40,328 nt of DNA from Candidatus Berkelbacteria bacterium (GTDB lineage: Bacteria > Patescibacteriota > UBA1384 > XYA2-FULL-43-10 > CAINNR01): the NCBI GenBank assembly GCA_026397205.1, contig JAPLVH010000017.1, positions 1 to 40,328 of the forward strand, in the 5' to 3' direction. Every line of letters begins with the position of its first letter. The stretch's first letter is position 1. The translations under genes and the position numbers were made by a program. The notes beneath the pieces are model-generated. The model made no database searches. It worked only from the letters and a program-made list of their open reading frames with translations, and had not been told where the DNA came from. Shown here in pieces: positions 1-40,328 of this stretch.

Positions 1-897
1 TGATGGCGTCGCAATACTGTCGGTTGAGGTGAGAGTTGTTTCAACTTGAAGATAACGCTGTTGGGTCAACCCCGACAAATCAATTGAGCCGGCATAAGCC
101 GCCGAATTAGACCAATTAGACCAATTAGACGAATCTGCCGAGGTCCGAAACCTAAACGCCACCGATGTATTTGCCGGTATCGTTGCATCCGGCACAAACG
201 TATCCCAATGTTGGAAGGTTGCGGTGCCGTCTAGTTGGGTGGAGGAGGAGGTGTGTGTGGCGGTGGCTTGCTGATAATAAAGTTTTAAATCATAAATTTT
301 AAACGGGGAGTCGTAAGGTGCTCCACCTAGGGTAACAATTTTATAATACTTGGTTACGACCGAAGGGCTGACAGTGTGATCAGCCGAACATCGGGCTGAC
401 GGTGCACACAACAAAGTTGTTGGATTAATTTTTGTCCAAGATGAGCCATTCGAAGAAGTGTAGATATTTAATCCCGTATAATATTCTCCGTCAAGATGAT
501 ATTTATTTAGGTTTATTGCGTCGAATGGCCCAATTTCCCAATAATGATTTGCTCCGTTTGACGGAATTGGTCCCCAATAAGTAGCCAAATCATCATCAAC
601 AACCTTGGCTTTGTCGGCGGAATCATAATCGGCGTCGAGTGATATCCCAGCAGTATCCAAATGTTGGCTCCCAGAAGTTTTGTCATCAATTTTTATATCT
701 CCGGGCGTTGAAGTTGAATCAATATTCTGGACTGTTCCAAGTTCCCATTCCGCCTTGCTGGTAATTGTTGCCGATCCGGAAGCGGCGTTGATTTTTGTTT
801 TATTCTTTGGGATAAACTTAGGTAGAACACAAAAAGAAACCAAAAAAACTACTAACAAAATTGCAGCAAATAGAATTTTTCTTTTATTTTTTAGCAC
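1..897 (-). CDS. Large secreted/surface protein, N-terminal part (runs off the left edge); discoidin-like and beta-sandwich segments
   Basis: Manually read frame from GTG at 897: MLKNKRKILFAAILLVVFLVSF (signal/anchor) ... VVDDDLATYW ... FRFRTSADSSNWSNW ... RYLQVETTLTS. No stop before base 1, so it is missing from the ORF track. Confidence 0.75.
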   Translation of the reverse strand, partial: MLKNKRKILFAAILLVVFLVSFCVLPKFIPKNKTKINAASGSATITSKAEWELGTVQNIDSTSTPGDIKIDDKTSGSQHLDTAGISLDADYDSADKAKVVDDDLATYWGPIPSNGANHYWEIGPFDAINLNKYHLDGEYYTGLNIYTSSNGSSWTKINPTTLLCAPSARCSADHTVSPSVVTKYYKIVTLGGAPYDSPFKIYDLKLYYQQATATHTSSSTQLDGTATFQHWDTFVPDATIPANTSVAFRFRTSADSSNWSNWSNSAAYAGSIDLSGLTQQRYLQVETTLTSTDSIATPS

Positions 898-903
898 ATA
901 TCA

Positions 904-932
904 ATTATATTGAAAATCAGCCACAAATGCAA
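904..932 (-). promoter_or_regulatory. sigma70-type promoter, probably leaderless
   Basis: Minus strand TTGCAT-17 bp-TATAAT, then 6 nt to the GTG start at 897. Confidence 0.55.
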
Positions 933-958
933 AACGCTTCTCCTCGCGGGAAAAGCGT
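931..958 (-). terminator. Intrinsic terminator after the pilin-like gene
   Basis: Minus strand ACGCTTTTCC-cgcga-GGAGAAGCGT followed by T residues, about 30 nt after the stop at 986. Confidence 0.55.
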
Positions 959-985
959 CTGCTCGCCGGTTTGCGCCTCTGGGCG

Positions 986-1552
986 CTAGCCGGGCTTGTA
1001 GAATTTGGCTCCGGTAATGTAGCCGGGGTCGGTTTTGGGCGGTCCTGCGGCGCAGATAAACCACTTCTTGCCGCTGGTGCTGGGCAAGTAAGCGGTCATA
1101 TTCTGGCCGGGTGGACCAAAAGCTGTCGCGACTCGTTCCCAGTTTCCGCTGTTATCAACGTAGATGTCTGCGGAGAATGCCACCCCGGTCACCTCAACTT
1201 TGCGAATTGCTTCGGGTTTGTCGAGAATCGCGGAGAAAGTCGTGGCGGTTATCGTTGTATCGGCTGGCGATACTTCAGCGCCGACTTTTGGCAACGACTT
1301 GAGTGGTTGCGGCGGATGTTCTTTCCGCATTTGGACGAAGTCGGTTTCTGTAAAGAACGGTTTGTCCGTTGACTTGTAGTCGTTGTCCCACTTTTGGTTG
1401 TGGGTTGCAGACTCTGGCATCGTTGTCCGCGGAGTGAAGCTGGTTGGCGTCTTGTAGTCACTGATGAAAACCGGCAAGAGGATCGCAGCCAGGCCGATGA
1501 TCACGGCGATGACAATCAGAAGTTCAACCAGAGTAAATCCGTGTCGCTTCAT
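986..1552 (-). CDS. Prepilin-type N-terminal cleavage/methylation protein (type IV pilin/pseudopilin-like)
   Basis: MKRHG|FTLVELLIVIAVII class III signal. SD GAAGGAG lies just upstream of ATG 1552. The longer ORF-track start reads through repeat DNA. Confidence 0.8.
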   Translation of the reverse strand: MKRHGFTLVELLIVIAVIIGLAAILLPVFISDYKTPTSFTPRTTMPESATHNQKWDNDYKSTDKPFFTETDFVQMRKEHPPQPLKSLPKVGAEVSPADTTITATTFSAILDKPEAIRKVEVTGVAFSADIYVDNSGNWERVATAFGPPGQNMTAYLPSTSGKKWFICAAGPPKTDPGYITGAKFYKPG

Positions 1553-1600
1553 CCGAAACATCTCCTTCTCCGCCCGGGTTTGGGCGCTGGGTTGCCTCGT

Positions 1601-1664
1601 GGGGTATATACTATATATGGGGTATATACTATATATATAGTATACAACATATATAGTATACAAC
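1601..1664. repeat. TA-alternating tandem/palindromic repeat in the pilin upstream region
   Basis: GGGGTATATACTATATAT x2, then ATATATAGTATACAAC x2; perfect 20 bp palindrome TATACTATATATATAGTATA at 1625-1644. Confidence 0.85.
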
Positions 1665-1692
1665 CGCCACTTGGTGGTTTGTTGTAAGTTCC

Positions 1693-1774
1693 GCCTGATC
1701 AAGCCGGTGATATCACCTTCTCAATCTAAGCCAAAGGGAATTTGAAATTATTCAACTTCCTGTTTGGACTAAAT
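1693..1774 (-). repeat. ~82 bp structured direct repeat, copy A
   Basis: GCCTGATCAAG...ATCTAAGCCAAAGGGAATTTGAAA...TTCAACTTCCTGTTTGGA is shared with 2518-2600. Confidence 0.9.
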
Positions 1775-2172
1775 CAAACAACTTTGTCTAAATACTTTTT
1801 AACTTCGGTCAAAAACATTTCAGTTTTTTCAATCGCATTTTCAACCATGTCGATTGTGGCTACAAACTTTGGACTGTAGTCGGCATCTTTCCGCAACATT
1901 TCCGCTTTTACCACGAAATTGTGAAATTTCTTATCAAACTTTCCTGTCTTGACGTAAAGCAAATAAAATTTGTCGATCATTCCCTTGTGAGTTTTGGCGT
2001 AAGTGTCTTCAAGTTCAAGAAGTCCGCGCAGAATATCAACGTTGGCATAATATGCTCTTGAAATTGAATCGCGGAAGTTTCCGAATTTTGCTAGCAGTTT
2101 TGCTGACCCAATTCTTTCGCTTGCACTCTCAACCATTTCTTCAATAATTTGTTTTTCTATCTTCTTGTTCAT
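1774..2172 (-). CDS. HEPN-domain protein (UPF0332-like), toxin partner of MNT
   Basis: SRAYYA ... THKG ... LRKDADY motifs; 132 aa; overlaps the MNT gene by 4 bp. Confidence 0.85.
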   Translation of the reverse strand: MNKKIEKQIIEEMVESASERIGSAKLLAKFGNFRDSISRAYYANVDILRGLLELEDTYAKTHKGMIDKFYLLYVKTGKFDKKFHNFVVKAEMLRKDADYSPKFVATIDMVENAIEKTEMFLTEVKKYLDKVV

Positions 2173-2495
2173 AATCTGACTCCTTTCGCGACCTCGCGAT
2201 AAAAGAGCCGTTCTTTATTTTTTTTGAATTCGCTAACTCCTTGGTTGAAAATTTGAACATCAAGGTTTTTTTCGAATTGATAATCGGTTTCCAAATCAAT
2301 AATCAGGTCATCATCTTTTCCAAAACTTTTGATTTTTCTTTTTGTTAGCAAAAACAAATCCATGTCAGAATCTTTTTTTGCTGTGCCTCGGGCGCGCGAG
2401 CCATATAAAATCACTGAGACAAGTTTATTGCCCAATTTCTTTTTTAACTCTTTCTTGATTTCTTTGGCAATTTGTAAATCTTTTTCGTTTGGCAT
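2169..2495 (-). CDS. Minimal nucleotidyltransferase (MNT) antitoxin
   Basis: ILYGSRARG ... DSDMDL Pol-beta-like motif; 108 aa; directly upstream of HEPN. Confidence 0.88.
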   Translation of the reverse strand: MPNEKDLQIAKEIKKELKKKLGNKLVSVILYGSRARGTAKKDSDMDLFLLTKRKIKSFGKDDDLIIDLETDYQFEKNLDVQIFNQGVSEFKKNKERLFYREVAKGVRL

Positions 2496-2517
2496 GATTT
2501 TATTTTAGCACGATTCT

Positions 2518-2600
2518 GCCTGATCAAGTGACGGTATCGCCTCCTCGATCTAAGCCAAAGGGAATTTGAAACCTTTTTCAACTTCCTGTTTGGATTAGAT
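2518..2600 (-). repeat. ~82 bp structured direct repeat, copy B
   Basis: Matches 1693-1774; most differences keep base pairing on the minus strand. Confidence 0.9.
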
Positions 2601-2690
2601 TCTATTTAGGGGACGGTTCTCTTTTGAATACGACTTTCGCACATCTGTCTTTCTTGGCTCAAGCTAACGTCATAATTATTTTACACTCCC

Positions 2691-2719
2691 AATATAGCAT
2701 ATTTTTCCCATTTTGTCAA
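2691..2719 (-). promoter_or_regulatory. sigma70 promoter reading into repeat copy B and MNT-HEPN
   Basis: Minus strand TTGACA-17 bp-TATATT with an extended -10 TG. Confidence 0.65.
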
Positions 2720-2810
2720 TGGGGAAATTCATAAACGTTTGTTTCATTATATAACTTTTGTCAATCAAAATGAAAAATTAAAAAAATCATTTACAGACAA
2801 TACAAAACAA

Positions 2811-2848
2811 TGGTGTGAAAATGGTGCTGGAGCACCATTTTCACACCA
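2811..2848. repeat. Palindrome family 1, copy a
   Basis: TGGTGTGAAAATGGTGCT-GG-AGCACCATTTTCACACCA; perfect 18 bp arms. Confidence 0.95.
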
Positions 2849-2892
2849 AAATGATAAAATAATTAGAGGATGAGAAATATAGGTGGTGAGAA

Positions 2893-3405
2893 ATGAAATA
2901 CAAAATTGTTTTACACAAAAGCAAATATTTTTCAGAATATCGTGAATTTTGCCAAAATTTGACAAAAATTCACAAAAAGAAACTCGATATTCATCATATT
3001 GGTAGTACGTCGGTGTCTGGTCTTGATGGAAAAGGGGTTATTGATGTTTTGATTGGGGTAAAAAATTGGCGAGAGTCGGAAGGCGTTATCAAATCGCTGA
3101 AAGGAATTGGGATAAAATACTGTTGGCCGAAAAATGGCGGGAGAATTTTTTTAAGCAACAGAAAAATAAATTCCCGCGAGGGTGATTTTCATATTCATCT
3201 TGTTCGCAGGGCGACAAAACAATACAAAAATTTCATCAGATTTAGAGATATTTTGCGCCAAGACGAATCAATTGCAAAAAAATACAAAAAAATCAAAGTT
3301 CGTGCGATAAAAACATCAGAGAATAGATTTTTCTACAAACATTTCAAAGGATTTTTTATTGAGTCAGTGCTTAAAAAAGAATTGTGTTTAAATTATTTGG
3401 TGTGA
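2893..3405 (+). CDS. GrpB/UPF0157 family nucleotidyltransferase-fold protein
   Basis: IHHIGSTSVSGLDGKGVIDVLIGV ... HIHLV ... FRDILR ... YKKIK motifs. Confidence 0.85.
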   Translation: MKYKIVLHKSKYFSEYREFCQNLTKIHKKKLDIHHIGSTSVSGLDGKGVIDVLIGVKNWRESEGVIKSLKGIGIKYCWPKNGGRIFLSNRKINSREGDFHIHLVRRATKQYKNFIRFRDILRQDESIAKKYKKIKVRAIKTSENRFFYKHFKGFFIESVLKKELCLNYLV

Positions 3406-3438
3406 AAATTATGCTCCAGCATAATTTTCACACCAAAT
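3395..3438. repeat. Palindrome family 1, copy b
   Basis: ATTTGGTGTGAAAATTATGCT-CC-AGCATAATTTTCACACCAAAT; perfect 21 bp arms; contains the GrpB stop codon. Confidence 0.95.
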
Positions 3439-3500
3439 TTCTCAGAAAACTATGGAATGTGATAAAATTAGAGTAGAATTTTTTGAAATACGAGACACCG

Positions 3501-4088
3501 ATGAAGAAATATCAAAAAGAAATTATCAAATTATCTGCCCGGGAACTGCTTTTGTCGTTTATTGATTTAGCATCACCGTTTTTCCAAGCTAGCCGAATTT
3601 ATCGCCAAGGCGCGAACAAATATATCAACGAGCGTCGAATTGAAAAAGCTGAGTTTTGGGACAAAATAAAATATCTCAAGCGCTCGGGTTACATCGAAAG
3701 ATTTCTTGACGGAAACGAGGAATATCACATGTTGACGCAGAAGGGCAGGGAAAAACTTGAGAAATTAAAATTTCAGGCAATAAAAATCAAGCGGCCGGAA
3801 AAATGGAACGGAAAATGGTGGCTGGTAATTTTTGATGTCCCGGACAAGAAAAAACAGGGGCGTGATTTGTTGCGAAAGAAATTGATATCGATTGATTTCG
3901 AAAAAATTCAGGAAAGTGTTTATGCCTATCCGTTCGAGTGTGCCGATGAAATTGATTTTATTGCTGGCAATTTGAATGTCGGCGAAAATGTTTTAATATT
4001 TATTGCTAATGCTATCAGGGGCGAAGAAGTGGTGATTGAAAAATTTCTCGACAAAAATATTTTGACTAAGAGAGATTTACAGAAATAA
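3501..4088 (+). CDS. wHTH + PaaX-central/Cas2-like domain protein (paralog 1)
   Basis: IKYLKRSGYIE..YHMLTQKG (winged helix) plus KWNGKWWLVIFDVP..RDLLRKKL..FEKIQESVY (Cas2-like ferredoxin fold). ATG 3501 aligns with the start of paralog 2. Confidence 0.85.
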   Translation: MKKYQKEIIKLSARELLLSFIDLASPFFQASRIYRQGANKYINERRIEKAEFWDKIKYLKRSGYIERFLDGNEEYHMLTQKGREKLEKLKFQAIKIKRPEKWNGKWWLVIFDVPDKKKQGRDLLRKKLISIDFEKIQESVYAYPFECADEIDFIAGNLNVGENVLIFIANAIRGEEVVIEKFLDKNILTKRDLQK

Positions 4089-4141
4089 AATTTAAGACAA
4101 GAAAAAAAGTTAAAAAAAGTAAATTCAGGGTTGGAAAAAGA

Positions 4142-4181
4142 AGTGTGTGAAAAGTTCGCTCCAGCGAACTTTTCACACACT
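4142..4181. repeat. Palindrome family 1, copy c
   Basis: AGTGTGTGAAAAGTTCGCT-CC-AGCGAACTTTTCACACACT; perfect 19 bp arms. Confidence 0.95.
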
Positions 4182-4263
4182 ATCATAATTAAAAAAGGCA
4201 ACCAGTGGTTGCCTTTGGATAAAACAGGACTTAAATTCGAGAAATAAACAATCAACTCTACTC

Positions 4264-5172
4264 TCACCGCCAGACGGCGAGGCCGTAACCGCTGAAGTTT
4301 CTAGCCGAATTAATGTCTCCGTCAACGACCCAAGACAAAATGTGTCCCTCTCTGGAAATCACAGTTATCCTTTTGTCGAGCGGTGTCACGACTCCTAGTC
4401 GTGAAAGCCGGGCGATTTGATCATTTTTGTCGAAGCTGAGAACTTTTCCAACGGCAGAGAAGAAAACCGGAAAGATTCTTTTGACTCCTCCTACAAAATA
4501 ATTTTCGTAAACAGTGATCATCGCTAGTATTCGTCCATCGGGCAAAAGTTGAACATCAAAAAGCTTCTGACCGTCCTGATGATTGGCGACAGCCGTTATA
4601 ATTCGCTCGCCGCTAGATAGGAGGTAAGCGATTAAGCGGCTCGGAAAGGGCTTTTTGGGATAGTGTTCTCGTGAGCCGTCATTTTCAACAACGTAAACAA
4701 ACGAATTTGTCGCGACCATCGCCGCGACATTTGTTGGACCGAATTTGGCAAGCAGCCGATAATTACTGCCGTCAATATCAATTTTGCAGAGATTGAATGT
4801 ATTGTCGCAGATTCCGATTCCGTCGTTGGTAATTTGGGCGAAGATAATTGATTTTCCGTCAGGGGCAACCGCAATATGGTCAACGCACCCACTGGTTGTT
4901 AGTTTCCGGACAAAATCGCCGTGAGCGTTGATGACGAATATATCATTGCCATTATTATCGTTCTTCAAAATTGCCAGGACTCCATTACTGATCCAACAAA
5001 TCTGAAGAACATCTTTGTTCATTGCTATTGGATATGGGTCTGAAAATCCGAAATTGTTAATGTACAGATCGTCATAGTTGCCGGCGCCCTTGACCAGATA
5101 GGCGATTTGTTCGGCAAAAAGCGGGAAAATCGAAAGCGAAAAAACCAGAACCACAGCCATCGCAAACTTCAT
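4264..5172 (-). CDS. Secreted TolB-like beta-propeller protein
   Basis: Signal peptide MKFAMAVVLVFSLSIFPLFA; repeats such as AVAPDGKSIIF, IDIDGSNYRLL, LLPDGRI; SD GGAGGT. Confidence 0.65.
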   Translation of the reverse strand: MKFAMAVVLVFSLSIFPLFAEQIAYLVKGAGNYDDLYINNFGFSDPYPIAMNKDVLQICWISNGVLAILKNDNNGNDIFVINAHGDFVRKLTTSGCVDHIAVAPDGKSIIFAQITNDGIGICDNTFNLCKIDIDGSNYRLLAKFGPTNVAAMVATNSFVYVVENDGSREHYPKKPFPSRLIAYLLSSGERIITAVANHQDGQKLFDVQLLPDGRILAMITVYENYFVGGVKRIFPVFFSAVGKVLSFDKNDQIARLSRLGVVTPLDKRITVISREGHILSWVVDGDINSARNFSGYGLAVWR

Positions 5173-5234
5173 CGTGGCACCTCCGAGTCAGCATTAAATT
5201 AATTATAGCAGAAATTGGGCAAAATTTAATTTTG

Positions 5235-5263
5235 TTGACTTTCAAAGATTAATTTGATATAAA
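5235..5263 (+). promoter_or_regulatory. sigma70 promoter
   Basis: TTGACT-17 bp-TATAAA, followed by a leader with AGGAGGT. Confidence 0.55.
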
Positions 5264-5306
5264 ATAAGAGATGTAAAGCTCGTACACAACTCAGGAGGTT
5301 CGGCTG

Positions 5307-6203
5307 ATGAGGTCATACAAGCCGTTGATTTTGGTCGGAATTGTTTTGGTCGCCACTACTGCTGGATATTTTGTCTGGAATAACAGTTACAGCAATGAAG
5401 TTTTTCGTCAGTGGAATAATCTTCAGACATCACTGACAGAGTTGAATTCATTCATTGATGGCAACCATGACTTTTGTGATATTGTTGCGAAAGTGTCAAT
5501 GATAAAAACTGCTGTTGATCAGCGAAAAAGTTACTTCGAGCGAAAGTCAGTTCCGTTTGGTCGCGGAGATTTCAACCGCACGTTTGTCAATTATCTGGAA
5601 AATGTTTCTGCTTGCCTCGGACTGATTTCAGATAACTGTAATAAGTGGGACGGGAAAATGTTGACGGATTTGAATCAGAAGACCCAAGCGCTTCATAAGT
5701 CGCAAAATGATTGCGCAAATTCTATCCACTATCTATCGAAAAAAGATGACATCTTCATGCAGATTCCAACAATCCTCAATCAAATGCACGAAAAACGATC
5801 GGCACCAACGCCGAAACACATTGTCGAAATTGTCTCTACAACATCCCCTGTGCTGGTGGACCAACAGGCATTTGGTTTTCGCAGTTCAGCGGTTGAAGAA
5901 ATGCGGATGATAATGAGAGAATATCTCCGAGATCGCGATTATTTCAACGCTACAGCGGGTAGTATACTAAGCGACTTAAATGTTTTCGGAGAGCGGTGCA
6001 TTGCAGATCGCTATGTTTTGATTCATCGACTTGAGAATCTAGATTTGCCGAATGAGTATTATCGAGAAACAGGGCAACTTTTCGTTTCTGGCATCAATGA
6101 TGCGATTGAAGCCATTCGTATCAAGTGTCGAACTGGTGATGGACATTCAGAAGCCGCACGCCGGGCAGCGGATAAGATTTGTCAAGTCCAAAAACGACTG
6201 TGA
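5307..6203 (+). CDS. Hypothetical helical protein with N-terminal membrane anchor
   Basis: 298 aa ORF, N-terminal hydrophobic stretch, strong SD, followed by a terminator. Confidence 0.7.
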   Translation: MRSYKPLILVGIVLVATTAGYFVWNNSYSNEVFRQWNNLQTSLTELNSFIDGNHDFCDIVAKVSMIKTAVDQRKSYFERKSVPFGRGDFNRTFVNYLENVSACLGLISDNCNKWDGKMLTDLNQKTQALHKSQNDCANSIHYLSKKDDIFMQIPTILNQMHEKRSAPTPKHIVEIVSTTSPVLVDQQAFGFRSSAVEEMRMIMREYLRDRDYFNATAGSILSDLNVFGERCIADRYVLIHRLENLDLPNEYYRETGQLFVSGINDAIEAIRIKCRTGDGHSEAARRAADKICQVQKRL

Positions 6204-6223
6204 ATATTGAAGGGGCTTATCTT

Positions 6224-6252
6224 GCCTTCGGTCTTGTGACCGAGGGTTTTTT
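6224..6252 (+). terminator. Intrinsic terminator
   Basis: CCTTCGGTC-TTGT-GACCGAGGG followed by T6. Confidence 0.8.
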
Positions 6253-6253
6253 G

Positions 6254-6282
6254 TTGATTTACAAGCAAAAATCTGCTATAAA
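6254..6282 (+). promoter_or_regulatory. sigma70 promoter
   Basis: TTGATT-17 bp-TATAAA with extended TG; same layout as 5235-5263. Confidence 0.5.
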
Positions 6283-6319
6283 ATAAGTGGTACCATGACA
6301 ACTCAGGGAGGTTGTGGAG

Positions 6320-6793
6320 ATGAAGATCAACTGGCTACTGGTTTTTACCACGGTTTTTTTGATGATGTCTCAAGTTTTCGCCGCTGATTCGCTAAGCACC
6401 TACAAATCCGCCGAATTCACAATTCGCTATCCTTCGAACTTTTGCGTTCAGCAAAGTCGTGATCGCGACGGCGCCTATTTCACGTCGCCAGACAAACGAG
6501 TGATTTTTATGGTCTATTCAACGACTATGATTACAATAGGGAATTATATGTGGAAACAAGCGCTACTCGAAGAAACCATTTCTTCCTCGACGAAAAATGG
6601 TCGGACTTATGTTTTCATCAAAGCGATTGATGGGTCGTATTGTCGCCAATATGTCGAAGTCAATGATGGGGTTTCGCCTTTCAGGGTATTCGGAATCCGT
6701 TATGTTTCAGCTGATGCCTATAAAAAGTATAAACCGCTATATGAAAAGTTCGTTGGGTCTTTTGTTGGGTCTGAAGATACCGGCGATCCCTAA
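6320..6793 (+). CDS. Secreted hypothetical protein (PsbP-like fold possible)
   Basis: Signal peptide ending VFA; YKSAEFTIRYPSNF and C-terminal YEKFVGSF resemble PsbP-like proteins; SD GGGAGG. Confidence 0.6.
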   Translation: MKINWLLVFTTVFLMMSQVFAADSLSTYKSAEFTIRYPSNFCVQQSRDRDGAYFTSPDKRVIFMVYSTTMITIGNYMWKQALLEETISSSTKNGRTYVFIKAIDGSYCRQYVEVNDGVSPFRVFGIRYVSADAYKKYKPLYEKFVGSFVGSEDTGDP

Positions 6794-6803
6794 GTCAATT
6801 TCC

Positions 6804-6833
6804 CCGTCTCACCCTTTAGCGAGGCGGTTTTTT
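6804..6833 (+). terminator. Intrinsic terminator
   Basis: CCGTCTC-loop-GAGGCGG followed by T6. Confidence 0.65.
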
Positions 6834-6871
6834 ATTGCAGAAATAGTGTTTTTTGGGTAAGATAACAAAAG

Positions 6872-6984
6872 AAAATCAAATATCAAAGATCAAAAATCAA
6901 AATGACAGATCAGAAAGTTAAAGATAAAATCCCGGCACGAAGTGCCGACCACAACTTTTCACTTTTCACTTTTAATTTTTAACT
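6872..6984 (+). repeat. Heptamer-arm element with central GRA hairpin, copy 1
   Basis: AAAAATC-type repeats, core AATCC-CGGCAC-GAA-GTGCCG-ACCA (6928-6951), then T-rich heptamers up to the yebC start. Confidence 0.85.
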
Positions 6985-6987
6985 GCC

Positions 6988-7719
6988 ATGTCCGGACACT
7001 CAAAGTGGGCGACGACAAAACATAAAAAAGCAATTGTTGATGCCAAGCGGTCAGCATCTTTTACAAAACTATCAAAAATTGTCACAATCGCCGCCAGAGG
7101 CGGCGGTGATCCGACGATGAATTTTTCCTTGCGACTGGCGATTGATCGGGCAAAAGCGGCCTCAATGCCGAAGGAAAATATCGAAAAGGCGATCAAACGC
7201 GGAACCGGTGAAATCGGCGGGGCGGCGATTGAAGAAATTGTTTACGAAGGATACGGTCCGGCCGGCATTGCGATCATCATCGTTTGCCTGACCGACAACC
7301 GCTTGCGGACGGTTTCCGAGATTCGTTCGATTTTCAACAAATTTGGCGGAACTTTGGCCGAAGCTGGCGGTGTCGCTTATCTTTTTGAAAAACGCGGGGA
7401 GATTAGCTTGTCTCGGCCAAAGGCCGATCGTCCTGTGGACGAAGCGGAGAAAATCGAAGAAAAAATTATTGACTCCGGCGCGCTCGATTTTGAGCTTGAG
7501 GATGATACTATATATATAGTATATACCGAGTTGACCGACTTACAGAAAGTTGCTAATTATTTCGTTGATGCCGGCATCAAGATTGAATCCTCAGACATCA
7601 TCTATCAACCAAAAACCAAAGTTCAAGTTCCGGAGGAAAAAATGCCGGCGGTGGAAAAGTTATTAAATGCACTTGAAGAATTAGACGATGTGTCAGAAGT
7701 TTTCAGTAATATTGAATAA
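6988..7719 (+). CDS. yebC: YebC/PmpR family protein
   Basis: MSGHSKWATTKHKK, YEGYGPAG, TDNRLRT, LEELDDVSEVFSN. Confidence 0.96.
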   Translation: MSGHSKWATTKHKKAIVDAKRSASFTKLSKIVTIAARGGGDPTMNFSLRLAIDRAKAASMPKENIEKAIKRGTGEIGGAAIEEIVYEGYGPAGIAIIIVCLTDNRLRTVSEIRSIFNKFGGTLAEAGGVAYLFEKRGEISLSRPKADRPVDEAEKIEEKIIDSGALDFELEDDTIYIVYTELTDLQKVANYFVDAGIKIESSDIIYQPKTKVQVPEEKMPAVEKLLNALEELDDVSEVFSNIE

Positions 7720-7721
7720 TT

Positions 7722-7854
7722 AAATCAAAAAGCAAATATCCCCACAGGGTCAGCTGAAGCTAGAAAAAATCAAAATGACAGATAAAAATGTAAAGAGAAT
7801 CCAGCTATGGAATGGCTACCACAATTTTGATCTTTGCATTTTAATTTTTGATCT
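7722..7854 (+). repeat. Heptamer-arm element, copy 2 (variant stem)
   Basis: AAAAAATCAAAATGACAGAT left arm; core AATCC-AGCTAT-GGA-ATGGCT-ACCA (7798-7821); TTTTGATCTTTGCATTTTAATTTTTGATCT right arm. Confidence 0.8.
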
Positions 7855-8367
7855 ATGAAAATATTAGGTATTGATCCCGGGACGGCAATTTGCGGCTGGG
7901 GTTTGATCGAATCGGACGGCCATGAGCCGCGGATTTTGAAGTGCGGGGTGATCACGACCAAAGCCAAGTCCCCAGATGCTGACCGGCTGGAGATTATTTA
8001 TGACAGCGTCTGTGATATAATTAAAAAGGAAAAACCGGAGGCGGTCGCCGTTGAACAATTATTCTTTTTCAAGAACCAAAAGACAGTGATGACAGTTTCC
8101 CAGACGCGAGGCGCGATTGTTTTGGCGGTTCAAAAATCCAGAACGCCGCTTTTCGAATATACTCCACTTCAAGTTAAACAAGCGGTTGTCGGTTATGGCC
8201 GGGCGGAGAAAAATCAGGTCCAGGAAATGGTAAAAGTCATATTGCATTTGAAAGAAATTCCCAAACCGGACGATGCGGCCGATGCACTGGCGATTGCGAT
8301 CTGTTGTTCGCAATCGCAAAAAAATAAGTCAAGAGCTTTTGGTGATTATTTTACAAATATAAAATAA
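7855..8367 (+). CDS. ruvC: Holliday junction resolvase RuvC
   Basis: ILGIDPG, AVEQLFF, YTPLQVKQAVVGYGRAEK, DDAADALAIA. Confidence 0.97.
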   Translation: MKILGIDPGTAICGWGLIESDGHEPRILKCGVITTKAKSPDADRLEIIYDSVCDIIKKEKPEAVAVEQLFFFKNQKTVMTVSQTRGAIVLAVQKSRTPLFEYTPLQVKQAVVGYGRAEKNQVQEMVKVILHLKEIPKPDDAADALAIAICCSQSQKNKSRAFGDYFTNIK

Positions 8368-8372
8368 TTTTT

Positions 8373-9101
8373 ATGAATAAAAAAATTGAATTAAACAAAA
8401 AAGAAATTGAAAGTATTTACAGAAAAATCGCCGAATTCCATAAAAAATATTTAAAACAATTTGGTGTCAAGCTACCAAAACTTTATAATTCAGAAAAAAA
8501 ATTTACTAAAGATGGTCTAACATTGGTCTATTTGGCTCAAAATTACCCAAATACTTCTGAGATTAGCAAAAAAGAATTGACAAAATTTATCAGGAGTTTT
8601 TATCCGGATACAAACGATGTGCAACAAGCACGGCATCTTGGCGCCCAGGCAGGATGGTGGATTGTGGCCGGCGGCAGAGACAATATTGTTCTACGGATTA
8701 AACGTGGAAACTATCAACTTTATACTTTAGAGCAACCTTATCCAGAATTTAAAAAAGGCCATAGGAAATCCGAAACTAGCGGATGGAAAGAATTAAAAGC
8801 GAGATACAACTATCGATGTGCAACTTGTGGATCACAAGAAAATAAACCACATTTTCATTGGCCGGCAACGAAAACAGTTTTACAAAAATCACATATGGAT
8901 CCGAATAAACCTTTGATAACAGGGAATATCCTTCCCCAATGTGAAAAATGTAATCGAGCCGACCGAAACAGATGGGTTTATGACGAAAAAGGTCGAGTGG
9001 TAAAATTGGCTGACGCAAATTTTGTTAGAAATTTTGACAATGAGGTGAGAAAAAAGATTTACAAAATATTATCCGAAGAATTTAAAGAGAACGGGTCATA
9101 A
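8373..9101 (+). CDS. HNH (beta-beta-alpha-metal) endonuclease, probable type II restriction enzyme
   Basis: CATCG ... KSHMDP ... QCEKCNR zinc/HNH motifs; adjacent to a DNA methyltransferase. Confidence 0.7.
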   Translation: MNKKIELNKKEIESIYRKIAEFHKKYLKQFGVKLPKLYNSEKKFTKDGLTLVYLAQNYPNTSEISKKELTKFIRSFYPDTNDVQQARHLGAQAGWWIVAGGRDNIVLRIKRGNYQLYTLEQPYPEFKKGHRKSETSGWKELKARYNYRCATCGSQENKPHFHWPATKTVLQKSHMDPNKPLITGNILPQCEKCNRADRNRWVYDEKGRVVKLADANFVRNFDNEVRKKIYKILSEEFKENGS

Positions 9102-9112
9102 TTTCAAAAAAT

Positions 9113-10114
9113 ATGGTTAATCAAGAGTTCATCAATAAAATAGTTTGTGCTGACTCGCTAGAACTACTTTCTCAAATAGAGGATGATTCTATTGATGTCG
9201 TTTTAACTGATCCTCCATATTTTCTAGATAAGCTTGATAGTAACTGGGATTATGACAAAGTATCGAGTCAAAAAAACCAGCAGACAGTCAAATCTTTGCC
9301 AGCGGGAATGAAATTTGATCGAGAGCAGGGTAAGAAGTTTTACAGCTGGTATTCAAAAATTTCAGAAGAAATTTTCAGGATATTAAAACCAGGCGGTTTT
9401 TTCTTTTCTTTCTCGAGCCCTCGCCTCTACCACCGGATGGCTTGTGCAATTGATGACGCTGGTTTTGAAATTAGAGATGCTTTTATCTGGCTTTACACGC
9501 AGAATCAAGCCAAAGCTATGGGAATTAACCATTTTATTTCCAAAATGGACATATCAAAAGAGGAAAAGGAAAAATTAAAAGAGAGGTTTAGCGGTTGGAA
9601 GACCCCACAGATTAAAACGTGTTTCGAGCCGATAGCAATGGCACAAAAACCTACGGATTCCACTTATTTAGCAAATATGATAAAGCATAAAGTTGGGTTG
9701 TTTAATACTAAAATCAGAATTGGTGACAATATGTATCCGGCAAATGTTTTTACAATTGAAAATATTAACGAATTGATAGACAAGACGTTCCTTTTATCGA
9801 AACCGAGCAAAAATGAGAAAGGTACATACAACGATCACAAAACTGTCAAACCTCTAATGATTTGTGAATATTTAATTAAACTTTCAGCTTTTTCTGATGA
9901 CGCCGTGATACTTGATCCTTTTGTTGGAAGCGGAACGACCGCAGTTGCAGCCAAAAAATTGGGTAAAAGATATATTGGCATTGATTCAAATCAAAAATAT
10001 GTTGAAATATCACAAAAAAGGTTATTGGAAATTAGTTCCAAAAGAGAAATAATTTCTGAAGGGGAAAATAAGAAAATTGATAATTTAGAGCATTTGAATT
10101 TGGAATTTGTTTAG
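9113..10114 (+). CDS. N4/N6 DNA methyltransferase, beta class
   Basis: TDPPY precedes HKTVKP and LDPFVGSGTT (motif IV before motif I). Confidence 0.92.
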   Translation: MVNQEFINKIVCADSLELLSQIEDDSIDVVLTDPPYFLDKLDSNWDYDKVSSQKNQQTVKSLPAGMKFDREQGKKFYSWYSKISEEIFRILKPGGFFFSFSSPRLYHRMACAIDDAGFEIRDAFIWLYTQNQAKAMGINHFISKMDISKEEKEKLKERFSGWKTPQIKTCFEPIAMAQKPTDSTYLANMIKHKVGLFNTKIRIGDNMYPANVFTIENINELIDKTFLLSKPSKNEKGTYNDHKTVKPLMICEYLIKLSAFSDDAVILDPFVGSGTTAVAAKKLGKRYIGIDSNQKYVEISQKRLLEISSKREIISEGENKKIDNLEHLNLEFV

Positions 10115-10139
10115 GGTTTAGAATTTAGAACTTTGAATT
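10083..10139 (+). repeat. Degenerate TTTAGAA heptamer tract
   Basis: ATTTAGAGCATTTGAATTTGGAATTTGTTTAGGGTTTAGAATTTAGAACTTTGAATT; overlaps the MTase 3' end and abuts the galT start. Confidence 0.6.
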
Positions 10140-11171
10140 ATGAGTTTATCAGAAATCAACAAAAAAATGATCGCCGCTGGTGGATTTATCCCGCCGGTTT
10201 TGCGCCAGAATATTATCACCGGTGACTGGATTGTCATCGCTCCCGGCCGGGCCAGGCGACCGGATGATTTTATTCACCCGAAAATTTTGCCCGACAAGCC
10301 AATGTCCGAGTGTCCGTTTTGCGTTGGATCGCCCGGTTATAAATCAAACGACAAAATTCATATTGACAATGGCTTGGTTTATGTCATCGAAAACAAATTT
10401 CCGGCTTTTTATGACACTGATAAAAATTCTCGCAGCTATTATCCGGAGGAAGGTTTTTATCGCGAACGGCCGAGTGTCGGCGATCACGAGGTTGTCATCA
10501 TCAAAGACCACAAACAGTCGCTAACAAAATTCTCAAAGTCATTGACTTCTTCAATGTTTTTGGCTATATTGGAGCGGTATGAGAAAATTAAGCGCCATTC
10601 GGAGATTGCCTCGATTACGCCGATTTATAACCACGGTCCGGAGGCCGGCGCCTCGATCGAACATCCGCATGCCCAGATTTTCGCCTCCGGTATTGTCGCC
10701 AACACCGTCAACCGCGAGATGGACGGCGCCGAGAGATATTTCGGTATCAACGGCGTTTGTGTTTACTGCGACATCATCGAACATGAGCTTAAGGAAAAGT
10801 CGCGAGTGATTTACAAAAATGAAAATTTTCTCGCCTTCGCCCCGTTTGCATCGCGGTTTCCATTTGAAAGCTGGATAATCCCCCGCCGACACCAGAGTCA
10901 ATTTGAAAATTCATCAGCGGCGGAAATCAACGACTTGGCCGACGCAACGGTCGAAGTTTTATCCTCGCTGGAAAAACTGATTCCCGGCTTGTCATTAAAT
11001 ATGTATATCCGAACTTTGCCAACGACGATGGAGGATTGCGAATACTTCCACTGGTATTTGGAAATCGCACCGCGTCTGACTTTGTTCGGTGGTTTCGAGC
11101 TTGGGAGCGGCGTCATCATCAACATCATTCCGCCGGAAAAGTCGGCCGAGTTTTTAAGAAACAATAAATAA
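10140..11171 (+). CDS. galT: Galactose-1-phosphate uridylyltransferase family (GalT-like)
   Basis: LRQNIITGDWIVIAPGRARRP, CPFC, ENKFPA, GASIEHPHAQ, APFASRFPFE, GFELGSG. Confidence 0.9.
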   Translation: MSLSEINKKMIAAGGFIPPVLRQNIITGDWIVIAPGRARRPDDFIHPKILPDKPMSECPFCVGSPGYKSNDKIHIDNGLVYVIENKFPAFYDTDKNSRSYYPEEGFYRERPSVGDHEVVIIKDHKQSLTKFSKSLTSSMFLAILERYEKIKRHSEIASITPIYNHGPEAGASIEHPHAQIFASGIVANTVNREMDGAERYFGINGVCVYCDIIEHELKEKSRVIYKNENFLAFAPFASRFPFESWIIPRRHQSQFENSSAAEINDLADATVEVLSSLEKLIPGLSLNMYIRTLPTTMEDCEYFHWYLEIAPRLTLFGGFELGSGVIINIIPPEKSAEFLRNNK

Positions 11172-11184
11172 ATGAAAGGTAAAA

Positions 11185-12324
11185 ATGAAAATTGGATTGA
11201 TATGTAACCCGTGGCTAGGTGGAGCGGGTGCTGTCCCGACTGAATTGGGCAAGGTTTTGGCAAAACGAGGCCATAAAGTGCATTTTTTTGCCTTTGACAT
11301 ACCTTTTCGATTAATCGGTCCGTGGCGGCAAAATATTTTTTTTCACAAAATTGAATCGATGGAGTATCCGGCATTTAATAATTCGCCCGATACTTTAACA
11401 GCTGCCAGCCTTATTACTGAGGTGGTTTTACGAGAAAAAATCGAGATTCTAAATGCTCACTTCGCCGGTGTAAATTCTGAGATAATTTTTTTAGCCAAAG
11501 AAATGTTGCGAGAAAATGGTTATAACATTAAAACGCTTAATACTCTTCATGGCAGCGATATTTCGATTCTTGGGTTGGACACTACAATTAAAGAAGCTAT
11601 GACTTTTCTGTTAAAAAAATCTGATGATGTTATGACTGTTTCCCATGCTTTGTCCGAAGATGCAAAAATAATTTATAATCTAAAAAAGGTGGATGTTATC
11701 CATAATTTTGTTGACACAAATGAATACAAACCAAAAACAGATAAAACCGATGACCTTAGAAAAATATTTGCCAAGCCTGGAGAAAAAATAATTTTTCATA
11801 GTTCTAATTTCCGAAGTATTAAACGCATCAGCGACGTAATTGGCATTTTTCGCTTGGTGAACAAAAAAATTCCATGTAAGTTGCTATTGGTTGGCGAGGG
11901 TCCTGACCAACAGCTTGCAAGCAAATTGGCTGCAAAATATAAAATTATTGACAGGATTCACTTTTTAGGTTTTCAAAGTGATATGGCTAAATTATTGCCT
12001 GTTGGTGACGTTTTCCTTTTACCGTCAGAGAAAGAAAACTTTAGCTTATCAGCACTCGAGGCGATGGCTTGCGGTCTCCCTGTCATTTCTTCCGATGTTG
12101 GCGGAATGAAAGAGATGATTGACCATAAAATTAATGGTTACCTCGCTCCCGTTGGAGATGTCGAAATTATGAGTAATTATGCCATTGATTTGCTTAATGA
12201 CGATGCAAAACTTATAAATTTTTCCAAGCTTGCTAGAAATAAAGTGGTAAAATTTTTTGGACCAGAAAAAATCGTCCCACGATATGAGAATCTTTATAAA
12301 AAAATAATTAAGCTGAAATCTTAA
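11185..12324 (+). CDS. GT4 glycosyltransferase, BshA-like (GlcNAc-malate synthase family)
   Basis: MKIGLICNP..GG, TELGKVLAKRGH, TLHGSDI, FHSSNFRSIKR, LPSEKENFSLSALEAMACG closely follow BshA motifs. Confidence 0.8.
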   Translation: MKIGLICNPWLGGAGAVPTELGKVLAKRGHKVHFFAFDIPFRLIGPWRQNIFFHKIESMEYPAFNNSPDTLTAASLITEVVLREKIEILNAHFAGVNSEIIFLAKEMLRENGYNIKTLNTLHGSDISILGLDTTIKEAMTFLLKKSDDVMTVSHALSEDAKIIYNLKKVDVIHNFVDTNEYKPKTDKTDDLRKIFAKPGEKIIFHSSNFRSIKRISDVIGIFRLVNKKIPCKLLLVGEGPDQQLASKLAAKYKIIDRIHFLGFQSDMAKLLPVGDVFLLPSEKENFSLSALEAMACGLPVISSDVGGMKEMIDHKINGYLAPVGDVEIMSNYAIDLLNDDAKLINFSKLARNKVVKFFGPEKIVPRYENLYKKIIKLKS

Positions 12325-13102
12325 ACCAGAGTTCTAATTTCGCTGGTTGGGAAAAAAATTCATAGGTTTTTTTCTTGGCGAGTTTTTTTACTATTTCAAG
12401 ATTTGCCCCGGTACTTCCGTGTTTCTTCCAAACTCTTTCAATATAACTTTGGTGGACATCTTGACTTTGCCCGCGAATGCTTTTTGAATGCATTGTGACT
12501 AAAACTGTTGATCTTTTGTCGAACCCAAACTTAAAATTTTTATCAGAGAATTGCAACCAAAGATCGTAATCCTCGCCAATTTTTTGTTTTGGATCATAAC
12601 CGGCAACTTCAAAATAGCACTTTCTCTTGTAGGAGGACGAAGCGTTAGGGATATAATTTATATTGTAAAGCAGTTCTTTGACATAGGGTTGAAAAAAGCG
12701 GGTTTTTTTCTCACCGCTGTTGAGATAATGTATGTCCAAGTTAGTATAAAATATATCGCTGTCTGGATTGGCGATGAAATGACTATTAATAATTTTCAGG
12801 CGGTTTTCGTAGGCAAAATCATCAGAATCGGCGATGACAATGATTTCGCCACTGGCTTTCTTGTTACCGAAATCTCTAGCAACCGCAACACCGGAATTTT
12901 TTTTCAGCTGGAAACATTTTATTCGATTGTCAATTTTAGAAAAATTTTGACAAATTTGAAAACTATTGTCTGTGCTTTTGTCATCAACTAAAATCATTTC
13001 AAAATCGGAAAAACTTTGATTTTGATATGATTCAATTACTTTGGGCAAAAACCCTTCTCGATTGTAGATTGGCATAACAACTGACAATAGAATCTTTTTC
13101 AT
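12308..13102 (-). CDS. GT2 glycosyltransferase
   Basis: SVVMPIYN, LVDDKSTD, ADSDD, EDYDLWL. Confidence 0.92.
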   Translation of the reverse strand: MKKILLSVVMPIYNREGFLPKVIESYQNQSFSDFEMILVDDKSTDNSFQICQNFSKIDNRIKCFQLKKNSGVAVARDFGNKKASGEIIVIADSDDFAYENRLKIINSHFIANPDSDIFYTNLDIHYLNSGEKKTRFFQPYVKELLYNINYIPNASSSYKRKCYFEVAGYDPKQKIGEDYDLWLQFSDKNFKFGFDKRSTVLVTMHSKSIRGQSQDVHQSYIERVWKKHGSTGANLEIVKKLAKKKTYEFFSQPAKLELWFKISA

Positions 13103-13185
13103 TTTATTTCCTTTGTGCTAATGTTTTTGTTATAATCTGGTTAACCAACCAATTATAACACTTTTTGAACAAAATGGAGAGAAAA

Positions 13186-13938
13186 ATGACACCAAAAATT
13201 AGCTACATTGTTGCGACTCAAAATCGCGGCGACTTGATCGGCGATACGATTAAATCTTTAATCAACCAAGATGAACCGGCTTGGGAAGCAATTATTGTTG
13301 ATGATCACGGAGCTGACAACACAGAGGAAGTCGTAAAAAATTTTAATGATCAACGTTTAATATATATCAAACTTTCCGATTCTCACGGTCGCGGTGCGAG
13401 TTGCGCAAGGAATTTAGCGGCTATTTGGGCCAAAGCTCCAATCGTTGCGATTACCGATTCAGACGATCTACTTTATGCGAATCGAACTTTGGAAACACTC
13501 AAAGCTTTTGCTGAAAATCCAGAAATCGATATTTTCTACTCTGATTTTGATATATGGGAAGAAAAAACTGGGATTATTCGTTCTAGAAAAACTCCGATTG
13601 GTGAATACTCATTGGAAAAAATTAAACAAGGTCATTTTATTCCGCATATAACTTTGGCTTTGAAAAGGCAAATTTTGCTTGATAATCCTTACAATCAATT
13701 TTACAAAATTGCGGAGGATTACGAACTTTTGACTCGTTTGGCGCTTCAAGACAAAAATTTTTATTTTTGTCCGGAAAAATTGATGAAATATCGAATAAGC
13801 GATACAAATATGTCTATTGGGGCCGAGAAAAAAGAGCTGGTTGATCTCTATGGAAAGTTGGTCAGGATGATTCGCGGCTTTATTCCCTGCGAAGAAAATA
13901 CTTTGGAAAAAATCGAACAACTCGAAAGGAGAAAATGA
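13186..13938 (+). CDS. GT2 glycosyltransferase
   Basis: SYIVATQNR, IVDDHGAD, TDSDD, EDYELL; ATG 13186 follows GGAGAG. Confidence 0.9.
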   Translation: MTPKISYIVATQNRGDLIGDTIKSLINQDEPAWEAIIVDDHGADNTEEVVKNFNDQRLIYIKLSDSHGRGASCARNLAAIWAKAPIVAITDSDDLLYANRTLETLKAFAENPEIDIFYSDFDIWEEKTGIIRSRKTPIGEYSLEKIKQGHFIPHITLALKRQILLDNPYNQFYKIAEDYELLTRLALQDKNFYFCPEKLMKYRISDTNMSIGAEKKELVDLYGKLVRMIRGFIPCEENTLEKIEQLERRK

Positions 13939-14981
13939 AAATTGCAATCGTCGGCGCGATCGATTCAGCAATAAAAAAAGATGCGCTTGGGGGAACGGAA
14001 ATTTGGAGTTACAGCTTTTCTAATGAACTCACTAAACGTGGACATGAAGTTACAATTTTTGCCAACCCAGAAAGTAAAATCGAACAAAAACTTTTATCAA
14101 TCACTGGTGCTGATAAAATAAAAGATCCTACAACCGGAGAAATTTCCAAATCGCTTTTTGCTTATTTTTCAATTAAAGAAATGGCTGAAGTGATTAAAAA
14201 TCAGGATCAATTTGATTTGATTCATTTTAGTGTTTACTCGATTCAGTATTATTTGCCACTTTTCGAGTTGATCAAGAAACCGATCATTGTGACGATCCAC
14301 GGCCAGTCATTAAACAAATCCGATGCCGAAATAATTTTGCCGCAACATAAAAATGTCGGCTTCGCAATTATTTCAAAAAGCTTTTTGGAAAATTGGCCGA
14401 AACCAGTCAGTTTTCAAGTTATTTACAATGGAATTAATATTTCCGATTTTCCTTTTTCTACTGCGGCCGACAATTATTTTTTCTGGATGAGTCGGATTTC
14501 GCCGGAAAAAGGTGTCGAAGACGCGATTAAGTTCGCCGAAAAAACCGGTGAAAAGTTAATTATTGCTGGGCCGATCAGGAATCAAAAATACTTTGATGCG
14601 GAAATAAAACCAAAATTAAATTCCAAAATCAAATTCGTTGGTAGTTTGGGTTTAAAAGAAAAAGTTGCCTATTATCAAAAAGCCAAGGCGTTTTTTATGC
14701 CGATAAAATGGCAGGAACCATTTGGTCTGGTAACGGCCGAAGCGATGGCTTGTGGCACTCCGGTGATTGCTTACAATCGTGGCGCAATGGCGGAAATTAT
14801 CAGCGACAAAATTGATGGTTTTGTCATTGAACCCGATGACATTGATGGTTTGATTTCTGCGGCAAAAAATCTTGGAAAAATTGACCGGAAAAAATGTCGA
14901 GAAAAAGTTGAGAGAAATTTTACGATCGAAAAAATGACCGATCAATATCTTGAATTTTACAAAAAAGTTTTAAACATATAG
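13935..14981 (+). CDS. GT4 glycosyltransferase
   Basis: GGTE, SRISPEKG, EPFGLVTAEAMACGTPVI. Confidence 0.92.
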   Translation: MKIAIVGAIDSAIKKDALGGTEIWSYSFSNELTKRGHEVTIFANPESKIEQKLLSITGADKIKDPTTGEISKSLFAYFSIKEMAEVIKNQDQFDLIHFSVYSIQYYLPLFELIKKPIIVTIHGQSLNKSDAEIILPQHKNVGFAIISKSFLENWPKPVSFQVIYNGINISDFPFSTAADNYFFWMSRISPEKGVEDAIKFAEKTGEKLIIAGPIRNQKYFDAEIKPKLNSKIKFVGSLGLKEKVAYYQKAKAFFMPIKWQEPFGLVTAEAMACGTPVIAYNRGAMAEIISDKIDGFVIEPDDIDGLISAAKNLGKIDRKKCREKVERNFTIEKMTDQYLEFYKKVLNI

Positions 14982-14996
14982 TTTTTTGGAGAAATT

Positions 14997-16103
14997 ATGG
15001 AACAGAAAAAATTACGAATCGCTCAACTTGGCAGTATTTGGGAAACAACGCCGCCGCCACTTTACGGCGGGACAGAAAGAGTCGTTTCAAATTTAACCGA
15101 GGGTTTGGTTAACCGTGGTCACAAAGTTACTTTATTTGCCACCGGTGATTCGAAAACTCGCGCCCGTTTAATTTCTATTACACCGGAAGCACTTTATCGC
15201 CGAGGAATTTCATGGGGAAACGCACTTTACCCTTTGATGCACATCTACAACGCATTTGAAATGGAATCGGAGTTTGATTTGATTCACATTCACCTAAACA
15301 TGCCAACTGATTTTATTGCCCTAGCTTTTGCTGAACTGATAAAAATTCCGACAGTTATTACGATGCATTTTCGCTTGCCGGATGAAAATGAAAAGGAAAG
15401 CGATCGCTACATGGCGATGAAAAAATTTTCCGACTTGAATTATGTTTCAATCAGCAACGATCAGCGAACAAATAAAAATCTCCATTATTCGGCAACGGTT
15501 TATAACGGAATCGATTTTAACATTTATAAATTTTCCCAAACTGGTGGTAAAGAACTCGGCTGGATCGGTCGATTTTCACCGGACAAAGGTGCAAAACAAG
15601 CGGTTAAAGTTGCCGAACAAGTGGAAAAAAAAATAATTTTAGCCGGTAAGTTGGATGCAAATGACAAAAATGATCAAAAATATTTTCAAGAAGAAATCAA
15701 GCCGAAATTAAAAAACCATAACCACTGTGAATATATCGGCGAGGTTAATGACAAACAAAAATCTGTTTTTTTTGGTCAACTTCGCTGTCTTTTAAACCCG
15801 ACAAGCTGGAGAGAACCATTTGGTTTGGTTGTCGTTGAAGCTAACGCATGCGGGACACCGGTAATCGCTTTTGATAACGGAGCGATGCGAGAGCTAATCA
15901 AAGATGGTGTAAATGGCTTTGTAATTCCGGCCGGCGATGTTGCGGCAATGGCAAAACGAGCAAAAGAAATTTATGAAATGTCCGATGACGATTATTCAAA
16001 ATTTCGAAAGAGTTCCCGTGATTTTGCTGAAAAAAATTTCTCAGTCGAAAAAATGGTCGAGAGTTACGAAAAACTTTATAATAAAATTTTAAAAAATGAT
16101 TGA
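14997..16103 (+). CDS. GT4 glycosyltransferase
   Basis: PPPLYGGTERVV, GRFSPDKG, EPFGLVVVEANACGTPVI; paralog of the preceding gene. Confidence 0.92.
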   Translation: MEQKKLRIAQLGSIWETTPPPLYGGTERVVSNLTEGLVNRGHKVTLFATGDSKTRARLISITPEALYRRGISWGNALYPLMHIYNAFEMESEFDLIHIHLNMPTDFIALAFAELIKIPTVITMHFRLPDENEKESDRYMAMKKFSDLNYVSISNDQRTNKNLHYSATVYNGIDFNIYKFSQTGGKELGWIGRFSPDKGAKQAVKVAEQVEKKIILAGKLDANDKNDQKYFQEEIKPKLKNHNHCEYIGEVNDKQKSVFFGQLRCLLNPTSWREPFGLVVVEANACGTPVIAFDNGAMRELIKDGVNGFVIPAGDVAAMAKRAKEIYEMSDDDYSKFRKSSRDFAEKNFSVEKMVESYEKLYNKILKND

Positions 16104-17058
16104 TTATCAAAAAGAATCGGAAAATCTGATTAAAAAATTAGATTTTATTCGGGAAAAGGATTTTCGCTCGGCGCCAAAATTTGGCTACTTTATTATCAAA
16201 GGCAGAATTGGAAATGAAGACGTTGTTCTAAGAATTTCTCCTCAATTTGACGGAGAAAAAAAGGAAAAAATATTCCGAGAAAAATTGGCAAGCGATATTC
16301 TTGGCGATCAATTGGTAGCGAAAATTTTGGATTCCGGCGAAAATCAAACTTTTATTTGGTCAATCAGAAAATACTATTCAGAGAAAACCTTGTCTGTCGA
16401 TTCGACTTCTGAAGAGTTGTTTCACAATAACGACATAATCAAAAATGAATTTTTGCCTGAATCAGAAAAAATTATTTCAGAATTGGCCCGAAAATTGAAA
16501 ATAATTCAGGAATCAGATTGGCCGAGAAATTTTGATGGAAGATTGAAGTCGAAAAAATTTCCAACTTCACTTGATGAAATCGATCGAAGTTTAATCGAAA
16601 AATCGACATCGGTGAATTCTCAAAAGCTCGGGAAATTCTTTTTGGAAAAAGAAAAAATTTATTTCAATAAAAAAGATCTCGTTCCCTGTCTCGGTGACAT
16701 GTCGTTGGCAAATATTTTGATAAAAACAGACGAAGTTCTATTTTACGATCTGGAATATTTTTGCATCGACCAAAATTCGATTGACATCGCTTATCTCTGG
16801 AATTATTTATGGCGATATCCGAAATGGCAGGAAAAATTACTTGACTTGATGATTTCTGACGAAAACAGCAAGATTAAATTTCGTTTCAGCCTAATTCGAG
16901 TCATTTTAGGAATTTATAATGAAGGATTGTTGGCATACCAAAGAAATTCAAACGAGGTGATTTTAGAAGAAAAAATCAATCTTTACAAAAATCATATTTC
17001 CGGCAGATATATTGCCGCCGCGGTTGAGTCGTTTGAGGCGCTGACGGAAGTCAAATAA
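16096..17058 (+). CDS. Aminoglycoside phosphotransferase/choline-kinase-like protein
   Basis: CLGDMSLANILI (Brenner-like HGDxxxxN) and FYDLE, DIAYL. Confidence 0.65.
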   Translation: MIDYQKESENLIKKLDFIREKDFRSAPKFGYFIIKGRIGNEDVVLRISPQFDGEKKEKIFREKLASDILGDQLVAKILDSGENQTFIWSIRKYYSEKTLSVDSTSEELFHNNDIIKNEFLPESEKIISELARKLKIIQESDWPRNFDGRLKSKKFPTSLDEIDRSLIEKSTSVNSQKLGKFFLEKEKIYFNKKDLVPCLGDMSLANILIKTDEVLFYDLEYFCIDQNSIDIAYLWNYLWRYPKWQEKLLDLMISDENSKIKFRFSLIRVILGIYNEGLLAYQRNSNEVILEEKINLYKNHISGRYIAAAVESFEALTEVK

Positions 17059-17089
17059 ACAAAATCAAAGAATAATTTTAGAGGACAAA

Positions 17090-18460
17090 ATGATCAACGA
17101 AAGTATTTTCAAAACCTACGATGTTCGGGGAATTTATCCGGAGGAAATTAACTCGGAAGCGGTGGAAAAAATTGCCGCGGCGCAGGTTCAATATCTGGGT
17201 GCGAAAAAAATTGTTTTAGGTCATGATTCGAGAAATTCCTCGCCGGAATTATACGAAGCGGCGAAAAGGGTTTTTCTTTCACTTGGCGTTGAAGTTTTTG
17301 ATCTTGATTTAGTTCCAATTGAAGTTCATTATTTCGCTTGCGGAAATTTGAAAGCCGATGGTGGATTTTATGTTTCAGCATCTCATAATCCACGAGAATA
17401 CAATGGCATCAAACTGATTCGTGAAGACGCCAAGCCGCTGACTTCCGGCTCCGGTTTGGAGGAAGTCAAAGAAATTGCTTTGAAGATGTCAAAAATTTCA
17501 CCGACAGGAACTTCCGGATCGTCAACAAAAGTTGATGCCTGGCCAGAATATTTAGAAAAAGTATATACTATAATCGGTGGTGAAAAAATCAAACCGATAA
17601 AAATAATTTGTGATGCTTCAAGCGGTGTTGCCGGTTTAGCGCTGGAGAAAATCGCCGAAAAGTTGCCGATAGAAATCGTTAAATTAAATTTTGTGCCCGA
17701 CGGTGATTTTCCAAATCATTTACCAAATCCACTAATTGCAAATTATCGCCAGCAGTTAGTCGAAGAATGTCAAAAACATAACGATATTTCGCTGGCGGCG
17801 ATTTTTGATGGCGACGGCGATCGCGTCGCTTTTCTTGACGAAACCGGTGAGTTTATTGATACCGATTTTTCCAGCGCGCTAGTGACAAAAATTTTACTTG
17901 ATCAAAATGCTGGTGATCCGATTGTTTTTGATTTGCGCCGCGGCTGGGCAATCAAAGACCAGGCGGAAATTTTGGGCTCAAAATTTTATCCGGCAAAGTC
18001 CGGCTATCCGTTCATAAAGCAAAAAATGCGCGAAGTCGGTGCGGTTTTTGGTGGCGAAGCGTCGGCGCACTATTTTTATCGCGATTTTTTCTACTCGGAC
18101 TCGGGAATTATCACTTTGCTTTTGATCGTTAGATTCTTGTCGGAAAATAATTTGAAAATGTCAGAAGCGACTCGAGAATATCGGGCTGGTTATTTTATGT
18201 TTGAGGAGACAAATTTCAAAGTTAAAAATTCGGAAAAAGTCGTCGAAAAATTAAAAGCTGATTTTTCCGATGGCAAAATTAATTTACTTGACGGACTTTC
18301 AATTGATTATTCCGACTGGCATTTTAATTTGCGCTCGTCAAACACCCAGCCGCTAATTCGCTTAAATGTCGAAGGCAAAAATCAGGAAAAAATTGAAACA
18401 ATGCGCGATAAAATAATCAAAATTATTGAAAGTTTTGGTGGCATTGAAGTTGAAGAATAA
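17090..18460 (+). CDS. manB: Phosphomannomutase/phosphoglucomutase
   Basis: FKTYDVRGIY, SASHNP, FDGDGDR, GGEASAH, RSSNTQP. Confidence 0.93.
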   Translation: MINESIFKTYDVRGIYPEEINSEAVEKIAAAQVQYLGAKKIVLGHDSRNSSPELYEAAKRVFLSLGVEVFDLDLVPIEVHYFACGNLKADGGFYVSASHNPREYNGIKLIREDAKPLTSGSGLEEVKEIALKMSKISPTGTSGSSTKVDAWPEYLEKVYTIIGGEKIKPIKIICDASSGVAGLALEKIAEKLPIEIVKLNFVPDGDFPNHLPNPLIANYRQQLVEECQKHNDISLAAIFDGDGDRVAFLDETGEFIDTDFSSALVTKILLDQNAGDPIVFDLRRGWAIKDQAEILGSKFYPAKSGYPFIKQKMREVGAVFGGEASAHYFYRDFFYSDSGIITLLLIVRFLSENNLKMSEATREYRAGYFMFEETNFKVKNSEKVVEKLKADFSDGKINLLDGLSIDYSDWHFNLRSSNTQPLIRLNVEGKNQEKIETMRDKIIKIIESFGGIEVEE

Positions 18461-18523
18461 TTTATTACAAACCGAGCGATTCGTTCTGGCTTAGGAAAAA
18501 AGTATGATAAAGTATGAGGAAGT

Positions 18524-19090
18524 ATGATTTCCTATATCTGTGGAAAAGTTGTCTTGGAGAGAGCGAATTTTGTTGTCGTTGATGTTAATGGTATCGGTTA
18601 TAAAGTTTCGACAATCGCTAAAATTTCGCTCGATGATGGCAAAGAGATAAAACTTTTTTGCCATCAGCATTTGCGCGAAGATTGTTCCGATCTTTACGGA
18701 TTTTCCAGTTTTGAAGAATTAGAACTTTTCGAAAAATTAATTTCCGTTAACGGAGTCGGACCGAAAGCGGCGATGACAATAATGGGACTGGCGCCGGTGG
18801 AAAAAATCATTGAGTCAATCATTTCCGAAGACGCCAATTTTTTTCAATCGGCAAGCGGTGTTGGGGAAAAAGCATCAATCAAAATTATTGTTGACCTAAA
18901 ATCAAAAATTTCCGACCTGAAATATTCTGGCAATATTTCTGCAGGCATTAATCAGGATGTCTACGAAGGTTTGGAAACTTTGGGTTATAAAAAAGCCGAA
19001 ATCGACCAAATCATCGGAAAAATGCCGACCAATTTAGAGTCGTCGGAGGACAAAGTAAGGTGGTGTTTAAAAAATCTTTCGAAAGGATAA
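18524..19090 (+). CDS. ruvA: Holliday junction branch migration protein RuvA
   Basis: VDVNGIGY, LRED..LYGF, LISVNGVGPKAA, LETLGY. Confidence 0.95.
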   Translation: MISYICGKVVLERANFVVVDVNGIGYKVSTIAKISLDDGKEIKLFCHQHLREDCSDLYGFSSFEELELFEKLISVNGVGPKAAMTIMGLAPVEKIIESIISEDANFFQSASGVGEKASIKIIVDLKSKISDLKYSGNISAGINQDVYEGLETLGYKKAEIDQIIGKMPTNLESSEDKVRWCLKNLSKG

Positions 19091-19092
19091 AT

Positions 19093-20007
19093 ATGGCAGA
19101 GTCATTGGTAGAAAATCAAGATCAAGTTTGTCCGCAATGCGGTTCGCCAGCTTTTGCTGGTCATACACCCAGTTGCACGATCAATAAGTCTGAGCAAACA
19201 AACACAGAAAATAAAACTGAATTAATTTTGACCCCAGAGGTAGAACAAATGATAATGGATAAAGTCACGGATATCAACTGCAATGGAACAGCTTTTTCTT
19301 CAGTTAATAGGCATTCAAGTGAAAATGCATCAGAATATCTTTGTGATTTGTTTAAGTATGGTTTTTTGGGAAAAGACACCACTGGCCGTTCGGTTGATAC
19401 TGAAACCCGAATTAAAGAATTGCGCGAAGATATCAAACAAAGAAAATCTGAACACTCTTCTGTATGGTTTAATATTGTTGGCAGAATGAGAGATGTTCGA
19501 GGTAAACACCAGATTGCAGATGCTAGTATGGGTCTTGGTAAATTTAATATTATACTAAACATTTCAGATTTTGAAGAAATGTCCCAGGTAACACTTGATG
19601 ATATAAATCCAGCAGTCGATAGCAAACCTAGTCCGTCCAATACTTTTCGACCGGCTTATGGATCCGTCGGCACAATGAATGTTCCATATTACTTTAGTAT
19701 TTTAAAACAAAAAACTGGGAAAGATGAAGACAAAAGTTTGGAGCATAATAAATACAAAGTTTTTTCTGCTCAAGGTTTTCAGACACCTTATCGTATGTCG
19801 CCAAGAAGATTTCTGGGTGCAGTAGTCAATAATCCCAACGACGAAACTATCAATGAGGTTGTCATTACAATGGCGGAAGCTGACAATGAAAGACCAGAAA
19901 GATTGTTGCCAGTATATAATCTTTCTGGTGATCTTTTATGGCCGAGACAAATGACAAATAAGGAGTTGAAAAAATTTGTTTCTGAACGCGACAAAAACAA
20001 GAAGTAA
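19093..20007 (+). CDS. Hypothetical protein with N-terminal CxxC-H-C zinc knuckle, inserted between ruvA and ruvB
   Basis: 305 codons; CPQCGSPAFAGHTPSC; C-terminal SPRRFLGAVV ... LPVYNLSGDLLWP. Confidence 0.7.
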   Translation: MAESLVENQDQVCPQCGSPAFAGHTPSCTINKSEQTNTENKTELILTPEVEQMIMDKVTDINCNGTAFSSVNRHSSENASEYLCDLFKYGFLGKDTTGRSVDTETRIKELREDIKQRKSEHSSVWFNIVGRMRDVRGKHQIADASMGLGKFNIILNISDFEEMSQVTLDDINPAVDSKPSPSNTFRPAYGSVGTMNVPYYFSILKQKTGKDEDKSLEHNKYKVFSAQGFQTPYRMSPRRFLGAVVNNPNDETINEVVITMAEADNERPERLLPVYNLSGDLLWPRQMTNKELKKFVSERDKNKK

Positions 20008-20019
20008 TTTTATTTAATT

Positions 20020-21045
20020 ATGGTAAAAAACGAAGCAAAAAATATTGTCAACTCCGAAGTCGCTGAGGAGGATATCGAGCTTGATAATTCTTTGCGGCCG
20101 AAAAAACTTGGCGATTATGTCGGCCAAAAATCGATCAAGGAAAATTTGTCGGTTTTTATTGAAGCGGCGAAACGCCGTGGCGAGCCGATTGAGCATATAC
20201 TACTATATGGGCCGCCGGGGTTGGGGAAAACGACTCTGGCTCACATTATCGCCACCGAAATGGGTTCGCAAATTCGGGTAACTTCTGGCACGGCGATCGA
20301 ACGCGCCGGCGATTTGGCGTCAATTCTCACCGGTTTAAATGACGGTGATATTTTGTTCGTCGACGAAATTCACAGATTAAACCGCAACATCGAGGAGGTT
20401 TTGTATCCGGCAATGGAGGATTTTGCCATTGACATGGTCCTCGGCAAAGGTCCATCGGCGAAAACTTTGCGACTTGATGTGCCAAAATTTACTTTAATTG
20501 GCGCGACAACAAAAATCGGATCGCTTTCTTCGCCACTTCGCGATCGGTTTGGAAATGTTTTTCGCTTGGAATATTATGACGACGCTGAGCTTGAGAAAAT
20601 TATCACCCGCTCGGCAAAAATTCTCGGTGTCAAGCACCGTGGTGACGGACTAAAAGAGATTGCCAAACGAGCACGAAAAACGCCGCGGGTTGCCAACCGG
20701 ATTTTGAAACGGGTTAGGGACTTTGCCGAGGTTCGCCATCAGGGTGAAATCAGCAAAGAGATTGCTGAATTGGCACTTCTGATGCTGGAAATTGACAATC
20801 TAGGATTGGATAAAACTGACAGGATGATTTTGGAAACGATCATTGATAAATTTTCCGGCGGACCGGTTGGACTTGATGCCTTGGCGGCGGCATCAAGTGA
20901 AGACCGCGACACAATTGAAGATGTCATCGAGCCGTATTTTTTGCGGCTTGGTTTTATTGATCGGACGCCGCGCGGCCGACTGGCAACACCGGGAGCATAT
21001 GAGCATTTGGGGAGGACAAAAGGAAACCAGAAGAAGCTTTTGTAA
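20020..21045 (+). CDS. ruvB: Holliday junction helicase RuvB
   Basis: [43 protein letters not shown]. Confidence 0.98.
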
Positions 21046-21046
21046 A

Positions 21047-21171
21047 TGCAAAAATTAAATATCAAAAATCAAAATGACAGATAAAAAAGATATAAAAGGA
21101 ATAAAATCCCGGCACGAAGTGCCGACCAACATTTTGATTTTTGCATTTTGATCTTTGATCTAAATTTTTTT
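21047..21171 (+). repeat. Heptamer-arm element, copy 3
   Basis: CAAAAATCAAAATG (21063-21076) pairs perfectly with CATTTTGATTTTTG (21130-21143) around the core AATCC-CGGCAC-GAA-GTGCCG-ACCA. Confidence 0.88.
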
Positions 21172-21747
21172 ATGGCTAAAAAAATTTTACTCCACACTTG
21201 TTGTGTTTCTTGTTTAAGTTTCGTCCATAAAAAACTGGCAGAAAAAAATTTCGAGCCGGTGGTATTTTATTATAATCCGTCTGTTCAAGGTAAAATTGAA
21301 TATCTAAATCGCCTCAAAGATGTTGAACATTACTGCCAAAATGAAAAATTAGAAATAATAATTCCGGAGTATGATGAGCCGGAATTTTTTAAGCCGATCG
21401 AACCGTGGCAAGATCCGAAATCGCTAAAATTTGTCAATGACAAGAATCGTTTTCGCCGCAAACGTTGCGAATTTTGCTACGAACTTCGGCTTCGAAAAAC
21501 CGCTGAAGTAGCAAAAAGAAAAAAAATAAAATGCTTTTCAACCACACTTCTGGTTTCGCCATATCAGGATCACGAGTTTATTGACTACATCGCCAGTGAA
21601 ATCAGCAAAAATTTCGAAATCGAATTCATTTATGACGACTGGCGCAAAGGTTACTGGCAGGGGAGAAATTATGGCAGAACCCATAAATTTATGATACCAT
21701 CATACTGTGGCTGTGCATTTTCAGTCGCGGAAAGGATGCTGGAATAG
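21172..21747 (+). CDS. queH: Epoxyqueuosine reductase QueH
   Basis: LLHTCCxxC, FYYNP, RCEFCYELRL, FSTTLLVSPYQ, YCGCAFS. Confidence 0.88.
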   Translation: MAKKILLHTCCVSCLSFVHKKLAEKNFEPVVFYYNPSVQGKIEYLNRLKDVEHYCQNEKLEIIIPEYDEPEFFKPIEPWQDPKSLKFVNDKNRFRRKRCEFCYELRLRKTAEVAKRKKIKCFSTTLLVSPYQDHEFIDYIASEISKNFEIEFIYDDWRKGYWQGRNYGRTHKFMIPSYCGCAFSVAERMLE

Positions 21748-21748
21748 A

Positions 21749-21955
21749 ATGTTTTATCTTTTATTAGCATATATTATTTTCATCATCATTTTCGCCGTCT
21801 TTTCCGCGATTGGTATATATCATTTGTGGCGATTCGGTTATGTTGGCGATTTTACCAAGCCGGCAATTACGATTTATATCATCGTTTCGGTTTGCATTAT
21901 TTCTTTGACGATAATCGCCATCGCTTCAAGATCGTGGCCGGTAAATATTAGTTAA
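21749..21955 (+). CDS. Small two-TM membrane protein
   Basis: 68 aa, two hydrophobic helices around HLWRFGYVGD. Confidence 0.7.
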   Translation: MFYLLLAYIIFIIIFAVFSAIGIYHLWRFGYVGDFTKPAITIYIIVSVCIISLTIIAIASRSWPVNIS

Positions 21956-22066
21956 AAACTTAAAACGAAAAACTAAAAACTACAACTGAAAACTAAAAAC
22001 TTTTAAAATCCCGGCACGGAGTGCCGACCAGAGTTTTGAGTTTTTCGATTTGAGCTTTAAGTTTCT
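21954..22066 (+). repeat. Heptamer-arm element, copy 4 (AAAAACT-type arms)
   Basis: AAAAACT repeats, core AATCC-CGGCAC-GGA-GTGCCG-ACCA (22007-22030), AGTTTT-type right arm. Confidence 0.85.
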
Positions 22067-22069
22067 CCC

Positions 22070-23008
22070 ATGCCCCCAATCCCCGGAAAATTTTTCCCGA
22101 CTCAAATATCAGGTGAAAAAGTTTTTCTTTTAATCCGTCGCCACTGGATATATTTTGTTATTCTGGCATTGATTTTATCAATTTTGCTGGTCCCACTTGT
22201 CATCCTTTTGGTTTTTTGGCTTACAAATCCCTCGGAGTTTTCCGGTCCAATCGGTAATTTGTTGATTGTCTTTGCTGGTATATACGGTTTGACTTTGTGG
22301 GGCATGGGACTTTACGGTTTCGTCAACTACTATCTTGATGTTTACATTGTCACCAACGAGCGAATTGTTGATATTCGCCAAAACGGTTTTTTCAAGCGCG
22401 ATATCGCCGAACTTCACCTGCGCCAGGTTCAGGATGTTGATGCCAAAGTTGAGGGTATTCTACAAACCTTGCTCCATTTTGGAAATATTTATATCCAGAC
22501 TGCCGGAGAGCGCGAAAATTTCGTTTTTGAAGATGTCGCCAACCCCTACACTTTGGCGAAAAGAATCATCGAGCTAAACGAGGACCAAATTGAGGCCGGA
22601 AATCCCGGTGGTGACAATGATGATAATGGACCACAAACCAAGACGAATTTAGCAAATGTTGATGATTATCGGCCGGAGGATTACTATAAGGATTCGCCTA
22701 GTTTTGATGTTCGGCCAATACCGCGAAAATCAAAAAGTCAATTATCGGACCATCAAATCCCCAATACCGAGCCGGTTTCCGAGAAGGAGATTGAGGAACA
22801 TGATGGCGGAATAAAATATCTGGAAGAGAACTATTCGCCGAAAAATGAAGCCGATTTCGAGAGCCAGATTGGTGACAATCCGGCAGTAAATTCTGATGAT
22901 ACAATGTCATCGAATATACCATCGGTGGGAAATATCGCTCCAGAAAAGACAAATCCACAGGAATTTTCTGAGGGTGAGGAAGTAAAGCTTGATGATAAAA
23001 ATCAGTGA
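22070..23008 (+). CDS. Bacterial PH-domain (bPH_2-like) membrane protein with acidic disordered tail
   Basis: RRHW, two TMs, YIVTNERIVDI.Q.GFF, FGNIYIQTAGE. Confidence 0.8.
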   Translation: MPPIPGKFFPTQISGEKVFLLIRRHWIYFVILALILSILLVPLVILLVFWLTNPSEFSGPIGNLLIVFAGIYGLTLWGMGLYGFVNYYLDVYIVTNERIVDIRQNGFFKRDIAELHLRQVQDVDAKVEGILQTLLHFGNIYIQTAGERENFVFEDVANPYTLAKRIIELNEDQIEAGNPGGDNDDNGPQTKTNLANVDDYRPEDYYKDSPSFDVRPIPRKSKSQLSDHQIPNTEPVSEKEIEEHDGGIKYLEENYSPKNEADFESQIGDNPAVNSDDTMSSNIPSVGNIAPEKTNPQEFSEGEEVKLDDKNQ

Positions 23009-24167
23009 TTTTGACTATAATTTGCCAAAGGAACTGATTGCCCAAGTTCCGGTTAGTCCGCGAGACAACTCGCGGCTTTTGGTTTATGAAAGTTGTGATG
23101 ATGAAATTGCTGACGAGAAATTTTTCAATCTAGGAAATTTTTTACGTGCTGGTGATTTAGTCGTTGTCAATAATTCAAAAGTGATGTCGGCGAGGATATT
23201 TGGCGCCAAACTGTCGGGTGGAAAAATTGAAATTTTACTTTTGGAAAAAGTCGGCGATAATTGGTCAGCTTTGGTTGGTGGAAAAATTAATGTTGGCGAA
23301 AAAATTTTCCTTGAAGAAAATTTTTTCGCCAACATTAATTCAAAATCTGGCAAAGAAGCAGTCATCAAATTTAATCTATCCGGTGAGGATTTTTGGCAGA
23401 AAATAAATCAAATCGGAATTATGCCACTTCCACCCTACATAGAAAAAAAAATCAAAATTCAAAATTCAAAAATCATAATTAAGGAAGATTTTTTCCGAAA
23501 AGAATATCAAACAGTATATGCGAAAAATTTGGGCTCGGCGGCGGCTCCGACAGCCGGCTTGCATTTCACAGAAGAATTAATCAAAGAATTAGAATCCGCC
23601 GGCATTAATTTTGCCAGCGTTGACTTGCATGTCGGGCTTGGAACTTTTTTGCCGATCGATGAGGAAAATATTAAATCAAAAAAGCTTCATCGAGAAAATT
23701 TTTCGATTCCGGCAGAAACGATTGCCAAAATTATTGAAACCAAAAAATCCGGCGGTCGAATTATCGCCGTCGGCACGACAACCGTCCGGGCGCTGGAATC
23801 TTTTTGGAAAGATCAAAAATTAAAAATCAAAGATCAAAATGATAAATCAAAAATCAAAAAGGATTTTTCCGGGTCGACTGACATTTTTATCCATCCCGGA
23901 TTTGATTTCAAAATTGTCGACGGGCTTATCACCAATTTTCACTTGCCAAAGTCAAGCTTGATGATGCTGGTAGCGGCATTTATTCAATATAAAGTGCTTG
24001 GTCGCCATTTTGAGCGGGGAAAGCGAGTCGAAGAATCCTTAGAAATATCTCGCGAACAGATTATTGGCGCTAATTTTGGCCGGCAAAAACTCCTCGAACT
24101 CTATAATTTGGCCATCAAAAATCAATATCGTTTTTACTCCTTTGGCGACGCAATTCTGATAGTTTAA
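22992..24167 (+). CDS. queA: SAM:tRNA ribosyltransferase-isomerase QueA, with repeat-derived insertions
   Basis: DFDYNLPKELIAQ, MPLPPYI, YQTVYA, AAPTAGLHFT, LHVGLGTF, AVGTTTVRALE, TNFHLPKSSL, YRFYSFGDA. Confidence 0.96.
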   Translation: MIKISDFDYNLPKELIAQVPVSPRDNSRLLVYESCDDEIADEKFFNLGNFLRAGDLVVVNNSKVMSARIFGAKLSGGKIEILLLEKVGDNWSALVGGKINVGEKIFLEENFFANINSKSGKEAVIKFNLSGEDFWQKINQIGIMPLPPYIEKKIKIQNSKIIIKEDFFRKEYQTVYAKNLGSAAAPTAGLHFTEELIKELESAGINFASVDLHVGLGTFLPIDEENIKSKKLHRENFSIPAETIAKIIETKKSGGRIIAVGTTTVRALESFWKDQKLKIKDQNDKSKIKKDFSGSTDIFIHPGFDFKIVDGLITNFHLPKSSLMMLVAAFIQYKVLGRHFERGKRVEESLEISREQIIGANFGRQKLLELYNLAIKNQYRFYSFGDAILIV

Positions 24168-24203
24168 ATCACAAAAATTCCTTGAAAAAGTATTCAGTTA
24201 GAA

Positions 24204-24243
24204 TTTGTGTAATATACTTCCGATCGGAAGTATATTACACAAA
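24204..24243. repeat. Palindrome family 2, downstream copy
   Basis: TTTGTGTAATATACTTCCGA|TCGGAAGTATATTACACAAA; perfect 40 bp, no spacer. Confidence 0.96.
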
Positions 24244-24261
24244 AATAGAAACTTGGCTATG

Positions 24262-24852
24262 CTAAAGATCTTTTTTGTTCAGGGTTCTATTTTTCATAAA
24301 TTTGTAAATAATTTCTTTTTCGCCTTGGATAATTTCAGCAATAAAAATTGTCACAGATTTCTCAACACCAAGCGATTTCGATAGCGTAGATATTTCTTCT
24401 GTGCAGGGAAAAGGAAAAATGTAAACACTTTTTTGTATTTTTATAAATCCCAGATTTTTCAGTTTTAGCCGCAAACTATCTCTCGAACTACGAAGTTTTT
24501 CTTTAATGTCAAATATTACAATTCTCCACATTTTATCCCACTTTTCAGGCCGTGGAATTTCTATTTTTGACGAAAATTCTTTCAATTTTTTAAATCCTAT
24601 TGGAGAAATCTCAACAAACTTTTCCTTGTTTTCTATGACGATTTTAATTGCTCCGATTTTTTTTAAATATTGTATCCGGTCGTTGATTTTTGTTTTGTCG
24701 TATCGATCATCTGCAAGATATTTTCGAATCGGTTGGCGATAAATTCGGCTTGATTCAAAGAATGGCCTAGCTGTTTTTTCTGCCGCTTCTACCAGAGTCA
24801 TCAACAGTTTAATTGATGTCAATTTGATTATTTCTTTCTTTTCTTCTCTCAT
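24262..24852 (-). CDS. wHTH + PaaX-central/Cas2-like domain protein (paralog 2)
   Basis: PFFESSRIYRQ (cf. PFFQASRIYRQ in paralog 1), IQYLKKIGAI, RPEKWDKMWRIVIFDI, LKNLGFIKIQKSVYIFP. Confidence 0.85.
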   Translation of the reverse strand: MREEKKEIIKLTSIKLLMTLVEAAEKTARPFFESSRIYRQPIRKYLADDRYDKTKINDRIQYLKKIGAIKIVIENKEKFVEISPIGFKKLKEFSSKIEIPRPEKWDKMWRIVIFDIKEKLRSSRDSLRLKLKNLGFIKIQKSVYIFPFPCTEEISTLSKSLGVEKSVTIFIAEIIQGEKEIIYKFMKNRTLNKKDL

Positions 24853-24872
24853 TTTTAATCCTTTATTTAAAT

Positions 24873-24914
24873 ATTTATGTAATACACTTCCGATCGGAAG
24901 TGTATTACATAAAT
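24873..24914. repeat. Palindrome family 2, upstream copy
   Basis: ATTTATGTAATACACTTCCGA|TCGGAAGTGTATTACATAAAT; perfect 42 bp. Confidence 0.96.
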
Positions 24915-25051
24915 TATATCATAAACATATTTTGGCGAAGGATAAAACTATGAGCAAGCGCAAGAAATAAATCTACAGAAAATGTTTTAAAAATGATTTG
25001 TGGGAATGGATAATTTAATTGTTGGTTAAAAATTTTCCCTGAAAAGAATTG

Positions 25052-25082
<31 letters not shown>

Positions 25083-25170
25083 TGTAAGATAGAAACAGGA
25101 TTTTATAATGTCTAATTTCAAATTACAAATGTTAAATAAATATTTGAGAAATAATTAATTGGGAGGAAAA

Positions 25171-25635
25171 ATGGGAGTTGAACAAGGTGAAATTCATCCG
25201 ACACCGGATGAGCGGGAAGTTATTGACAAGCAATTGCCGGAAGGAAGCGCAATTAGAAGGTCTAGCGAATCGCGGATTGGATGGCGAGAAAAAATTGGCA
25301 ATGTCAGCCCTGAAAATATTAACCAAATAAGAGAATTGTCTTTTTCAGATTCCGGAGATAAAATTGCCAACGAACGCCACGAAACTTATCAAGGGACAAT
25401 TGATGGTCATAGTTATATCATCACTAAAGTCTTAGACGAAATCAACAAACAATATTTTCAAGCAGTAATTGATGGCAAAGAATTGAGTCAAAAGGATGCC
25501 GAAAGATTGTACCAATTGTTTGGCGATGTCAACAAAATGGCAAAAGATGAAACTAGTTGGGATGAACAAATGAAATTTGAGCAACAACAAGAAGAGACTC
25601 ATCAAATTGTTCAAGAACTTTTTTGTGAAAAATAA
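25171..25635 (+). CDS. Hypothetical acidic protein
   Basis: 154 aa, SD GGAGG, followed by a terminator. Confidence 0.7.
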   Translation: MGVEQGEIHPTPDEREVIDKQLPEGSAIRRSSESRIGWREKIGNVSPENINQIRELSFSDSGDKIANERHETYQGTIDGHSYIITKVLDEINKQYFQAVIDGKELSQKDAERLYQLFGDVNKMAKDETSWDEQMKFEQQQEETHQIVQELFCEK

Positions 25636-25651
25636 AATTTTAAGACAAAAT

Positions 25652-25685
25652 AAAAAAACCAGCGCTCAACCTGCTGGTTTTTTTT
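25652..25685. terminator. Intrinsic terminator (possibly bidirectional)
   Basis: A7-CCAGC-loop-GCTGG-T8. Confidence 0.75.
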
Positions 25686-25746
25686 GACAACTAAATATTT
25701 TTTTGGGAAAATGGGGATATATACTTTTTAGAATTTGTTCGAAGTT

Positions 25747-25768
25747 GTCCTTCGACAAGCTCAGGACA
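25747..25768. repeat. REP-like short repeat
   Basis: GTCCTTCGACAAGCTCAGGACA, a short imperfect hairpin of the CCTTCGACxxGCTCAGG type. Confidence 0.5.
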
Positions 25769-25808
25769 TTTTTTGTCGAAGAATATATTCGACAAAAAAT
25801 GGGGGAAA

Positions 25809-27422
25809 ATGGGGAGAGGAATTTCCAAAACACTTTTTGGATTTTCACTGGCGGTTTTCGCCGCTACAACAATTTTTTTGTTCTCGCCAAAAACTAAAGC
25901 CGCTGACGACCACATTGTAATCAATGAGATTTATCCGAATCAAATTTCCGATGACGTTGACACAGAATGGGCAGAAATTTTCGACCCAGATGATTCGGTT
26001 ATTGATCTAAATAGTTATACATTGGTGAAAATTACCGGAAGCGGAACGGAATACAAAAAACCATTATCGCCAGCATTGTGTCCTAAAGATGGTGAATATT
26101 ATGTTTGCGATTTAGGTGTTAATTGGCTGGCAAACAGCGGAGCAACTTTAGTATTAAGAAAAAATTTTATAGAAATTGATAGAGTTGCTTTTGGCTCATT
26201 GGCTGAAAATGCTCCGATTCCAAGTCAAGGTCAATCTATTTCCCGAATCCCAAATGGTCAAGACACTGGCAATGACGCAGCTGATTTTCAAATCGTTCCG
26301 ATAACTAGAGGTAGCGAAAATATTTTGCCGCCGCCAGTAGTATATTCCAGTAAAGTATATATTAATGAAATTTTGCCCCAGCCGGCGACCGGATCAGACG
26401 ATGAATTTATCGAGTTGATTAATTCCAGCGATGTTGATGTTGATCTTCTCGGCTGGCAACTTGATGCCGGAACTTTTGGGATTAGCACAATTATTAAATC
26501 CGGTGAATATCGCGTTTTTAAAAACCTGGAAATAAAAATTGGGCTGACTGATACTGGGGATATAACAAATTTAATTGATCCGGACGGCGAAATAAAATCA
26601 ACTGTTTCTTACGGAAAATCATTTCGTGGGCAAAGCTTCGCCAACTTTCTTGGCACTTGGCAGTGGACGACAACGCCGACGCCGGGCGAAGAGAATAAAT
26701 TAACCATCGAAACATCTACGCCCGATCAGGATCCGACGATTTCCCAAGTTGACATTGCGACGGCAAAAAAATTGCCCGATGATGAAAGCGTGATCGTCAG
26801 CGGTATTGTCAGCGCGCCACCGGGAAAACTTTCCAGTCAGTATTTTTATGTCCAAGACCAAACTGCCGGCATTCAAATTTACAATTACAACAAAGAATTT
26901 CCAGTGCTCTCGGCTGGCGATGAAGTCCAACTGACTGGTGTTTTGGCGACGACTGCCGGCGAGTGGCGAATCAAAACTTTCGCCGTTTCCGACATTCAAA
27001 TCATCCAAACTCATCCGCCACCGGCACCGGTAAAAACAACAATCGCCGACATCAATAATAATTTTGTCGGTCAGTATATATCAATTATTGGCACGGTGAC
27101 CAAGACATCCGGCAGCACTTTTTACATTCACGGCAGTGGAGAAATCGAAATAATAATTCGCGCCGGCACCGACATAACAAAACCGAAAATGCGTGTCGGT
27201 GACAAAGTTCAGGTTGCCGGAATTTTATCGCAATATAACGATACTTTCCGAATCTTGCCAATTGTTCAGAGTGATGTTAAAATAGTTGGGTCGGGTAAAT
27301 TGCCGGCGACCGGCGAAAATGTTTTTTTCAGCTTTTTCACAGCCCTAATTATCACAATCATAATATGGAATATACGACAAAAAGTCAGGCAGAGACGGAA
27401 AAATTGGCTAAAAAGCTATTAA
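25809..27422 (+). CDS. Surface protein with two lamin-tail domains, OB-folds and an LPXTG-like anchor
   Basis: VINEIYPN/YINEILPQ..EFIELIN, TPTPGEEN, FYVQDQTAGIQIY; C-terminal LPATG + TM + basic tail. Confidence 0.82.
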   Translation: MGRGISKTLFGFSLAVFAATTIFLFSPKTKAADDHIVINEIYPNQISDDVDTEWAEIFDPDDSVIDLNSYTLVKITGSGTEYKKPLSPALCPKDGEYYVCDLGVNWLANSGATLVLRKNFIEIDRVAFGSLAENAPIPSQGQSISRIPNGQDTGNDAADFQIVPITRGSENILPPPVVYSSKVYINEILPQPATGSDDEFIELINSSDVDVDLLGWQLDAGTFGISTIIKSGEYRVFKNLEIKIGLTDTGDITNLIDPDGEIKSTVSYGKSFRGQSFANFLGTWQWTTTPTPGEENKLTIETSTPDQDPTISQVDIATAKKLPDDESVIVSGIVSAPPGKLSSQYFYVQDQTAGIQIYNYNKEFPVLSAGDEVQLTGVLATTAGEWRIKTFAVSDIQIIQTHPPPAPVKTTIADINNNFVGQYISIIGTVTKTSGSTFYIHGSGEIEIIIRAGTDITKPKMRVGDKVQVAGILSQYNDTFRILPIVQSDVKIVGSGKLPATGENVFFSFFTALIITIIIWNIRQKVRQRRKNWLKSY

Positions 27423-27775
27423 GAGAAAATCCAGATATTAAATTATTTGGTCTTGTTGGCGACCTCGGCTCGGGCAAAACCGCATTTGTCAAAGAAGCGG
27501 CTAAGTTTTTTGGCATTAAAAAAAACATTACCAGCCCAACATTTGTCATTATGAAAATTTATCCGGCCGGCGACAAAAAGTTTGTTCACATTGATGCTTA
27601 TCGCTTATCGTCGGAAAAAGATATTGAGGCGATCGGATTCGCCGAGCTGGTTGATAATCGTCAAAATATCATATTTATCGAATGGCCGGAGAGAGTTTTT
27701 ACTAAATTTCCGGATGAGATGAAAATTATTAATTTTGAATACAAAAGCGAAAATGAGCGGAAAATCAATTTCTGA
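27365..27775 (+). CDS. tsaE: tRNA t6A biosynthesis ATPase TsaE
   Basis: GDLGSGKT, ITSPTF, HIDAYRL, IEWPE. Confidence 0.95.
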   Translation: MEYTTKSQAETEKLAKKLLRENPDIKLFGLVGDLGSGKTAFVKEAAKFFGIKKNITSPTFVIMKIYPAGDKKFVHIDAYRLSSEKDIEAIGFAELVDNRQNIIFIEWPERVFTKFPDEMKIINFEYKSENERKINF

Positions 27776-28193
27776 AAATTGCCTACTATATATAGATACC
27801 AGCGGTAAGCTGGCGCAAGTCGTCTTAATTTCGGGCGGGAAAGTCATCGCCGAGAAAAGCTGGAACGGTTTTGGCGATCTATCGGAAACGCTTCTGGTTG
27901 AAATTGAAAAACTACTTGTCGCCAATAAGTTAAAATTTAATGATCTTGGTCAGATTGCCGTCAACCCCGGTCCCGGTTCGTACACTGGCGTTCGAATCGG
28001 CGTCACAACGGCGAATTTCCTTGCTTGGTCGTTAAATATCCCAATTGCCGCCGGCCCAAAGTTGTCAACCGTTGGAAGAAAAATCGTCAATAAAAAATTG
28101 CAAGTCAGAGAAATGCAAAATCAACAATTTGTTTTACCAAAATACTCAACCGGCCCGAATATCACCAAGTCGAAAGCTGGACGGGGAATTTAA
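27753..28193 (+). CDS. tsaB: tRNA t6A biosynthesis protein TsaB (short form)
   Basis: LYIDTS, GPGSYTGVRIGVTTAN. Confidence 0.9.
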   Translation: MSGKSISENCLLYIDTSGKLAQVVLISGGKVIAEKSWNGFGDLSETLLVEIEKLLVANKLKFNDLGQIAVNPGPGSYTGVRIGVTTANFLAWSLNIPIAAGPKLSTVGRKIVNKKLQVREMQNQQFVLPKYSTGPNITKSKAGRGI

Positions 28194-28233
28194 TAATCTG
28201 ATACACTATATTTATAGGGGCAATTTTTTTGTT

Positions 28234-29610
28234 ATGAATTTCATCGGACTGAAAAAGGGAAAAGGGGAACAATCGGCTGTCGGCGGAGAAGTCACCAGCA
28301 AGCCGAAAAAATCCAGAAAGAAACTCTGGATTGTTTTGGCGATCATTTTCGCTCTCATTCTCCTCGGAGCCGGTGCGATTTACGCTTATTATCGCGGCGT
28401 TTTCAGCAAAAATTATTCCGGCTCTTCACCGTTTTTGAAAATGCTTGCCGGCGACAAAAATGTAGCGCTAAAGGGCGAGGGTGATGGCCGAATTAATATT
28501 TTGCTTTTGGGTTACGGCGGCGCGAATCACCCCGGTGGAAATTTAACCGACACGATTCAGGTTCTCTCAATCAATCCGCAGGACAACACGGCGGCGATGC
28601 TTTCAATCCCTCGCGATCTTTATGTGACAATGAAAACTCCGAGTTTTGGCGGTAAAATTAATGAAGTTTATGATGTTGGCAACAAACAAACGAAAAATGG
28701 TGGCGGCGATTTAATCAAACAGGAAGTTGGGACAATTTTGGATCTGCCGATTCACTACTTCGTCGCAGTTGATTTTTCCGGTTTCAAAAAGGCGATAGAT
28801 GCCGTCGGTGGGATTGATGTTACGGTTGACAAGGATTTGTATGACCCACTTTATCCGGCCGACGATATGATTCACTACGCGCCGTTCAAAATTACTGCCG
28901 GCGAGCATCACATGGACGGGACGACGGCGCTGAAATATGCCCGAAGCCGCGAGACGACCTCGGATTTTGATCGCTCGCTTCGCCAGCAGAAAGTTTTAGC
29001 CGCCTTCAAATCAAAGGTGATGTCGTCGGGAACGCTCGATAACCCGACAAAAGTTATCGCTTTAGTCAACGTTTTGGGTTCAAGCGTCAAAACCGATTTG
29101 TCGCTTGATGAAATCAAATCGCTGGCGACAATCGTCAAAAAAATTGACACGACAAAAATCGTCTCCAAGGTTTTAGACAACAGCGCCACCGGTCCCCTGG
29201 TTTCCGATTCGTCCTCCGGCACATTTTATCTGAAAACCAAAACTGGCAACTGGAAAGATGTCCAGAAAATCGCCCACGAAATTTTTTCCGATCCCTATTT
29301 GCAAAGAGAAGCGGCCAATGTTGAAATCGTCAACGCTTCAAAAATCGTCTCGGCTGGGAATGATCTGGCATCAACTCTAAAAAGTTACGGCTATAACATT
29401 GTTGATGTCCAAGTGGCGAAAACTTCGCAAGCGACAACACAAATCATTGACTACTCCGCCGGCGCCAAGAAATATACTTTACAATTTCTGGCCAAGCGAC
29501 TAAACGCGACAGTCAGTCAGAAAACCAAACCAACTGATTCGATGTTTGATTTGCAAATAATCCTCGGAACTGATAATAAAGAAGTATATGCTAAAGGACA
29601 GAGCTTATAA
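28234..29610 (+). CDS. LytR-CpsA-Psr (LCP) family protein with LytR C-terminal domain
   Basis: NILLLG, TDTI, LSIPRDL, ALKYARSR, SDFDRSLRQQ, VEIVNAS..DLQIILGTD. Confidence 0.92.
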   Translation: MNFIGLKKGKGEQSAVGGEVTSKPKKSRKKLWIVLAIIFALILLGAGAIYAYYRGVFSKNYSGSSPFLKMLAGDKNVALKGEGDGRINILLLGYGGANHPGGNLTDTIQVLSINPQDNTAAMLSIPRDLYVTMKTPSFGGKINEVYDVGNKQTKNGGGDLIKQEVGTILDLPIHYFVAVDFSGFKKAIDAVGGIDVTVDKDLYDPLYPADDMIHYAPFKITAGEHHMDGTTALKYARSRETTSDFDRSLRQQKVLAAFKSKVMSSGTLDNPTKVIALVNVLGSSVKTDLSLDEIKSLATIVKKIDTTKIVSKVLDNSATGPLVSDSSSGTFYLKTKTGNWKDVQKIAHEIFSDPYLQREAANVEIVNASKIVSAGNDLASTLKSYGYNIVDVQVAKTSQATTQIIDYSAGAKKYTLQFLAKRLNATVSQKTKPTDSMFDLQIILGTDNKEVYAKGQSL

Positions 29611-30136
29611 TCTAATCACAAAAATTCTGTTGATTTTGTTGTTAATTTGGGGCGCTGCCTCATTTTTTGTTTTCGAAGACCAACTTTTAATCTTAATACT
29701 GGTTGGCGTTTTTTCCGCTGTTTCGGTCTATTTCATTATTGCAAATCGAGCGAATTTTTTTCTTCTGACCTATCTCGCCTTTGCGAACTTTTATGCCGGC
29801 TATGGTTTGCTTTATAATTACAATATCCCCCTGTCTTTGGTGATGATTTTATTGGCTCTGGTACTGGCGATTTTGTTTTGGATTTTGGCCGGAAAAGTTT
29901 GGCTCCAGATTTTGTCGTTTGTCATCGCGCTGTCGGAAATTTTTTTGGCGCTAAGTTATTTTCTGATTTCCCCACTGACCAGAAGCGCGATTTTGCTGAT
30001 TTTCGTCTATTTGTTTTATGGTTACTTTCTTTCGGCCGAGCCGGAAAAGTTCGATCTCTCAAACTTCAAACGATATTTGCTGGTGGCATTTCTACTCTTA
30101 CTTTTGATTTTCACCACCGTTTCGTGGGGACGATAA
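29588..30136 (+). CDS. Multi-pass membrane protein
   Basis: 182 aa, almost entirely hydrophobic helices; overlaps the LCP stop. Confidence 0.75.
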   Translation: MLKDRAYNLITKILLILLLIWGAASFFVFEDQLLILILVGVFSAVSVYFIIANRANFFLLTYLAFANFYAGYGLLYNYNIPLSLVMILLALVLAILFWILAGKVWLQILSFVIALSEIFLALSYFLISPLTRSAILLIFVYLFYGYFLSAEPEKFDLSNFKRYLLVAFLLLLLIFTTVSWGR

Positions 30137-30166
30137 AAAAATTGGCGCAAGAAAGCGCCAAAAAAG

Positions 30167-30469
30167 TTAGTGTGGCAAAACCGGAATAAAACTTAGAAGT
30201 AAAAGTCCCAGAAATAGTGTCGCGAATACAACGGACAATGTTGAAAGAACGGCGATTTTGTCGGCGACAGCGATGTCAGCGGTTTGGTGGGCATTGAGCA
30301 TTTGTGTCAACGCTGATTCCGTCCGCAATTTCGATGGGGCGAGATAATCTTCATGCCAGCGATGGCAAAAAAAGAAATGATATCCGAAAATAAGTGTCAA
30401 AACCAACCAAAGATACCGCAAATGCTGAATCCAAACAATTGAACTTCCGATGATATCTGACACCGACAT
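30167..30469 (-). CDS. Small hypothetical membrane protein
   Basis: Two TM segments; SD GAGGAGG before ATG 30469; own promoter. Confidence 0.6.
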   Translation of the reverse strand: MSVSDIIGSSIVWIQHLRYLWLVLTLIFGYHFFFCHRWHEDYLAPSKLRTESALTQMLNAHQTADIAVADKIAVLSTLSVVFATLFLGLLLLSFIPVLPH

Positions 30470-30502
30470 CTCTGACCTCCTCGGACTTGGATTTGTACTC
30501 AA

Positions 30503-30531
30503 ATTCTAGCAGAAGGAAAAATTTTTGTCAA
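30503..30531 (-). promoter_or_regulatory. sigma70 promoter
   Basis: Minus strand TTGACA-17 bp-TAGAAT with extended TG. Confidence 0.65.
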
Positions 30532-30595
30532 TGGAAGTTGCAATTTTAATCAAGATGATTTAGAATCAGAAGTAGTGATAATTAACCAAAATATT

Positions 30596-31633
30596 ATGGA
30601 CAAAATCAAAATGATTCTTGGGATTTTTTGGGCGTTTTTGAGACGGGTTGGTTTTTATTTCAAACTTGGATACATTAAAATTGTCTCCTTAATCAAAAAA
30701 ACTCGTCGTGGTGAGGCGATGGAAATTCATCCGCTGGTCGGGAAATATGCCAGCATTCTTTTTCGTCTTGTATTTGTTCTGACAATTTTGGTTTTTGTCG
30801 CCGAAATCGCTTTCGGCGTTGGGATTTATAAATACAAAAAATCTGATAGCACAACAAAAGCTTTTGCCAGATATATTCCATTTCCGGCGGCGGTTGTTCA
30901 GGGCCGAATTGTGACAATGAATGATTACTTTAAAAACCTGGCTTATATCGAGCAGTTTTACTCCAAAACTCAGCAGTCCGGTGTTGATTTGGCGGCGATC
31001 AGAACGAAAGTTATCGCCCAGCTGATCGACAACGAACTTCTGGCCAGCCAAGCGAAAAAGTATAATGTTACTGTTACCGATGCCGATGTCGAAAATGCCT
31101 ATTCCGAAGTCGTGACTCAAAACGGTGGCGAAGCCGAGGTGCAAAAAGTTCTGAATGATCTTTATGGACTTTCGATTCGCGATTTCAAACAGCTAATTTC
31201 CGACCAACTTTTGGAGCAAAAATTAACTGACGCCGTTCCGGTCCAGGTTCACGCTCAGCATATTTTAATTCGGGCCGATCAAAATGCCGACGCGGCAACA
31301 GTTGCCGCCGCCAAAGCGAAAATTGATAAAATTTATGCCGATGTCAATGCTGGCGCTGATTTTTCCGATCAAGCAAAAAAGTTAAGCGAAGACACCGGCT
31401 CGGCGTCAAACGGCGGCGATTTGGGCTTTTTCGCCCGTGGCCAAATGGACACGGACTTTGAAAACGCCGCATTCTCGACGCCAGTTGTTCAGGTTTCAGC
31501 GCCATTTCGATCTCAATTCGGCTGGCACATCGTCAAAGTTTTAGAGAAAAAAGGTTTTGTTGACTTGAGTTTTGATAATTGGCTCGCCTCTCTCCGCAAG
31601 GACTCAATAATTTTCCAGTTGCTCAAGGTCTAA
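30596..31633 (+). CDS. prsA: PrsA/SurA-type parvulin peptidyl-prolyl isomerase
   Basis: VHAQHILI, SEDTGSASNGGDLGFF, FENAAF, SQFGWHIVKV. Confidence 0.88.
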   Translation: MDKIKMILGIFWAFLRRVGFYFKLGYIKIVSLIKKTRRGEAMEIHPLVGKYASILFRLVFVLTILVFVAEIAFGVGIYKYKKSDSTTKAFARYIPFPAAVVQGRIVTMNDYFKNLAYIEQFYSKTQQSGVDLAAIRTKVIAQLIDNELLASQAKKYNVTVTDADVENAYSEVVTQNGGEAEVQKVLNDLYGLSIRDFKQLISDQLLEQKLTDAVPVQVHAQHILIRADQNADAATVAAAKAKIDKIYADVNAGADFSDQAKKLSEDTGSASNGGDLGFFARGQMDTDFENAAFSTPVVQVSAPFRSQFGWHIVKVLEKKGFVDLSFDNWLASLRKDSIIFQLLKV

Positions 31634-31663
31634 GTTGTCTGTTTGCTATCCTTAATTTTCCTT

Positions 31664-31688
31664 TGTCATCCTGAATTTATTTTAGGAT
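31664..31688. repeat. TGTCAT-type REP-like repeat
   Basis: TGTCATCCTGAATTTATTTTAGGAT; related to 32595 and 37320. Confidence 0.65.
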
Positions 31689-31707
31689 ACAGTTTTCTGT
31701 CAGCCTG

Positions 31708-32580
31708 TTAATTTTTCCACCACTTTTTTCCATCAGCTGAAATTGAAAAATCAACTGAGCCGTTTTGGTCGGTGCGGTAAATATCGGCGCCGACTTTCGA
31801 CAGGGCGTCCAAAACCTCTTTGTGCGGAAAGCCGTAGGAGTTTCCGGCGCCACAGGAAATCACCGCAACGCGCGGCAAAATTATGCCGGCAATTTCATCT
31901 GTCATACCGGTTTTCGAACCGTGATGCGAATCTTTCAAATAATCAATATTTTCAATGTCACTTTTGTTGTTTGCGATAACTTGTTGCCAGGCGTCGGTTT
32001 GCAAATCGCCGGTAAGTAGCGCCGAAAAAATTCCATAAGTAAATTTAAAAACCTCGGAGGTGTCGTTCGGATCGTTGGAATAAGCGACAACATTGTCGCC
32101 CGGCCAGAGAAATTTGATAATACCAGAGCCAAAAACTTTTTCCTCGTTGCCGATTCGTGGCACATGAATCGGAATATTTTTTTCTTTGGCAATCTGGAGA
32201 AAATTTTTATAAACCGAACTGGTATATTCCATTCCATTGTAGTCAATCTTGTCAACTTTATAGCGAGAAAGAACTTCAACCAAACCGGTCACATGATCTG
32301 AATGTGGATGGGTTAAAATGACTTCTTCGATTTCCCGATCCTCAATTGGCATAAATTTCGCCAGTTCCGACAGAACCTTATCATCCGGTCCGCCGTCAAC
32401 CAAAATTTGTTCACTGCCCTTTTCGATCAAAATCGAATCACCCTGGCCGACATCCAGGGTGACCAGGTGGAGATTTTGGTCTGGTTCCTTGAAATATACC
32501 AACCAGACGGTGATTGCCAGGGCGGCCAGAAAAACCAAGAGCCAATATTTCAAATTTTCAATAAATTTGCTTCGGTACAT
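31708..32580 (-). CDS. ComEC-associated metallo-beta-lactamase-fold protein
   Basis: LDVGQGDS, LVDGG, THPHSDH, TGD, HHGSK, NSYGFPH, RTDQNG. Confidence 0.92.
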   Translation of the reverse strand: MYRSKFIENLKYWLLVFLAALAITVWLVYFKEPDQNLHLVTLDVGQGDSILIEKGSEQILVDGGPDDKVLSELAKFMPIEDREIEEVILTHPHSDHVTGLVEVLSRYKVDKIDYNGMEYTSSVYKNFLQIAKEKNIPIHVPRIGNEEKVFGSGIIKFLWPGDNVVAYSNDPNDTSEVFKFTYGIFSALLTGDLQTDAWQQVIANNKSDIENIDYLKDSHHGSKTGMTDEIAGIILPRVAVISCGAGNSYGFPHKEVLDALSKVGADIYRTDQNGSVDFSISADGKKWWKN

Positions 32581-32594
32581 TTTGAAATTTAATT

Positions 32595-32652
32595 TGTCAT
32601 CCTAAAATTTTTTCAGGATCTCGCGGGATTCCGAAACGGGTTCGGAATGACA
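32595..32652. repeat. Inverted pair of TGTCAT-type repeats
   Basis: TGTCATCCTAAAATTTTTTCAGGATC...GATTCCGAAACGGGTTCGGAATGACA; encodes the comEC C-terminus and stop. Confidence 0.75.
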
Positions 32653-34141
32653 CAATGTTAATAATTTTGCGCCAAAAAACCAGTAACAATAAAATAATAA
32701 TATATACCAAAGTAAATACCATTTGCCAATTTTTTCCGACTGCAAAAGAGGAAAAAGGCAGAGAGGAACAGTATTTTGCTGCCAGGAGTATATACTTTAA
32801 CGGGAGATAAGAAATTAAAAATGCCAGATGTCCGACTCCTGGAAGTAAAAAATAAATTATTGTTGAGAGAAAAACAAAGAGCATTGTTGCCGGAACTATC
32901 GGCAAAACCAAAACATTTGTTAGCGGCGCGACAATTGACAGCCGGCCGAAAGTTGATAAAAGGAGTGGCAAAACGACAACTTGGGCCGACAAAGTTTCGG
33001 ATATTGCCCGGCTTGCGAAGTTTGGTAACCAACGAAAAATTTTTCGTTCGAAAATTTTTTCGATTTTGCCCGAGAAAAAAACCAAACCAAAAAAGGCCAG
33101 AAACGAGAGCTGAAATCCGGAATCGTAGCGCAAAACAAAAGGATTTATCAGGATCATAATCGCCGCCGCTAGCAAAAGCAAATTTGTCATATCGGCGCGG
33201 CGACCGATCGTTCCGCCGAAAGCAATAATCAGTGAAACTATCGCCGCTCGAACAACACTAGCGGCGGCGCCGGTTAAAGCGACGAAACCGAGAATCAAAA
33301 TTGTCGAAAGAATTAAATTTGCTCGCCTTGAAATCCAGCCGGTTTCAACCAGAAAAACCGAAAGCGCGGCAATAATAATTGTAATATTATAGCCGGAAAG
33401 CGCAATAACATGAGTGATGCCGGAGGAGTTAAATTGATTTATTATCTCCTGCGAAAAACCCTGTTTCGAGCCGATTAGAACGCCGACGCCAAGAGAACTT
33501 TCCGGTTCAGGCAAGTTTTTTTGACAGGCGATTTCGAATTTTTTTCGCCAAGAATATACTATCGCTAAGATTTTGTTGCCGTTATTTTTCGAAATAAGAT
33601 CAATTTTCGGATTTTTTACTGTCGCCACAACGCCGTAACGTTTTAAATAATCAACCCAATCAAAATCACTGGAGTTTGTCGGTTTTTCGAGTGCGCCGTC
33701 AACCTGAATTTTTTCGCCGTAAAAATAATTCGGGAACTCGGAGGTCTGAATTTGTAAATTCACCTCATGACCGAAGTCGGAAGTTGTGAGGAAAAATTTC
33801 TGGCTGTTACTCCCGATATCGGGATAATTTGAAATCAGACCAGAAAAAGTTTTTTCCTGACTAAAGGGTAAATCGAGATTTTCCAAATTGTTGTTGCGAA
33901 AGGAAAAGAGAAAAATGCCAAGAAAAAATATCGAGAGGCAAATTATCGAGATTAATACGGAGTAATTTCGCCGCGCCAAAAAGTATATTCCAAATGCCAA
34001 GAGCAGAAATAAAATTGAAATAGAATATACCAAAGTATATTTCAAATCGAAAAAAGTCGAAGCAAAAACGCCGGCGATAAAAGCCGCTAAAATCAGGGTC
34101 AAAATTCGAAAGGCCGGAATTTTTCTTGATTTTTTCACCAT
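32597..34141 (-). CDS. comEC: ComEC/Rec2 competence channel (OB + competence domain)
   Basis: GITHVIALSGYN, SVVRAAI, GFQLSFLA, ETLSAQ, PLTNVLV. Confidence 0.93.
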   Translation of the reverse strand: MVKKSRKIPAFRILTLILAAFIAGVFASTFFDLKYTLVYSISILFLLLAFGIYFLARRNYSVLISIICLSIFFLGIFLFSFRNNNLENLDLPFSQEKTFSGLISNYPDIGSNSQKFFLTTSDFGHEVNLQIQTSEFPNYFYGEKIQVDGALEKPTNSSDFDWVDYLKRYGVVATVKNPKIDLISKNNGNKILAIVYSWRKKFEIACQKNLPEPESSLGVGVLIGSKQGFSQEIINQFNSSGITHVIALSGYNITIIIAALSVFLVETGWISRRANLILSTILILGFVALTGAAASVVRAAIVSLIIAFGGTIGRRADMTNLLLLAAAIMILINPFVLRYDSGFQLSFLAFFGLVFFSGKIEKIFERKIFRWLPNFASRAISETLSAQVVVLPLLLSTFGRLSIVAPLTNVLVLPIVPATMLFVFLSTIIYFLLPGVGHLAFLISYLPLKYILLAAKYCSSLPFSSFAVGKNWQMVFTLVYIIILLLLVFWRKIINIVSFRTRFGIPRDPEKILG

Positions 34142-34163
34142 TTTTTACTATTATACATTTAGA

Positions 34164-34628
34164 ATGGCCAATGATCAAAAGAAAAAATTTAAGGAATTGG
34201 AAGCGAAAATAACGGAACTGACCGCCGGCTGGCAGAGAACGCAGGCCGATTTTATTAATTTTAAAAAGAATGTTGCTGACGACCGAGTTAAATTGATAAA
34301 ATCTGCCGGTGGCGATATTGTTTCACAACTTTTGCCGGTTCTTGACCACTTTCAGTTGGCGGCGAAGCATATACCAAAAAATCTGATTAATGATAATTGG
34401 GCACTCGGAATCAAACAAATTGAGAAACAATTTGAGGCGATTTTGTTTGAAAACGGTTTGGAACGAATCGAATCGGTCGGTCAGGAATTTGATCCGGAAT
34501 TACATGAAGCGATTGAGGAAGTTGAAGTTGCTGGTAATAAAGCCGGGGAAATTGTTGAGGAGATTATTGCCGGTTACAAATTCGGCGGCGAGGTAGTCAG
34601 ACCGGCGCGGGTGAAGGTGGCAAAATAA
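34164..34628 (+). CDS. grpE: Nucleotide exchange factor GrpE
   Basis: RTQADFINFKK, LLPVLDHF, FDPELHEA, GYKFGGEVVRPARVKV. Confidence 0.96.
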   Translation: MANDQKKKFKELEAKITELTAGWQRTQADFINFKKNVADDRVKLIKSAGGDIVSQLLPVLDHFQLAAKHIPKNLINDNWALGIKQIEKQFEAILFENGLERIESVGQEFDPELHEAIEEVEVAGNKAGEIVEEIIAGYKFGGEVVRPARVKVAK

Positions 34629-34716
34629 AATGTAAGCCCACGGATTTGGACACCCCCACTTCGCCCTTCGGGCTACGAGGGGCAAGCTGAATTAACACGA
34701 CGGAATCAAATACAAA

Positions 34717-35607
34717 ATGCAAAATCAAATCAAAAACAAATTAGTGATGGTAACCGGTGCGACTTCTGGGATCGGGAAAGAAGCGGCGAAGATGTTGGCG
34801 AGTGACGGCGCCAGGGTTATCATCGTCGGCAGAAATCAAGAAAAATGCCAGCAAACGGTCAAAGAAATCATCACCGAAACAAAAAATAAAAATCTTGAAT
34901 ATTTGTTGGCGGACTTCCAATATCTTGGCGAAATAAGATTATTGGCGGAGAAGTTTCATACAAAGTATGACAAATTGGATGTTCTAATAAATAATGCCGG
35001 CGTCTATCTAAAACGTCGAGAAACTACTGCTGACGGTCGCGAACTTTCTTTTTCGGTAAATTATTTGGCACCGTTTTTTTTGACGAATTTACTGCTCCCG
35101 GCGCTGAAAAAATCCGACAGCGCCAGAATTATAAATGTTTCATCGCTTTCACATCTCGGAGCAAAAATTGATTTTGATGATATATTCAGTGAGAAATCAA
35201 ACCAACATCCGAAGTTTGCTTATCGCCGGTCGAAATTAGCTTTGATAATGTTTACATACGAATTAGCTCGACAACTTAAAAATTCAAATATTACCGTCAA
35301 TGCGGTTTGTCCTGGCGGTGTGGCGACAGCACTTTGGAAAACCAACAACGATTTGCAAACGAAAGCGACGCGATTAATCGTTCCGCTTTTGAAAACTCCC
35401 CAGCAAGCGGCTGGACTTTTGGTTTATCTCGCCGAGTCGCCGGAAGCGAATAATATCAGCGGAAAATTTTTTGCTCTGAAAAAGCACTCCCGTTTTCGAA
35501 ATTACAATTACAAAAATACAATCTCAAAATCATCGCCAGAATCTTATATTCTCCCCGATCAAAAAAAACTTTGGCAAGTTTCCAAAGAACTCGTCGGGTT
35601 CGGTTGA
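34717..35607 (+). CDS. Short-chain dehydrogenase/reductase (retinol-DH-like)
   Basis: TGATSGIG, LINNAG, NVSS, YRRSK, VCPGGVAT. Confidence 0.93.
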   Translation: MQNQIKNKLVMVTGATSGIGKEAAKMLASDGARVIIVGRNQEKCQQTVKEIITETKNKNLEYLLADFQYLGEIRLLAEKFHTKYDKLDVLINNAGVYLKRRETTADGRELSFSVNYLAPFFLTNLLLPALKKSDSARIINVSSLSHLGAKIDFDDIFSEKSNQHPKFAYRRSKLALIMFTYELARQLKNSNITVNAVCPGGVATALWKTNNDLQTKATRLIVPLLKTPQQAAGLLVYLAESPEANNISGKFFALKKHSRFRNYNYKNTISKSSPESYILPDQKKLWQVSKELVGFG

Positions 35608-35652
35608 TTTTTCGGATGTATTTCCCTCATTTTTGCATTAAAGTGTAACACC

Positions 35653-35690
35653 TAATTCAGATATTGACCGATCGGTCAATATCTGAATTA
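35653..35690. repeat. Palindrome family 3, downstream copy
   Basis: TAATTCAGATATTGACCGA|TCGGTCAATATCTGAATTA; perfect 38 bp; includes the gene's TAA stop. Confidence 0.96.
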
Positions 35691-36230
35691 TTTATGTCGT
35701 TTTCTGAATAGATTATCTAAGTGTTCTTCAATATTACTCTTTGCAATGATGAAATATGCGACGTATTCTCTAATCTCCAATTCATCGATAATCAGATCGA
35801 TTTCATCTGCCTTTATGTATTGACAAACCCACAAACTTTTTTGCAATTGTTTGAATCCAATTCTTTTTAGCGATCGGCAAAATTGCCTGCGTTTTATATT
35901 GTAATTTTCCGGAATGTCGTAAGAGATTATCCTAAGTCGTCCATCAACCTCGAGATTTTTTGGGCTCTCAAGATTTTTAATCTTACCTTTCACAGTTAAT
36001 CGTACGCTTAAGTTGCAGTTTTGTTCTTTGATTTCGATATATCCTGTACGTTTTAAATTTCGCAAGTATTGAATAAATTTATCACCGAGAAAATCTTCGC
36101 CAGATTCCATTTGTCTTTTCAGACCTTCTTGGTCTAGAAATCCACCGATTATTGCTTCAGGTGTCCGGGCGATTGCCGCCAAAATTGTCCAAGTTATTTC
36201 ACCAAATGCTTGTTTTGTTTCTTTTTTCAT
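35688..36230 (-). CDS. wHTH + PaaX-central/Cas2-like domain protein (paralog 3)
   Basis: LRNLKRTGYIE..VRLTVKGK, DGRLRIISYDIPE..RRQFCRSLKRIGFKQLQKSLWV. Confidence 0.85.
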   Translation of the reverse strand: MKKETKQAFGEITWTILAAIARTPEAIIGGFLDQEGLKRQMESGEDFLGDKFIQYLRNLKRTGYIEIKEQNCNLSVRLTVKGKIKNLESPKNLEVDGRLRIISYDIPENYNIKRRQFCRSLKRIGFKQLQKSLWVCQYIKADEIDLIIDELEIREYVAYFIIAKSNIEEHLDNLFRKRHK

Positions 36231-36236
36231 ATTTCA

Positions 36237-36265
36237 AGTATATAATTTTTGGAAATATTTTTCAA
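36237..36265 (-). promoter_or_regulatory. Leaderless sigma70 promoter of paralog 3; -35 overlaps the palindrome end
   Basis: Minus strand TTGAAA-17 bp-TATACT-6 nt-ATG. Confidence 0.6.
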
Positions 36266-36300
36266 TTCAGATATTGACCGATCGGTCAATATCTGAATTG
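36263..36300. repeat. Palindrome family 3, upstream copy
   Basis: CAATTCAGATATTGACCGA|TCGGTCAATATCTGAATTG; perfect 38 bp. Confidence 0.96.
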
Positions 36301-36342
36301 GGAGTAATTGAGACGAGAAAAATATAAAAATTAGAAAAAAGC

Positions 36343-36369
36343 TTGACAAGTTTTCGGGGGGGGTAAAAT
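36343..36369 (+). promoter_or_regulatory. sigma70 promoter with a G8 tract in the spacer
   Basis: TTGACA-AGTTTTCGGGGGGGG(15 bp)-TAAAAT. Confidence 0.6.
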
Positions 36370-36451
36370 GGAAATAGGGAGCAAACCTAAATCTCAAATC
36401 ACAAGAAACAAATCACAAACAAATTAGAAATTATTTAATCTAGGAGGGAGC

Positions 36452-37234
36452 ATGTTTGGACAAAGAAAGAGACCAAAAGCCAGAAGTGGCAAACGAATGT
36501 CACCAAGAAAAAAGCTGACAATCGCCATCGCCGCCGTGGCTGTTATTTTGGCTGGTGGATACGGTTTGGCAAAATATGGCGCCGGTGGTGGAAGAGTTTC
36601 GGCGGATAGCTCCAGTCAATTGATGATGATGTCACAATGGAAAGTTGCTTCGATCAATGTTACAATCAATGGCGCAACGCCGTGGGTTGGCTCCGTTTGG
36701 GCAACACATGTTTCTACTCAGGTGAAAGACAGCTCGTGGATTTATCGTACTGTTTCCGTGGAAAATGGTGCCGCAGTTTCCGGTCAGGTTTCTGCGTCAA
36801 GCAGTGCAACATCAATCATGCCGATACCTGTCCCGACGCCTGGAACAAATGAAACTTCATACAAATATAGTATAAAAGCTACGACAACTAATTCAATGTG
36901 TAGTAGTAGTGAAACTTTTGTTGATGTCACAGGATTCGGTAGTTACAACGCGACGATCAATGTATCATGTAATTTTTCTAGTGCGATGGGGAATTTAGTC
37001 CAGGGAGTGAGTTATCTTTTAAATCCAGGTTCAATCCCAACTCCAGCGATACCTGCAAGTAATACTATCGCTGCAACAAATTCCACAACCAATTCCGCAC
37101 CGGTAAATATTACTTCACAAATGTATTCGAGTATGAGTCCAAATAATTCTTATTCGATTAGTCCGCCTTCAATGCCAAGTTCTGCAATGCAGACGCAGAT
37201 GCAACAGATGATGAAAAATTCGACGAAAAAATAA
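36452..37234 (+). CDS. Membrane-anchored Ser/Thr/Met-rich surface protein
   Basis: Basic N-terminus plus TM, beta-rich middle, low-complexity tail; SD AGGAGG. Confidence 0.75.
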   Translation: MFGQRKRPKARSGKRMSPRKKLTIAIAAVAVILAGGYGLAKYGAGGGRVSADSSSQLMMMSQWKVASINVTINGATPWVGSVWATHVSTQVKDSSWIYRTVSVENGAAVSGQVSASSSATSIMPIPVPTPGTNETSYKYSIKATTTNSMCSSSETFVDVTGFGSYNATINVSCNFSSAMGNLVQGVSYLLNPGSIPTPAIPASNTIAATNSTTNSAPVNITSQMYSSMSPNNSYSISPPSMPSSAMQTQMQQMMKNSTKK

Positions 37235-37254
37235 TCATCTAAAAAATTGACACA

Positions 37255-37283
37255 GAAAATCCCGCTGATAAAGCGGGATTTTC
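37255..37283. terminator. Intrinsic terminator between convergent genes
   Basis: GAAAATCCCGCT-gataa-AGCGGGATTTTC. Confidence 0.75.
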
Positions 37284-37290
37284 GTTTTGG

Positions 37291-37347
37291 GATTCTTCGC
37301 CTTGTTCAGAATGACAACTGGATCCCCGAAACAAGTTCGGGATGACA
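37291..37347. repeat. Two TGTCAT-type REP-like repeats
   Basis: GATTCTTCGCCTTGTTCAGAATGACA and GGATCCCCGAAACAAGTTCGGGATGACA. Confidence 0.7.
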
Positions 37348-37382
37348 ATCGTCAAAATAGTTCTCGTTTTGCTCGAACAATA

Positions 37383-40037
37383 TTATTTCATTGAATATTC
37401 TGAATCGGATTTCTCTTCAATCACCGCTTGTGCGGCGGCCAGGCAAGCGATTGGGACGCGGTACGGCGAGCAGGAAACATAATTCATGCCGGCGCGGTGG
37501 CAAAACTTAACCGAGTCCGGATCGCCGCCGTGTTCGCCGCAAATTCCGACTTTCAAATCTTTTTTCACCGAACGGCCTTTTTCAATCCCCATATGAACCA
37601 ATTTTCCGACACCGTCAACATCAAGTGTTTGGAACGGATCGGAGGCAAAAATCTTTTGGTCCAAATAAATTTTAATAAATTTACCGGCATCGTCGCGAGA
37701 AAATCCGAAAGTCATTTGGGTTAAATCATTTGTGCCGAAGGAGAAGAAATCGGCAACTTCGGCAATCTCGTCGGCGGTGACGGCGGCCCTTGGAACTTCG
37801 ATCATTGTGCCGACGAAGTACTTGATTTTTTCATTAGCCGTTTTCATAACTTCGGCGGCGATGCGATCAATTAACTCGCGTTGGTTTTTCAATTCGGCAA
37901 CACTTCCGACCAGCGGCACCATAATTTCCGGCACAACTTTGATTTTATTTTTTTTCTGAAGTTCACAAGCGGCGGAGATAATCGCCCGAGTTTGCATTTC
38001 GGTGATTTCCGGATAAGTAATTCCGAGCCGGCAACCGCGGTGGCCGAGCATCGGATTAATTTCATGCAACTCTTCGGTTTTTTGCCAGATAACTTTGGCA
38101 TCAATGCCAATTTTTTTTGATAATTCTTGCGCTTCAGATTTGGTTTTTGGCAGAAATTCGTGAAGCGGCGGATCCAAAAGTCGGATCGTTACCGAATAAC
38201 CTTTCATCTCTTTGAACAATCCGATAAAGTCATTTTTCTGAAAAGGCAAAAGTTTATTGAGTGCGACGACACGATCGGGGGCATTATCAGCCAAAATCAT
38301 TTTTTGCATTTCCGGTAGGCGATCGGAGTCAAAAAACATATGTTCTGTTCGACAAAGACCGATACCTTCTGCCCCAAATTCGCGTGCGACTTTTGCGTCG
38401 CGAGGAATATCAGCGTTGGCGCGGACTCCGAGTCGTCTAATTTTGTTAACCCAAATCATCAATTTGCCAAAATCTCCGGACAAAGTCGGCTCAACCGTCG
38501 GAAGTTTGCCGATAATCACTTCACCGGTTGAACCGTTTAAAGTTAGCCAGTCATTTTTTTTGATAATTTTATTACCGATCGTTAATTTTCCTCCGCGCTC
38601 GTCAACTTTGATCTCTTCGCAACCGGCAACGCAACATTTTCCCATGCCGCGGGCGACGACGGCGGCGTGCGAAGTCATCCCACCGCGGGCGGTCAAAATT
38701 CCCTCAGCCGAGTCCATGCCGTGGATGTCATCCGGGCAGGTTTCGGTTCGAACCAAAATCACTTTTTCGCCGTTTCCGGCCATTTCAACCGCATCGTCGG
38801 AATCAAAAACCACTTTGCCAACAGCGGCACCGGGAGACGCCGGTAGACCTTTTGCCGACACCTCGTAGGTGTCGGAGAGGTTGATAACTGGATGAAGAAG
38901 TTGATTTAACGATTCCGGCTCAACTCGCATAATTGCTTCTTCGACCGAAATCATTTTTTCTTTAACCATATCGACGGCAATTTTGACTGCGGCGTGAGCC
39001 GTTCGTTTGCCGGTTCGGGTTTGAAGCATATAGAGTTCGCCTTGTTCGATGGTAAATTCAAAATCTTGAATGTCGCGGTAATGTTTTTCCAAATTATCGG
39101 TAATTGATTTTAACTCTAGAAAAACCGCCGGCATTTCTTTTTTTAACTCGATTATCGGTTTCGGCGTTCGAATGCCGGCGACAACATCTTCGCCTTGGGC
39201 GTTTGTTAGATATTCTCCATAAAATTCCCGCCTGCCGGTGGAAGGATTTCTGGTGAAACCGACGCCGGTGGCCGAGTCGTCTCCCATGTTGCCGAAAACC
39301 ATCGCTTGAATATTAACGGCGGTTCCCAAATCATCAGAAATTTTATTCAATCGGCGATAGGTGAACGCCCGCGGATTGTTCCAGCTTTTGAAAACCGCGT
39401 CTCTTGCCAGCGCCAGCTGTTTAGTCGGATCCTCGGGGAATTTTTTGCCGGATCTGGTTTTAACTAATTCTTTATATTTAATAATCAATTTTTCCAAGTC
39501 CTCTTCGCGAAGTTCGGTATCCAATTTGATCTTGATTTTCTTTTTCGCCGTCGCCAAAATCTCTTCGAACAGCTCTTTTTCAACTTCCAAAACGACATCG
39601 GAGAACATTTGGATAAAACGGCGATGAGCGTCGAGTGCAAAACGGCGGTTGCCGGTTTTCTTTGATATCGCAGCGACGGTTTTATCATTGAGTCCGAGAT
39701 TCAAAATTGTATCCATCATTCCCGGCATTGAAAATTTGGCGCCAGAGCGGACGGAAACCAAAAGCGGATTTTCAGTGTCGCCGAACTTTTTACCGGCGGA
39801 ATTCTCCAGTTTGGCAATCGCTTTTTGATATTCGCCGTCAAAATCTGCCGGCAGTTTTCCGGAATTTTTTGAGAAATAGTTGCAAACTTTAGTTGTTATC
39901 GTAAAACCGGGAGGAACCGGAACGCCGATCTTAACCATCTCGGCGAGGTTTGCACCTTTGCCACCAAGCAAGTCCTTCATTTTGCCGTCGCCATCGGCCT
40001 TACCTTCGCCAAACGAATAGATCATTTTTTCCGCCAT
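37383..40037 (-). CDS. ppdK: Pyruvate, phosphate dikinase
   Basis: LLGGKGANLAEM, SVRSGAKFSMPGMMDT, GGMTSHAAVVARG, GIGLCRTEHMF, FSFGTNDLTQ, GICGEHGGDP. Confidence 0.98.
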   Translation of the reverse strand: MAEKMIYSFGEGKADGDGKMKDLLGGKGANLAEMVKIGVPVPPGFTITTKVCNYFSKNSGKLPADFDGEYQKAIAKLENSAGKKFGDTENPLLVSVRSGAKFSMPGMMDTILNLGLNDKTVAAISKKTGNRRFALDAHRRFIQMFSDVVLEVEKELFEEILATAKKKIKIKLDTELREEDLEKLIIKYKELVKTRSGKKFPEDPTKQLALARDAVFKSWNNPRAFTYRRLNKISDDLGTAVNIQAMVFGNMGDDSATGVGFTRNPSTGRREFYGEYLTNAQGEDVVAGIRTPKPIIELKKEMPAVFLELKSITDNLEKHYRDIQDFEFTIEQGELYMLQTRTGKRTAHAAVKIAVDMVKEKMISVEEAIMRVEPESLNQLLHPVINLSDTYEVSAKGLPASPGAAVGKVVFDSDDAVEMAGNGEKVILVRTETCPDDIHGMDSAEGILTARGGMTSHAAVVARGMGKCCVAGCEEIKVDERGGKLTIGNKIIKKNDWLTLNGSTGEVIIGKLPTVEPTLSGDFGKLMIWVNKIRRLGVRANADIPRDAKVAREFGAEGIGLCRTEHMFFDSDRLPEMQKMILADNAPDRVVALNKLLPFQKNDFIGLFKEMKGYSVTIRLLDPPLHEFLPKTKSEAQELSKKIGIDAKVIWQKTEELHEINPMLGHRGCRLGITYPEITEMQTRAIISAACELQKKNKIKVVPEIMVPLVGSVAELKNQRELIDRIAAEVMKTANEKIKYFVGTMIEVPRAAVTADEIAEVADFFSFGTNDLTQMTFGFSRDDAGKFIKIYLDQKIFASDPFQTLDVDGVGKLVHMGIEKGRSVKKDLKVGICGEHGGDPDSVKFCHRAGMNYVSCSPYRVPIACLAAAQAVIEEKSDSEYSMK

Positions 40038-40163
40038 TCAAATCTCCTTTCAAAACTTAAGTAGAAAAAAATTAAGTAACTTAAGTTCCTTAAGTCACTT
40101 AAAAATCTTTTGATAAATTTATTTTAGCAAAAAACTTTCTTAAAATCAAATTGCCAAAAACAC

Positions 40164-40192
40164 TTGACAAATAAAACAGGGTTTGCTAAAAT
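40164..40192 (+). promoter_or_regulatory. Strong sigma70 promoter
   Basis: TTGACA-17 bp-TAAAAT with extended TG. Confidence 0.7.
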
Positions 40193-40198
40193 CTAAAA

Positions 40199-40328
40199 CA
40201 AGAAGACGACGGTGGAGTTTTGGTCCAGTGGTGATCGTCTGACAAGGGGGATAACTTACCTGCTCGGCTGTAACGCGGTTAGTTATCCCCGCCCAATGAC
40301 GGGATAGTCGGTTGTCTGTGGCTACCCA
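40199..40328 (+). ncRNA. Candidate structured RNA or long 5' leader (truncated by window edge)
   Basis: GC-rich and non-coding; stems AGACGA/TCGTCT and GGGGATAACT/AGTTATCCCC directly after a consensus promoter. Confidence 0.35.

Follow-up and report, generated by a model that had tools for sequence, protein, structure and literature searches.

Genes for short PaaX-like proteins between private palindromes in Candidatus Berkelbacteria: candidate self-clamping repressors

Closest described systems

PaaX-type regulators combine a winged helix with a dimerisation domain of the Cas2 fold (E. coli PaaX, PDB 8A39; the PaaX-like 3L09 and Rv0674, 3KFW). In the review PMC9493321, E. coli PaaX is described as a repressor of its own promoter, with an inverted-repeat operator, TGATTC-N27-GAATCA, that spans 39 bp. 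The window studied here, namely the whole stretch of 40,328 nucleotides from an ultra-small member of the Patescibacteria, a Candidatus Berkelbacteria bacterium (GCA_026397205.1 JAPLVH010000017.1:1-40328), encodes three proteins of this same architecture, each from a gene lying between copies of its own palindrome. In size and place these palindromes, putative operators, fit the E. coli precedent. The premise of the original prediction that ordinary operators are shorter is thus to be dropped, a span of about 40 bp being ordinary for this protein family.

E. coli PaaX is the best match of the family both in fold and in Pfam. All three open reading frames translate cleanly, and P0001, P0002 and P0003 match PF20803 (PaaX_M) with E values of 2.4e-18, 2.8e-23 and 8.6e-14 (66.5, 82.2 and 51.8 bits, cut-off 24). 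In structure comparison 8a39 ranks first (E 2.1e-6), ahead of VapD and Cas2, with Foldseek returning the Cas2-fold structures 3exc, 6jhz and 5zyf at probability 0.97-1.0. Several features nevertheless separate these proteins from PaaX. They count 180-196 residues against 305-316 for the PaaX chain of 8a39, and PaaX_C (PF08223, the C-terminal effector/ligand domain) has no match in the three proteins nor anywhere in the genome. Their scores against the TIGR02277 PaaX equivalog (35.6, 33.2 and 16.1 bits) lie far under the curated cut-off of 264.55, and no paa genes were found. Moreover, a second site stands at the 3′ end of the gene, a position for which we know of no PaaX example, and up to 15 paralogs with private sites occur in genomes of less than 1 Mb.

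With Cas2 and VapD the family shares the ferredoxin-like fold, the Asp of the first beta strand, the Q-x-S motif and a homodimer formed through the same face, here in a model. The retention of a Cas2/VapD-type Asp, as originally claimed, is borne out: the Asp of the (F/Y)D(I/V) motif (D115) is invariant across 65 aligned family members, as are the Cas2-type Gln and Ser, whereas the alignment of E. coli PaaX has a 3-residue gap across the FDI motif and no Asp there. Matches to Cas2 profiles are weak, cover only about 40 residues and are confined to the N-terminal half of the models (Pfam CRISPR_Cas2, 23.9, 24.8 and 20.6 bits, cut-off 23.8; TIGR01573, 23.2, 28.6 and 21.0 bits, cut-off 24.5). The homodimer model of a PaaX-like paralog scored 0.57 against 0.00 for the best control, a mark that 20 of 30 solved homodimers attain, as does 1 of 23 monomers, and this pass may reflect likeness to the Cas2 and PaaX dimers already solved. 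Its contacts were 100% consistent between runs (pLDDT 78), with a predicted interface at residues 109-115, 139-143 and 167-177. Unlike Cas2 and VapD, the proteins carry a fused winged helix, and the genome (95% complete) yielded no match to cas1 and, in a crude 21-mer scan, 0 candidate CRISPR-like arrays.

Other resemblances concern the layout rather than the protein. As in REP/RAYT (REPIN-RAYT) systems, a gene present in single copy lies between palindromic repeats of its own, more of which occur in spacers, often at gene 3′ ends, and gene and repeat diverge together. However, the protein is not a HUH/Y1 transposase (Y1_Tnp gave no match in the paralogs), the sites are perfect zero-loop palindromes, and each paralog has only 1-6 orphans; the genome's single Y1 gene is located elsewhere, with its own, different inverted repeats. 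Insertion sequences likewise hold a gene of some 0.6 kb, for a DNA-binding domain with a nuclease-like fold, between two probably bound copies; in contrast to them, each end here is a whole palindrome and not one arm, identical copies and known transposase chemistry are absent, and no target duplication was seen. Integron cassettes (ORF plus attC) share a palindromic, hairpin-forming site directly past the stop codon, and the order of the first locus, palindrome-GrpB-palindrome-PaaX-like gene-palindrome, makes a similar short row, but there is no adjacent integrase and no array, and the perfect sites here are each private to the protein encoded with them; the sole tyrosine recombinase seen sits on another small contig. 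Finally, the repressors of lac, gal and deo loop DNA by means of a second operator within or past the gene. Two operators a few hundred bp apart for one dimer-forming repressor are common to both designs, yet the second site here lies past the stop of the regulator's own gene, and the centre-to-centre distance shows no significant helical phasing (p 0.07-0.09). In the literature, no description of such a self-bracketed layout was found.

The three loci of the window

The seven perfect-armed palindromes of the original prediction are all present where it had placed them (Table 1), and across the whole window they are the only perfect palindromes with arms of at least 12 and a loop of at most 2. 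Dinucleotide-shuffled versions of the window (n=100) contained 0.03 on average and 1 at most. Arms measure 18-21 in family 1, which has a 2-nt core that is not palindromic, 20-21 in family 2 and 19 in family 3. Folded as single strands, the seven reach -15 to -21 kcal/mol (z -7.8 to -10.4). That differences between copies are mirrored in the other arm proved correct within the window, and each of the three genes is indeed bracketed; one family-1 copy, on the other hand, brackets the neighbouring GrpB gene, a candidate for cargo under joint regulation.

Table 1. Palindromes and genes of the three loci, with positions counted from the first nucleotide of the window
Feature	Position	Strand	Remarks
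Family-1 palindrome upstream of GrpB gene	2811..2848		arms 18; flipped core, CTGGAG (CTCCAG in the other two copies)
GrpB-family gene between two family-1 palindromes	2893..3405	+	Pfam GrpB E 3e-29
Family-1 palindrome, 5′ copy of paralog 1	3395..3438		
Paralog 1 (P0001, 195 aa)	3501..4088	+	winged helix and PaaX_M/Cas2-fold domain
Family-1 palindrome, 3′ copy of paralog 1	4142..4181		53 bp beyond stop
Family-2 palindrome, 3′ copy of paralog 2	24204..24243		18 bp beyond stop, convergent spacer with queA
Paralog 2 (P0002, 196 aa)	24262..24852	-	
Family-2 palindrome, 5′ copy of paralog 2	24873..24914		20 bp ahead of start
Family-3 palindrome, 3′ copy of paralog 3	35653..35690		3 bp overlap with stop codon
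Paralog 3 (P0003, 180 aa)	35688..36230	-	
Family-3 palindrome, 5′ copy of paralog 3	36263..36300		in divergent spacer
Divergent gene, no known family	36452..37234	+	candidate target

The 5′ copies lie on promoter-like hexamers. In particular, the sequence TTCTCA-18-TAAAAT (3439-3468) abuts the 5′ palindrome of paralog 1, and the family-3 5′ palindrome overlaps the -35 of a promoter-like site on the minus strand (36265-36237). A minus-strand TATAAT (24918-24913), read directly from the sequence and absent from the promoter-scan listing, overlaps the distal edge of the family-2 5′ palindrome. As for terminators, 4 of the 7 palindromes fit a loose terminator pattern on one strand and 3 do not. 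Ordinary short GC-rich terminators adjoin several of them, such as the hairpin at 4194-4216, which is separate from and beyond the family-1 3′ palindrome.

One case resembles a regulon. Contig C14 holds a paralog of the divergent gene of locus 3 with an identical family-3 palindrome upstream (42 bp, 100%), an orphan copy embedded in 293 bp with 84% identity between the two loci. In general, the genes beside relatives' paralogs are not conserved, which suggests that the only target of most paralogs is their own gene. For a regulator to have no evident sites except those at either end of its own gene is unusual.

Spread of the bracket and evolution of the sites

The three genes are members of a large family of short PaaX-like proteins in Patescibacteria. 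The units of the original prediction are real, yet not confined to the window. The source genome carries 9 paralogs, 23-78% identical to one another. A cognate palindrome or quasi-palindrome lies directly 3′ of the stop codon in 9 of 9 and at the promoter in 8 of 9, and 11 palindromes adjoin the nine genes against an expectation of 0.17 (Poisson p 5e-17). Paired sites were equally sought in the flanks of homologs: a shared site of about 40 bp stands at both gene ends for 59 of 66 paralogs in genomes of the same order, and elsewhere in the phylum one shared site brackets 16 of 28 loci. The private-palindrome bracket is a trait of the gene family. The site centres lie at median distances of 38 bp upstream of the start codon and 36 bp downstream of the stop codon. 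Paralog number ranges from 0 to 15 per genome, the latter reached in a genome of 0.7 Mb. A genome without any family member has 2 palindromes with arms of at least 18 in 394 kb; the source genome has 39 in 822 kb. In a public protein library the family amounts to 6,643 clusters at 50% identity (4,934 with E <= 1e-10), named in the sources only 'hypothetical', 'PaaX family' or 'Cas2'. Very few regulators are recognisable in Patescibacteria, and this family may be one of their main DNA-binding families.

Sites are private to each paralog and, as had been proposed for testing, track the protein tree: site similarity correlates with protein similarity (Mantel r 0.25; 0 of 2000 permutations as high). 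Identity between the two copies of one locus (0.62-0.91) is mostly above that between orthologs, and the two copies evolve in concert. Perfect arms, in contrast, are no general feature, as they occur in 27 of 118 sites family-wide and are a trait of the source genome. Between the two copies of a locus, 39 mirrored changes were counted against about 8 expected, along with 162 single-arm changes. The dozens of natural protein-site pairs provide material for learning how PaaX-type dimers read DNA.

Autorepression and its alternatives

The bracket, the correlation between proteins and sites, the concerted copies and the scarcity of palindromes in the genome devoid of the family together support well, if indirectly, the predicted recognition, by each protein, of its cognate palindrome. 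Of the two mechanisms put forward originally, an autoregulatory clamp is the better fit, because the 5′ copies sit on promoter-like hexamers. In other words, the paralogs would be self-clamping homodimeric repressors of their own genes, the reading that we prefer, though we regard it as about evenly poised between right and wrong. Specifically, a protein with an N-terminal winged helix, a Cas2-fold domain forming the dimer and no ligand-binding C-domain would read, as a homodimer, a private inverted-repeat site of about 40 bp, similar in span to the E. coli PaaX operator and present both at its own promoter and just beyond its stop codon. A dimer at the 5′ site would block RNA polymerase, resulting in autorepression. 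At the 3′ site, a dimer could either pair with the first one, looping out the gene of about 630 bp, or act as a roadblock that shields the usually antisense-oriented gene from its convergent neighbour. Extra copies elsewhere would be secondary sites born by copying. What the analysis shows directly is the family, the fold, the dimer model, the bracket, the co-variation and the overlap with promoters; that the proteins bind and repress, and what the 3′ site does, we infer. A further question testable in this family is whether the Cas2 fold is a dimer scaffold only or still acts on nucleic acid.

Self-clamping leaves unexplained the copies in promoter-less spacers, the orphan family F4, the unrelated paralogs in one spacer and the invariant Asp, and these points keep a REP/RAYT-like selfish cassette alive. 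A selfish or domesticated cassette, also akin to a minimal insertion sequence, would copy gene plus palindromes, or palindromes alone, to new spacers, with the winged helix seeing the palindromes as element ends and the Asp-bearing Cas2 fold putatively nicking or processing them. We hold it unlikely, though with a real chance. In keeping with it, the gene lies between its own repeats, solo copies are scattered in spacers (about 36 further long palindromes lie away from paralogs in the source genome), and copy number and target genes are not conserved. F4, the most abundant orphan family, has 11-13 copies (11 within 3 mismatches, 7 identical), occurs in the source genome alone and lacks a cognate gene in the assembly; together with F1 (8 copies), it shows sharp ends in unrelated flanks, and both have therefore spread by copying. 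Occupancy of spacers varies too, which lends mobility partial support: in 5 of 12 genomes of the family, paralogs from two deep clades (split support 100/97) sit in the spacer 3′ of queA, and the rsmH/dnaJ spacer holds palindrome-gene-palindrome in one genome (G002) and a lone palindrome in the source genome. The downstream neighbour is convergent at 42 of 64 loci against 34% expected. Against mobility, every paralog is single-copy and diverged (the closest pair in the source genome is 78% identical), giving no sign of recent gene transposition, and the clade-2 paralogs beside queA look vertically inherited. Domain-profile searches of the paralogs found no DDE, HUH, Ser or Tyr recombinase or transposase domain; we know of no Cas2 that joins DNA; and no chimeric palindromes, such as a crossover at the centre would yield, occur among the copies compared. 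Sequencing reads ill suited to the question showed neither circular nor empty-site junctions. That a winged helix and a Cas2 fold, without known transposase chemistry, nick or process a private palindrome in such an element is distinctly doubtful. If confirmed, the palindrome would be duplicated around the insert in the way that acquisition of a spacer duplicates a CRISPR repeat, solo copies would be seeded genome-wide as REPINs are by RAYTs, and a free-living relative of the Cas2 lineage would act on palindromic repeats without Cas1. Processing, and not mere binding, would accordingly represent a second, independent REP/RAYT-like system and link Cas2 with palindromic repeats outside CRISPR.

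Another possibility, improbable in our judgement, is a boundary or insulator system, in which the main job of the bound palindromes would be to block transcription or organise the chromosome from within very short spacers, and the pair flanking the gene would couple protein level to site occupancy. Consistent with this, although coding sequence fills about 90% of the genome, 43 of the 47 long palindromes lie between genes, 11 of 30 intergenic orphans fall in convergent, promoter-less spacers, which make up 17% of spacers overall (p 0.008), several F4 copies stand just past ordinary terminator hairpins, outside transcription units, and the family profile matches weakly the centromere-binding winged-helix proteins TubR and AspA (E 0.0015-0.009). 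However, orphans are few in most relatives, 9 of 16 palindromes in the 295 kb sampled of genome G004 adjoin a paralog, and a general architectural role would hardly call for nine to fifteen separate specificities in one genome.

Control at the RNA level is quite improbable. It would have the protein bind transcribed hairpins of 18-20 bp at both mRNA ends, and its La-like winged helix and RRM-like fold set mRNA stability or translation. The excess of mirrored, pair-preserving changes, which dimer binding to duplex DNA does not predict, argues for it, as do the strong hairpin folds, the low-probability match to La (0.2-0.3) and the family-2 -10-like hexamer upstream of its palindrome, which would then be transcribed. 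By contrast, the centres are themselves palindromic, the perfect copies show no G-T pairs, the predicted family-1 promoter is downstream of its palindrome, F4 copies lie past terminators, and single-arm changes exceed mirrored ones. Moreover, template switching in quasi-palindromes can produce mirrored changes without selection (cf. the abstract of bioRxiv 10.1101/2023.04.19.537475).

Lastly, that ordinary bidirectional terminators or assembly fold-backs unrelated to the protein account for the pattern is scarcely credible, despite the four terminator-like palindromes, since it is contradicted by the adjacency statistics and by the recurrence of the bracket in dozens of independent genomes of the order and phylum, by site families private to each paralog, by the ordinary GC-rich terminators standing beside the palindromes, and by the position of the window copies inside the contig with unique flanks. 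An 80-bp palindrome at the start of contig C15 does resemble a fold-back.

Gene-bracketing palindromes and their spread

The seven palindromes of the window lie where the original prediction had placed them. Their arms, 18-21 bases long, are perfect, and they are the only ones there with an arm of at least 12 and a loop of at most 2 (mean 0.03 in 100 dinucleotide shuffles). Families 1 to 3 flank the genes of three short PaaX-like proteins, paralogs 1 to 3. The bracketing described for family 1 holds in that the gene does lie between palindromes, but the copy at 2811 stands upstream of a GrpB gene, so that the layout is pal-GrpB-pal-gene-pal; the asymmetric 2-nt core of this family is flipped in orientation in the same copy. 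A search of the window against Rfam gave no match, and PHROGs likewise returned nothing.

The whole genome (821,591 bp, 29 contigs, 42% G+C) holds nine paralogs. A palindrome (arm of at least 18, at most one mismatch) is found 0-53 bp 3′ of the stop codon in eight of them, while the ninth, on contig C16, is flanked on either side by imperfect copies of one site, of which C22 carries a perfect solo copy. A 5′ copy is likewise present in 8/9, those of the C21, C13 and C26 paralogs being recovered by looser matching, and the remaining gene has lost its 5′ end to a contig end. Perfect palindromes no more than 120 bp from a paralog number 11, against 0.17 expected. With the arm set at 16 or more the genome has 47 palindromes, 36 of which are away from any paralog; among these, most paralog-specific families are represented by solo copies, and a further family, named F4, also occurs.

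The protein family is present in 33 of the 41 genomes of the order, with 0-15 copies each, and in 46 of 201 sampled across the phylum; a search with paralog 2 alone returned three loci, labelled Candidatus Saccharibacteria or Patescibacteria. The family comprises 6,643 clusters at 50% identity (E ≤ 0.001), and among the best 150 of these nearly all lengths are 130-250 aa. Atlas clusters come from several Patescibacteria phyla and bear the names hypothetical, PaaX family or Cas2. A strict search recovers a gene-end palindrome for 34/71 distinct proteins (arm of at least 13, at most one mismatch). When the 5′ flank of each gene was compared with its 3′ flank for shared sequence, 59 of 66 genes in the order scored above the 99th percentile of a control set of 264 mismatched pairs, 53 of them above the control maximum; the bracket is also found in 16 of 28 loci from other families and classes. 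Measured from the called start and from the stop, the site centres lie at medians of 38 bp upstream and 36 bp downstream, respectively, and 632 bp apart, with no significant helical phasing of the 5′-3′ distance. The perfection of the arms, true of all seven copies in the window, does not extend to the family: sites perfect over 18 pairs number just 27/118, most having 12-17 pairs, and perfect arms are therefore a trait of this genome rather than of the family.

The proposal that the protein tracks its palindrome fits a correlation between protein and arm identity (Mantel r 0.25, a value reached in 0 of 2000 permutations). As gene and site are inherited together, this correlation points to constraint, not to binding. 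Copies within a locus are 0.62-0.91 identical, mostly above the identity between orthologs' copies in other genera. Palindromes with an arm of at least 18 number 39 in 822 kb in this genome, 9 in 295 kb in G004, another of the compared genomes, and 2 in 394 kb in G018, the sole genome without the family sampled as a negative.

Coordinates of the features discussed (window positions are those of contig C8)
Feature	Contig	Position	Strand
Paralog 1 (P0001)	C8, window	3501-4088	plus
Paralog 2 (P0002)	C8, window	24262-24852	minus
Paralog 3 (P0003)	C8, window	35688-36230	minus
Promoter/leader region of the gene at 36452-37234	C8, window	36319-36608	
Counterpart of this region	C14	about 6660-6950	reverse
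F4 copy	C8	44629-44666	
Other F4 copies	C6, C12, C13, C14, C15, C22, C25, C27, C28		
F5 and F4 palindromes in one spacer	C14	10716-10824	
80-bp palindrome centred on an F4 copy	C15	1-80	
IS200-like Y1 transposase gene	C21	24199-24969	
Solo Y1-type inverted repeat	C8, window	2607-2641	
Hairpin within queA	C8, window	23285-23340	
ACT/TAC triplet repeats	C8, window	about 25052-25083	
Contig ends with the ~140-bp repeat (at least 7)	C9, C10, C12, C22, C23, C25, C29		

Protein fold and putative autorepression

PaaX_M is a strong match for the three proteins; Cas2 models match them weakly, along roughly 40 residues, and a PADLOC search returned partial Cas2 models only. PaaX_C is absent both from the three proteins and from the genome. 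The reported lack of cas1 and of an array can be extended, in that no Cas1 match occurs even genome-wide and a crude scan found no CRISPR-like array. An AlphaFold model from 65 homologs (pLDDT 83.5) has E. coli PaaX as its top structural match (8a39, E 2.1e-6), followed by VapD and Cas2. Asp115, Arg124, Gln140 and Ser142 are invariant across the 65 sequences; the alignment with E. coli PaaX has a 3-residue gap across the FDI motif, so that PaaX has no Asp aligned at this point. A homodimer model reached a score of 0.57 (best control 0.00), a mark attained by 20/30 solved homodimers and 1/23 monomers, with contacts in 100% agreement between runs and a pLDDT of 78. The modelled interface maps to strands of the Cas2 fold, and the invariant residues are part of it. 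Since Cas2 and PaaX dimers have already been solved, this pass may only mirror likeness to known dimers.

In its predicted mode of working the family comes closest to PaaX, yet it lacks the C-domain and paa genes and scores far under the membership cut-off; with Cas2 it has the fold in common but not the genomic context. According to a review (PMC9493321), the E. coli PaaX operator, TGATTC-N27-GAATCA, spans 39 bp, and at its own promoter PaaX brings about repression by obstructing RNA polymerase. This span equals the 36-44 bp seen here, which, for this protein family, contradicts the notion that ordinary operators are shorter. A paper on TTHA0973 (PMC6651687) was set aside, as its regulator is of TetR type and not a PaaX homolog. 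Promoter-like hexamers adjoin the 5′ copies of families 1 and 3; a TATAAT adjoining the 5′ copy of family 2 was read from the sequence and is absent from the listing of the promoter scan. The gene divergent from paralog 3 has a paralog on C14 with a solo family-3 copy upstream, and this palindrome is 100% identical to the family-3 copy inside an 84%-identical stretch. On the basis of PaaX operator span and autorepression, the 5′ hexamers and the C14 copy, we favour the reading of these proteins as putative homodimeric autorepressors. The conserved 3′ copy would then act as a looping partner or, alternatively, as a roadblock. In their genome neighbourhoods, the PaaX-like genes stand antisense to the adjoining genes unusually often: with spacer types taken from a crude ORF caller, convergence with the downstream neighbour occurs in 42/64 loci, against 34% expected, and 25/64 genes are divergent and convergent at once. 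Accounts of short PaaX-like proteins bracketed by palindromes were not found in the literature searched, supplements aside, and we file the family, which has expanded enormously in Patescibacteria, as putative repressors of the PaaX type whose operator is doubled and brackets the gene.

The promoter/leader region of the gene divergent from paralog 3 has a strong TTGACA-17-TAAAAT and a run of eight G. Its identity with the C14 counterpart is 84% over 293 bp, and the product of the gene adjoining the latter is only about 33% identical to that of 36452-37234.

Orphan palindromes and the possibility of a selfish cassette

A minority chance is left to a REP/RAYT-like or IS-like interpretation, that is, that the palindrome-bracketed gene is a new kind of selfish cassette. 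The F4 palindrome (TCCCTCAC...; TCCCTCACTTTGATACGCTAGC...) has 11 copies within three mismatches plus two looser ones; no cognate paralog was found in the assembly, and F4 occurs in 0/11 relatives of the family. Scans of metagenome contigs gave 0 matches for F4 and 0 for the family-1 pattern. F4 and F1 must have spread by copying, because within each family the copies are nearly the same and end sharply where unrelated flanks begin. Such copies keep the cassette interpretation alive, as do several other observations. Intergenic orphans fall in convergent spacers in 11/30 cases (p 0.008; spacer types derive from a crude ORF caller), several F4 copies standing just past ordinary terminators, and neighbouring genes are not conserved, none having turned up next to relatives. 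A paralog occupies the spacer 3′ of queA in 5/12 genomes of the family, and these paralogs belong to two clades parted at the deepest split of the tree. The rsmH/dnaJ spacer has pal-gene-pal in G002, a compared genome, versus a lone F4 here. Finally, changes between the two copies of a locus are mirrored and pair-preserving in 39 cases (about 8 expected) and single-arm in 162; template switching in quasi-palindromes could yield such an excess without selection. Against the cassette interpretation, near-identical paralog pairs are lacking and known recombinase chemistry is absent.

F4 is framed by outer GRTT/AAYC boxes, set off from it by an unmirrored spacer of 3 nt, and on contig C28 (3 kb) one copy has a gene for a large serine recombinase as its neighbour. 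The perfect 80-bp palindrome at the start of C15 differs from the internal copies in that it probably arose as an assembly fold-back. F5 and F4 palindromes 33 bp apart in a single C14 spacer recall the clustering of REP elements. The one IS200-like Y1 transposase gene of the genome encodes 217 aa (Pfam E 3.7e-20) and stands between inverted repeats of 35 nt that start with TAGGGGACGGTTCTCTTTTGA. Solo copies number four, and the one in the window precedes the first family-1 palindrome by about 170 bp. Gene and repeats resemble an ordinary REP/RAYT-like or IS200-like system in its own right.

Read coverage and other repeats

The stretch was found in 6 DNA sequencing runs from 2 studies, with no RNA run among those listed. 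The read-assembled contigs are short, and the listed pieces end within family-3 palindromes (35682, 36275); none bridges a palindrome, which is neutral on fold-backs, circles and empty sites. Listed read joints have short sides of 20-39 bases resembling other organisms or repeats. Downstream or upstream reads aside, the intergenic spacer that separates paralog 2 from its neighbour carries roughly ten ACT/TAC triplets, a stretch skipped as a repeat in the read mapping.

Extra paralog fragments on C25 and C10 were dismissed, as they match a multi-copy ~140-bp repeat, ending ...GGCGACAGCGCC, that had entered the search profile via the truncated C22 paralog. This repeat stands in place of the 5′ part of that paralog, a gene start follows it on C10, and flanks diverge immediately past it; it probably represents one end of a repeated element on which the assembly breaks. 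Three further groups of contig ends are listed alongside it. Within the queA coding region lies an A/T-rich 56-nt hairpin (arms 25, loop 6), similar to one inside queA of G002, and QueA is 392 aa long here versus about 350-377 aa in relatives.

Follow-up and report, generated by a model that had tools for sequence, protein, structure and literature searches.

What are the palindromes at this locus for: are they sites read as duplex DNA, hairpins, or the borders of a cassette holding a passenger gene? Three of them alternate with two genes between positions 2811 and 4181 of the window (the whole 40,328-nucleotide stretch of Candidatus Berkelbacteria DNA that we analyzed, contig JAPLVH010000017.1 of assembly GCA_026397205.1, forward strand). 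All three are exact matches to GTGTGAAAANNNNGCTNNAGCNNNNTTTTCACAC (2813–2846, 3400–3433 and 4145–4178; n = 3, 0 mismatches, with 0.00 expected from 100 shuffles), spaced 553 and 711 bp apart with the genes enclosed. A first-pass annotation had described them as a three-palindrome array with a covarying 4-nt block, and every sequence statement in that description is borne out. So is its layout of palindrome–GrpB–palindrome–Cas2-like gene–palindrome, with the GrpB stop (TGA, 3403–3405) inside the GTGTGA of copy b and an extended −10-like TGATAAAAT following copies a and b (2852–2860 and 3460–3468). The features, with the Cas2-like gene termed mini-PaaX for its domains described below, are as follows:

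2811–2848, no strand: palindrome a, TGGTGTGAAAA-TGGT-GCT-GG-AGC-ACCA-TTTTCACACCA, overlapping the −35/spacer of the GrpB promoter-like site.
2852–2860, plus strand: putative extended −10-like element TGATAAAAT (TG at 2852–2853, TAAAAT at 2855–2860), 33 nt 5′ of the GrpB ATG.
2893–3405, plus strand: GrpB-family gene, 170 aa (PF04229, E 3e-29, profile positions 3–159 of 159), its last three codons and stop within palindrome b.
3395–3438, no strand: palindrome b, variable block TTAT, center CC, with a symmetric extension ATTTGG...CCAAAT.
3439–3468, plus strand: mini-PaaX promoter-like site by consensus only (TTCTCA, 18 nt, TAAAAT, the −10 being preceded by TG; 9/12 matches).
3501–4088, plus strand: mini-PaaX gene, 195 aa from ATG 3501 (PF20803, E 2.5e-18, 66.4 bits as compared to a cut-off of 24).
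4142–4181, no strand: palindrome c, variable block GTTC, center CC, 54 nt past the mini-PaaX stop, with convergent genes around it.

The three copies share the form GTGTGAAAA-N4-GCT-NN-AGC-N4′-TTTTCACAC (hereinafter family B), and their full arms of 18, 21 and 19 nt (a, b and c, respectively) are 100% complementary with 2 nt between them. N4 is different in each copy and is exactly complemented in the opposite arm every time. The centers, GG in a and CC in b and c, do place copy a in inverse orientation to the other two, as had been noted. The polarity read from this is doubtful, since it involves only 2 nt and one copy elsewhere in the genome has a symmetric CG; it is probably without function. 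Each copy would fold into a stable DNA hairpin: 17 bp and −20 kcal/mol for copy a as single-stranded DNA (z −8.75), −20.3 kcal/mol for b (z −11.66) and −20.9 kcal/mol for c (z −10.30).

Searching the 0.82-Mb genome with the N4 pattern recovers 8 family-B copies, as against none with the reversed pattern. N4 is complemented in 8/8, with no instance of the uncompensated N4 mismatch that the first-pass annotation had named as evidence against its reading. Across these copies, the N4 columns show 15 cells changed on both sides, 0 changed on one side and 0 unpaired, a covariation score reached by 0/500 shuffles, while the recognition blocks show 0 changes at 24 positions. Sister motifs from other genomes, found by a search leaving N4 free, have N4 complemented in 9/9 copies. 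Thus, the view that a variable yet complementary N4 reflects more than simple duplex readout gains in strength: if N4 is free and still complemented, an arm-to-arm process must act, either a requirement for the hairpin or the templating of one arm from the other. Both predict the same pattern, and the data do not decide between them. Six sister-motif copies in a Nealsonbacteria MAG have one common N4, so the block may be constrained there. The arms change together in all families: among the departures from the cluster consensus in 60 palindromes of six sequence clusters, 184 are symmetric, while 46 affect one side only and 12 are doubly different, a count biased by the selection of palindromes at ≤3 mismatches; the positions tested were left free only in the two N4 tests, i.e., in this genome and in the sister motifs. 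DNA contigs from two public studies are identical to the window over 2766–4174 or 2837–4174, with palindromes a and c as their breakpoints; these contigs, which drop rare variants, show no polymorphism in N4 or in the CC/GG center.

The label "Cas2-like" fits the middle domain of the second gene product, which has the Cas2 fold, and misses the winged helix in front of it: the protein combines an N-terminal winged helix (wHTH) with PaaX_M and ends ~20 residues past the latter, the PaaX_C domain being absent. Its start was chosen from 26 homologues beginning MKK.., and an alternative upstream TTG at 3483 would yield 201 aa. The N-terminal domain has no Pfam match at E ≤ 0.01 and only weak matches to MarR/AspA-type wHTH domains (E 0.012–0.016); the structure model (pLDDT 87.1) has helices there followed by a β-hairpin at 65–78. 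The best Foldseek match of this model is PaaX 8A39 (E 3.7e-5, probability 1.00; 131 aligned columns), followed by Rv0674 (3kfw) and Cas2 chains, and TIGR02277 scores 35.6 bits as compared to its cut-off of 264.55. Homodimer prediction scores 0.52, the best of the 3 controls reaching 0.00—a mark reached in calibration by 20/30 proteins solved as one-chain pairs and 1/23 solved as single chains—a pass that may reflect model memory, given the existing structures of Cas2 and PaaX dimers. Agreement between runs is at least 97% of contacts, the partner pLDDT is at least 72, and the predicted interface is symmetric, involving residues 106–112, 136–140 and 164–175 of the Cas2-fold domain. D112, at the end of β-1, is invariant in 27/27 sequences and presumably corresponds to the metal-binding Asp of Cas2.

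The likeness to Cas2 thus extends to the fold and to dimerization via the edge of a β-sheet, and motifs in mini-PaaX resemble the YDI and QxSVF motifs of Cas2. It differs from Cas2 in the winged-helix fusion and in its weak matches to Cas2 models (E 4e-5 to 6e-5), which fall at or just under the cut-offs. A CRISPR adaptation module was considered and set aside: the genome (95% complete) has no match to Cas1 (PF01867), and the locus has no CRISPR array. A defense role was likewise rejected, as PADLOC returned weak Cas2 matches for mini-PaaX and no match for GrpB.

A lead to function comes from the other members of the family. The genome encodes nine PaaX_M genes, each scoring higher than the Pfam cut-off, and an alignment-based profile recovers the same nine among 945 ORFs (naive calls made in this analysis). 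Strict palindromes lie ≤60 bp from a gene end in 8/9 paralogs as compared to 66/945 ORFs (binomial P 4.8e-9), and at both ends in 5/9 as compared to 7/945 (binomial P 2.7e-9), these seven being the five paralogs, GrpB and one ORF between unlike palindromes. The ninth paralog (contig C16) has quasi-palindromes on both sides with an inner 6-nt block that is not complementary, and its reading frame is open; judged by its sequence, it would be a counter-example to a strict need for hairpins. By sequence, the paralogs' palindromes group into four clusters, and several differ even within a cluster. As all nine mini-PaaX genes are beside palindromes, the gene is likely to encode the reader of the palindromes rather than to be cargo, and palindromes a, b and c are most likely the places where a mini-PaaX dimer binds duplex DNA.

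Accordingly, the reading we favor, and hold to be somewhat likelier right than wrong, comprises a mini-PaaX dimer on duplex DNA, an N4 that it does not read, arms that are homogenized, and GrpB as an ordinary gene under one of the sites. The homodimer would contact the duplex via the invariant outer blocks GTGTGAAAA and TTTTCACAC and the invariant center GCT..AGC, with N4 left unread by the protein. Given the position of site a over the −35/spacer of its promoter, GrpB is probably repressed by mini-PaaX. Autoregulation is suggested by palindrome b, which ends 1 base short of the −35-like hexamer in the promoter of mini-PaaX, while site c may serve as a 3′ boundary, acting as a roadblock or a terminator. 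A point against this reading is that the site centers differ in their placement relative to the promoters, being near −37 for a and near −58 for b as estimated from sequence; a consensus promoter scan omits the GrpB TGATAAAAT because it has no −35 match. The symmetry of N4 might be kept by arm-to-arm templating, i.e., quasi-palindrome template switching via a transient DNA hairpin during replication, and the hairpin would then be a step in the mutational process, whether or not it is also the functional form. According to two studies, template switching between the arms of inverted repeats homogenizes and extends them, including in transcription-factor sites (PMC13100816, PMC7202029). Template switching is an added assumption here, and selection for the hairpin would produce an identical pattern.

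A precedent for duplex reading is offered by PaaX itself, the phenylacetyl-CoA-responsive paa repressor of E. coli and Pseudomonas (8A39, 3L09), likewise a dimer with a winged helix and a Cas2-like middle dimerization domain. The E. coli site has been described as TGATTC(N27)GAATCA, and the repression that PaaX exerts on its own promoter as steric (PMC9493321). By analogy, mini-PaaX would likewise use a long operator with spaced inverted half-sites, its predicted 9-mers lying 16 bp apart where the E. coli hexamers are separated by 27 bp. Mini-PaaX differs in lacking the PaaX_C ligand domain (195 aa as compared to 316 aa for the 8A39 chain), in having no paa genes nearby and nine paralogs in the genome, and in its perfect 34–44-bp palindromes, which bracket the gene and also stand alone at gene ends. 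Most of the palindrome families are symmetric through the very center (CGATCG, GCTAGC, ACGT, GGCC), and this favors duplex recognition, as a two-fold dimer on duplex DNA would need such symmetry and a hairpin loop would not.

Some observations count against operators. Family B is all-or-none: the 8 copies score 37–44 bits against the profile and the next best match only 12 bits, leaving no decayed copies in between, unlike a drifting regulon. Isolated copies favor convergent gene ends, as REP repeats do, whereas operators usually lie elsewhere. Among the family-B copies, 4/8 are at convergent gene ends, and the 35 isolated intergenic palindromes of the five main clusters comprise 17 in convergent, 13 in co-directional and 5 in divergent intergenic regions (P 4.5e-5), as compared to base shares of 18%, 60% and 21%, respectively. 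The five of the eight family-B copies that are isolated have unrelated neighbors, namely genes for an OmpR-type regulator, an ABC transporter, a GT4 glycosyltransferase, Obg and a PRC-barrel protein.

The all-or-none pattern and the convergent positions would suit a system comparable to REP/RAYT in which a Cas2-fold protein replaces the HUH transposase, with mini-PaaX cutting, copying or maintaining hairpins or cruciforms extruded from single-stranded or supercoiled DNA. The gene bracketed by palindromes would then be the autonomous unit, the isolated palindromes its non-autonomous offspring, and only intact hairpins would be substrates. We consider this fairly unlikely. The arrangement does recall REP/RAYT (REPIN) systems, where a single-copy gene is flanked by its own palindromic repeats and isolated extragenic copies favor 3′ gene ends; compensated stem changes are a further likeness (PMC3116915, PMC3337134, PMC3733652). 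Termination and mRNA stabilization are among the roles proposed for REPs (PMC3733652). Here too, the gene is bracketed by its own repeat, of which isolated copies are found elsewhere, and the 34-bp unit occurs at 8 unrelated loci without conserved flanks and must therefore have been copied. The stable hairpin of each copy (−20 to −20.9 kcal/mol), the exclusively double, compensated changes in N4 and the invariance of D112 also speak for such a system.

Against it, neither target-site duplications nor conserved flanks are seen around the 8 copies, and N4 is different in 6/8 of them, which fits poorly with recent copying from one master. The central symmetry of most families is needless for a hairpin loop, and the C16 module retains its non-complementary inner blocks. 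The protein is a wHTH–Cas2-fold protein rather than an HUH Y1 transposase, and the genome already has a separate candidate for that role, its sole Y1_Tnp match (C21:24296–24628), with its own different inverted repeat. We know of no nuclease or transposase activity of PaaX_M domains. The repeats also differ from REPs in being perfect, in numbering 8 copies rather than hundreds, and in ending with (T)GGTGTG instead of the GTAG/CGTC terminal tag as defined in PMC3733652. A related and in our estimation unlikely proposal is that mini-PaaX is a non-HUH counterpart of RAYT that recognizes hairpins or cruciforms, keeps their arms identical and spreads or maintains the copies across CPR genomes, the palindromes perhaps also serving as protein-dependent transcription boundaries in a genome with no Rho match found. 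Family B would then be its working set, with frozen recognition blocks and an N4 turning over fast in symmetric steps.

If the stems are instead under selection for RNA folding, the palindromes would be RNA hairpins acting as bidirectional terminators or mRNA-end stabilizers, and mini-PaaX would be incidental or RNA-binding. The inner part of family B, with its internal A/T tracts, does resemble a bidirectional terminator (AAAA-stem-loop-stem-TTTT). Such a role would agree with the enrichment of isolated copies between convergent genes and with the lack of a Rho_RNA_bind match in the 95%-complete genome. An RNA library gave contigs identical to 3817–3967 and 3981–4130, which end 12 nt before copy c, plus small pieces elsewhere; this evidence comes from one run, as contigs only, with DNA carry-over possible. 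The listing of terminator-like sequences is divided, including copies a and c on the minus strand only and copy b on neither strand, and copy a sits in a divergent promoter region. RNA stems usually tolerate G–U pairs, whereas one-sided changes of the G–U type are found in 0 of 144 pair cells of family B. The other palindrome families are without A/T tracts, and ordinary terminators are also present in the genome (e.g., at 4194–4216). RNA folding leaves unexplained why 9/9 mini-PaaX genes are beside palindromes, often unlike in sequence, and we judge it quite improbable.

This leaves GrpB, which the first-pass annotation took for the possible passenger of a cassette structure. Like few other ORFs it is bracketed by palindromes, in its case two of one family, its distribution is patchy (21/162 genomes of the class, this one included), and the block at about 1600–4200 is low in G+C (30–39% as compared to 42% for the genome), all of which would suit a captured gene. 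Integron attC sites, to which the palindromes could be likened as structured inverted repeats of variable sequence between genes, are imperfect and bulged with a GTTRRRY core, and their cassettes are promoterless. An integron-like or recombinase-driven array, with the palindromes as recombination sites and GrpB as the capture, is nevertheless very improbable: no tyrosine recombinase is found on this contig (C8; contigs C17 and C2 carry all four PF00589 matches of the genome), the palindromes lack bulges and mismatches as well as the GTTRRRY core, both genes have their own promoter-like sites, no second passenger bracketed by family B occurs in the genome, and GrpB is found at 0/29 related mini-PaaX loci and mini-PaaX at 0/19 related GrpB loci. 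The best homologues of GrpB and mini-PaaX (68% and 56% identity) are both in one genome (G002), each at a contig end. Linkage of the two is not in evidence there: the contig ends do not overlap, the first 57 residues are missing from the GrpB copy, and the sequence opening the other contig is not a continuation of it. With no sign of gene capture, we view GrpB as an ordinary gene that fell under one such site.

Homologues of mini-PaaX are present in 74 of the 162 genomes searched in the class. The strict family-B pattern has 0 matches in the genome contig collection, the viral contigs and 60 relatives. Relaxed to GTGTGAAAA-N16-TTTTCACAC, it matches at least 119 metagenomic loci, many in gut assemblies, which we set aside as unrelated hairpins; the GCT..AGC center is in none of the matches listed. 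Literature searches, with full text covered for PaaX in Patescibacteria, found nothing on PaaX in Patescibacteria/CPR or on PaaX/Cas2-like proteins with palindromes, and the mini-PaaX-plus-palindromes layout, occurring nine times in this genome, seems undescribed in print.

CPR bacteria are ultra-small and thought to be poor in regulators. Here, mini-PaaX genes, each beside palindromes, make up about 1% of the ORFs (9/945). If the favored duplex reading is true, these bacteria would carry a large, fast-diversifying set of repressors and operators with readable specificity; if the bolder proposal is, mini-PaaX would represent a novel protein family acting to maintain palindromic repeats. With one protein and eight sites whose recognition blocks are the same and whose sole difference is a symmetric 4-nt spacer, family B offers a ready-made test of duplex versus hairpin recognition and of arm homogenization by template switching.

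A DNA-uptake-sequence role for the half-site was also considered and rejected: counting both strands, there are 25 occurrences of GTGTGAAAA, and since 16 of these belong to the 8 palindromes, it is not over-represented on its own. A search for a partner gene of another palindrome family yielded no recurring neighbor and no further mini-PaaX at E ≤ 10; this family, TCCCTCAC..., is the most abundant in the genome with 13 copies.

The feature is a PaaX-type predicted DNA-binding protein together with sites that behave in a REP-like manner. The pattern GTGTGAAAA-N4-GCT-NN-AGC-N4-TTTTCACAC, where N4 is a variable 4-nt block, is matched with 0 mismatches at 2813–2846, 3400–3433 and 4145–4178 in the window, as compared to an expectation of 0.00 (100 shuffles). 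Each match lies within a longer palindrome of what we term family B, with N4 complemented in the opposite arm:

2811–2848: site a, full palindrome with 18-nt arms, 100% complementary; N4 TGGT, centre GG
2852–2860 and 3460–3468: TGATAAAAT, extended −10-like element
2893–3405: GrpB gene
3395–3438: site b, full palindrome with 21-nt arms, 100% complementary; N4 TTAT, centre CC
3501–4088: mini-PaaX gene
4142–4181: site c, full palindrome with 19-nt arms, 100% complementary; N4 GTTC, centre CC

The first-pass annotation was accurate in all its statements about the sequence, namely the palindromes, the N4 complementarity, the centres, the GrpB stop inside copy b and the positions of TGATAAAAT. Site a overlaps the −35/spacer region of an extended −10-like element lying 33 nt before the GrpB start, while a promoter-like TTCTCA-18-TAAAAT with TG, upstream of mini-PaaX, starts on the base that follows site b.

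Across the assembly (821,591 bp in 29 contigs, 95% complete, 42% G+C), a search permitting up to 3 mismatches and leaving N4 unconstrained recovered family B at 8 places, as against 0 for the reversed pattern used as control. All 8 fit the pattern without mismatch and have N4 complemented (TGGT, TTAT, GTTC in three copies, TTGC, AGTT and AGTA), and one has the symmetric centre CG. In the 8-sequence alignment, 15 cells of the four N4 pairs are changed on both sides, 0 on one side and 0 are unpaired, a covariation score reached by 0 of 500 shuffles. With the 8 copies scoring 37–44 bits against a sequence profile and the next best genomic place only 12 bits, the family is without decayed copies. 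The half-site alone occurs 25 times, 16 of them inside palindromes, and is not over-represented. The exact pattern has no match in the 60 relatives searched, in genome_contigs (one genome per species) or in viral contigs. A looser form, GTGTSAAAA-N4-GC-N4-GC-N4-TTTTSACAC, is found at 9 places in three other genomes with N4 complemented in 9/9; six of these are in one Nealsonbacteria MAG and have a single common N4. Thus, the earlier claim that these bases are free to vary yet remain complementary stands: an uncompensated N4 was looked for and seen in none of 17 copies (8 here and 9 elsewhere). Two further palindromes, C7:20466–20499 and 20536–20573, have the family-B centre GCTCCAGC with different outer blocks (GGGGAATTTTTAA...) and no adjoining mini-PaaX.

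The ORF 3483–4088, previously labeled Cas2-like, matches PaaX_M (E 2.5e-18), which in PaaX forms the Cas2-like middle domain, and only weakly matches Cas2 itself; 26 aligned homologues start at the equivalent of ATG 3501, giving a protein of 195 aa. Among PDB entries, an AlphaFold model built on the homologue alignment (pLDDT 87.1) is closest to 8A39, the PaaX of E. coli (probability 1.00, E 3.7e-5), with Rv0674 and numerous Cas2 chains ranking next. We call the protein mini-PaaX rather than PaaX itself because no PaaX_C domain was found in it and the PaaX equivalog model scores it at 35.6 bits, far under the cut-off of 264.55. A two-copy model scores 0.52, whereas the best-scoring of 3 controls has 0.00; in calibration, the mark was reached by 20/30 proteins solved as one-chain pairs and 1/23 solved as single chains. 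As Cas2 and PaaX dimers have already been solved, the pass may stem from likeness to them and need not be independent evidence. Agreement between runs extends to at least 97% of contacts with a partner pLDDT of at least 72, and the predicted interface is symmetric and within the Cas2-fold domain.

The genome encodes 9 mini-PaaX-type proteins and contains many families of perfect 32–56-bp palindromes. Of the mini-PaaX genes, 8/9 have a strict palindrome no more than 60 bp from one end or the other and 5/9 have one at both, against a background of 66/945 and 7/945 ORFs, respectively (binomial P 4.8e-9 and 2.7e-9); the ninth gene, on C16, has quasi-palindromes on both sides. The 7 ORFs with a palindrome at each end comprise five mini-PaaX genes, the GrpB gene and one ORF between two unrelated palindromes. 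The palindromes adjoining the paralogs fall into four of the genome's six palindrome clusters, and several differ within a cluster too. Two of the paralogs are in the window:

24262–24852, minus strand: second mini-PaaX paralog, sharing 42% identity with the mini-PaaX of 3501–4088, with CGATCG-centred palindromes at 24204–24243 and 24870–24917
35688–36230, minus strand: third mini-PaaX paralog, bracketed by identical AATTCAGATATTGACCGATCGGTCAATATCTGAATT palindromes at 35648–35695 and 36260–36303

A third copy of the AATTCAGATATTGACCGATCGGTCAATATCTGAATT palindrome stands alone at C14:6983–7028. Homologues (E ≤ 1e-10; best identity 56%) are present in 74/162 genomes of the class; at 29 related loci an adjoining palindrome is found in 10 by the strict criterion, on both sides in 4 of those 10, and none of the 29 has a family-B-like one. 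In the full text searched, outside which lie about 1.7 million PMC articles and the subscription-only papers, no paper was found on CPR bacteria having PaaX-like proteins flanked by palindromes.

PaaX recognizes TGATTC-N27-GAATCA and represses its own promoter (PMC9493321, in excerpt). Duplex readout by a dimer would account for the invariant outer and central blocks and would fit both that site and autorepression; however, it does not account for the complementarity of the unread N4 bases. Over six clusters comprising 60 palindromes, changes from consensus are symmetric in 184 cases, one-sided in 46 and doubly different in 12, a count biased by detection with at most 3 mismatches. Within single modules as well, nothing but symmetric changes sets one site apart from the other, as seen for C8:24204 versus 24870 (two arm positions) and for C21:11727 versus 12375. 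Two processes fit such symmetry: quasi-palindrome template switching during replication, which would homogenise the arms and is documented to perfect and extend inverted repeats, including transcription-factor sites (PMC7202029 and PMC13100816, in excerpt), and selection for a hairpin or cruciform. We lean towards template switching acting on a duplex-binding site, since in most families the symmetry runs right through the middle, something a loop would not require, the inner blocks of the C16 module are non-complementary, and no wobble-type one-sided change is seen.

A plain regulon is a misfit on several counts. Isolated palindromes favour convergent gene ends (17/35 intergenic isolated copies versus 18% of intergenic bases; P 4.5e-5), isolated family-B copies adjoin unrelated housekeeping genes, and the family is all-or-none in the genome. 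Moreover, the most abundant family, TCCCTCACTTTGATACGCTAGCGTATCAAAGTGAGGGA, is an orphan: its 13 mostly perfect copies (e.g., C8:44624–44671, outside the window, C6:22306, C13:10204 and C22:42098) have neither a mini-PaaX nor a recurring gene beside any of them. A copy whose arms measure 37 bp opens contig C15 and is possibly an assembly fold-back. These features recall REP/RAYT systems. In contrast to these, mini-PaaX is not an HUH transposase, and the single Y1 transposase of the genome carries a repeat different from family B:

C21:24263–24916: Y1_Tnp (IS200/RAYT-like) gene, the only one in the genome, with the terminal inverted repeat GGGGACGGTTCTCTTTTGA...

This repeat has 6 genomic copies, 2 flanking the gene and 4 isolated, one being at 2609–2642 in the window. 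Neither Rho_RNA_bind (PF07497) nor Cas1 (PF01867) has a match in the 95%-complete assembly; given the former result, a boundary or roadblock role for bound palindromes is possible.

The GrpB ORF (PF04229, E 3e-29; TGA stop inside copy b) belongs to a family present in 21/162 genomes of the class. The proposal that it is captured cargo, the part of the first-pass interpretation that was not supported, is countered by the absence of a recombinase from contig C8 and by the relatives, where none of 29 mini-PaaX genes has a GrpB within 1.5 kb and none of 19 GrpB genes has a mini-PaaX within 1.5 kb. Our reading is instead that GrpB has come to lie under a third copy of the operator-like site.

Directly to the left of the palindromes is a pair of genes with overlapping ends:

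1774–2172, minus strand: HEPN
2169–2495, minus strand: MNT-type nucleotidyltransferase, matching PADLOC candidate PDC-S09 (E 1.4e-17)

A low-G+C block at about 1600–4200 (30–39% versus 42% for the genome) spans this pair, the Y1 repeat, GrpB and mini-PaaX. DNA contigs from two studies match 2766–4174 or 2837–4174 with 0 differences, showing that the strain recurs; this evidence, being contigs, says nothing on variants. They break at palindromes a and c; public-run contigs also break at the Y1 repeat copy, where depth rises. Contigs of one RNA library match 3817–4130 exactly, hinting weakly at transcription of the mini-PaaX gene. Elsewhere in the window, a 392-aa ORF (22989–24167, plus strand) contains a 56-bp near-perfect palindrome (23285–23340; 28-nt half, 2 central mismatches and 25-nt perfect arms), which may be an in-frame repeat insertion.
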